Source: a cyanobacterium endosymbiont of Epithemia turgida isolate EtSB Lake Yunoko
Lineage (GTDB): Bacteria > Cyanobacteriota > Cyanobacteriia > Cyanobacteriales > Microcystaceae
Assembly: GCF_000829235.1 (NCBI RefSeq)
Contig: NZ_AP012549.1
Span: forward strand, 2,100,001-2,132,000
Direction: 5' to 3'
Length of the DNA stretch: 32,000 bases
In this document: positions 1-32,000 of the stretch, piece after piece
Layout of the letters: the number at the start of each line of letters is the position of its first letter
How positions within the stretch are numbered: position 1 is the stretch's first letter
Made by a program: the position numbers and the translations under genes
Notes under the pieces: generated by a model
What the model was told of the DNA's origin: nothing
What the model saw: only the letters and a program-made list of their open reading frames with translations
The model's database searches: none

Positions 1-791
1 ATTAGCTTAATTTGCGCTTTTGGAACCGGATAATCAGTAGTGTCCCAGGTCAAACCTAATGCATGAGGATCAAGGTTTTCTCTTAACAAGTTGGATTGTT
101 TTAAAGAGGTTACTCCTTTACTTTTTCGGTTAGGCTGCTCATCAGACCAATAATTAACAATACTCATGATGCTCAGGGACAACACTAAGATGATCCCAAC
201 CCAAGCTAATGCTTGATCCATTGCTCCACTTTCGGCAGCAAAAAAGATGGCAATGGGAATTGTCTGGGTTTTCCCTGGAATACTACCAGCCAACATTAAG
301 GTTGCCCCAAATTCCCCCAACGCTCTGGCAAAAGACAACAAAAATCCAGCTATAAGACCAGGTTTCGCTAGAGGTAGTAATATTTGCCAGAAAACTCGTT
401 CTTCCGATGCTCCTAGAGTTCTAGCACTAGCTAACAAATTGGTGTCAATTTGTCTGAAGGACCCCAACATGGTTTTATACATTAATGGAAAGGCAACAAC
501 AACTGAGGCGATAACAGTAGCATACCAGGTGAAAATAACACTGATATTGAATAGAGCTAACAACCGTCCAATTGGTCCCTGCTTGCCTAACAAGAGTAAT
601 AAGACAAACCCCATTACCGTGGGGGGCAGTACCAAAGGAGCAGTTAGTAACCCATCAATTAAACTTTTCCCTACTCCCCGATATTTGAACATCCAACGGG
701 CTGTGGTTACACCGCAAAAGGAGGCAATTAGTGTTGCTGTTAAGGCTGTTTTTAAGGAAATCCATACTGGAGAGAGGTCAAGATGCATCAT
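1..791 (-). CDS. modB: Molybdate ABC transporter permease ModB; 5' part of a gene that leaves the window at base 1, possibly a ModB-ModC fusion
   Basis: Own translation of the minus strand from ATG ATG at 791/788: MMHLDLSPVWISLKTALTATLIASF...TAPLVLPPTVMGFVLLLLLGKQGPIGRLL...SARTLGASEERVFWQILLPLAKPGLIAGFLLSFARALGEFGATLMLAGSIPGKTQTIPIAIFF. It has the EAA-loop signature of CysTW/ModB-type permeases. The frame stays open to base 1, about 45 codons past a normal permease end. It is absent from the ORF track because it is edge-truncated. The listed + ORF 247..846 is its antisense shadow. Confidence 0.8.
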   Translation of the reverse strand, partial: MMHLDLSPVWISLKTALTATLIASFCGVTTARWMFKYRGVGKSLIDGLLTAPLVLPPTVMGFVLLLLLGKQGPIGRLLALFNISVIFTWYATVIASVVVAFPLMYKTMLGSFRQIDTNLLASARTLGASEERVFWQILLPLAKPGLIAGFLLSFARALGEFGATLMLAGSIPGKTQTIPIAIFFAAESGAMDQALAWVGIILVLSLSIMSIVNYWSDEQPNRKSKGVTSLKQSNLLRENLDPHALGLTWDTTDYPVPKAQIKL

Positions 792-866
792 TATTTCTGC
801 CTTTTACTTTTTACCCGTGGTTGATCATTGCCCATCCTATAATTAATAGAGGTACTTAATTGTCTT

Positions 867-1118
867 CTACCGAGTTCGTCTTACGTAAATGGCACGGGCT
901 AAGGTACGATCAATAGCAATTCGCATTTCTCCAACTTTAATAACATATGAAGGAAATCGCTGTTCTAAGGTAATTTTAAGTCCAGGCATAATACCCATTG
1001 CGATCAGTTTTCGCAATAGATTCTCATCATTCTTTCTGAATTGAGTAATAATCCCCGTATCCTTTTCTTTGAGAAGATTTAGAGCTAAAGACTCAACAGT
1101 GAAACTTTGGGCAAACAT
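867..1118 (-). CDS. feoA: FeoA-family small ferrous iron transport protein
   Basis: 83-aa ORF with a FeoA-like pattern (GIITQF...LLRKLIAMGIMPGLKITLEQRFP..VIKVGEMRIAIDRTLARAIYV). Its ATG at 1118 abuts the feoB stop at 1120. Confidence 0.7.
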   Translation of the reverse strand: MFAQSFTVESLALNLLKEKDTGIITQFRKNDENLLRKLIAMGIMPGLKITLEQRFPSYVIKVGEMRIAIDRTLARAIYVRRTR

Positions 1119-1119
1119 T

Positions 1120-2586
1120 TTAGAACGTGACCTCCAGAATAGATAAGAGTTGATTGAGTAAATACCCCATTAAAAAGGCAAGTACAATAATAAAACTTGT
1201 CATAGCTAGAGTTATTTTGAGTCCGTGTTGTTTTAAAATTAATTGGAATTGAGTCAGACAAGGAATAAATAGAGTTAAGGTAACTGCCGCTACGATCAAT
1301 TGACGACCCATTAAAATACCTGAGCGATGAAGGTCAAACATAGCTGCAGCCCCATAGTCTCGACGAAAAAATCCGTAAAGAAAAATGCTGGAGGTTGAGG
1401 GAGGAAGTCCTAACCAAATCATAATTGGTTCTAACTCCTTGAGTAATATTTCAAAGAGTCCAGACAGTTTTCCTAGCCAAATTAATATTGATACTAAAAT
1501 AGATATGTGAATAATTTCCTTTAAATACCATAGAGTTCTTCCATAAGTTTTGCTTAAAATAGACTGAACCCTAGGCATCCTTAATGGGGGAATTTCTAGA
1601 TAAAAACAGGCACTATCGCCAGGTAGTATCTTGGCAGTTAATAACCCTACAATAACAAAGATAAAACTCATCGTTCCCACCCAAATAGTTAGAGCAGCAG
1701 GACTTTGAGACAGTAATCCCAAAATAACTCCTAATTGAGGCGAACAGGGAACAACTAAGGCTAATAATAGGGTAGCAATCACCCTTTCCCGTTTACTTTC
1801 TAGGGTACGGGTAACCAGAGTAGCCATTGTTCCACATCCTAATCCTAAAACTAGGGGAGTAATAGAACGTCCTGATAAACCTAAAGCTTTTAACAAGCGA
1901 TCAGCTAATAGAGAAAGTCGAGGTAAGTAGCCACTATCTTCCAGTAGAGAAAACATCAAAAAGAAAGTACTGACAATAGGGAAAATAATAGCGATAACAT
2001 ATCTTAATCCTAATGTAATAATACCATGTTCATTAGCAATCAAATTTTGCAAAATTGTCCAGGGTAAAAGAGTAGCAGTTATCTGATTAACCAGAGGGTT
2101 AATAGTTTTGGCAAAAAAAACTTCGAGATTACTTACCAATACTCCTACGCCAAAGTTACCAATAAATTGATATATTCCAAAATAAAAAATGATGATTGCT
2201 AAGGGAAAGCCCGTAATGGGATTCACAGTCAGCTGATGAAAAAATTCCTCACTTTCCTGGGATTTTTTCTTTATATTAACCACGGATGATTCTGCTATTT
2301 TCCTAGATAATTGATGGCGACTTTTTGCAACTACCAACACCAGAGGATCACTAAACTGAGATCTAACATAATCAATAACAGTTTTAATTTCTGAAAAACG
2401 GGGCTCTAGTTTTTTGGCTTTTTCCCAAAAAACGGGATCTCCTTGAATAAGTAATAGGGCTAAACTGCGCTTCGCAATTGGATATTTACACGAACTAGAA
2501 TACTTTTGATGACCTTGTGTCAGCAAGGATTCAATTCTTGTCAGCCCTTCTTCAATAGCTGTAGGATAGCGCAGGAGTGGTGACAT
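1120..2586 (-). CDS. feoB: Ferrous iron transporter FeoB, membrane (C-terminal) portion; separated from the G-domain by a frame change
   Basis: 488-aa polytopic ORF containing the FeoB core region GLGCGTMATLVTRTLESKRERVIATLLLALVVPCSPQLGV. It begins ...RYPTAIEEGLTRIE, which is what normally follows the FeoB G-domain. It overlaps the upstream fragment by 35 nt in a different frame. Confidence 0.8.
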   Translation of the reverse strand: MSPLLRYPTAIEEGLTRIESLLTQGHQKYSSSCKYPIAKRSLALLLIQGDPVFWEKAKKLEPRFSEIKTVIDYVRSQFSDPLVLVVAKSRHQLSRKIAESSVVNIKKKSQESEEFFHQLTVNPITGFPLAIIIFYFGIYQFIGNFGVGVLVSNLEVFFAKTINPLVNQITATLLPWTILQNLIANEHGIITLGLRYVIAIIFPIVSTFFLMFSLLEDSGYLPRLSLLADRLLKALGLSGRSITPLVLGLGCGTMATLVTRTLESKRERVIATLLLALVVPCSPQLGVILGLLSQSPAALTIWVGTMSFIFVIVGLLTAKILPGDSACFYLEIPPLRMPRVQSILSKTYGRTLWYLKEIIHISILVSILIWLGKLSGLFEILLKELEPIMIWLGLPPSTSSIFLYGFFRRDYGAAAMFDLHRSGILMGRQLIVAAVTLTLFIPCLTQFQLILKQHGLKITLAMTSFIIVLAFLMGYLLNQLLSILEVTF

Positions 2587-3184
2587 AATTACCGACCTTG
2601 GCTTTTAACGTTTCAATGCCTCTTTTTTGGTAGGCTGATAGGGTGACAACGGGGATACCGAGAGAGGCTTCTAATTGTTTTTCATTGACCCAAATTCCTA
2701 ATTTTTCAGCTTCATCAAGCATATTAACTGCTAATAAAACCGGGAGTTGAATTTCCATGAGTTGAAATGTCAAGGCTAACATTCGACTGAGATGTTTAGC
2801 ATCAATAACATGAATAACTAAATCAATCGATTCTGTTAATAGAAAATCTCGAGAACACTGTTCTTCTTCTGTCATGGGAATCAAAGAATACATCCCGGGA
2901 GTATCAATGATAGACACTGTTTGTCCAGCAATAACTGCCTGCCCTTTAAAAATTTCAACGGTTGTCCCAGGATAGTTGGAAACAGTTGTGTAACTATCTG
3001 TCAACAGGTTAAATAGAAGACTCTTTCCCACATTAGGAGAACCGACTAAAGCAATAGTAGCTCGAGTAGGGATTAAAGGGTTAGAGTATTTCTTGAACTG
3101 ATTTATTGTCCAAAAACGATCCCAGATAGCTGTCAATTTACCTGGGGATATTTGGCAAAAATCCCGACAGTGATTGCACGCCAT
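2552..3184 (-). CDS. feoB: Ferrous iron transporter FeoB, N-terminal GTPase domain fragment
   Basis: G1 GSPNVGKS, G2 GTTVE, G3 DTPG and G4 NMLD motifs are present in order. ATG start at 3184. It ends after ...GIETLKAKVGNYVTTPALSYSY, where the membrane domain continues in another frame. Confidence 0.8.
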   Translation of the reverse strand: MACNHCRDFCQISPGKLTAIWDRFWTINQFKKYSNPLIPTRATIALVGSPNVGKSLLFNLLTDSYTTVSNYPGTTVEIFKGQAVIAGQTVSIIDTPGMYSLIPMTEEEQCSRDFLLTESIDLVIHVIDAKHLSRMLALTFQLMEIQLPVLLAVNMLDEAEKLGIWVNEKQLEASLGIPVVTLSAYQKRGIETLKAKVGNYVTTPALSYSY

Positions 3185-3486
3185 TTTCTATATCTAACTG
3201 AAGCCTATTCTCAGGATAGTTAATTTTTGTTTTGTAAACAGTCAATTGAGATACACAATACTCAACCAATCTTTTGAAGAGGAAATCATAGCTAAATAAA
3301 ATCTGTTTTTATAGATGTTAAAATAATAATTGTACATACAACTTATGCCAATTTAAAAATTAGATCAAGAAAAAGTAGTCAGTACTTACTCAAACTACAG
3401 GATCTTACAGCATCACTATATTGGATTGGCAAGACTAATTAATATACTTTAGTTAATTAACTTAACGGATTTATCTCCAACTAGAA

Positions 3487-3699
3487 TTAGTTTTCTACAA
3501 TATGACCAGGTTTAAAAAACCAAATAATCCAAATACTTAGTATTAATTTAAAAATAGCTGAAGTCATCATGAACAATAAAAATATAGCCAAACTTCCTGC
3601 CATAATCGCTGCTAGTTTATGAATTTCGTCTTGAACTTTTATTCTAATCCAACTAGCAGTAATCCCGACAATAAACAATAAACAATAAACAATAACCAT
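3487..3699 (-). CDS. Hypothetical small membrane protein (70 aa, two hydrophobic segments)
   Basis: ATG-initiated ORF with hydrophobic composition. Its 5' end is built from a 7-bp tandem repeat (see findings), so whether it is a real gene is uncertain. Confidence 0.3.
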   Translation of the reverse strand: MVIVYCLLFIVGITASWIRIKVQDEIHKLAAIMAGSLAIFLLFMMTSAIFKLILSIWIIWFFKPGHIVEN

Positions 3700-3736
3700 A
3701 ATTTCTATTCACCTCAATCAATACCATAATTCTAAT

Positions 3737-4096
3737 TCAATCTAATCTATTCTGAGGCTCAATATTAGTGGCAATCCAATATAATTCTAACCAGAGTTTA
3801 GGGTTCTTCTTTTTAAGATTAGACATGGGGTCCCTTACAATTCTTGTTGCATTTAGACAAACAACTTCAACTAATCCTAAATTTTCGGCAAGTTCTTTTA
3901 ACTCTTTTTGATATGAAAGAATATTCTTCCCTGTTCTTGCAGAATAATAAATGGCAAGATAATGATAAAATTTCTCTTGTCTTTTCGCCCAACTATCAAC
4001 AACGGTTAAATAACAACCACTCAATAGGTAGGAAATATGAGGATAATACTTATTAACAAGAGAAATATATTCTTCAAGTAATTTCTCACGAATCAC
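3737..4096 (-). CDS. Hypothetical protein, nif-cluster associated (119 aa)
   Basis: GTG start preceded by GGAGGG 9 nt upstream. It overlaps the stop of the upstream ORF by 11 nt, which looks like translational coupling. I recognise no family motif. Confidence 0.45.
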   Translation of the reverse strand: MIREKLLEEYISLVNKYYPHISYLLSGCYLTVVDSWAKRQEKFYHYLAIYYSARTGKNILSYQKELKELAENLGLVEVVCLNATRIVRDPMSNLKKKNPKLWLELYWIATNIEPQNRLD

Positions 4097-4463
4097 TGCT
4101 GCAATCCCTCCACTTTAAACTATGAGATAGGTCAGAAAATAGAGAAGCTTTAATGCAATGGTTTTTGATTTTAGTGCATTTGTTAAAAAACACACCCTTA
4201 TGACTGATACAATCCTTTAGAGGGTATTCAGAAAATTGGAAAGCTACCTCATTAATAGGACAGTTTTCGCTGATTTTTGGACAAAATTTAGGCTTGAGGC
4301 AAGACAGTTTAACAGTTTTGTTATTTTTGCGGGATAATTCTAATTCTCGTCCAAAAAGAAACTCACTATAGTCGGCTACATTATCCAGACCCAACAAATT
4401 GAGCAAAATCTCTCCCATCATCCAAAATGTTGTTTTGAAGACAAATGTTTTCCATTTGAGCAT
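4086..4463 (-). CDS. Hypothetical cysteine-rich protein downstream of fdxH (125 aa)
   Basis: ATG ORF with nine Cys, including FCPKISENCPINEV...DC...KC...HC. It resembles cyanobacterial Mo-dependent-nitrogenase C-terminal-domain proteins only weakly and from memory. Confidence 0.45.
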   Translation of the reverse strand: MLKWKTFVFKTTFWMMGEILLNLLGLDNVADYSEFLFGRELELSRKNNKTVKLSCLKPKFCPKISENCPINEVAFQFSEYPLKDCISHKGVFFNKCTKIKNHCIKASLFSDLSHSLKWRDCSSDS

Positions 4464-4537
4464 AACCGAACCTCAGTAAAAATTCGTGCATCGTGTCCAT
4501 AATACATGACTCATAAAAAAGGAAGGATAGAAGGGGG

Positions 4538-4571
4538 AAAAAGTCGCATAATTCTAAGAATAAACTACGAC
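4538..4571 (-). terminator. Possible intrinsic terminator after fdxH
   Basis: On the minus strand, GUCGUA...UGCGAC (6 bp including one G-U; plus-strand coordinates 4566-4571 / 4543-4548) is followed directly by UUUUU (4538-4542). The loop can form an extra AUUC/GAAU helix. Confidence 0.4.
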
Positions 4572-4614
4572 TTCAACAGCAGATGATAAGAATAAAACTA
4601 GAAAAGATGATAAC

Positions 4615-4956
4615 TTACCCTAAGTAAGGTTCCTGATGAGTTTTAATCGTACAATCAGAGCGAGGATAAGCTACACAAAGAAGCACCCATCCTTTCTCAA
4701 TTTGTTCATCATCCAAAAAGCTTTGATCTTCTTGGTCAATTTCTCCCTCTACCATTCTGCCAACACAGCTAGAACAAGCTCCTGAGCGGCAAGAAGAAGG
4801 TAACTCTATGTCGTTTTCTTCAGCAAAATCTAAAATATACTGATCTTCTGGGACTTCTAAAGTTACGTCTATTTCCGCAAATTCTTCTTTCTTGCCCGTC
4901 TCTTGATTTTTTCTTTTGGCAACTTTCATGAGACGAACTTTGTAAGCAGTGGTCAT
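4615..4956 (-). CDS. fdxH: Plant-type [2Fe-2S] ferredoxin, nif-associated (FdxH-like)
   Basis: It has the C-x4-C-x2-C...C ligand pattern ([60 protein letters not shown]) and sits after hesB, as in cyanobacterial nif clusters. Confidence 0.9.
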
Positions 4957-4994
4957 GTGTGTTCTCCTTTAAGGACAATAATTGGAAACTTAAA

Positions 4995-5354
4995 TTAGCT
5001 ACAAGGGGTGGTTTTACTACTACAATCTCTTGATGAGAAAGACTTGCCACACCCACAGGTATCTCCAGCATTAGGATTAGTAAAAGTAAATCCGCTTTGG
5101 GTTAAACTGTCTACAAAATCGATTACCACCCCTTTGAGAAGAGGGAAACTTTGGGAATCAATATAAATAGGAACATTCTCCTGCTCAAAAAACATATCTT
5201 GAGCGTCTGGCTGTTTCACTAAATTGAGGGTGTATTCATAACCACCACAGCCGCCATTTTTAATCCCAACACGAATCCCGGTTACTTTAGCTCCTTTCCC
5301 TTCTAAGAAGGTACGAAGTCTAAAAGCTGCTTTTTCAGTTAAACTAACTGTCAT
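4995..5354 (-). CDS. hesB: HesB/IscA-family Fe-S cluster assembly protein
   Basis: IscA-type motifs GGCGGYEY and the C-terminal CGCGKSF are present. It lies between hesA and fdxH. Confidence 0.9.
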   Translation of the reverse strand: MTVSLTEKAAFRLRTFLEGKGAKVTGIRVGIKNGGCGGYEYTLNLVKQPDAQDMFFEQENVPIYIDSQSFPLLKGVVIDFVDSLTQSGFTFTNPNAGDTCGCGKSFSSRDCSSKTTPCS

Positions 5355-5473
5355 AATTGATCTCCACGTTTCAGTTGATAGTTAATAGTTATAGTTGTCG
5401 ACTGTAAAGCTGTATTCTTTACTTACTATTCACTACCTATGTGTGTTTTGGGCGATTGTCCTAGTTGAGTTTT

Positions 5474-6217
5474 TCAGTTCAAATCACCACAAACCGGACA
5501 GTCAGGATCATGATAAGGACGACGTTTAGCAAAGGTGGTACTCGCCAAATCCATGGTTAATAATTGTCCTGTCAATGGCTGTCCTAACCCCGTAATTAAT
5601 TTCACAGCTTCTAAGGCGGCTAAACAAGCTAGGGTTCCTGAAACAGCTCCTAACACCCCAAATCCCCAACGGTCCCAGGTAGGTTTCTCAGGGAAAATAC
5701 AGGACAAACAGGGGGTCTTCCCAGGAATAACCGTAGTCAAGTAGGCTTCCATCTCACTCATAGCCGCTTCCACCATTGGAATTTTCTGCCGCACACAGGC
5801 GGCATTTAGGGTTTCACGTTCGTTAAAGTCAAAGGCACAATCGAGGGCAATGTCTGCTTGTTGCATTAGGTTATGGACATTCTCTGTGGTTACAAATTCG
5901 GGTATAGCCTCAATTTCTACATCAGGATTGATTGCTAAAAGAGTTTTTTGGGCTTTGAATACCCTCGGTTTTCCCACCCAATCATCGGTCATTAAAATCT
6001 GACGATTTAGGTCTTCTCGGCGAAGATTGCCCCCTCGAACTAGAACTAACTTGCCTATTCCCGCAACAGCTAAGTAAAGGGCGACAGTTCCACCGAGCCC
6101 TCCTACCCCTGTAACAACAGCAGTAGTGGATTTTAGTTTTTTCTGTCCTTTTTCACCAAAGCCGTCTAATTGCATTTGACGAGAATAGCGTTCTAATTCA
6201 ATGGGGGTCAGTTTCAT
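5474..6217 (-). CDS. hesA: HesA/MoeB/ThiF-family adenylyltransferase
   Basis: It has the nucleotide-binding loop GVGGLGGTVALYLAVAGIG and the CLSC...CPVCG zinc motifs. It sits after nifW. Confidence 0.9.
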   Translation of the reverse strand: MKLTPIELERYSRQMQLDGFGEKGQKKLKSTTAVVTGVGGLGGTVALYLAVAGIGKLVLVRGGNLRREDLNRQILMTDDWVGKPRVFKAQKTLLAINPDVEIEAIPEFVTTENVHNLMQQADIALDCAFDFNERETLNAACVRQKIPMVEAAMSEMEAYLTTVIPGKTPCLSCIFPEKPTWDRWGFGVLGAVSGTLACLAALEAVKLITGLGQPLTGQLLTMDLASTTFAKRRPYHDPDCPVCGDLN

Positions 6218-6225
6218 AATGTTTC

Positions 6226-6561
6226 TTAATCCTCAGTTTCTTGATCTAAATCGTCGAGTAAAACGTAGTTTTTAGGGGCATCTTTAAAGACCTTAAATAG
6301 CTTAGTTTTCAGAGGACTAGAAGTTTTGAATAACTCATAAGCTTCTTGAAAAGCTTCACCATACTTAGCTAATTTTTTCGATTCACTGATATCAGGAAAC
6401 GCCTTATCAACGGCGGCAATAAGAATGGAAAACTGCTTCAAAATATGAAGCCGATTAACATTTACAAAACTGGGGTCATATTCAATTTCAAAAAATTTCA
6501 AAAAGTCTTCTGCATTCGTTAATTTAGAAAACTGTTCGTAGGTCTTTTCCACACCGGACAT
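6226..6561 (-). CDS. nifW: Nitrogenase-stabilising/protective protein NifW
   Basis: 111-aa ORF with the NifW-like N-terminus (...AEDFLKFFEIEYDPSFVNVNRLHILKQF...), in the conserved position before hesA. Confidence 0.85.
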   Translation of the reverse strand: MSGVEKTYEQFSKLTNAEDFLKFFEIEYDPSFVNVNRLHILKQFSILIAAVDKAFPDISESKKLAKYGEAFQEAYELFKTSSPLKTKLFKVFKDAPKNYVLLDDLDQETED

Positions 6562-6562
6562 T

Positions 6563-6799
6563 TTAGAGTTCCTCCCAACTTTTGAGTTGTTTTTTTAGTT
6601 GATCTAGTTCAAAATAAATATCGTAAGTTTTCTGAGCCATCTCTAGCAAGGTTTTGTAATTTATCGGTAAGCCTTCCGCTAGATCGTGCAAATCCATTTT
6701 TTGTTGACCCGATTTGGAATTAAGTCGTTTGATGGATTTCTTGAGAGCTTCTATATCTTCTAGTGTCGGTTTAGTGGTAGTTGTTTCTTCCATTTTCAC
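6563..6799 (-). CDS. Small nif-cluster protein of the DUF683 type (78 aa)
   Basis: Charged helical ORF lying between the DUF269 gene and nifW, as in Cyanothece-type clusters. The start is GTG at 6799 or ATG at 6793. Confidence 0.65.
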   Translation of the reverse strand: MKMEETTTTKPTLEDIEALKKSIKRLNSKSGQQKMDLHDLAEGLPINYKTLLEMAQKTYDIYFELDQLKKQLKSWEEL

Positions 6800-6938
6800 T
6801 CAACTCTTCTTTGACAAACCGTTAGTAATGAACAATTCTCACTTAATTATTGTTCAGAAAAATTAAAACAGCTATTTCTGATAAAGATTTCCAAAAATCT
6901 CTTGGTTTAAGAGAATAAATCTTGATAGATTTTAGCCA

Positions 6939-7412
6939 TTAAAACCTTGCAACTTCAGGAAAACGCTGCACAACTTCGATCCCTGACTGAGTAATTTTTT
7001 CTCCTTGGGCTGCTAACCTTTCTAAGGAGTCAAATCCAAAACGATGAGCATCTCTTAAAGTCTGACAAACCGTTATTAAACGACCGCTCCAAACCAAAGC
7101 CCAACCAAATCCCTCATTATTTAGATCGACTATTACCTGACATAACTGAGCTGTTTCTTTTTCAATTAAACTGGCAACAGCACGATAGAAACAAAGAATC
7201 CTTAATTCAGTAGCTGGATCGATATCTCCCTCTAGAGAAATATCCCGTTTTTGTTTCTTATTAATCACATAAGGTCCGAGGACTAATTCATTAGTCCAAC
7301 TTTTATAAACCCCATATTGATCGTAGGACCGAATTTGTTGAGCAACCTCTTGTAAGAAGGGACTATCTGAAACCAAAAGCGTTGACTGTTCTGAATTAGT
7401 TTTAGTGGTCAT
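6939..7412 (-). CDS. NifX-associated nitrogen fixation protein (DUF269 family)
   Basis: 157-aa ORF immediately downstream of nifX. The ATG is preceded by GGAGA. The call rests on conserved synteny. Confidence 0.75.
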   Translation of the reverse strand: MTTKTNSEQSTLLVSDSPFLQEVAQQIRSYDQYGVYKSWTNELVLGPYVINKKQKRDISLEGDIDPATELRILCFYRAVASLIEKETAQLCQVIVDLNNEGFGWALVWSGRLITVCQTLRDAHRFGFDSLERLAAQGEKITQSGIEVVQRFPEVARF

Positions 7413-7464
7413 AGTAGCTCTCCGATGTTAATTAACGATTAACAATTGAATGAACTCAAAACTA

Positions 7465-7890
7465 TTAACTATTAATTACAATTCCCTCTTCGTCTTCATC
7501 TTCTAAGTTAAAAGGTTTAGACTCTTGTTGAAGAACTTTGCGTAACCAGGGAGGAGGATTTCCCTTTAAGGTTTTGACTAATTCTGTTAGCAATTCCTCA
7601 ATAGTTTCTGACTCACTCCTGGCTTTAACTGGGGTAACATTGCTGCGAATCAATCGAGCTGCTGCACTACCACCAATAGCCGCAACATAGATAATAGTAC
7701 ATCCTTTTATGGCTTCAAGTTTCGGGGTTATTTTATCCTCATTTCCATCTTCTTGTAAGTCTCCTGAAAATTCTAAAGTTTTGTCAAAACTGAACCCTTC
7801 AGGTGTAACGTCATAAACGTCAATTTCCTTCGCCCAACCAAAATGGGCATTGATATGAACCCTATCACTGGTAGTAAATGCAACTTTCAT
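7465..7890 (-). CDS. nifX: FeMo-cofactor biosynthesis protein NifX
   Basis: The dinitrogenase FeMo-cofactor-binding fold sequence starts MKVAFTTSDRVHINAHFGWAKEIDVYDV. The ATG at 7890 is preceded by the strong SD GAGGAGG. The track ORF start at 7947 is a TTG over-extension. Confidence 0.9.
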   Translation of the reverse strand: MKVAFTTSDRVHINAHFGWAKEIDVYDVTPEGFSFDKTLEFSGDLQEDGNEDKITPKLEAIKGCTIIYVAAIGGSAAARLIRSNVTPVKARSESETIEELLTELVKTLKGNPPPWLRKVLQQESKPFNLEDEDEEGIVINS

Positions 7891-7952
7891 GGTAGTCCTC
7901 CTCTTAGAACTGAAATAAAATAAATTATTTGAAAAGCCATTAATCAAAGAGA

Positions 7953-9335
7953 TTAATTATGACTCAAGACTGATAGATAATGAGGGGTGTTAGCTTCTTC
8001 ATTTAACAAAATATTGCCAACATCGAACAGAAACCGCATTGTTCCACGGTATCCAACTAAACACCGTTGACCATTACCTAATTGATCAAAGACTGGATAT
8101 CCCATACGATATAAGGGAGTATTTAAGCGTTCCGCTAAAGCAGTTCCATGGGAATTGGTAATAATTAAATCCGATTCAACTGCCAAATCCTCTAAGTCTT
8201 CTAAGTCACCAATGGTAACAGTACCGATAGGTAAATCTTCCAAAATTGAGGACTTAGTGGTAGTAACTGCCGCGTAAACCTTAGCACCCATATCATTAAG
8301 TAACCAAGCAGTTTGATAGAGTAAATCTGGTTCAAGAGCTAAAGCTATCTTTTTACCTCCAAAATAAAAATGGGTATCGAGGATAGTATCTTGAAGTTGA
8401 CAGCGTTGGCGTTGAAATAACGCAGGGATATTAGGAATAATGGGGAAATGGTGGTCGCAGCGAGAAGTAACAATTTGAGACAAACGCCACAAGAAGCTAT
8501 CAACCGCTTCTAGACCAGCTAAGCGAGGGAAGACTTCATACTTTGTACCGAAACGTTCCTCTAATATTTTAGCTGCTCCGCGCATACTTTCCCCAACTGC
8601 TAGGGTAAAACTTGAACGAGGCAATGATCTTAACTGAGCAACTGTTGTTCCCCCTCCAGTGATAGTTTGGTATCCATCTTCAAGATGTCCATCAAGAGAT
8701 CTCGATAAATCGGGAATAGCTAAAGGGGTCAAGCCAAATGCTTCAACAATTTCCTTGATTTCTTCCATATCTCCTGGAGAGACAAAAGAACCAGGCAAAA
8801 TATTAACCTGAGGTTGGGGATAGACTACCGAACTGATAGAAGATTTTCCAGGGAAGGAATTGTAATCTAAGGTGACAATCTGCTCTACCGCAGAGGCAAA
8901 ACCATCTTGTAAAGAGCCGTTATAATCCGGGGTAGAAACATAAACGATAGGCAAATTGTTCAGTTCTGGGTGACGTTCCCGAATAGTTTTGAGAATGCGT
9001 TTCATATCATCCCCACGCGTCTCTGTTAGCCCCGTGGTGAGCAACCCAATAATATCAGGGTTATTGTTCTCAACAATGGTTAAAATTGCCTGTTCAACGT
9101 TTTCCTCGCCTCCTAAGATAGTCGTTACCTCCGTCATAGCGGTGGTTGATAAGGGAATAGCTTCACGGAAATGACGTACTAGGACAACCTTGGCAAACGC
9201 GGCACAGCCTTGAGCCCCGTGAAACAAAGGCATCATTCCCTTTAATCCCAAAAATGCTAAGGAAGCGCCCAATGGTTGACTCATTTTGAGGGGATTGACA
9301 GACAGAGATTTGTTGGCATTAACAACAGTGGTCAT
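7953..9335 (-). CDS. nifN: Nitrogenase FeMo-cofactor scaffold protein NifN
   Basis: 460 aa, NifK-like fold (NPLKMSQPLGASLAFLGLKGMMPLFHGAQGCAAF...). It follows nifE. Confidence 0.95.
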   Translation of the reverse strand: MTTVVNANKSLSVNPLKMSQPLGASLAFLGLKGMMPLFHGAQGCAAFAKVVLVRHFREAIPLSTTAMTEVTTILGGEENVEQAILTIVENNNPDIIGLLTTGLTETRGDDMKRILKTIRERHPELNNLPIVYVSTPDYNGSLQDGFASAVEQIVTLDYNSFPGKSSISSVVYPQPQVNILPGSFVSPGDMEEIKEIVEAFGLTPLAIPDLSRSLDGHLEDGYQTITGGGTTVAQLRSLPRSSFTLAVGESMRGAAKILEERFGTKYEVFPRLAGLEAVDSFLWRLSQIVTSRCDHHFPIIPNIPALFQRQRCQLQDTILDTHFYFGGKKIALALEPDLLYQTAWLLNDMGAKVYAAVTTTKSSILEDLPIGTVTIGDLEDLEDLAVESDLIITNSHGTALAERLNTPLYRMGYPVFDQLGNGQRCLVGYRGTMRFLFDVGNILLNEEANTPHYLSVLSHN

Positions 9336-9421
9336 TTTAGTTAAAAGTTAAGCATGTGATAGTTAAGCGTTGATGGTTAGTAGTTACTAGCTGGTTGGAG
9401 AACTTTCCTCTTTACTATTCC

Positions 9422-10834
9422 CTATTCCGCTTCGAGATTGAGTAGTCCTTCGTGTTCCTGCTGCCAAATTTCCCAAGGAGCCGGTTTACGAACCTGTTGC
9501 CAAATAGGACTGTGCACTGCTTCGTCTAATTCCCTAGCCATTTCAATCATTCCTACATAGCCCGCATAAGGATGATGACGTTCTTGGTTAATATCTAAAA
9601 AAGGTATCCTCGCTTTGAGTGCAGTATATTGATTTCGACCCCCTGCTACCAATAAATCTGCATTCGTTTGTTCTATAACCTGTAATAGCTCCGTTGCATT
9701 ACCATCTTGAAGCATAATACCGTCTTTGCCTAAAAGTTGCCTAATTTTTGCTTTATCTTCCTCTGTACTCTTCTTAGTGCTGGTTGCCACTACTTCTATT
9801 CCTAAATCTTGTGCTGCAGAGACAATAGACCAACTTTTGACTCCTCCAGTGTAGAGAACCATTCGCTTACCCTTAAGGCGATTACGATAAGGGACTAATG
9901 CTTTATCTAACTGCTCAGTTTCAGTTTTAATCAATTCTTCAACCCGTTCTTGCAAAGCAAGATTGCCCAATTTTGCGGCGATATTGCGTAAACAACGATT
10001 CATGTCTACAATGCCGTAAAATGACTCCTCAATATAAGGAATGTTGTAACGTTCCTCCATTGCTGTCGCCATGTTAATTAAAGCTTTGGAGCAAATCATT
10101 ACATTGAGTTTGGCGCGATGGGAATAACACACTTCTTCATAACGTGCATCCCCTGTGATTTTTGCCATCACTCGAATACCGACTTTCTCAAATAGAGGCA
10201 AAACACCCCACATTTCCCCGGCAACGTTATATTCCCCAATCAAATTGATATCATAATCAGTAGTATATTCTGGCTCACGGGTTCCGACAACGTATTGCAA
10301 CAATGCGTCTCCGCCGAGACGATTTCCTAGGTTTTTACTACCCACAAAACCAGGGGAATGAACAGGAATAACAGGGGTTTTATACTTAGCCGTAGCGGCT
10401 TTACAAACTGCATCCAAATCATCCCCAATTAAAGCAGTAACACAAGTAGAATAGACAAAAACAGCTGCTGGATTATAGCGTTTTACCAATCGAGCGATCG
10501 CCTTATAAAGCTTTTTTTCGCCCCCAAAAATAACATCATTTTCTGATATATCCGTGGTAAATCCCATTTTATAGGTCATCGGTCCACTGCTGAGACTGCC
10601 GCGACTATTCCAGCTATTACCCGAACAAGCGATAGAACCGTGAACCAAATGAGCCGCATCTGTGATAGGAACTAAAGCGATAGACGCTCCGTCAAAGGCA
10701 CAACCTCCCTGAGCCGCCCCAGGTTTAGCTTGTTGTTTACAGGATTTGTTTTTTACTGGACCTTCCTTGTTATGGTTATGTTCGCAACCAGGTTGGGTAA
10801 GTAGTTCCGAGATTTTGCCTTTCGTAAGTTTCAT
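9422..10834 (-). CDS. nifE: Nitrogenase FeMo-cofactor scaffold protein NifE
   Basis: 470 aa, NifD-like (GCAFDGASIALVPITDAAHLVHGSIACSGNSW...). It follows nifK. Confidence 0.95.
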   Translation of the reverse strand: MKLTKGKISELLTQPGCEHNHNKEGPVKNKSCKQQAKPGAAQGGCAFDGASIALVPITDAAHLVHGSIACSGNSWNSRGSLSSGPMTYKMGFTTDISENDVIFGGEKKLYKAIARLVKRYNPAAVFVYSTCVTALIGDDLDAVCKAATAKYKTPVIPVHSPGFVGSKNLGNRLGGDALLQYVVGTREPEYTTDYDINLIGEYNVAGEMWGVLPLFEKVGIRVMAKITGDARYEEVCYSHRAKLNVMICSKALINMATAMEERYNIPYIEESFYGIVDMNRCLRNIAAKLGNLALQERVEELIKTETEQLDKALVPYRNRLKGKRMVLYTGGVKSWSIVSAAQDLGIEVVATSTKKSTEEDKAKIRQLLGKDGIMLQDGNATELLQVIEQTNADLLVAGGRNQYTALKARIPFLDINQERHHPYAGYVGMIEMARELDEAVHSPIWQQVRKPAPWEIWQQEHEGLLNLEAE

Positions 10835-11239
10835 GTTAATTGCCGCCTATTCTTGTTACCAATGACTAGTCTTAGTATAAGAGTGGGTGAGTGGATGAGT
10901 ATGAAATCGAGCTACTGCCTTTTGCTTTCTTACCAAAAAACACCTTTATCTGCATCTTCAGCATAGACATCGGTAAGATAGGTGAGAGCTCCGATGTATA
11001 AGTCACAAATTCTATCTCTATTTAGGTTTGAGTTTCTACAACAAAAGAATATAAGTAAGTCAGAATATGTCTAAATACAAAAATATCCCGGTCAAAGGAA
11101 CAGGTATAGGGAACCAACCCATAGATAGCATGAGTGATTTTAGCCTGTTTGACTTCGTAGAGAAAGAACCGAACTCAAAATTTGCTAAAAGTTTAAGAAA
11201 TAATAATTTCAAGTTACCGTAATTTTTTTACCATATCTA

Positions 11240-11308
11240 TCTGAAAAAGGAAGGAGAGAGGGAGAGGGATTCCTCCCTTAATCTTCCTAGATCTCTCTTC
11301 TTTTCAGA
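11240..11308 (-). promoter_or_regulatory. Long imperfect purine/pyrimidine stem-loop 12 nt after the nifK stop
   Basis: The plus-strand arms TCTGAAAAAGGAAGGAGAGAG (11240-11260) and ATCTCTCTTCTTTTCAGA (11291-11308) pair with three bulges. An inner AGGGA-ttcc-TCCCT hairpin is also present. No U-tract follows on the sense strand. Confidence 0.5.
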
Positions 11309-11319
11309 CTTTTATGTAA

Positions 11320-12855
11320 TTAACGAACTAAATCGAAAGAAATATCCGTTACAGAAGGAGTGTCAGTCTTACGATCTAACGCTTCAAGAAGCCCATTAGC
11401 AATCCAGTTAAGTAGGTTGATAGCACCTTCATACCCAATGGTGGAATAGCGATGTAAATGGTGGCGATCAAAAATAGGATATCCTATACGGATTAAAGGA
11501 ATCTTGGTATCACGCTCAAGATACTTGGCGTAAGAATTACCAATTAAGAAATCAACAGGTTCAGTGAACAGTAAAGAACGAAGATGCCATAAGTCCTTAC
11601 CAGCCCAAACAGTAGCTTGTTGTCCGAAGGGATTAGATTTTAGAAGAGCTTTAGCGTCAGCTTCAAATTCCTTAGTACTATTATGAACCAAAACATGAAC
11701 AGGTTCGATACCCATTTCTAACATGAACTGTAACAAGCCCATCACTAGGTCGGGATCTCCGTAAACTGCAGCACGCTTACCGTGTACCCAAGCTTGGGTA
11801 TCAGTCATTGCGTCAACTGCACGTCCACGAGCAATTTCAAGTTCTTTGGGGATAGGATTTCCGGTAAGTTCTGATAAGCCCATCAAGAACTTATCAGTAC
11901 CTTTAACACCCCAAGGAAGATATTTAAAGCACTTTTGCTGCCACTCTTTTTCAATATACTCAGCAGTCTTAGTAGTGGTATAAGTTTGAAGAAGAACAGT
12001 TGCTTCAGCATTAATGGATTCAGCAGCAACATCTAAAGGTGTTCCTTCTTGGTACATTTTGAACTCCCCTAAGTTGGGAGAATCAAGGTACATTTCGGTG
12101 TCACCTAGAATAGTAGCATTTATCCCCATGGCAGCCGTCAAGCTTTTGAGTTGACGAAGATTTCCCATGTAGGTCTCAAACCCAGGAATGAAGTTTATGG
12201 TTCCGTTGGTAGTTCCTTTTTTCTTGCCTTTAGTTAAGGTGGACAGGATAGCTTTCATCATGCTGTCATAACCGGTGATGTGGGAACCCACAAAACTGGG
12301 AGTATGAGCGTAAGGCACGGGAAAATCTTGAGGGATAGAACCATCCTGACGAGCAGTTTCGACAAATGCACCCAAGTCATCACCAATTACTTCTGCCATA
12401 CAAGTAGTACAGACAGCAATCATTTTGGGCTTATAAAGGGTGTAAGCGTTCAGTAAACCCTCAATCATGTTTTTCAATCCACCGAAAACAGCAGCGTTTT
12501 CAGTCATGGAAGAAGAAACAGCACTAACAGGCTCCTTAAAGTGACGAGTTAAGTGGGTACGGAAATAAGCCACACACCCCTGAGAACCATGAACGAAAGG
12601 AAGAGTTCCTTCAAAACCGACGGCGGCTAATAAAGCACCAATAGGTTGACAAGCCTTAGCGGGGTTTACCGTTAGAGCTTCACGGGCAAAGTTTTTTTCG
12701 CGGTATTCCCAAGTTTTTGTCCACTCAGCAATTTCTTGAACTTTTTCCGCAGAAGGCATTCCTTCAAACTGTTTCTTATTTTCAAACAGTTCTTTGTACT
12801 CAGGCTGGTGGAATAGATCAACGTGATCTTTAATGTTATCTACATTCTGAGCCAT
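11320..12855 (-). CDS. nifK: Nitrogenase MoFe protein beta chain NifK
   Basis: The NifK sequence starts MAQNVDNIKDHVDLFHQPEYKELFENKK...GSQGCVAYFR. The ATG at 12855 has an AGGAG SD about 10 nt upstream. The track ORF extends to 12933 only by reading through an intergenic tandem repeat. Confidence 0.95.
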   Translation of the reverse strand: MAQNVDNIKDHVDLFHQPEYKELFENKKQFEGMPSAEKVQEIAEWTKTWEYREKNFAREALTVNPAKACQPIGALLAAVGFEGTLPFVHGSQGCVAYFRTHLTRHFKEPVSAVSSSMTENAAVFGGLKNMIEGLLNAYTLYKPKMIAVCTTCMAEVIGDDLGAFVETARQDGSIPQDFPVPYAHTPSFVGSHITGYDSMMKAILSTLTKGKKKGTTNGTINFIPGFETYMGNLRQLKSLTAAMGINATILGDTEMYLDSPNLGEFKMYQEGTPLDVAAESINAEATVLLQTYTTTKTAEYIEKEWQQKCFKYLPWGVKGTDKFLMGLSELTGNPIPKELEIARGRAVDAMTDTQAWVHGKRAAVYGDPDLVMGLLQFMLEMGIEPVHVLVHNSTKEFEADAKALLKSNPFGQQATVWAGKDLWHLRSLLFTEPVDFLIGNSYAKYLERDTKIPLIRIGYPIFDRHHLHRYSTIGYEGAINLLNWIANGLLEALDRKTDTPSVTDISFDLVR

Positions 12856-12873
12856 TTTGTTTGGTAACTCCTG

Positions 12874-12921
12874 ATATGGGTAGGGTTGAATATCGATATA
12901 TGGGTAGGGTTGAATATCGAT
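12874..12921. repeat. Perfect 24-bp tandem duplication (x2) in the nifD-nifK spacer
   Basis: ATATGGGTAGGGTTGAATATCGAT occurs at 12874-12897 and again at 12898-12921. It lies directly upstream of the nifK ribosome-binding site. Confidence 0.95.
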
Positions 12922-13037
12922 CAATTGGCACACTTTACAAAGAGAGGGGGCGTTGGAGAGGTATGGAAGAAAATATCCCTACTCTCTCGTCTTTTTTTTA
13001 GTCCCCCATGCCTTCTTTCGTGTCTCTTTTTATCTCT

Positions 13038-14480
13038 TTATTTATTCCAAGGGGTGCCAACTAATCCCCAAGTAGGACTGTTAAGGGCTAAGTCCATGTC
13101 ACGGGCGAAGATAGCAAAACCATCATAACCGTGGTAAGGTCCTGAGTAATCCCAAGAGTGCATTTGACGGAAGGGAAGAGCCATCTTTTGGAAGACGTAC
13201 TTCTCTTTGACTCCAGAAGCTACTAAATCAGGCTTAAGTTTTTTGACGAATTCTTCGAATTCATAAGCGGTCGCATCATCATAGATGAGGGTCGCATCAT
13301 CAACATACTCAGTTGTACGTTTGTAGTCATCACCATGGGCAAACTCATACCCAGTTCCGATCATCTTCATACCTAAGTCTTGAAAAGCGGGAACAACGTG
13401 ACGAGGGCGTAGTCCACCAACCATCATCATGACAGTTTTACCTTCTAAACGAGGACGGTACTTTGCCAGGACGTCATCACACTGTTTTTGATACTTTTTG
13501 ATCACTTCTTCAGCTTTCGCTCGAATAGTATCATCAAAACGTTCAGCAATGGTGCGTAAAGATTCAGCAATCTTGGTAGGTCCAAAGAAATTATACTCTA
13601 ACCAGGGAATACCGTATTTTTCTTCCATATGACGACTGATGTAGTTCATGGAACGGTAGCAGTGGATGAGATTCAACTTAACGTTGGGAGTGGCTTTCAT
13701 TTCAGTGAAAGTACCATCACCAGACCACTGAGCCACAACGCGAAGTCCGATTTCTTCAAGAAGAATACGGCTAGACCAAGCATCTCCACCAATGTTGTAG
13801 TCACCAATGATGGCAACGTCATAAGGAGTACTTTCAAATCCTGATTCTGCGTTCTCTTTGTCCGCCGCGGGGAAAACCCAGTCACGGATCATGTCGTTAG
13901 CGATGTGGTGTCCTAAGGATTGAGAAACTCCACGGAATCCTTCACAACGAACAGGAACAACCGATTTTCCGATTTCTTTACTCTTAGCACGAGCAACAGA
14001 TTCAATGTCATCTCCGATTAATCCAACGGGACATTCTGACTGAACAGAAATACCACCATTGAGGGGAAATAACTCTTCTATTTCATCAACGATTTTACTG
14101 AGCTTTTTGTCTCCACCAAAAACGATATCCCGTTCTTGGAAATCGGAGGTAAAGTTCATGGTGCCGAAGGTATCGACTCCAGTAGTTCCAATATAGTAGT
14201 TACGACGACCAGACCAGGAATAGTAACCACAACCAACGGGACCATGGGAGATGTGGATCATATCCTTAATAGGACCCCAAACCACCCCTTTTGATCCAGC
14301 GTAAGCACACCCACGAGTGGTCATTACACCGGGTAGGGATTGTTTGTTGGACTTGACTCCACAATCATCTTTACCTTCTTCGTAGACGTTGAGGTGCTTC
14401 TCACGTTTTTTAGCGGTTTTCTCAGGGTATGTCGATAAGACATCCTTAATAAGCTTCTTATTCTCTTCTACTGTTGCCAT
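13038..14480 (-). CDS. nifD: Nitrogenase MoFe protein alpha chain NifD (uninterrupted)
   Basis: 480 aa with P-cluster and FeMo-co ligand contexts [17 protein letters not shown] and [16 protein letters not shown] with a GAGGAA SD. Confidence 0.97.
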
Positions 14481-14531
14481 GATGTTCCTCTGTAGAGTAG
14501 TAAAGTATTAGAAATTATCGAAAAAAGAGGG

Positions 14532-14607
14532 AAGGCAAAAGGATTAATTGTGAATTAATAGTTAATAGTTGTTCCCCTGATTACTATTTTCTATCTACTT
14601 TTGCCTT
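14532..14607 (-). promoter_or_regulatory. Nested stem-loops in the nifH-nifD spacer
   Basis: A perfect 10-bp inverted repeat AAGGCAAAAG (14532-14541) / CTTTTGCCTT (14598-14607) encloses a 7-bp ATTAATT-gtg-AATTAAT hairpin (14543-14559). Confidence 0.55.
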
Positions 14608-14635
14608 GGTGTTCCTCTATTCCAACTAAGCGAAA

Positions 14636-15544
<909 letters not shown>

Positions 15545-15565
15545 CTAGGGAAGTTTTGACCGTTT

Positions 15566-15638
15566 CTGACGTAAAAATGGGTCGCCAACTGATCGTTAGC
15601 TGCGGGATGTCCCATCGAACCCTTAATCTTTACGTCAG
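15566..15638 (-). promoter_or_regulatory. Stem-loop in the nifH leader, 58-130 nt upstream of the nifH ATG
   Basis: A perfect 10-bp inverted repeat CTGACGTAAA (15566-15575) / TTTACGTCAG (15629-15638) has an inner ATGGG/CCCAT helix (15577-15581 / 15611-15615). Confidence 0.55.
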
Positions 15639-15954
15639 GGCTGGGATTTCTTCCACTATAGAAGCTAACTCTTGGTTAAGAAAAGCTTCCCCCGAGAAGA
15701 GCAAAAGCTATAAAACTTCACTCACGGGGTGACGTTGTAGAGATTTAAACCAAACCTAACCATGGCTGTGTCATGAGCAAGTAGATAAACAACACTCGTT
15801 CGTGACCATCCTTGATGGTCGGCTATTTCTAAACGTCCGGCGCGAGAAGCGATGCCTATGGTGGAGATCGCTCTCGACCTTTTTGAATTAATGACATGGG
15901 CTTTTTTTGGGGTAGTTGATAATAAATAAATCGTTGATAGTTTATTCTATGTTG

Positions 15955-16386
15955 TTATACAGAAACGACGACTAATTCTGGAAAGATATGATATTTGGAC
16001 TCAATTGTATTTTTGGGGTGGCTGCACTGCTCGCACGAGAACCACAGGCTTCTTTGAGAGTGACTTTGACTAACTCTAGATCAAATAAGTCTATAAATTA
16101 AGTCTACATCCCCTCCATCTTGTGCTAAGGCTGGCTTAACTTCTTCTTCAAGAGTCTTTTTAATAAAGGTGATTTTTTGCAGATTTGTTAAAAATGTGGT
16201 ATGGGCAATTTTGGACTTAGATATTGCAACTTCTATTGCTTCTACTGCTATGGTTTGTTCTTGCACAATTTCAGCTTCAGCTAAAATGTCATCTGTAATA
16301 GCCTCCCCCGACTTTTTCTTCGTAATCGTTCCCTGATTTCGAGGATTGTGAAAGAATTCCATGACTTTGTCCGTGTAGTCCAACAT
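15955..16386 (-). pseudogene. nifU: nifU remnant: internal deletion, frameshifts and loss of the CxxC motif
   Basis: The N-terminus MLDYTDKVMEFFHNPRNQG is joined directly to the C-terminal Nfu region LTNLQKITFIKKTLEEEVKPALAQDGGDVDL. A stop occurs at 16081. Homology continues in other frames (DLFDLELVKVTLKEACGSRASSAA, then ELVVVSV* ending at 15955). About 430 bp remain, against roughly 900 bp expected. Confidence 0.85.
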
Positions 16387-16447
16387 TGTCTTTTCCTGCG
16401 TAAATCGTTGATATTTGTTGATAATAATTTTGTTTAGTGAATATCCA

Positions 16448-17647
16448 CTACTTAGTTAAGGCTGTCTGTTTTCGTTCGACAAGCAAACTGGCATCATCGC
16501 TAGTCCACGAAGACAAGGCACGGAGGCGATCAATATTTTCTGGCAGTACTTTAAGTACCTTCTGTATTTGATCATGAGTGGTAAAACGAGACAAACTAAA
16601 GCGAATGGAGCCGTGAAGCAACGTATGGGGAACTCCCATTGCTCGCAATACATGAGACGGTTCTAAGGACCCGGAGGTACAAGCAGAACCAGAGGAGGCA
16701 TAAATTCCATGTTGATTTAGGGATAAGAGAATAGCTTCTCCTTCAACGAATTTAAAGCCAATATTTGAGGTGTTGGGAAGCCTTTGCACTGCATGACCAT
16801 TAAGCACGGTATCAGGAATGGTTGTCAGTATAGTTTGTTCTAAATAATCTCGTAATTCTTTCTCCCCGCTTCCCATAAGATGAGACTCAGCTAACTCAGC
16901 CGCTTTTCCTAGGGCGATAATACCAGGAACATTTTCAGTTCCTCCACGACGGCCTCTTTCCTGCTGCCCACCAATCAGTAAAGGGTGAAATCTTGTGCCA
17001 CGACGCACATATAGAGCACCAATTCCTTTGGGAGCATGAATTTTATGACCAGAAAGAGTCAACATATCAATGCTGCTTTTACACATATTGAGGGGAATTT
17101 TTCCTACTGCCTGCACCGCATCAACATGAAATATTGCTCCGTATTTTTTGGACAGTTGCCCAATGTGTTCTATGGGAAAAATAACGCCAGTTTCATTATT
17201 AGCATACATCAGTGTGACTAACGCTGTGTTTTTGGTTAGAGATGCCTCAAACTCTGAAATATCTAACTGCCCTTGATTATCAACCGATAGATAAGTAACA
17301 GTATAGTCTTTACGTTCCAAACTTTTGCAAAGATTAAGAACTGCCGGATGTTCAACCCTACTAGTAATAATGTGACGTTTGTTGGGTTGAGCGAGAAGAG
17401 CAGCATGAATGGCGGCATTATCTCCTTCAGTCCCACAACTAGTAAAAACGATCTCAGAAGGTTCCGCACCTAACAAAGAAGCAACTTGTTCTCTACCGGT
17501 TTTAACTGCAAGCCCTACCTGCCTACCAAAGGTGTGCATACTAGAGGGGTTACCATAATAGAGGGTTAAATAGGGCAGCATAGCTGCAAGAACTTCTTCG
17601 TCAACTTGTGTAGTAGCGTTATTGTCAAGATATACACAGTCTTTCAT
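16448..17647 (-). CDS. nifS: Cysteine desulfurase NifS
   Basis: 399 aa, class V aminotransferase. It has the PLP-lysine context SGHKIHAPKG and the active-site loop SSGSACTSG. It lies between the fdxN and nifU positions. Confidence 0.95.
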   Translation of the reverse strand: MKDCVYLDNNATTQVDEEVLAAMLPYLTLYYGNPSSMHTFGRQVGLAVKTGREQVASLLGAEPSEIVFTSCGTEGDNAAIHAALLAQPNKRHIITSRVEHPAVLNLCKSLERKDYTVTYLSVDNQGQLDISEFEASLTKNTALVTLMYANNETGVIFPIEHIGQLSKKYGAIFHVDAVQAVGKIPLNMCKSSIDMLTLSGHKIHAPKGIGALYVRRGTRFHPLLIGGQQERGRRGGTENVPGIIALGKAAELAESHLMGSGEKELRDYLEQTILTTIPDTVLNGHAVQRLPNTSNIGFKFVEGEAILLSLNQHGIYASSGSACTSGSLEPSHVLRAMGVPHTLLHGSIRFSLSRFTTHDQIQKVLKVLPENIDRLRALSSWTSDDASLLVERKQTALTK

Positions 17648-17777
17648 CGCAAGGTACCCATAAATAAATTCTGTGTTCGAGCAACTAGCAGTTAAGTCGA
17701 GGACAGGAAGCAGACGTTAAAATCTCAGTTAAATCTTAATTACGCCTTGGAATAAAGAGTTTGAATAGACATTGACC

Positions 17778-18217
17778 TTATTTGGTCTTGAGCCATTTTA
17801 ATGAAGTTTGGTAACGACTGAAGCAATCCTTCCAGTAATTCAGCATAAGCATACTAAAAGTTTCTATAGTAGCCTCGATAATAGCCACAAGTGGTAGAGT
17901 CAATGAGCAAGATACTTTTGTCGGAGAAGATAGCATTAGTTGGACATCTAACACTATAACGATGACAGATAACACATCCAGATATTTATGTTATAGCATA
18001 ACTCATGACACTACCCTTGTTTTATTTAGTTTTACCGGGTGTTGCCTAAGTTGGGTAAACAGCTATAATCTCGTGAAAATCCCGCACAGGGGGGAATATT
18101 GTAGTCATCGACGCAACTATAGCAGGTATTTGGAGCGTCATTATCGAATTGATGACCTGAAGTTACCGAGAAAACGCTAGAAGCTTCCACAGGAGTGCTC
18201 TTCATAGAATTCATCAT
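17778..18217 (-). pseudogene. fdxN: fdxN (2x[4Fe-4S] ferredoxin) remnant in two frames
   Basis: It occupies the nifB-nifS slot where fdxN sits in cyanobacteria. Fragment 18032..18217 retains NTCYSCVDDYNIPPCAGFSRDYSC but has lost the first CxxCxxC...CP cluster motif (it reads SSVFSVTSG) and two later Cys. Fragment 17778..17975, in another frame, ends NYWKDCFSRYQTSLKWL, like the FdxN tail. Confidence 0.7.
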
Positions 18218-18220
18218 TTA

Positions 18221-19672
18221 CTACAACACTCCCATTAATTCTTTAGACTTCATAAACTGCTCATAGAAATCTAGGGCTACTTTGTCGATAACATCGTAAG
18301 CTTCAAAAGGTTCTAACCCAGCCTTACGCAACTCTTTTTGAGGACAAAGACCAATCTTGGAAGCGAGCACTCCTTTGCAATCAGCAATAGCTTTGATGAT
18401 ATGTTCAAGAGTCGCTTCCTCTCCGTATCCAGCTTGACAATAATGGTCTACTTTGCGATGGGCTACGAATTTAACATCTGCACCATCAACTTCAAATATC
18501 TGAAATTCTTTAGCGTGACCAAAGTGTTGGTTTACTAATCGATTCCCTTTTGTTGCTACTGCTACAAGAATCTTAGGACCTTTTTTGAGTGTTTTAGCAG
18601 CTTTAGAGGCTTTTACTTCGGCGGTGAATTTTTCGATACCTTCGTGGACTTTCTGGCGGGCAGCTAAATCATATTCAGGCTTCATCTCGAGAAATTTATC
18701 TTTGGTGAATTCCTGAGAACGGTCTTCCCCTAAGAGTCCTACTGCATCTGCCCGACATTGACGACAGTGACGCATCATTCTCATGTTGCCAGAACAACTA
18801 TCTTGAACTGCTTTAAGTTCTTTGGGACTAGGACCGCGTTGTCCGGTCAAACCAAAGTGGGTACCATGTTCAGGCGCACTTATTAAAGGCATAATATTAT
18901 GAATAAATGCACCTTTAGAACGAATAACTTTGTTAACTTCTGCCAGGTGTTGGTCGTTAACTCCAGGAATCATAACCGAGTTAACTTTGCAAAGGATGTC
19001 TGCCTCTCTAAGGGCCTCTAGAGCCTCCATCTGTTTCTCGTGGAGAATTCTGACTCCTTCAATTCCCTTATAACGTTTGCGATTGTAACGCACCCAAGGA
19101 TAGATTTTTTCTCCAATCTCGGGATCAATCATATTAATAGTTAGGGTAACATGATCGATTTTCAATTCTTTGATTTTATCAATATACTCTGTCAACATCA
19201 AGCCGTTGCTTGACAAACATAATTTAATATCGGGGGCTTGCTCAGCTACTAGTTCAAAGGTACGGAAAGTATGTTTAGGATTCGCCAAGGGGTCGCCGGG
19301 ACCTGCAATACCCAGTACTGTCATTTGAGGAATCTTTCCAGCAATGACTAGAGCCTTGTGGGCGGCTTCTTCGGGGATTAGAACTTCACTAACTACTCCC
19401 GGACGGCTTTCGTTGGCGCAATCGTACTTGCGATTACAATAGTTACATTGAATGTTGCAAGCAGGGGCAACTGCCACGTGTAATCTTGCATAGTGATGGT
19501 GTGCGTCCTCACTATAGCAAGGGTGTTTAGCAATCCGTTCCTGAATGTTTTTAGGAACAACCTGAGAAGTAGAGGAGTCACAGCCACAAGGCCCAGAAGC
19601 TCTTGTGGTAGACAGGGTTGCTGTTTTGGTTGCCGATGAGTCAGAGTTAGTTAAACCAGTTGATTGTAACAT
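18221..19672 (-). CDS. nifB: FeMo-cofactor biosynthesis radical-SAM protein NifB (with C-terminal NifX-like domain)
   Basis: The radical-SAM motif [14 protein letters not shown] is present. 483 aa, ATG at 19672, first gene of the minus-strand unit. Confidence 0.97.
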
Positions 19673-19996
19673 CGAATTCCGTGGAGTAAGGGGTGGCTAA
19701 AAAATGACTTAAGAACATTTCTAAGAACATTTGGTGATTCAGTCACTTGCTGGAACTTATCACGACGATAGTCAAAAACGATGAATTTTCGTCCTTGGCA
19801 TCTATGCAAGTTATACCACTTCCTCTAGCAGTTCTTGATGCAGATGTCCGAGTTGGGATTTATTAAATTTATCACAAAGTACTCAAATACTGAAGCTCTC
19901 TCTACACACCAGGTTAGTACTTTTTGTGTTTTTTTTGGGGGTTATGGTCCTAGTATTTTTAGTATTGCGTATAGGTATTTTTTTTTGGGGATACGA

Positions 19997-20012
19997 GCAT
20001 TTATGCACTCAA
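19997..20012 (-). promoter_or_regulatory. 16-mer TTGAGTGCATAAATGC (read on the minus strand) upstream of nifB
   Basis: It is 15/16 identical to the plus-strand 16-mer at 20478-20493, oriented toward nifB, 325 nt upstream of its ATG, and part of an array of TTGAGTRYA motifs. Confidence 0.5.
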
Positions 20013-20477
20013 TGCAAAATCATTACCGGAGAAGGAGCTAGTAGTGTTTTGGGACAATTAAATTCTCCGTAATTTTTTTATGTTTTTGCACTCAAGTACC
20101 TTCTATCGAAAACAAAAGATAGTAAACTCTTTAGCAAAAATTAATATATTTTCTCTGCTTTGCTATTTTCTTCGTATGTTTAGGTCTTCTCCTATTTTTT
20201 CTTCACTCCTCTATTACAAAAGACTGGATGGAGTAAGCGTTATAAAGCTTTTCCAGTGTTATCACGGAATTCGATTCTGTATCTAAAGTAACACTTTTTT
20301 AAGGTAAAGCTGACATCAACTCATGTCTATCCTAACTTTTGTACATCAAAATCCTTAAATCCCTTATGAAATAAGGGATTTAACTGTTAACTAACGATCA
20401 ATTATTGAGTTCTTTAGATGAGGTCTTGAAATTTTCTTTCTATAGAGTTTAAATCCTTACTCTGATTGATGTTTAGA

Positions 20478-20493
20478 TTGAGTACATAAATGC
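20478..20493 (+). promoter_or_regulatory. 16-mer TTGAGTACATAAATGC upstream of cysE
   Basis: This is the mirror partner of 19997-20012. It is oriented toward cysE, 227 nt upstream of its ATG. A second related copy, TTGAGTACACAAAT, lies at 20605-20618. Confidence 0.5.
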
Positions 20494-20719
20494 TTTAACC
20501 CATATCTATAAATACATGAACAGTGTACCAAAAATAGTAGTACCCTATACTCAAAAAAAAAATAATAATGATGCAAATACTTATAATATAAAGGTTTTAA
20601 AACTTTGAGTACACAAATAATCAATGTTGATTAGATTGATTTACCCAGATTGTATTGGAGGGTTCAGGGTAACTTGGTATAAGCATAACAACTAGGTCTA
20701 TATAGAATCACGGAATTCA

Positions 20720-21451
20720 ATGTTTGGATCCATACCGCTTAGAGACAGCCGTTCTGAAAGTCGAGATAATTCTCTAAATGTCTCGGTAACGACTTTGTCG
20801 ACAGCTTCCCACCCGACTCAACTACCTTTGAAGGTTCTTTGGGAAGATTTTCAAATAATTTTTGCCCGTGATCCAGCTGCCCGCAACTGGCTGGAAGTGC
20901 TATATTGTTATCCAGGGTTGCACGCCCTAGTCTTACATCGTATTTCCCATTGGCTGTGGCATTATGGAGTGCCCTTTTTACCACGCTTTTTATCCCATTT
21001 AGGGAGATTTTTTACAGGTATTGAAATTCATCCAGGGGCGACTCTCGGACAAGGAGTATTCATCGACCACGGCATGGGGGTGGTTATTGGGGAAACTGCT
21101 GTTGTTGGTGATTATTGTCTAATTTATCAAGATGTTACCCTCGGCGGGACGGGGAAAGAACTTGGTAAACGTCATCCTACTCTCGGCAATAACGTGGTAG
21201 TGGGTGCAGGAGCTAAAGTTTTAGGGAATATTATCATTGGTGATTATGTTCGTATCGGAGCTGGTTCAATTGTTTTAAGAGATGTTCCCAGTGACTGTAC
21301 TGTAGTTGGTGTGCCGGGTCGTATTATTTCCCGCATTGGTCGTGACTGTCCCTTGGAACATAGCAAATTGCCGGATGTAGAAGCCCAAATTATTCGAAAC
21401 TTGTTGGACCGAATTGAGCGATTGGAACAAAAGATACAAAACCTATCCTAA
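20720..21451 (+). CDS. cysE: Serine O-acetyltransferase (nif-cluster CysE / NifP-like)
   Basis: Hexapeptide-repeat acetyltransferase with [33 protein letters not shown] and [31 protein letters not shown]. The first ~36 residues may be an over-extension; an in-frame TTG at 20828 is an alternative start. Confidence 0.9.
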
Positions 21452-21466
21452 CCCTATTCTACCATT

Positions 21467-21745
21467 ATGATTAGATCATCTCATCCCGACGCGTTAATCA
21501 GCCAAGTTGCGCAAGTTTCTCGATGTGAACGCTGGCTACTCCATCGGCGCCTTGAAGAGCTAATGATCCCTTGTTGGTGTCCCGATGACGGATCTTTGTG
21601 GGTAGAAATTCAACACGGCATTGATGCCATTCTTTTGCGCAGCACTGTCTACCAAACGAATGCCTCCCGTAGAGAATTAGTGGAGTGGCTTAGTCGCTGC
21701 TGGGAAGCACCTGACACTCCTTCTGCTCAATTCTACAATAGTTGA
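21467..21745 (+). CDS. Hypothetical small protein in the cysE-nifV unit (92 aa)
   Basis: ATG ORF 16 nt after cysE, with non-biased composition (...CERWLLHRRLEELMIPCWCPDDGSLWVEI...). I recognise no family with confidence. Confidence 0.55.
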   Translation: MIRSSHPDALISQVAQVSRCERWLLHRRLEELMIPCWCPDDGSLWVEIQHGIDAILLRSTVYQTNASRRELVEWLSRCWEAPDTPSAQFYNS

Positions 21746-21860
21746 GGATATTTTTTTCAACCTTGTCGCCTTTCCGTCTTGTTTTTTACGCCCTTAACTC
21801 GTTGAGACCTGGCTCCGCTGGCTGGCTGATTGTTGGATAACTAGTTGTTTTAGTGCTGTC

Positions 21861-22073
21861 ATGGAAAACCATTCAATCTCTAACGAATTTACTCAATTTT
21901 TACAACAAGAACTATCTCTTTCCTCCGATGACCTGGCGGTTGCTATAAACAATCGCAGACAACCAGGAGATCCTATTCCTATGTTGCTATGGCAATATGG
22001 GTTGATTTCTAGAGGACAACTTCAAAGAATTTGGGATTGGCTTGATGCTCAGATTCAATTCCAGTTCCCTTGA
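21861..22073 (+). CDS. Hypothetical small protein (70 aa), cyanobacterial DUF2949-like
   Basis: ATG ORF with PMLLWQYGLISRGQLQRIWDWLD. This resembles a small conserved cyanobacterial family, from memory only. Confidence 0.5.
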   Translation: MENHSISNEFTQFLQQELSLSSDDLAVAINNRRQPGDPIPMLLWQYGLISRGQLQRIWDWLDAQIQFQFP

Positions 22074-22124
22074 CTACCTACCATTGTAGCAAGTTCTTAC
22101 CTATAGTTGTCGAGACATTAAGCC

Positions 22125-23258
22125 ATGGATAAAACTTACATTAATGATACCACCCTCAGAGATGGAGAACAGGCAGCTGGTATTGTTTTCACTCCTGAAG
22201 AAAAAATATCTTTAGCTAGCTTGATGGATCTTATGGGTATTCCCGAATTGGAAGTAGGGATTCCGGCTATGGGAGGAAGTGAAGCGGAAGCTATTACGGC
22301 GATCACCCAGTTAGGTTTGAAGGCCGACTTATTAGGTTGGAATCGGGCAGTCCGCTCCGATGTGGAAGCTTCCCTTACTTGTGGACTCAAACGAGTTCAT
22401 ATCTCCGTTCCCGTGTCTGAGGTGCAAATTCAAACTAAGTTCAAGGGTGATCGCTTTCTAGTTTTTGCCTGTCTAGAGAACACCCTCAAATTTGCCCTGG
22501 ATAATGGTCTGTTTGTTTCTGTAGGAGCAGAAGATTCCTCTAGAGCTTCAGAAGAATTTTTGCTAGAGATTGCCAGCGCTGCTCAGGAATGGGGAGCATC
22601 TCGTTTTCGATTTTGCGATACGGTAGGTATTCTCAATCCTGTCACCACTACCCAAAAAGTTGGAAACTTAGTCAAAGAGTTATCAATTCCTGTAGAGATA
22701 CATACCCATAACGACTTTGGCTTGGCTACAGCTAATGCTTTAGCTGGACTCCAAGCGGGAGCTACTTCGGTAAATACTACCGTTAATGGGTTAGGAGAAC
22801 GTGCAGGAAATGCGGCTTTAGAAGAGATAATTATGTCTCTAAAGTACCTCTATCAGGTAGATTTAGGCGTTAATACTTGTTATTTAAGGGAATTATCTCA
22901 GTTAGTCATTGCTGCCTCGGGTCACACTCTTCCTCCTTGGAAAGCTATAGTAGGAGATAATGCCTTTGCCCATGAATCAGGTATCCACGCCCACGGAGTT
23001 CTTGAAAATCCCCAAACCTATGAACCTTTTTCCCCAGAGGAGATCGGTTGGCAAAGACAATTGGTTGTAGGTAAACATTCTGGACGACATCTAGTTGCTA
23101 ATTTGCTGAAACAACATGGCATTACTTTAGATCCTGAAGAAGCCCAATTTGTCTTAGATGCAGTGCGCAGTTTGTCAGTTCAGATGAAACGAAGTTTAAC
23201 AGTAGATGAATTACTTAATTTAGTACCTAATAGGAGAATATCTCATGGGATTATATAA
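22125..23258 (+). CDS. nifV: Homocitrate synthase NifV
   Basis: 377 aa with DTTLRDGEQ, HTHNDFGLATANALAG and HESGIH motifs of the HMGL/LeuA-like family. It precedes nifZ. Confidence 0.95.
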   Translation: MDKTYINDTTLRDGEQAAGIVFTPEEKISLASLMDLMGIPELEVGIPAMGGSEAEAITAITQLGLKADLLGWNRAVRSDVEASLTCGLKRVHISVPVSEVQIQTKFKGDRFLVFACLENTLKFALDNGLFVSVGAEDSSRASEEFLLEIASAAQEWGASRFRFCDTVGILNPVTTTQKVGNLVKELSIPVEIHTHNDFGLATANALAGLQAGATSVNTTVNGLGERAGNAALEEIIMSLKYLYQVDLGVNTCYLRELSQLVIAASGHTLPPWKAIVGDNAFAHESGIHAHGVLENPQTYEPFSPEEIGWQRQLVVGKHSGRHLVANLLKQHGITLDPEEAQFVLDAVRSLSVQMKRSLTVDELLNLVPNRRISHGII

Positions 23259-23556
23259 TCCTGGCGAAATTGAATTAAATGATCCTCCAGTTTTTCAAAT
23301 GGAGGAAAAAGTCCGTTTACGGAAAATGATTCGTAACGATGGAACATTTCCGGGTAAAGAACTTGGACAAACTTTAGCGAAAAAGGGTGATGTTGGTTAT
23401 ATAGTTAGTATTGGAACCTATCTACAGAGTTATTATATTTATGCAGTGCACTTTATTGATAGTGGTTTTGTTGTAGGGTGTCGCTACAAGGAATTAGAAT
23501 CAGCTGAGGATCCTCAAACCCTCGAACGTCGTAAGGCGGAAATGAGTAGCTATTAA
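23245..23556 (+). CDS. nifZ: NifZ
   Basis: The NifZ core IRNDGTFPGKELGQTLAKKGDVGYIVSIGTYLQSYYIYAVHF...VVGCRYKEL is present. It overlaps the nifV end by 14 nt. Confidence 0.9.
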   Translation: MGLYNPGEIELNDPPVFQMEEKVRLRKMIRNDGTFPGKELGQTLAKKGDVGYIVSIGTYLQSYYIYAVHFIDSGFVVGCRYKELESAEDPQTLERRKAEMSSY

Positions 23557-23666
23557 CTAATACACCAAAAAAGTTGGAATTATAACCATTGATGAGATGA
23601 ACTGTTATAATTCTGCCTTCTAGATTTGTATTGAGATTGTCATTCTTTGTTATCAGGAGTAATTTC

Positions 23667-23867
23667 ATGAAAGTTATTTTAAGTCGTAATGATACGGGCA
23701 GTTTATCTGTCTACGTTCCTAAAAAGGACTTAGAGGAAGTAGTGGTTAACGAGACCCCCGCAGATGAGGGAAGAATTCTAACCTTAGCTAATGGTTGGGA
23801 TTTAAAGTTTCCTACCTTAACCGATGATACTAAGTTACCTCAAACTATGGAAGCGACAAAGCTTTAA
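23667..23867 (+). CDS. nifT: NifT/FixU
   Basis: MKVILSRNDTGSLSVYVPKKDLEEVVV...LTLANGW. The ATG at 23667 has an AGGAG SD at 23655-23659. The track start at 23631 is an over-extension. Confidence 0.85.
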   Translation: MKVILSRNDTGSLSVYVPKKDLEEVVVNETPADEGRILTLANGWDLKFPTLTDDTKLPQTMEATKL

Positions 23868-24002
23868 TTACTGTTAGTTTTTGAAGAATAAAACGGAGTT
23901 AACTTCTTTAGAGAATGCGAAAAGTAAGGGGCAGGAGAAAGAAGTAAAAATGTCTGTTCTTCCCTCTTACCTCGTTGTTCTTTAATTATTTAGGATTTAG
24001 TC

Positions 24003-24599
24003 ATGGATTCAGTGCATTACCAAACTTTACCATTTCGATTAGAGTGTCAATTCATTGGATTTGTCAACAAACCCAATGGCCGATTAAAGTCCCTGCGATC
24101 AATGCTCCATAGCAAAGAGTTACATATTAAATTGAATAAAGAATTACGGAGTTCTTTAGCGTATAGTTTAGTTGTTGGTGACTGGATTCAGGTTATAGGA
24201 ATACAAAAATTTAAGGGCAATTTTACTGATTTTAAACTCAAAGCATTTCAAGTAAATCGATTGAGTTATAGCTTAGAGTGTAAAGATAATTTAAACCCAA
24301 ATTATTCAGTAATTTTTCAAAATCTATCATCGAGTTGTCCAAAAAAAGGGAAAATACTTTTGTGTGATAAATCTGATTGTGCTAAAAATGGTAGTGAAGA
24401 ACTTTATCAAGAACTCCAAAAAACTATCTGTCGTTTGGGGTTAGAAGATTCCGTAACTATCCAAAAAACAAGTTGCCAAAAACGCTGCAAAAAAGCGCCT
24501 AATATGATTTTAATGCCTGGGAAAGAAAAATACAGCAACCCCCAACCGCAGAGTATTGTAAGCCTTCTCCGTGATCATTATTTATCTCCTATGGACTAA
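24003..24599 (+). CDS. Thioredoxin-like [2Fe-2S] ferredoxin domain protein
   Basis: The C-terminal half, KILLCDKSDCAKNGSEELYQEL...QKTSCQKRCKKAPNMILMPGKEKY, carries the C-x4-C...C-x3-C pattern of thioredoxin-like [2Fe-2S] ferredoxins. Confidence 0.7.
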   Translation: MDSVHYQTLPFRLECQFIGFVNKPNGRLKSLRSMLHSKELHIKLNKELRSSLAYSLVVGDWIQVIGIQKFKGNFTDFKLKAFQVNRLSYSLECKDNLNPNYSVIFQNLSSSCPKKGKILLCDKSDCAKNGSEELYQELQKTICRLGLEDSVTIQKTSCQKRCKKAPNMILMPGKEKYSNPQPQSIVSLLRDHYLSPMD

Positions 24600-24604
24600 G
24601 AAAA

Positions 24605-25009
24605 ATGGCTAATGTTATTTTTTATGAAAAACCCGGTTGTATTAACAATACAAAGCAAAAAAAACTCCTCCAGAAGGCAGGTCATACCCTGGATGTTCAT
24701 AACCTGTTAACAACCTCTTGGACTTTAGAAAGATTACGCCCGTTTTTTTGTAATCGACCTGTTCAAGAATGGTTTAACCCTACTGCACCTCGAATTAAGT
24801 CAGGGGAAATTGTTCCAAGACAATTAGACGAGAAAACAGCACTTGAATTAATGATAGCTGACCCTCTATTGATTCGTCGTCCTCTTATTCAAGTGGAAGA
24901 AGTTTTTCAGGTAGGATTTGATGTGGAACAAATCGACTCTTGGATTGGTTTAAATAGTTTAAGTCCAGAAATAGAGGATTTAGAAACTTGTCCTAATATT
25001 CACCAATAA
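24605..25009 (+). CDS. ArsC/Spx-family nitrogenase-associated protein
   Basis: The N-terminus FYEKPGCINNTKQKKLLQKAGH and LIRRPLIQV are typical of the ArsC-fold nitrogenase-associated subfamily. It is the last gene of the plus-strand nif unit. Confidence 0.7.
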   Translation: MANVIFYEKPGCINNTKQKKLLQKAGHTLDVHNLLTTSWTLERLRPFFCNRPVQEWFNPTAPRIKSGEIVPRQLDEKTALELMIADPLLIRRPLIQVEEVFQVGFDVEQIDSWIGLNSLSPEIEDLETCPNIHQ

Positions 25010-25030
25010 TTAATTATTGAAAAAGCTATT

Positions 25031-25060
25031 AGAGATGTAAATTAGCACATCTCTTTTATT
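25031..25060 (+). terminator. Rho-independent terminator of the cysE-nifVZT unit
   Basis: A perfect 8-bp stem AGAGATGT (25031-25038) / ACATCTCT (25047-25054) with an 8-nt loop, followed by TTTATT. It lies 22 nt after the stop at 25009. Confidence 0.7.
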
Positions 25061-25162
25061 CTTAAAAGAAGAAAAATATAAACAGTCCAATAAATTCAAA
25101 ATAATTGAGAAGAAAATGACAGGTTTAAGGGAATTAATAATATATTTTTTCAAACTTTATGC

Positions 25163-25197
25163 TAATATATGATTATATGTAATATAATCATATATTA
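25163..25197. repeat. Perfect 16-bp inverted repeat with a 3-nt spacer
   Basis: TAATATATGATTATAT (25163-25178), gta, ATATAATCATATATTA (25182-25197). Confidence 0.9.
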
Positions 25198-26430
25198 CGA
25201 TATTTTCTGCTATGATCGTTCGTGTATTATATGAATTTGTTGGGAATAAATTTAAGAACTTAAAAGCTACTGAGCTAGCTGTAAAACAATTTTAATAAAA
25301 ATCGATAAAAATCTAGCTTCATATAGGTTTTCAAAACTCAACGATCTAGTTCTATATGAGCCGAGGTTTTGAGATCGTAGGGTGCAGTTAAAATAAGAGG
25401 TTTTCAAATTATTAAGATACTAATTTATTATTATCACTCTAAACAACATAGAAATCTAAATAGATAATTATAGAACAACTCAACGAAATAAAGTTGAACA
25501 AGTTTAAGAATAACTATAGGTTTTGTTAAATTTCAGAAAAATAAATTTTAAAATTATGTTGAACTATTTAAATATTAAGTTTATATAAAAAAAGCTTCTT
25601 AATAAGAAAATACATAATAGCGGTGCTAAACAATAAAAGTTTGTCAGTACTGTTATTGATATTAAATATTTAAAGTTGTGACGCTAAAATAATGTTTTAA
25701 ATTAGTAGATAATATTCGCCTTATAAAGTTTATTTTCTTACTCTTTACATTAGTCATTATCTACCAATTTTTTAAAAGAAATAACTAACGATAAAATCTT
25801 TTATGATAGATTATTAATTCCGCATTTATATCAGGAGCACCATCGTAATATAAATTTTGTTCAACGATTGTTGTCTCTTTTAAAACTTCTGTTTATTCTA
25901 CGTTAAGAAACATTAGACTAGTAGCAGCAATGATATAGTTGTTGCGGAGGTTAATAATCTAAGTAGTAGTCACTAACATAGTGAGTTATTCCTCTTTCTT
26001 TAATTACTTTCATCTTATAAAAAGTTTCAGGATAATGTAAATCCCAAAATACTGGAAAAGTATTGAGTTTTACAATCTATTTAGGGGAAGTTATGTAGAA
26101 AATTTATCTAGTTTTAGATAATGTTAGTTACACTTAAAATAATTTTGTGTAATTCATTACATTATTATGAATTTTAACTATTTTTTTTATACTCCAAAAC
26201 ACATTATATAAACAATGACTACTAAGCTAAATTAGTAAATCCTATTTTAATGTTAGATTGAAGTGAAATAGATTGTTCAATGAAGTGTTATTTTTAAAAG
26301 AAGTTGGATTGCTCCTGAGTTCATCACCTGATTTAAACAATAATTTAATTCTTGTAACCGATTCAAGGTTAATAATTTAGTTCGGGAATCGTATAATTTA
26401 CCAATTATCAAAATCACTATTAAAACTTAG

Positions 26431-27132
26431 ATGTTGATCCCTCTGACTCACCAGGCACTTGATAAAATTATTCCCGCTATTGCAACGGGAGCACAATATG
26501 CATCTTGTTGGGGAAGAGCGCGAGACGTCTTAAGACGGTTATTAATTTCTGTGGTTGCTCTCACGATTTTCTGGTTAATTGGAAACCTCCTAGGTTCAGG
26601 AAGCGTAGCGATTAAACTTATTTTCGACATTATTGCTGGACTATATTGGCTGTGGAGTCCCATTTACTGGGCAAATTTACGCAACAGCAGTTATCGTCGC
26701 TTTCCTTATAGTGGATTTTGGCAAGGACGAGTATTAGATATCTATCTCACAGAAGAAATTGTTGGAGAAGAACAAACTGTCAATAAGCATGGAGAACTAG
26801 TCGTCATTGAAAACCGAGAACGGCGAATTAATCTCGAAGTTGGCGATGACGAACAGTTCAGGGCTAGGATAAAGGCTCCCCTTAAACGAGTTTATCAGGT
26901 CATTAACCCTGGAGATATAGCAGAAATAGTAGTTTTATCAAAACAGCCAGATCTAAGTCGAATTGATAAAATTACAGATGTTTATCTCCCACAACATAAT
27001 CTTTGGTTAGGAGAATATCCCTATTTACGAAGGGATGTTTTTACTCAAGTTAGTGATGAACTAGGGGCAGTTAAGGGTAAAAAAACATACCGAAGACACC
27101 ATCCTCATCGGGTTCAACAACGTAGAAGTTAG
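26431..27132 (+). CDS. Conserved hypothetical membrane protein (233 aa; N-terminal TM segments, basic C-terminus)
   Basis: ATG ORF with two or three hydrophobic helices followed by a soluble domain. No motif recognised. Confidence 0.6.
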   Translation: MLIPLTHQALDKIIPAIATGAQYASCWGRARDVLRRLLISVVALTIFWLIGNLLGSGSVAIKLIFDIIAGLYWLWSPIYWANLRNSSYRRFPYSGFWQGRVLDIYLTEEIVGEEQTVNKHGELVVIENRERRINLEVGDDEQFRARIKAPLKRVYQVINPGDIAEIVVLSKQPDLSRIDKITDVYLPQHNLWLGEYPYLRRDVFTQVSDELGAVKGKKTYRRHHPHRVQQRRS

Positions 27133-27338
27133 CTCCCAAATGATGAACAATATGTTAGGGTCATTAGTCAATAAATAATTATTCGGCTCAACTAGATATT
27201 ATTTTTTTAAAAAGACACCAAAAACACTCTAGAAAGAACCTAATAAAGTTCCAAGTTCCAATTATAAAAATACATAAAATTTAACTTCAATCAACAGTGA
27301 AAGTATACTTATAAATAAGTTGAAAAATTATAAGAATC

Positions 27339-28310
27339 ATGTTAAATCACAGAGTTCAACCCCCAAAACTTTCTTCAACCCATCACAAAATTGCTGTTCT
27401 AATTCCCTGTCGGAATGAAGAATTAACAATTGCTCAAGTAGTGAAACAGTTCCGTGAAGAATTACCAGAAGCGGCGATCTATGTCTATGACAATCGGTCT
27501 ACTGATGATACTATAGCACAAGCCCACGCCGCCGAAGCCATTATTCGCTGTGAACCCCAACCAGGAAAAGGAAATGTTATTAGGCGAATGTTTGCTGATG
27601 TTGAAGCAGATATTTATGTGTTAGTCGATGGAGATGATACCTATGAAGTTTCTGCTATTAGGGGACTAATTGAACAACTAATTACAAACCGTCTTGATAT
27701 GATGGTAGGTGCACGTCGTTCTACAGTCAAAGATAAAGGGGCTTATCGTTTGGGCCATCGCGGGGGAAACCTTTTTTTAACTGGTGTAGTTAAGCTACTG
27801 TTTGGAGCTCAACTCAAGGATATGTTATCAGGATATCGTGTTTTTTCTCGGCGTTTTGTTAAATCATTTCCAGCTCTATCGAGTGGATTTGAAATAGAAA
27901 CTGAATTCACTGTACACGCTTTAGAATTAAAAATTCCTTTTGCTGAAGAATATACATTATATGGGTCCAGGCCGCCTGGTTCAGAAAGTAAGTTAAGGAC
28001 TTTCACAGATGGTTGGAGAGTTCTAGGGACTGCTATCCTTTTATTCAAAGAAGCACGACCATTTTTATTTTTTGGACTAGTTTTTACTGTCCTGGCTTTA
28101 ATCTCAATTCTTTTAGGGTTACCTATTTTGGGAGAGTATTTAGCAACAGGGTTAGTTCCTCGATTTCCGACTGCAATTTTAGCGGCTTCTATGATGTTGC
28201 TAGCTTTTTTAAGCTTAACCTGTGGTATAGTTTTAGACTCGGTTGCCAGAGGTCGTCGTGAGGTAAAACGAATGGCATATTTATATAATTCATTACTAGA
28301 ATCGAATTAA
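27339..28310 (+). CDS. Family 2 glycosyltransferase with C-terminal membrane anchor
   Basis: GT2 signatures IAVLIPCRNEE...VYDNRSTDDT...VLVDGDDTY (DxD), followed by two C-terminal TM helices. Confidence 0.8.
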   Translation: MLNHRVQPPKLSSTHHKIAVLIPCRNEELTIAQVVKQFREELPEAAIYVYDNRSTDDTIAQAHAAEAIIRCEPQPGKGNVIRRMFADVEADIYVLVDGDDTYEVSAIRGLIEQLITNRLDMMVGARRSTVKDKGAYRLGHRGGNLFLTGVVKLLFGAQLKDMLSGYRVFSRRFVKSFPALSSGFEIETEFTVHALELKIPFAEEYTLYGSRPPGSESKLRTFTDGWRVLGTAILLFKEARPFLFFGLVFTVLALISILLGLPILGEYLATGLVPRFPTAILAASMMLLAFLSLTCGIVLDSVARGRREVKRMAYLYNSLLESN

Positions 28311-28330
28311 TTTATACCTAAAGAATCTAG

Positions 28331-29335
28331 ATGAAACCTTTATTACCTCCCGAGACTTTAACTCTTGATAGGAAATTTTCAATTCCTGAAGTTTCAATTG
28401 TAATTCCTATTTTTAATGAGGAAGAAAGCATTAAACAACTAATTGTAAGAACTATTGCAATCTTGGCCGATTGTAATTTATCTTATGAAGTGATTTGTAT
28501 TGATGATGGTTCTCAAGATAAATCCTCTCAGATTTTGAGCGAATTAACTCAAAAATTTAATACCTTAAAAGCAATTATTTTACGTCGTAATTATGGACAA
28601 ACCCCGGCAATAGCGGCCGGGTTTAAATATGCAAAAGGAAAAATAATTGTAACCTTAGATGGAGATTTACAAAATGATCCTATCGATATTCCAAGATTGA
28701 TTAATAAGTTAAATCAGGGTTATGATTTAGTTAATGGTTGGCGAAAAAATCGACAAGATAATATAGTAACTCGGTTGCTTCCTTCTAAGATTGCTAATTG
28801 GGTTATTGGTAAAGTAACAGGGGTAGATCTTCATGACTATGGATGTTCTTTAAAGGCCTATCGTTCAGAATTAATTGCTGACATGAATCTTTACGGTGAA
28901 TTGCATCGATTTTTACCGGCTTTAGCCTATATTGAAGGAGCAAAAATTGCGGAGATGTCTGTTGCCCATCACCCTCGCCGTTACGGTAAAAGTAAATATG
29001 GGTTAGGGCGAACTTTTCGAGTTATTATGGATTTATTAACAGTTTTCTTTATTAAGAAATATTTAACTCGCCCTATGCATGTTTTTGGATTATTTGGACT
29101 TGGTTCAACTATGTTAGGTATAACATTAGGGAGTTATCTAATCTTTCTAAAATTAGTATTGGGGCAAAGTATCGGGCATCGTCCTTTACTAATTTTAGCA
29201 GTATTATTAGTGCTGACTGGGGTACAATTGTTGAGTTTTGGATTACTAGCTGAATTAGTAATGCGAACCTATCATGAATCTCAAAAACGTCCAATTTATC
29301 GAGTAAGAGAAATAATTGGTAGCCACCAAGAATAA
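28331..29335 (+). CDS. Family 2 glycosyltransferase, polyprenyl-phosphate sugar transferase type (DPM1/ArnC-like)
   Basis: VSIVIPIFNEEESI...ICIDDGSQDKS...VTLDGDLQNDP, plus two C-terminal TM helices. Confidence 0.8.
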   Translation: MKPLLPPETLTLDRKFSIPEVSIVIPIFNEEESIKQLIVRTIAILADCNLSYEVICIDDGSQDKSSQILSELTQKFNTLKAIILRRNYGQTPAIAAGFKYAKGKIIVTLDGDLQNDPIDIPRLINKLNQGYDLVNGWRKNRQDNIVTRLLPSKIANWVIGKVTGVDLHDYGCSLKAYRSELIADMNLYGELHRFLPALAYIEGAKIAEMSVAHHPRRYGKSKYGLGRTFRVIMDLLTVFFIKKYLTRPMHVFGLFGLGSTMLGITLGSYLIFLKLVLGQSIGHRPLLILAVLLVLTGVQLLSFGLLAELVMRTYHESQKRPIYRVREIIGSHQE

Positions 29336-29941
29336 CAATTTTTTAGGATTAAATTATGAGCAGAAAGATTATTTGGACACTCGATATTTATTCAAAATCA
29401 CAATTATCCAATTATTAATAAACCATAAGAGAATCTGCAGATGAATAATATATATATCAAAACTTGTAAAGATCAGAGAATACCTTCTGTATTCAGTCGT
29501 CCTATCCATGTTCCGAATCAATGGTTAAATTGACTGGCTTAAAACTTGCTTTTATCTAATTTCTTTTTTTCAAGATTGATAAGATGAGCTCCCTGTAACC
29601 TTATTACATGTTTAAGTGGTTAAGTGTGACAAAAAATACTACACAAGTTACATTAATTCCAGTAGTATATACTTTCTGAAAGTTGACAAGTTAGCGCTAA
29701 AAGTTATATTTTTTTAACTTTATTTTACTTATTTGAGTTTTAATTAAAGAAGAATTACTTGAATCAAATTATTTTAAATTAGCTCCTGATCATTCTACTT
29801 CCGATAATATTTTCTTAGCTCATTACACTACTTTAAGCTTAATATTTTCAAAGGATTGGATAAAAAAAATTAATTTTGCAAAATATTGTTTTTATTTGTT
29901 TTAGTAAACGGTATATAAATAGGTTTAATTAATATGAATGA

Positions 29942-30658
29942 TCACCAATTAACTTGAGAAGTAATTTTTATTAACCAAGGATGTACCCACCAAAATAATT
30001 CCACAAAAATAAGAATTACTAGATAAGTTGGTTTTAAAAATTCATGTAATTTTAAAGTTTGACGACCCTCAATAATAGCTAAAAAAGGAATAATAGAAGT
30101 CCGTTTTTTAACATCCATAAAAACCTCTCCATAGTGTTTTTTGAGGCGATAATCTCCATGCCACACGGCGAATAGATGGTGAGCAACTAATCCTAATGAT
30201 GTCACCAAAGTAAAGGTAGTCCCTAGCCATATAGTATGAGTGATACACCAAATCACTTGACCAATCATTTGGGGATGGCGACAAATTCGAATAATACCTG
30301 TTTCATAAAGATAAACTTGGGGTTTAGAAATTGCGGCAATTTCCAGAAGATTAAAAGTAGCTGGATATAGAAACAAGAAAGATATAGCACTAAAAAGCCA
30401 AACGAAAGCTTTAACTCCCTGATATCTTTGAAATTGCCATAAAATAAAACCATCATAGCGATGATTAAAAAAGTAAGTAATTAAAATAATCGCCAGGGGA
30501 ATATTAACAAAGACAAACATAACACGATAAGGTCTCGGTCCAATTTTGTTTTCTCCCCAAGGACGCAATGCTGCTAGTCCACTATGGACAATAGCAAATC
30601 CCAAGAGTAACCCTAAAATAATTCCATGACTTGGTGTTAACCAGGTGGGTAAAGCCAT
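29942..30658 (-). CDS. NnrU-family membrane protein (related to the Z-ISO family)
   Basis: 238-aa polytopic ORF with NnrU-like segments (YRVMFVFVNIPLAIIL..., ICRHPQMIGQVIWCITHTIW, HHLFAVWHGDYRLKKHYGEVF). Confidence 0.7.
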   Translation of the reverse strand: MALPTWLTPSHGIILGLLLGFAIVHSGLAALRPWGENKIGPRPYRVMFVFVNIPLAIILITYFFNHRYDGFILWQFQRYQGVKAFVWLFSAISFLFLYPATFNLLEIAAISKPQVYLYETGIIRICRHPQMIGQVIWCITHTIWLGTTFTLVTSLGLVAHHLFAVWHGDYRLKKHYGEVFMDVKKRTSIIPFLAIIEGRQTLKLHEFLKPTYLVILIFVELFWWVHPWLIKITSQVNW

Positions 30659-30864
30659 TAGTATTTTTGTTTTTAATTTTAAAAATTAGTTAGGTTTGAT
30701 ATCTTTGTCAAAACTATACTAAAGGATTTTGATCCCCATCGTATGTTACTGTCGTTTTCAGTAGAGATAAGTGTCCCTTATTTAGGATATCCCGTCATCA
30801 AAGTTAAGTTAATAGTTTAAGATAGCTTTCCCAGTTAAATCCTTGCTTATTTTTTAATAAACCT

Positions 30865-31824
30865 ATGGTAGATATTCCTTTTACATTAGATCAACTCCGC
30901 ATCCTCAAGGCTATCGCTTCTGAGGGGAGTTTTAAACGGGCTGCAGACACTTTATACGTTTCTCAACCGGCTGTTAGTCTCCAAGTTCAAAATTTAGAAA
31001 AACAACTTAATGTCCCCTTATTTGATCGAGGTGGCCGTAAAGCACGATTAACAGAAGCTGGACATCTTTTGCTGTCTTATGGTGAAAAAATTATTACCCT
31101 GTGTCAAGAGACCTGTCGAGTGATCGAAGATCTACAAAATCTTCAAGGGGGAACTTTGACTGTAGGGGCATCCCAAACTACGGGAACTTATCTTCTTCCT
31201 AGAATGATTGGCTTGTTCCACCAAAAATATCCCGATGTTTCGGTGCAACTACAGGTTCATTCGACCCGACGGACTTCTTGGGGGGTGGCAAACGGACAGG
31301 TAGATTTAGCAATTATTGGGGGAGAAGTTCCGACTGAACTTCAAGAAATCTTAAAAGTTCGTCCTTATGCTGAAGATGAATTAACATTAATTTTACCGAT
31401 TTCCCATCCTTTGACTAAGGTGGAAAAGATTCAAAAAGAGGATTTATACCGCCTTGATTTTATTGGATTGGACTCCCAGTCTACCATTCGCAAAGTGATA
31501 GATAAGGTGTTAAATCGCTGTGACATAGATACCAAACGTCTTAAAATTGAGATGGAACTTAACTCGATTGAAGCAATCAAAAACGCAGTTCAAGCAGGAT
31601 TAGGTGTCGCGTTTGTTTCTATTACAGCCATTAAGAAAGAATTGGAAATGAAAGAACTTCATGTTGGCCGTATTAAAGGGATAGAAGTTCAACGAACTTT
31701 GTCTGTAATTACTAACCCAACTCGTTACCGTTCAAAGGCAGCTGAAGCATTCATTACGGAGATACTACCGGAATTCTCCACTTATAAAGAAACCTTGGAT
31801 TTCGAACTTGTTTCCTCTACCTAA
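30865..31824 (+). CDS. rbcR: LysR-family transcriptional regulator of the RbcR/Ycf30 type
   Basis: The N-terminal [64 protein letters not shown] closely matches the cyanobacterial/plastid Ycf30 (RbcR) N-terminus as I remember it. Confidence 0.8.
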
Positions 31825-31879
31825 TACTGCTAATTTCTTAAAAGAACCTGCCTCTCAAATATGATTTAGGGATAATCAA

Positions 31880-32000
31880 TCAACATGAGGTATTATGACG
31901 ATGATAAAGAGCAATGATACTATCAGTCACTTCTTCTATTGTCAACCCGTCAGTATTAATGGCAATAGCATCAGCGGCTTGACGTAAGGGAGCAAGAGAA
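31880..32000 (-). CDS. cmk: Cytidylate kinase domain, C-terminal end (cmk or panC-cmk fusion; 5' part outside the window)
   Basis: Own translation of the minus strand: ...SLAPLRQAADAIAINTDGLTIEEVTDSIIALYHRHNTSC*. This fits the Cmk C-terminal pattern APL..A.DA..I.T..L.IE.V. Confidence 0.6.
   Translation of the reverse strand, partial: SLAPLRQAADAIAINTDGLTIEEVTDSIIALYHRHNTSC

Follow-up and report, generated by a model that had tools for sequence, protein, structure and literature searches.

The 32,000-nucleotide stretch of DNA analyzed here (the window) very probably represents the nif island and right flank of the spheroid body (diazoplast) of Epithemia turgida, an obligate, non-photosynthetic and reductively evolving symbiont in which the nif core is kept and dispensable genes decay without insertion sequences. 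The dead genes of the window are nifU, fdxN, a Mo-nitro_C-family gene, a 63-aa ORF, a Tab2-like gene and a pentapeptide-repeat gene. A nucleoside transporter gene has been cleanly removed. The identity of the symbiont and its reductive evolution are already published. Our direct analysis covers the 32-kb window; genome-wide statements are taken from published tables.

Source of the DNA

Ten proteins of the window (NifH, D, E, N, B, S, V, HesA, the LysR regulator and NnrU) are residue-identical to proteins BAP18202–BAP18227 of the E. turgida spheroid body (EtSB), encoded on a chromosome of 2,794,318 bp. Thus, the first-pass annotation was right to infer, from the letters alone, a genome-reducing diazotroph of the Cyanothece clade living in a diatom. 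In total, 19 of the 20 window proteins looked up have exact EtSB matches (BAP18194-BAP18227); the exception, a 61-aa ORF, has no NCBI record. The window does not differ in sequence from the published EtSB genome. DNA identity is 98.6% with the E. adnata symbiont, 90–92% with the symbionts of R. gibba (91.6%), E. clementina and R. gibberula, and merely 74-75% with free-living Crocosphaera. Protein and DNA comparisons identify the source, which had been left open to identification, as EtSB.

The genome-wide census of pseudogenes and coding density that had been called for is available in the literature. The EtSB genome (Nakayama et al. 2014, PNAS, as cited in PMC5638926) has 2.79 Mb, 33.4% GC, 1,720 CDS and 225 pseudogenes, as compared with 5,304 CDS and 6 pseudogenes in Cyanothece 51142 (PMC5638926). 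Spheroid bodies have many pseudogenes and low coding density, and transposases are absent (bioRxiv 10.64898/2026.03.19.712447). The same work places them at an early stage of reduction, when pseudogene counts peak, and not at the later stage proposed in the first-pass annotation. The suspicion that a published genome already dealt with the lesions proved right. The accessions of nifH, nifS and nifB (BAP18212, 18213, 18214) have no further CDS accession between them, and none is assigned where nifU and fdxN are located.

The nif core is intact

The catalytic and cofactor-assembly core is intact, as first annotated. Full-length, stop-free alignments with the orthologues of free-living Crocosphaera chwakensis were obtained for nifH, D, K, E, N, X, B, S, V, W, Z, T, hesA, hesB and fdxH, and the core nif genes have dN/dS values of 0.02–0.25 against sister symbionts. 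On the minus strand, three small conserved nif-cluster ORFs to which no family is assigned (70, 119 and 125 aa; 3487..4463) are followed by fdxH, hesB, hesA, nifW, a Rop-like/DUF683 gene, a DUF269 gene and nifX, all intact (4615..7890). Next come nifN (7953-9335) and nifE (9422-10834), each shown to be intact by its EtSB protein match, alignment and dN/dS, then nifK (11320..12855; BAP18210, 511 aa), whose true start is the ATG at 12855, nifD (13038-14480) and nifH (14636-15508). Further along the same strand, nifS (16448..17647) and nifB (18221..19672) are also intact. In the nifS translation, the motifs of the PLP lysine and the active-site cysteine can be recognised, and the dN/dS of nifS is slightly elevated in the clade that lacks nifU.

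Region 20720..25009 of the plus strand carries cysE, an Asr1405/Asl0597-family ORF, a DUF2949 gene, nifV, nifZ, nifT (start 23667) and two further genes, encoding a 198-aa thioredoxin-like [2Fe-2S] ferredoxin and a nitrogenase-associated ArsC-like protein. All are intact. Between nifB and fdxN, the intact, conserved 61-aa ORF (18032..18217, minus strand) for which EtSB has no NCBI accession has the C-terminal motif CxxCVDDYxIPPCxGFSxDYSC. In the nifU–nifH interval, a conserved 13-codon micro-ORF (MSLIQKGRERSPP, then a stop; 15897-15856, minus strand) overlaps a hairpin at about 15875-15844, the whole feature spanning 15844..15897 (minus strand).

nifU and fdxN are dead

The first-pass annotation listed three broken accessory genes, nifU, fdxN and feoB. 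The first two are truly broken. In nifU (15955..16386, minus strand), a 462-nt deletion removes the IscU-like and central [2Fe-2S] domains and fuses codons 1-31 to about 185-293. The very same deletion of codons 32-185 is found in the E. adnata symbiont, as is a 12-bp in-frame tandem duplication. The latter, plus a one-nucleotide insertion specific to EtSB, accounts for the “13-bp duplication” reported earlier. In the remaining domain, the CxxC motif has Arg instead of its second cysteine in EtSB (CxxR, common to the E. adnata symbiont) and Phe in the R. gibba symbiont. A +1 A frameshift, seen only in EtSB, leads to a TGA at 16081-16083; a -1 A change occurs further along, and 6-bp and 18-bp deletions are also present. 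A Pfam scan recovers domain stubs and nothing more. The remnant evolves with a dN/dS of about 0.94, whereas lineages that have kept nifU intact give values of 0.34, 0.26 and 0.10. The best 120 matches included the NifU proteins of all the other spheroid bodies, but no full-length NifU of the EtSB, E. adnata or R. gibba symbionts. nifU is therefore dead, with two of its three domains deleted and the third inactivated.

fdxN (17729..18006, minus strand) is dead as well. A 6-bp insertion is followed by a TAA at codon 7, cluster cysteine is lost and about 77 bp are deleted internally. The inactivating changes differ among freshwater spheroid bodies, whereas the marine E. pelagica symbiont and free-living SU2 both carry an intact copy.

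Could these lesions be mere errors of sequencing or assembly, the source being a free-living strain of normal coding density? Two EtSB-only single-base indels of nifU sit in short A runs, where sequencing error is possible, and neither these indels nor the 24-bp duplication described below, also seen in EtSB alone, have independent confirmation. Even if the A-run indels were errors, nifU function would not be rescued, since the sister genome, too, has lost the CxxC motif and two domains. The source is an obligate endosymbiont, and the 462-nt nifU deletion, the replacement of Cys by Arg in CxxC, the 12-bp duplication and the stop and deletions of fdxN all recur in the E. adnata symbiont, which was sequenced independently. 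Analogous lesions occur in the R. gibba symbiont, for which a PCR analysis of pseudogenised genes, including fdxN, has been described (PMC2246100). The error scenario is thus refuted for the large lesions and, taken as a whole, is hardly credible.

feoB is an ancestrally split gene

FeoB is canonically a single polypeptide, and in the window a change of reading frame separates the G domain from the remainder of the protein; the first-pass annotation took the gene for a frameshifted pseudogene. The G-domain part (210 aa, FeoB_N, profile positions 2-155 of 156; BAP18196) spans 2552..3184 of the minus strand. The membrane part (488 aa, FeoB_Cyto, two Gate domains and FeoB_C; BAP18195) is intact, with its own ATG, at 1120..2586 on the same strand. 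The two ORFs overlap by 35 nt with a +1 frame offset, and the same offset and an overlap of about 35 nt occur in all 6 symbiont relatives and all 8 free-living Crocosphaera loci. The split falls exactly at the Pfam boundary between FeoB_N and FeoB_Cyto, the second ORF has a conserved ATG with the alignment beginning at residue 1, and both halves are under purifying selection (dN/dS 0.10–0.25; 0.10-0.19 for the 488-aa part). The published EtSB record also has two CDS. A frameshifted pseudogene is extremely unlikely in view of these data: feoB is an ancestrally split, two-ORF gene and not a product of decay.

The adjacent feoA (867..1118, minus strand; BAP18194) is intact, with a dN/dS of 0.03-0.08. 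The window holds the 5’ part of modB/modBC, a molybdate ABC permease gene (1..791, minus strand, start at 791; Pfam BPD_transp_1) that continues beyond the window edge. In L061, the orthologue encodes a protein of 648 aa that combines BPD_transp_1 with ABC_tran. ORF 247-846 (plus strand) was rejected as an antisense artefact over this gene. The gene “deletion” described between feoA and modB (PMC2246100) is not specific to symbionts, as SU2, WH8501 and XPORK-15E also lack the gene.

Spacers, repeats and hidden remnants

Spacers had been described as long and extremely AT-rich. The second property holds: GC content is 31.6% in intergenic regions, compared to 40.2% in coding regions, and two spacers reach 24–25%. 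The first does not hold within the nif cluster, where spacers total 4.36 kb as compared with 6.72 kb for the same gene set in free-living CCY0110. The perfect tandem duplication of 24 bp between nifD and nifK (12874..12921), in the spacer 19 nt upstream of the nifK ATG, is real; it is specific to EtSB and missing in all relatives, including the 98.6%-identical E. adnata symbiont. In contrast, the four-copy 7-bp repeat at 3668–3695, also presented as a duplication, belongs to the initial codons of the 70-aa ORF, and its length does not vary among the relatives; it is therefore not a duplication. A search of the window for transposase domains, dispersed repeat families and terminal-inverted repeat families found none, in agreement with the original remark that no mobile elements are visible.

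Several remnants had escaped the first reading. One, between nifK and nifE, is a pseudogene of a small Mo-nitro_C-family (PF06967-type) protein (10941..11246, minus strand; tblastn E=5e-7), the outer coordinates being extrapolated from the best match at 11052-11156. The gene (about 102 aa) is intact in free-living SU2, CCY0110, WH8501 and XPORK-15E; in the window its frame is fragmented and the cysteines are lost. A 53-aa fragment called in the E. adnata symbiont gives a weak PF06967 match.

A second small pseudogene, of a 63-aa ORF with two in-frame stops (25788-25979, minus strand), lies within a 1421-bp spacer of 24% GC at a synteny junction (25010..26430). The same spacer contains a deletion scar at about 26180-26207, where a 403-aa nucleoside transporter gene, present in SU2, was cleanly removed. 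No recognisable content or ancestry was found for its first 775 bp. The 606-bp spacer (29336..29941, 25% GC) is a collapsed version of about 3.7 kb, the SU2 counterpart of which encodes a Tab2-like protein, Uma2 and a 612-aa pentapeptide-repeat protein. Tab2-like traces remain at about 29340-29527 (plus strand) and pentapeptide-repeat traces at 29712-29876 (minus strand).

The genes of the right flank are intact: a 233-aa conserved membrane protein and two family-2 glycosyltransferases (26431..29335, plus strand), an NnrU-family gene (29942-30658, minus strand) and a regulator (30865-31824, plus strand). Retention of NnrU agrees with the first annotation. The “rbcR-type” label of the regulator is not confirmed, as no specific NCBIfam cut-off is passed, and it is best called LysR-family.

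Comparison with other symbionts and free-living relatives

An fdxN pseudogene and an N-terminally truncated nifU were already reported in 2008 for the spheroid body of Rhopalodia gibba (Kneip et al. 2008, PMC2246100). As in EtSB, the nif core is intact there, synteny is conserved and AT-rich non-coding DNA replaces genes (PMC2246100). The nifU remnants differ in detail. The R. gibba symbiont keeps about 4-6 codons upstream of the deletion, compared to 31 in EtSB, and its remnant is still an open 110-aa ORF, whereas that of EtSB is frameshifted. According to PMC2246100 the [2Fe-2S] domain is kept, but the 17Bon1 genome aligns from about residue 185 on, downstream of this domain.

UCYN-A (Candidatus Atelocyanobacterium thalassa), a symbiont or organelle of independent origin and much more reduced, retains the nif core and the small nifB-adjacent ORF, like EtSB. 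fdxN and the Mo-nitro_C-family gene are gone in both, with no trace of either in UCYN-A. Unlike EtSB, UCYN-A keeps a full-length three-domain NifU, and the genes that it lost were removed cleanly, leaving no recognisable debris. In the 21 kb of UCYN-A examined, no match was obtained for cysE, the Asr1405-family ORF, the 198-aa ferredoxin or DUF269.

Free-living Crocosphaera watsonii WH8501 resembles EtSB in having no fdxN between nifB and nifS, in missing the IscU-like and central domains of NifU and in its split feoB. It differs in that the C-terminal NifU domain survives with an intact CxxC, fused to NifS in a 469-aa protein, and in that the Mo-nitro_C gene is intact and no pseudogene debris is seen. 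Because this free-living organism lacks the same parts, the pattern of decayed genes is not diagnostic of symbiosis. The pattern might then carry no signature of intracellular life and instead reflect that fdxN and the scaffold domains of NifU are generally dispensable in the Crocosphaera/Rippkaea clade, a view that we consider evenly balanced. Like WH8501, free-living Crocosphaera sp. Alani8 has no fdxN and keeps the C-terminal NifU domain alone; fdxN is also absent at the same position in a MAG of free-living Crocosphaera as well as in Lyngbya, Microcoleaceae and Capilliphycus loci, and far more reduced UCYN-A keeps full-length nifU. Yet free-living losses are clean and the surviving NifU domain retains its CxxC, whereas the symbiont genes remain as neutrally drifting wreckage, accompanied by several further pseudogenes and by gene-graveyard spacers, and the genome as a whole counts 225 pseudogenes (PMC5638926). 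Clade-wide dispensability complements reductive evolution in the diatom as an explanation, and does not replace it.

The functions of NifU and FdxN could also have moved to the diatom nucleus, the proteins being imported back. Such transfer with import is the classical organelle route and is documented for UCYN-A; nothing in the window supports it here. Genomic and proteomic studies of E. clementina and E. pelagica, species other than E. turgida, found no functional transfers, and only six host proteins in all, every one of unknown function, in the diazoplast (PMC12377750). We consider this route very improbable in EtSB.

In the most probable account, reductive evolution in the host, selection holds the nitrogenase structural and cofactor-assembly genes intact, while genes dispensable in the symbiont setting drift to pseudogenes. 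These are then whittled down to AT-rich “spacers” by small deletions, tandem slippage duplications and AT-biased substitution, insertion sequences playing no visible role. The nitrogenase Fe-S clusters of EtSB would be built without NifU, possibly by NifS acting with the HesB-type carrier, which is retained, and with the SUF/Nfu system of the housekeeping metabolism.

Source lineage and gene order

The window derives from the spheroid body of Epithemia turgida (EtSB). Of 20 window proteins that were looked up, 19 have identical counterparts in EtSB. The first ten, NifH, NifD, NifE, NifN, NifB, NifS, NifV, HesA, the LysR regulator and NnrU, all match exactly (BAP18202–BAP18227), as do nine of a further ten. 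The exception is a 61-residue ORF that has no NCBI record. A scan of NifE with one genome per species identified the spheroid bodies of other rhopalodiacean diatoms as nearest relatives. DNA identity to the window is 98.6% over 19.3 kb for the E. adnata symbiont, 91.6% for the R. gibba symbiont, about 90% for the E. clementina and R. gibberula symbionts, 84% for the E. pelagica symbiont (uoEpiScrs1), 81% for the free-living strain SU2 and 74–75% for Crocosphaera. SU2 is the closest free-living relative and uoEpiScrs1 is the symbiont of the marine E. pelagica (2026 preprint, bioRxiv 10.64898/2026.03.19.712447). Because of these protein matches and DNA identities, the first-pass annotation, which had guessed at a diatom endosymbiont of the Cyanothece clade, was exactly right.

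The minus strand carries, from 19672 downward, nifB, the 61-residue ORF, an fdxN remnant, nifS, a nifU remnant, nifH, nifD, nifK and a Mo-nitro_C-family remnant. It continues with nifE, nifN, nifX, DUF269, a Rop-like ORF, nifW, hesA, hesB and fdxH, then with three small ORFs, feoB in two ORFs, feoA and the start of modB. The plus strand, from 20720 onward, carries cysE, an Asr1405-family ORF, DUF2949, nifV, nifZ, nifT, a 198-residue ferredoxin-like protein and a nitrogenase-associated ArsC-like protein. Beyond a 1.4-kb spacer lie a 233-residue membrane protein, two glycosyltransferases, a 606-bp spacer, NnrU and the LysR regulator. The order from the ArsC-like gene through the 1.4-kb spacer, the 233-residue protein, the two GT2 glycosyltransferases and NnrU to LysR is common to the R. 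gibba, E. adnata and E. pelagica symbionts, and is not the same in SU2, PCC 8801, CCY0110 or 51142. Rfam and tRNA scans across the window gave no matches.

The nif core genes had been described as intact, and this holds. All align full-length and free of stops with their orthologues in C. chwakensis CCY0110, and pairwise dN/dS values against six relatives range from 0.02 to 0.25.

Decay of nifU and fdxN

Intact NifU is composed of 293 residues in three domains. In the window, codons 1–31 are joined straight to about codon 185. The loss of codons 32-185 removes the IscU-like and central [2Fe-2S] domains. Of the IscU-like domain with its three cysteines, Pfam recovers only profile positions 2-26 of 127. 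The central domain, Fer2_BFD (PF04324), present in intact relatives, gives no Pfam match in the window. The C-terminal Nfu domain is damaged as well: its GSCxSS motif reads GSRASS and a frameshift places a TGA at 16081–16083.

Exactly the same junction is found in the E. adnata symbiont. In the R. gibba symbiont the 3' junction is nearly the same, and the N-terminal part is cut down to about 4–6 codons. EtSB and the E. adnata symbiont further have in common a tandem duplication of 12 bp that keeps the frame, deletions of 6 bp and 18 bp, and the change of the second CxxC cysteine to Arg. In the R. gibba symbiont this cysteine independently became Phe. Two changes are specific to EtSB, an added A that brings the TGA into frame and the loss of an A about 90 nt further on. 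What had been reported as a 13-bp duplication is therefore the shared 12-bp duplication, its 13th base being the added A of EtSB. The remnant has a dN/dS of 0.94 when the E. adnata symbiont is compared with that of R. gibba; the same segment gives 0.34, 0.26 and 0.10 in lineages with intact nifU. The remnant evidently drifts neutrally. SU2 and the symbionts of E. clementina, R. gibberula and E. pelagica have an intact nifU of 292–299 residues. No full-length NifU from the EtSB, E. adnata or R. gibba symbionts appears among the best 120 matches, which do include NifU of other spheroid bodies, SU2 and UCYN-A. The lesion proposed in the first-pass annotation is thus real, with two domains deleted, a CxxC cysteine lost and the frame shifted; nifU in the window is dead.

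The fdxN remnant (17729–18006) carries a 6-bp insertion that is also present in the symbionts of E. adnata and R. gibba, and after it a TAA at codon 7. A cluster-I cysteine is replaced by Tyr, cluster II is deleted and roughly 77 bp are missing internally. The remnant is thus no open frame for FdxN, a 2x[4Fe-4S] ferredoxin, with both cysteine clusters. The reported breakage of fdxN is borne out by the stop, the lost cysteines and the internal deletion, and these lesions mark the gene as dead. It is degenerate in all five freshwater spheroid bodies examined, with different cysteines lost in each, and intact in the marine E. pelagica symbiont and in SU2. A single first-hit mutation common to all freshwater symbionts was considered and rejected, since the cysteine losses differ by lineage. 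Given these differences, and the intact genes in the marine symbiont and SU2, fdxN decayed in parallel once selection on it had relaxed.

feoB is an ancestral split gene

feoB was the third accessory gene thought to be broken, and here the earlier reading, correct for nifU and fdxN, fails. The 210-residue ORF is a complete FeoB_N G domain, and the 488-residue ORF carries FeoB_Cyto, two Gate domains and FeoB_C (Pfam). The second ORF, in the +1 frame, has its own ATG 35 nt ahead of where the first ORF stops. The gene is split, with both ORFs aligning full-length, in 6/6 symbiont loci and in 8/8 free-living Crocosphaera loci examined, and both halves show dN/dS values of 0.10–0.25, which argues against a pseudogene. 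Both ORFs are listed as CDS in the published EtSB record. The first ORF ends in ...NYVTTPALSYSY before its stop and the second starts with MSPLLRYPTAIEEG. Their overlap (window 2552-2586; junction in comparison loci L007-L017) is nearly invariant in nucleotides across the clade. Two translationally coupled polypeptides would fit this overlap, and so would a programmed +1 frameshift. The arrangement is evidently ancestral, be the product two separate polypeptides or one frameshift fusion.

Spacers as eroded genes

The spacers had been described as long and extremely AT-rich. Within the nif cluster they are not long: they total 4.36 kb vs 6.72 kb in CCY0110, in a cluster that spans 24.2 kb vs 25.9 kb. 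AT-richness is confirmed for two spacers of the right flank, with 24% and 25% GC. The window is 77% coding and holds about 1.1 genes per kb. The EtSB genome average, computed from published figures (1,720 CDS in 2.79 Mb, 225 pseudogenes; PMC5638926), is about 0.62 genes per kb, far sparser than the window. Spheroid bodies have 0.58-0.68 genes per kb (bioRxiv 10.64898/2026.03.19.712447).

Several lesions in these spacers had been missed. The nifK–nifE spacer contains a Mo-nitro_C-type pseudogene with broken frames and lost cysteines (tblastn E=5e-7). This gene of about 102 residues is intact in the same spacer of SU2, CCY0110, WH8501 and XPORK-15E and fragmented in the other freshwater spheroid bodies too. 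No recognisable remnant is seen in the nifK–nifE spacer of the E. pelagica symbiont. The 1421-bp spacer (24% GC) contains, at 25788–25979, a homologue of a 63-residue SU2 ORF with two in-frame stops. A gene for a 403-residue nucleoside transporter, which adjoins that ORF in SU2, is cleanly deleted. The 606-bp spacer (25% GC) is the counterpart of 3.7 kb of SU2 DNA with genes for a Tab2-like protein, Uma2 and a 612-residue pentapeptide-repeat protein. Only faint traces of the Tab2-like (E=2e-4) and pentapeptide (E=3e-5) genes persist. The R. gibba symbiont counterpart is twice as long and shows a clearer Tab2-like pseudogene in two frames (E=4e-20). Remnants of genes that are intact in free-living relatives were in all found for nifU, fdxN, Mo-nitro_C, the 63-residue ORF, the Tab2-like gene and the pentapeptide-repeat gene. 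Since gene remnants can be identified in them, the AT-rich spacers are eroded genes, as likewise described for the R. gibba symbiont (Kneip et al. 2008, PMC2246100).

Other candidates were set aside. PCC 8801 has a RecQ-like helicase ahead of the 233-residue gene, and the 1.4-kb spacer gave no tblastn match to it at E≤1. The window showed no remnants of the genes that neighbour the ArsC-like gene (CCY0110, PCC 8801) or the 233-residue gene (51142), and Pfam gave no matches for ten spacer ORFs. A 518-residue gene between the glycosyltransferases of PCC 8801 is not a symbiont loss, as SU2 does not have it either. A TauE/SafE-like membrane gene sits between feoA and modB in CCY0110 (locus L010, 19866-20755) and is absent at window 791-867. 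The gene between feoA and modB was inferred to be a symbiont-specific deletion in the R. gibba symbiont (Kneip 2008, PMC2246100). This is ruled out: because free-living SU2, WH8501 and XPORK-15E also do not have it, its absence is ancestral.

A very AT-rich stretch of 775 bp (25010-25784) lies where the nif cluster meets the 233-residue gene. It has no match to neighbour genes of SU2, PCC 8801, CCY0110 or 51142, and contains a near-perfect 21-nt hairpin at 25158-25202. SU2 does not have this junction: there the segment lies some 13 kb away in inverted orientation.

Of the recent small duplications reported earlier, the 24-bp tandem duplication is real and specific to EtSB; the 7-bp repeat is no duplication but a long-standing part of a coding sequence. 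The absence of mobile elements was correctly noted, as no transposase domains, dispersed repeats or terminal inverted repeats were found in the window. This agrees with the literature, in which spheroid bodies are without transposases (bioRxiv 10.64898/2026.03.19.712447) or have them in fragmented form only (PMC5638926). Inactivation proceeded through deletions, slippage duplications and nonsense and missense changes, with no involvement of insertion sequences.

Conserved small ORFs and the LysR regulator

A micro-ORF of 13-14 codons ending in Pro-Pro-stop (in the window MSLIQKGRERSPP followed by the stop; 15844-15897, minus strand) is located ahead of nifH, at 30-60 nt past the stop of nifU. 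It is present in 20 further loci from spheroid bodies, SU2, Crocosphaera, Rippkaea PCC 8801, UCYN-A and one Microcoleaceae MAG (among them L001 at 4964, L004 at 4782, L010 at 4936, L012, from WH8501, at 4741, L064, and L070 at 10934). In the symbiont of E. clementina the micro-ORF has lost its stop. Between WH8501 and CCY0110 the GRERSPP-stop part differs by synonymous changes only. A conserved hairpin overlaps the micro-ORF, and UCYN-A is changed on both stem arms. Neither has an Rfam match. The element may encode a leader peptide of nifH or serve in transcript processing.

Another small ORF, of 57-67 residues, lies between nifB and fdxN (window 18032-18217, minus strand; 8312-8446 in L070). 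Its C-terminal CxxCV(D/N)(D/N)YxIPPCxGFSxDYxC is invariant, and it is kept in all free-living relatives, all spheroid bodies and UCYN-A. No Pfam or NCBIfam family matches this ORF, which has no NCBI accession for EtSB.

The regulator at 30865-31824, previously called rbcR-type, is named LysR-family in the source records. Its top NCBIfam scores fall below the cut-offs (selenium-metabolism LysR, 224 bits vs 250; CbbR, 165 vs 450). It has 319 residues in the EtSB and E. adnata symbionts and 331-335 in the R. gibba, R. gibberula, E. clementina and E. pelagica symbionts and SU2, the EtSB form being about 12-16 residues shorter.

Gene loss and symbiosis

Selective decay had been taken as a sign of symbiosis. 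As to which genes are lost, this does not hold. Free-living C. watsonii WH8501 and Crocosphaera sp. Alani8 (L009) are without fdxN and keep only the C-terminal domain of NifU. In WH8501 (L012, 3304-4713) this domain, with CxxC intact, is fused to NifS in a 469-residue protein without IscU-like or central domains. In UCYN-A, an independent and much more reduced symbiont, fdxN and Mo-nitro_C have left no trace, but NifU is complete with all three domains. Because a free-living relative lost them too, the lost genes indicate dispensability of nif accessory functions, not symbiosis as such. What does stand is the lingering neutral wreckage beside a conserved core: the mark of spheroid bodies is the state of the losses, not the identity of the lost genes.

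The overall finding is a correct rediscovery of a published system, whose reductive evolution, fdxN pseudogene and truncated nifU were described in 2008–2014. For the R. gibba symbiont, an fdxN pseudogene, a truncated nifU, an intact nif core and AT-rich replacement were reported (Kneip et al. 2008, PMC2246100), and 22 further spheroid-body genomes give the same general picture (2026 preprint, bioRxiv 10.64898/2026.03.19.712447). Two details are additional to the literature searched: the lineage-specific decay of nifU, complete in one clade and modestly new, and the recognition of feoB as an ancestral split gene. The main value lies in three corrections: feoB is ancestrally split, the spacers are gene graveyards, and the lost genes were also lost in a free-living relative.

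Proposed nitrogenase maturation without NifU

nifS (16448-17647) shows a dN/dS of 0.19-0.21 between nifU-less symbionts (loci compared: L001, L061, L002 and L023). The value is 0.06 between two nifU-keeping symbionts, and a comparison of the E. pelagica symbiont with SU2 gives 0.04. nifB, nifD, nifE, nifN and nifH are unchanged between nifU-less and nifU-keeping comparisons. nifW and nifX shift in the same direction as nifS. The raised nifS value may reflect relaxed constraint on NifS once its partner NifU was lost, and is suggestive only.

Unlike other spheroid bodies and UCYN-A, which keep nifU, the E. turgida, E. adnata and R. gibba clade would be a natural NifU-null diazotroph with no functional NifU domain, a reading to which we give an even chance of being right. 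It is based on the three modules deleted or inactivated, the neutral remnant, no second copy among the best 120 matches and the roughly 3-fold rise in nifS dN/dS. The lost genes might instead have been transferred to the host nucleus. This is unlikely, because no functional gene transfers were found in two other Epithemia species (PMC12377750).

In a NifU-null clade, nitrogenase would be matured with the retained NifS and HesB, and housekeeping SUF/Nfu would be the likely scaffold. Cyanobacteria generally rely on SUF. If this is true, Fe-S maturation of nitrogenase has been handed wholly to housekeeping SUF/Nfu plus HesB. Spheroid bodies are a leading model of early organelle formation and a blueprint for the engineering of nitrogen-fixing compartments. 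Complete nifU decay in this clade bears on the minimal nitrogenase-maturation set, and if the housekeeping machinery has indeed taken over, the minimal nif gene set for such engineered compartments would be smaller.

Follow-up and report, generated by a model that had tools for sequence, protein, structure and literature searches.

A truncated and frameshifted nifU relic between nifS and nifH in the cyanobacterial endosymbiont of Epithemia turgida

The remnant of nifU in the nif cluster of the Epithemia turgida endosymbiont is very probably a dead gene, which would have arisen through an ancestral deletion of 154 codons followed by near-neutral drift and, later, by frame breaks in E. turgida. 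The window analyzed here is a stretch of 32,000 nt from a chromosome of 2,794,318 bp, with its nif genes on the minus strand and with NifS and NifD identical to BAP18213.1 and BAP18211.1, respectively, of this endosymbiont. A first-pass annotation had described nifU as a decayed pseudogene beside an intact nifS, and this description is upheld by the deletion, the loss of the CxxC motif, the frameshifts, the whole-protein score, and the substitution pattern presented below. It had also called the operon otherwise intact, which is incorrect because fdxN is a pseudogene as well. The relevant parts of the cluster are as follows:

18221-19672, minus strand: nifB
17680..18006, minus strand: fdxN pseudogene, with in-frame stops, a frame change, and the Cys ligands lost
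16448..17647, minus strand: nifS, intact, 399 aa
15955..16386, minus strand: nifU relic, 432 nt (144 codons), with a conceptual product of 143 aa once one A is removed and one A is added
15509..15954, minus strand: conserved nifU-nifH intergenic region, which evolves more slowly than the relic
14636-15508, minus strand: nifH
beyond nifH, minus strand: nifD, nifK, nifE, nifN, nifX, DUF269, nifW, hesA, hesB, fdxH, and feoB
4995..5354, minus strand: hesB of the same nif cluster, intact, an IscA/A-type Fe-S carrier

That nifU is truncated in the diazoplast clade is already known from two sources. The R. gibba spheroid body was described as carrying a truncated nifU together with an fdxN pseudogene, and its short nifU ORF was said to still encode the [2Fe-2S] domain (Kneip et al., 2008, PMC2246100). 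According to a recent preprint, the nifU that lies between nifS and nifH in the diazoplasts of E. turgida, E. adnata, and R. gibba is "truncated, likely inactive", and every diazoplast genome has two SUF clusters, which are proposed to compensate (bioRxiv 10.64898/2026.04.23.720389). Relative to the available text of these sources, the present analysis contributes the precise junction of the deletion, a pair of E. turgida-specific frameshifts, and selection statistics, as well as the distribution of the truncation among lineages, the finding that nifU is intact in the endosymbionts of E. clementina and E. pelagica, and a correction to a RefSeq name.

The relic itself is composed of the following parts:

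16081-16386, minus strand: 101-aa ORF, as translated, ending in a premature TGA stop at 16081..16083
16294..16386, minus strand: retained IscU-like N-terminus, 31 codons (MLDYTDKVMEFFHNPRNQGTITKKKSGEAIT; MLDY...GEAIT), including none of the three scaffold Cys
16293..16294, minus strand: junction of the in-frame 154-codon deletion, placed by alignment to the E. clementina endosymbiont NifU
16270..16281, minus strand: 6-nt tandem duplication, GCTGAA twice (AEAE), otherwise present only in the E. adnata endosymbiont
16082..16106, minus strand: 12-nt tandem duplication (TAGACTTAATTTA / TAGACTTATTTG), copies at 16094-16106 and 16082-16093
16098/16099, minus strand: one extra A within the first copy of the 12-nt duplication, specific to E. 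turgida, which shifts the frame
16035..16046, minus strand: former Nfu CxxC motif, TGT GGT TCT CGT (C-G-S-R), with CGT at 16035-16037
16010..16014, minus strand: A5 run, shortened by one A (-1) relative to the A6 of E. adnata, which restores the original frame
15955..15957, minus strand: ancestral nifU stop codon, TAA

The 432 nt agree with an earlier estimate that about 430 bp of nifU are left, and translation and Pfam bear out the account of a 101-aa ORF that opens with the NifU N-terminus and ends in the beginning of the Nfu domain. A tblastn search with a full-length NifU, a check proposed in the first-pass annotation, was carried out with the 296-aa protein of the E. clementina endosymbiont; residues 1-31 and 186-296 map to 16386-15958, with 54% identity in the C-terminal part. 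The deletion comprises residues 32-185, is in frame, and took both the IscU-like domain with its three Cys and the Fer2_BFD [2Fe-2S] domain with its four, and hence all seven ligands. Loss of these two domains had been recognized correctly, but its size had been put at about 170 aa instead of 154, and the surviving N-terminus at about 21 residues instead of 31.

Beyond the stop of the ORF, NifU homology continues in another frame (FIDLFDLELVKVTLKEACGSRASSAATPK), where the CxxC motif reads C-G-S-R, both as originally described. The final ~20 codons (NTIESKYHIFPELVVVSV and the stop) share the frame of the start codon, so that two compensating indels (+1 and -1), and not three frames, account for the reading frame of the 432 nt. 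The relic does end at 15955, as had been proposed, but its last residues do not lie in a third frame. Both single-A changes were mapped against the E. adnata copy, in which the 12-nt duplication is in frame. The near-duplicated segment to which the first frame break had been attributed is therefore real but is not its cause, since it is the extra A that breaks the frame. Two 2-codon deletions are also found in the Nfu domain. Both E. turgida indels are real, as an independent Logan assembly (SRR29904087) agrees with the window in every one of 6306 bp, both indels included, and a second run (SRR29904083) has the same 101-aa ORF. Pattern scans of a metagenome contig collection, one for the indel site and one for the deletion junction, gave no match, and samples of the relevant kind are evidently absent from it.

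Family models place the remnant far below NifU proper. Pfam NifU_N (PF01592) covers only positions 2-26 of 127 on the 101-aa ORF, and PF01106 covers positions 1-23 of 67 with 24.1 bits, below the cutoff of 27. On the repaired relic the PF01106 match extends to positions 1-48 of 67, with the motif still CGSR. Against TIGR02000, the model for NifU proper with a curated cutoff of 273.3 bits, the ORF as found scores 51.5 bits, the repaired 143-aa product 65.6, a CGSC-bearing short form 76.2, and the intact E. clementina copy 410.3. Relative to the canonical three-domain NifU (TIGR02000; Azotobacter vinelandii, Anabaena), the relic is orthologous by position and sequence, yet it is frameshifted and lacks the IscU-like domain, the Fer2_BFD domain, and the CxxC motif; of the features that define NifU proper, it keeps the position between nifS and nifH and lacks the whole-protein score, the IscU-like Cys, Fer2_BFD, and the Nfu CxxC. 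The continuous PF01106 domain with CxxC that characterizes a Nfu-type carrier is likewise missing. Two features of a pseudogene are present, namely a frame disruption found in independent sequence data and relaxed selection together with an excess of indels. The 101-aa ORF contains no cysteine and would thus be unable to bind an Fe-S cluster. Its RefSeq name (WP_232509875.1, "iron-sulfur cluster assembly scaffold protein") is misleading for a protein of this kind.

Sister loci were gathered by exact-protein look-ups. A NifS scan of genome contigs had returned, among the matches listed, free-living cyanobacteria and other diazotrophs at no more than 76% identity, and no spheroid bodies. The best protein matches to the relic are short NifU ORFs from related diatom endosymbionts. 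Such short forms (110-143 aa) occur in six lineages, including metagenome lineages, and only two keep the CxxC motif as CGSC:

E. adnata endosymbiont (P0001): 143 aa, CGSR, 93% identity to the window ORF
two JGI variants (P0008, P0009): 143 aa, CGSR and CSSR, frame uninterrupted
two lineages (P0002, P0003; loci L082, L088): 137 aa, CGSC kept, frame uninterrupted
one lineage (P0004; loci L089/L090): 132 aa, SGSC, with its own -1 frameshift ~5 nt from that of E. turgida
R. gibba (P0005) and R. inflata (P0006) endosymbionts: 110 aa, CSSF, residues 5-31 missing as well

The change from Cys to Arg in the motif is common to E. turgida, E. adnata, and P0008. The R. gibba spheroid body matches E. turgida in locus, clade, loss of the scaffold, and the accompanying fdxN pseudogene, whereas the R. 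gibba and R. inflata copies differ in the further loss at the N-terminus. In contrast to the statement of a remaining [2Fe-2S] domain in R. gibba (Kneip et al., 2008), every short form in the alignment obtained here lacks the four central Cys. At the same position, a three-domain NifU of 295-296 aa is encoded in the E. clementina and E. pelagica endosymbionts, so that the suggested comparison of sister loci supports the pseudogene assignment with both short and full-length copies.

In a neighbour-joining tree of the stretch from nifH to nifE (4150 ungapped columns), R. inflata and the E. turgida group are sisters in 292/300 bootstraps, with E. clementina outside, so that the truncated lineages are a clade. 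At their 3′ junctions the two types of deletion lie one codon apart, and the junction codons fit one or two origins with equal numbers of events. Given this close agreement of the 3′ junctions and the sister relationship of the lineages, a single ancestral deletion is favoured, though not proven, with the R. gibba/R. inflata line having later lost another 81 nt. Alternatively, R. gibba/R. inflata and the E. turgida group may each have undergone a deletion of their own.

Substitution patterns indicate that the relic decays at about the neutral rate. Parsimony counts give an omega of 0.67-0.77 for the relic in the truncated clade, which is not significantly below 1 (P = 0.11-0.20), while for these columns a comparison of the two intact copies, from E. 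clementina and E. pelagica, yields 0.14. In the same taxa omega is 0.25 for nifS and 0.19-0.35 for nifH, and the relic differs from nifS plus nifH taken together (Fisher test, P = 0.015). Split by segment, with small counts in each, omega is 0.44 for the N-terminus, 1.06 for the linker, and 0.72 for the Nfu domain. At least 10 indel events fall within the ~430 nt of relic, as opposed to one each in nifS and nifH. The values below 1 may reflect weak residual constraint on the short form.

The lineages that retain CGSC are the starting point of a reading in which nifU is being lost stepwise. Here the 137-aa CGSC forms (L082, L088) would be nif-linked carriers of the Nfu type working with NifS and SUF, and E. 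turgida, E. adnata, and R. gibba would already have arrived at complete loss. This is unlikely. The CGSC-keeping pair has an uninterrupted ORF and a pairwise omega of 0.33, a value that derives from just 11 substitutions. If stepwise loss were true, the lineages would present a series from full NifU through a mini-Nfu to none in organelle-like nitrogen fixers, and would help to define a minimal Fe-S maturation set for engineered nitrogen-fixing organelles. The first-pass annotation had named orthologous functional clusters in free-living relatives, with the same short form under purifying selection, as one observation that would speak against a pseudogene. An uninterrupted short form does exist in sister endosymbionts, but it shows no detectable purifying selection and does not come from free-living relatives, and therefore the pseudogene reading stands.

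The DNA downstream of the relic behaves differently. Between E. turgida and E. clementina the intergenic region at 15509-15954 has p = 0.122, compared with a dS of 0.38 for nifS and 0.22 for nifH, and is thus more conserved than synonymous sites in the flanking genes. It is probably the nifH promoter or leader. Hairpins are predicted within it, for example CTGACGTAAA...TTTACGTCAG at 15566-15638; an Rfam search over the whole window returned no family above threshold, and variation in the nifU-nifH intergenic region is too low for covariation to support a structure. Two pairs of motifs containing TATCAAC flank the relic, one in the nifS-nifU intergenic region (16401-16427) and one in the nifU-nifH intergenic region (15915-15942). 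Each pair combines a repeat of 16 nt with one of 11 nt, and their order is swapped between the pairs. These may be a cis element or may be due to chance.

It could be argued that the relic is itself functional non-coding DNA, serving as a spacer, promoter, or RNA-processing element for nifHDK in a nifB-nifS-nifH transcription unit, given that ~430 nt have been kept, and not deleted, in every truncated lineage, that the adjoining intergenic region is clearly constrained, and that the TATCAAC pairs occur on both sides. This is very unlikely, as divergence in the relic runs at about twice the rate of the adjacent region (0.058 vs 0.034 between E. turgida and the CGSC lineage at L082, and ~0.19 vs 0.113 versus R. 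inflata) and the relic tolerates many indels, among them deletions of 81 nt and 12 nt in the R. inflata copy. Under the dead-gene reading, the DNA is probably still there because deletion is slow and because it lies inside the nifB-to-nifHDK region.

The uninterrupted 137-143-aa ORFs of sister lineages, two of them with CGSC, also suggest a working single-domain Fe-S carrier of the Nfu type, comparable to cyanobacterial NfuA, with the E. turgida indels either sequencing errors or bypassed during expression. The two indels cancel out over a distance of less than 85 nt and one of them lies in a homopolymer, which fits this idea, but it is nevertheless highly improbable. The independent assembly has the same sequence, and efficient transcriptional slippage needs a run longer than A5. 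Even when repaired the motif is CGSR, with three different routes of loss elsewhere, and the Nfu domain, with its two 2-codon deletions, matches PF01106 incompletely; omega is ~0.7. The repaired relic, a linker with a Nfu-like domain, bears a superficial likeness to single-domain Nfu/NfuA (Synechocystis Ssl2667 type, PF01106). Housekeeping Nfu proteins are 76-80 aa long, keep CxxC, and are at least 90% conserved across cyanobacteria, unlike the relic with its CGSR, internal deletions, and near-neutral evolution.

The neighbouring nifS is intact, scoring 607.7 against TIGR03402 (cutoff 530.75) with the motifs of the PLP-binding Lys and the active-site Cys present, which confirms the earlier statement that the desulfurase has been kept. 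When the nif genes of the window were compared with those of the E. clementina endosymbiont (L096) and of locus L093, unique amino-acid changes across ten nif genes numbered 113 in the E. turgida lineage and 49 in the E. clementina lineage, a difference of about twofold, and NifB and NifS each show a significant excess in E. turgida. An acceleration or adaptation specific to NifS after the loss of NifU was considered and rejected, since NifS (25:10) does not differ from the remaining nif genes (88:39; Fisher P = 1.0). Next to no credence attaches to the notion that the 101-aa ORF or its 31-residue N-terminus is a new NifS-binding or regulatory peptide: this segment is the part that contacts the cysteine desulfurase in IscU-type scaffolds, has the lowest omega of the three, and retains a conserved start codon and ribosome-binding region, but that omega comes from very small counts (6.5 synonymous and 11.5 non-synonymous changes), the segment is deleted in the R. 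gibba and R. inflata lineages, and NifS shows no specific acceleration or co-evolution signal relative to other nif genes.

Several other features of the cluster deserve mention. The "fdxN" ORF of the E. clementina endosymbiont (L096, 2867-3295) is uninterrupted and has most of its Cys ligands gone, and E. pelagica fdxN keeps them. Between nifB and the fdxN relic of E. turgida lies a conserved, Cys-rich ORF of 61 aa (18032-18217, minus strand), intact beside the decaying fdxN, with counterparts of 64 aa in the E. clementina endosymbiont (68% identity) and 54 aa in E. pelagica (58%); a Pfam search with this ORF found no family. The ferrous-iron transporter gene of the cluster, feoB (1120-3184, minus strand), is split: FeoB_N (210 aa, 2552-3184) and Gate/FeoB_C (488 aa, 1120-2586) are separate ORFs that overlap and lie in different frames, which suggests a frameshift. 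In the R. inflata endosymbiont the nif cluster (L091, CP191494.1, 2667-10040) is badly degraded: nifB is reduced to its last 107 aa and nifK to residues 85-434, an insert of ~1.17 kb splits nifS at the PLP-Lys region, and nifD is frameshifted and truncated, while nifH is intact and 96.6% identical. Either nitrogen fixation has been lost in this endosymbiont or the assembly is poor.

On the reading of a dead gene, an in-frame deletion of 154 codons would have occurred in the ancestor shared by one subclade of Rhopalodiacean endosymbionts, namely those of E. turgida, E. adnata, R. gibba, and R. inflata with related metagenome lineages, fusing the 31 N-terminal codons to the linker and Nfu domain. 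The remaining ORF of ~137 codons would then have drifted near-neutrally, accumulating small duplications and deletions, with CxxC lost independently in several lineages. In E. turgida the +1 A insertion and the -1 change in the A-run would have broken the frame last, leaving the cysteine-free 101-aa ORF. The Fe-S clusters of nitrogenase would presumably be built without NifU, by NifS or SufS feeding other machinery. Candidates for this machinery are HesB, the A-type carrier of the nif cluster, and the SUF system, which all diazoplast genomes are reported to contain. A search for a housekeeping Nfu returned thousands of near-identical cyanobacterial proteins, none assignable to the E. turgida endosymbiont.

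As such, the relic is ordinary for a reductively evolving endosymbiont. Its decay indicates that a dedicated NifU scaffold would be dispensable in a nitrogen-fixing endosymbiont derived from a cyanobacterium, as earlier work on this clade has argued, and this bears on the question of which genes are needed for nitrogenase in eukaryotic compartments.

Follow-up and report, generated by a model that had tools for sequence, protein, structure and literature searches.

The spacer between the divergent nifB and cysE (nifP) genes of the Epithemia turgida endosymbiont, the spheroid body or diazoplast, very probably carries two back-to-back upstream activating modules of the cyanobacterial nifB/nifP type, one serving the nifB operon leftward and the other serving cysE (nifP) and the later genes rightward. 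On this reading, an obligate, non-photosynthetic, N2-fixing diatom endosymbiont keeps both complete CnfR-type promoter modules. The TGAGTACA box and its link to CnfR are already published, and no new kind of element is involved; a description of the module in a diatom endosymbiont was not found in the literature that we consulted. The exact coordinates given below are useful for experiments and for re-using the nif cluster in engineering.

Two mirror-image modules between nifB and nifP

The window, by which we mean the whole 32-kb stretch of DNA analysed, contains nifB at 18221-19672 on the minus strand (TIGR01290 in NCBIfam, 655 bits; NifB accession BAP18214.1) and cysE/nifP at 20720-21451 on the plus strand (TIGR01172 in NCBIfam, 249 bits). 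The two ATG codons, at 19672 and 20720, are separated by a spacer of 1047 bp, and the modules described here are flanked by nifB on one side and cysE/nifP on the other, each lying upstream of its gene. Several nearby genes are decayed: nifU is interrupted by an internal deletion and by a stop codon, only a remnant of fdxN is left, and feoB has been split. Neither a cnfR-sized open reading frame nor a cnfR match was found within the 32-kb window, and no cnfR-like open reading frame was found in the 50 cyanobacterial nifB loci used for comparison.

A sequence-only reading of this DNA had counted seven TTGAGT sites between nifB and cysE, and every coordinate and strand that it gave was reproduced. 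The 751-bp region 19870-20620 holds these seven sites against a mean of 0.61 in 2000 dinucleotide-preserving shuffles, none of which reached seven; when the entire intergenic region is shuffled, the expectation is 0.84, and the 8-mer TGAGT[AG]CA occurs there in four copies against 0.04-0.05 expected. The same reading placed the hexamer near background elsewhere in the window, which holds only roughly: the remaining 31 kb contain 37 sites (1.18 per kb, against ~0.71 per kb expected, or ~22 for the full window), an over-representation of ~1.7-fold, and six of these sites cluster at 1041-1444, inside feoB. Considered as a third module, the feoB cluster was rejected, as its flanks are unrelated and it has no match to the module profile (E up to 100); three of the four feoB-internal sites that were checked share the same codon phase.

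Six of the seven intergenic sites form two mirror-image triplets of the TGAGTACA box (1A, 1B, and 1C), one oriented toward nifB and the other toward cysE (nifP), with three boxes in the same orientation on each side, each agreeing with the 8-mer in at least 6 of its 8 bases. The seven sites had been read as a single motif array forming one shared activator site; the array stands for the six boxes, but the layout is that of two complete, separate modules, each with its own 1A/1B/1C set and extended -10 element. Each module spans ~290 bp and is ordered as 1A, 1B, three AAAT(A/G)C...CC units, an A-tract, 1C, a TAAT..AATAAAT box, and the extended -10. The two 16-mers at 19997-20012 (minus) and 20478-20493 (plus) are, as previously noted, identical at 15 of 16 positions, with one base different; the first is 325 nt away from the start codon of nifB and the second 227 nt away from that of cysE. 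Each is box 1B fused to the first AAATGC unit and occurs once per module, which is why the copies face outward.

On the nifB side (minus strand), the boxes begin at 20094, 20011, and 19885, or -422, -339, and -213 from the ATG, with spacings of 83 and 126 bp. Box 1A is TGAGTGCA at 20087-20094, 83 bp upstream of 1B, and aligns with other cyanobacterial 1A boxes. Box 1B, again TGAGTGCA, at 20004-20011, lies within the 16-mer TTGAGTGCATAAATGC (19997-20012), which comprises the box and a conserved tail and fits the position-specific consensus TGAGTACAaAAAt.C...CCC. The A/C-rich repeats occupy 19937-20003 and were delimited by a 47-module alignment as III (19987-20003), 2A (19967-19981), and 2B (19937-19959). 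Box 1C, TGAGTACT at 19878-19885, matches 7 of 8 positions, follows 1B by 126 bp, and precedes the ATG by 213 nt; directly after it, the TAAT..AATAAAT box GATAAATTTAATAAATCC (19856-19873) fits TAATaAatc.AATAAAtt. The extended -10 element TGGTATAAC (19810-19818) fits cTG.TATAAa, and its hexamer begins 70 bp after 1C.

On the nifP side (plus strand), the boxes begin at 20406, 20479, and 20606, with spacings of 73 and 127 bp. Box 1A, TGAGTTCT at 20406-20413, is degenerate (6 of 8 positions) and lies 73 bp ahead of 1B; it corresponds to the site TTGAGTTCT (20405-20413), whose TTGAGT core is the same in the window, in Crocosphaera, and in loci L017 and L018. Box 1B is TGAGTACA at 20479-20486, within the 16-mer TTGAGTACATAAATGC (20478-20493) that again joins box and tail, and it is followed by the A/C-rich repeats at 20487-20552 (III, 20487-20501; 2A, 20509-20523; 2B, 20531-20552). 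The 3' end of 2B, CCCTATACTCAAA, yields the supposed reversed copy TTGAGTATA at 20546-20554, a segment that aligns to CCcctaCCC.aAAA of the 2B consensus; judged by this alignment, the reversed TTGAGTATA is a by-product of 2B and not a seventh box. Box 1C, TGAGTACA at 20606-20613, comes 127 bp after 1B. The TAAT box that follows, AATAATCAATGTTGATTAG at 20616-20634, is divergent, aligning to the TAAT..AATAAAT consensus while the profile match stops at 20625, and the hexamer of the extended -10 TGGTATAAG (20675-20683) begins 72 bp after 1C.

The internal phasing of the two modules is the same, with AAAT(A/G)C units beginning at +9, +31, and +53 from 1B in both, that is, with a 22-bp phase of two helical turns. 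The 2A and 2B repeats between 1B and 1C are A/C-rich and align to AAATACTnGTACCcc units on both sides; 2A is degenerate, the CCCC run being missing from it in both modules. Two of the six boxes are exact copies of TGAGTACA, and the other four are variants: TGAGTGCA in two places, TGAGTACT, and TGAGTTCT.

Both sides carry an extended -10 element (TGnTATAA) ~70 bp past 1C without a conserved -35 element. A simple sigma-70 scan returned no canonical sigma-70 pair at either the nifB or the nifP promoter; the scan is blind to them because there is no -35 and the element ends in C or G. From the -10 positions, transcription of nifB is predicted to start at ~19803, giving a 5' UTR of ~131 nt, and that of nifP at ~20690, ~30 nt ahead of the ATG. 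The latter prediction agrees with the nifP transcription start mapped in A. variabilis at -33/-34 from the start codon.

Conservation and helical spacing across cyanobacteria

To place the modules among orthologous loci, we compared 80 nifB loci retrieved with a NifB query, comprising 50 from cyanobacteria and 30 from proteobacteria and other phyla that served as controls. Across the 80 loci, TGAGT[AG]CA is confined almost entirely to the 1.5 kb upstream of cyanobacterial nifB, where the typical pattern is three copies oriented toward nifB and often three further copies mirrored toward nifP. Triplets, searched for with a spacing of 65-90 bp followed by one of 105-135 bp, are present in most of the 50 cyanobacterial loci, whereas all 30 others lack them; the first spacing actually found is 70-75 or 83 bp and the second 114-129 bp. 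The conservation at orthologous loci that the sequence-only reading had set as its test is therefore observed, the motif being kept across cyanobacteria and absent from the non-cyanobacterial nifB loci.

In anchored alignments, the sequence around a box is distinctive for its position, and the window matches every one of these signatures: aAAAt.C...CCC follows 1B, while 1C has agggTTT ahead of it and TAATaAatc.AATAAAtt behind it. Alignment of 49 modules with MAFFT, from 1B to past the promoter, gives the order 1B, three AAATAC(T)nG(T)ACCcc units, an A- or A/T-tract, 1C, the TAAT box, and cTG.TATAAa, and it reveals a GTAC-like core common to all sub-elements. An nhmmer profile of the 1B-to--10 segment, built from 47 modules outside the window, matches the window on the nifB side over its full length (20020-19810, minus strand, E = 3e-22) and on the nifP side at 20471-20625 (plus strand, E = 4e-15). 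These matches score 77 and 54 bits, at the low end of the range, and Crocosphaera modules are comparable at 50-108 bits. With filters off and E values up to 100, the profile found no further module copy in the 32-kb window. It matches 48 of the 50 cyanobacterial nifB loci and 0 of the 30 controls; the two misses are L046, which has only 49 bp upstream of nifB, and L049, where ~1.2 kb lie upstream of a match that starts at NifB residue 73.

Among 47 reference modules, 45 have a 1A-1B distance of 70-75 bp and 2 have one of 83 bp; for the 1B-1C distance, 23 modules fall at 114-117 bp, 1 at 120 bp, and 23 at 126-129 bp; and the 1C box is followed by the -10 hexamer at 68-72 bp in 46 of 47. The window, with 83/126 on the nifB side and 73/127 on the nifP side, falls within these classes, and the Trichodesmium boxes at -415, -342, and -213 have nearly the same geometry as its nifB side. 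Because one class is separated from the next by ~11 bp, with the indel lying right after the A-tract, helical phase is preserved. We infer from these alignments a phase rule in which proteins on the boxes and on the repeats would share one DNA face relative to the promoter, a rule that we did not find stated in the literature consulted.

Constraint on a shorter time scale was assessed with four spacers that are 91-97% identical, from the window, the endosymbiont of E. adnata, and two metagenomic relatives. The six boxes have 0 variable positions out of 48 versus 91 of 808 (~11%) outside elements, for which the Fisher p of 0.007 is approximate and the test weak because the four endosymbiont sequences are closely related. 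In the same four sequences, both -10 elements are invariant (0/18), and the III, 2A, 2B, and TAAT units change about as often as the background.

Proposed CnfR-type activation and its alternatives

In A. variabilis, the upstream regions of nifB1, nifB2, and nifP carry TGAGTACA boxes 1A/1B/1C, A/C-rich motifs 2A/2B, and a -35-less extended -10 (Thiel and Pratte 2014, PMC4284476; see also Vernon et al. 2017, and Pratte, Vernon and Thiel 2025, bioRxiv 10.1101/2025.04.01.646610). Promoters of this type depend on CnfR (PatB), purified CnfR binds fragments with these regions in vitro, and mutations in the promoter elements alter expression. Since published TGAGTACA boxes stand upstream of CnfR-dependent nif promoters, the TTGAGTRYA motif of the sequence-only reading, which had deferred comparison with the published CnfR cis-element, is that known box. 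The CnfR link proposed there is borne out to this extent; TGAGTACA itself may not be the element that CnfR contacts. The window shares with A. variabilis the three boxes, the position of 2A/2B between 1B and 1C, and the -35-less extended -10. CnfR dependence and a nifP start ~33 nt ahead of the ATG belong to A. variabilis; in the window the former is predicted, as is a start ~30 nt from the ATG. The two systems also differ in arrangement, as nifP is unlinked to nifB in A. variabilis and the window has its modules back to back in the 1047-bp spacer; the nifB 5' UTR is long in A. variabilis (start at -328) and predicted at only ~131 nt here; and in the window four of six boxes are variant and the host is an obligate diatom endosymbiont.

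A parallel in arrangement is provided by L. boryana, for which Tsujimoto, Kamiya and Fujita (2016, Mol Microbiol 101:411), as cited in later papers, describe CnfR-recognised cis-acting elements I-VII. According to the citing papers, the nifB-nifP intergenic region has the same conserved TGAGTACA boxes, A/C-rich motifs, and extended -10, with divergent nifB/nifP and one module per promoter, as in the window. Of the seven elements, I-II are the counterpart of 1B, IV-V that of 2A, and VI-VII that of 2B. In our own comparison, locus L040 from the Leptolyngbyaceae has both mirrored triplets.

From work on Leptolyngbya, Anabaena, and Nostoc, a mechanism for the window may be sketched. The Fe-S-containing CnfR (PatB) would occupy the upstream array under low oxygen and a short supply of fixed nitrogen, and would recruit or stabilise RNA polymerase at the -35-less extended -10 promoters, which the polymerase would otherwise use inefficiently; both divergent units in the endosymbiont would then be switched on together. 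That CnfR binds in the endosymbiont we infer by analogy with these systems. Spacers that come only in lengths ~11 bp apart would keep the sites on one helix face, which suggests a multi-site, possibly bent, nucleoprotein complex, and these spacer classes constrain models of how the activator array assembles. In proteobacterial nif regulation, the NifA/sigma-54 upstream activating sequence (TGT-N10-ACA) is likewise served by an oxygen- and nitrogen-responsive activator, with sites 100-300 bp from promoters that cannot fire unaided and with face-of-helix constraints. That system is a functional analogue without sequence or protein homology to the module in the window, and its promoters are of the -24/-12 type, in contrast to the sigma-70-type extended -10 found here.

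Which sub-element CnfR contacts is unsettled, as the L. boryana data and those from A. variabilis differ. We know of no second factor for the TGAGTACA boxes. It is nevertheless conceivable, though we consider it the less probable case, that the boxes bind a protein other than CnfR, with an architectural or co-activating role, and that CnfR contacts only the AAATAC...CC repeats 2A and 2B; the unsettled contact keeps this alternative live. In the L. boryana/Synechocystis reporter, changes in 2A or 2B reportedly abolish CnfR activation, and a change in the 1B equivalent, which is dispensable, has little effect, so that the boxes may not be the CnfR contact. The effective motifs of A. variabilis nifP, which differ from those of nifB1, and the contrast among the endosymbionts between invariant boxes and repeats that vary at the background rate point in the same direction. 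On the other hand, A. variabilis nifB1 loses ~50% of its expression with the loss of either 1A or 1B, and more when both are lost; the GTAC-like core in all sub-elements means that one protein could read both classes; and DevH shows no specific binding to the nifB promoter.

A CnfR-type module that is still in use, as we favour, also has to be weighed against the proposal that the modules survive in this obligate endosymbiont as evolutionary relics, on which its nif transcription no longer depends. The decay of nifU, fdxN, and feoB lends this some colour, as do the degenerate state of several boxes and the background-rate drift of 2A, 2B, and III; we nonetheless regard it as improbable. The six boxes and both -10 elements are invariant among the four endosymbionts against 11% variation in the spacer, spacing and phase are intact, and the profile gives free-living Crocosphaera modules no higher scores. 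The diazoplast genome of E. clementina is reported to contain cnfR, the level of which falls by 58% on ammonium repletion (PMC10103950), so that a sister diazoplast keeps the activator and its response to nitrogen. Intact box sequences, helical phasing, and -10 elements, despite the decay of neighbouring genes, point to nif transcription still being controlled inside the endosymbiont, in agreement with the retained, nitrogen-responsive cnfR of that sister lineage.

A dispersed repeat or mobile element carrying the 16-mer and hexamer, or a chance cluster in AT-rich sequence, has next to no likelihood as the source of the modules: although TTGAGT is over-represented elsewhere and clusters a second time at 1041-1444, none of the shuffles yields seven sites, the feoB sites have unrelated flanks and, in three of the four checked, one codon phase, a 14-mer (allowing up to 2 mismatches) recurs in the 32-kb window only in the intergenic region and at one nifV site, the 8-mer occurs just twice outside the region (about background), no third module exists in the 32 kb at E up to 100, and box position and orientation relative to nifB/nifP are conserved across cyanobacterial orders. 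The generic repeat that the sequence-only reading had named as its refutation would appear as many context-free copies, and within the 32-kb window the module profile finds two module copies only. When metagenomes were scanned for exact copies of the 16-mer, 120 matches came back, each of them single and isolated, and in the 80 of these that were examined we found no module, nifB, or cysE. Such a number is a chance level for a very large collection and has no bearing on dispersal in the genome studied here.

A conserved block in the centre of the spacer

Between the two modules, and outside the CnfR-type module itself, lies the 31-mer CCAGTGTTATCACGGAATTCGATTCTGTATC (20253-20283, plus strand), which is the best-conserved stretch of the spacer between both modules. 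In six loci (the window, the Crocosphaera loci L001-L003, L017, and L018), it has 0-3 mismatches to the 31-mer of Crocosphaera L001, within flanks that cannot be aligned. The block contains an imperfect palindrome, ACGGAAT-N3-ATTCTGT, and its left part or core, CACGGAATTC(R)AT, is repeated without change at two further places, spanning the start codon of nifB at 19671-19683 (minus strand) and that of nifP at 20709-20721 (plus strand). In Crocosphaera, too, the core recurs at both start codons. The exact start-codon box is limited to Crocosphaera-like loci and to L017 and L018, with weak two-mismatch forms in L042 and L048. These patterns raise the tentative idea, which we hold to be rather doubtful, that the central block is an undescribed third control element specific to the Crocosphaera/diazoplast clade. 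Such a block could be an operator or an RNA-level target of a putative regulator coupling both operons.

A GTA-N8-AAC box and a TGnTAT -10, as read by eye, come after the central block in Crocosphaera and L017. The offset from this NtcA-like box to the -10 in these free-living relatives is the canonical 29.5 bp typical of NtcA-activated promoters, an arrangement that would suggest a nitrogen-regulated promoter in mid-spacer.

A search of Rfam gave no match across 19400-22300. The consensus RNA fold of the central block consists of just invariant or weak pairs (-6.5 kcal/mol), so a structured RNA is without support there. The same lack of an Rfam match or a convincing RNA fold applies to the start-codon copies and to two further features of this region. 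One is a related block that overlaps the ATG of a 70-aa DUF2949 open reading frame at 21863-22075. The other is a 13-bp perfect palindrome at 20355-20383, in which the endosymbiont of E. adnata differs by one compensatory double change.

Conserved block between the two nif promoter modules

The best-conserved part of the spacer separating the back-to-back CnfR-type nif promoter modules is a 31-bp central block, CCAGTGTTATCACGGAATTCGATTCTGTATC (20253-20283, + strand), which is conserved at six loci: the window, the three Crocosphaera nifB loci (L001-L003) and two further cyanobacterial nifB loci (L017 and L018). Its core, CACGGAATTC(R)AT, has exact further copies across both start codons, at 19671-19683 (- strand) for nifB and at 20709-20721 (+ strand) for nifP, and the block itself includes an imperfect palindrome, ACGGAAT-N3-ATTCTGT. 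Rfam returned no match for the central block and its start-codon copies, and RNA folding gave nothing convincing. The start region (TTAGTGCTGTCATGGAAAACCATTCAATCTC) of a DUF2949 ORF, which has the Asr1405-family gene on one side and nifV on the other (21863-22075, + strand), is also similar to the central block; at 70 aa, this ORF falls below the 80-aa ORF cut-off.

Inspection of the alignment by eye places an imperfect, NtcA-like GTA-N8-AAC box immediately after the central block at L001, L002, L003 and L017 and in the window (region 20279-20320). In the same by-eye comparison, the box in Crocosphaera and L017 is followed by a -10-like TGnTAT (TTTGCTAT/TTTGCTAG), with 29.5 bp between the box centre and the -10-like hexamer. 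Such an offset is canonical for NtcA class II, and box and hexamer form a candidate NtcA-like arrangement as judged from sequence. Again by eye, the -10 after the box is eroded in the Epithemia endosymbionts, where it reads CATCAA.

Repeats in the nifB-nifP spacer

Between the central block and box 1A of the nifP module lies an inverted repeat with perfectly matching 13-bp arms, TTAAATCCCTTAT-gaa-ATAAGGGATTTAA (20355-20383), for which Crocosphaera has no alignable counterpart. The E. adnata endosymbiont carries a compensatory double change in this repeat (C to G in the left arm, G to C in the right), and the two other relatives show changes in the loop only. On the nifB side, the predicted 5' UTR contains TAAGAACATTT as an exact tandem repeat, two copies separated by 1 nt (19710-19732), which three Epithemia endosymbiont sequences out of four retain; in the fourth, L081, the second copy differs by a single substitution.

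TTGAGT hexamers at feoB and decay of nif-cluster genes

A second cluster of TTGAGT, the core hexamer of the nif boxes, comprises six copies at 1041-1444, within the 3' part of feoB and an adjacent small ORF. We rejected it as a nif-type module, as its flanks are unlike those of nif boxes and a module match is absent. Of four sites checked inside feoB, three fall in the same codon phase, and the cluster is most likely coding-related or due to chance.

Genes of the nif cluster are decaying at 15958-16386, 17866-18130 and 1120-3184 (all - strand). The nifU of the window has a premature stop and a 101-aa ORF, and what remains of it corresponds to just residues 1-31 and 186-293 of its Crocosphaera counterpart; other Epithemia endosymbionts have an intact short form of 137-143 aa. 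fdxN is a remnant whose match is restricted to residues 1-45, and feoB is broken into two ORFs. The stretches at 25000-26500 and 29500-30000, which lie rightward of the nif genes and hold no ORFs of at least 80 aa, are strongly AT-rich (GC 0.24-0.27 vs. ~0.40 elsewhere).
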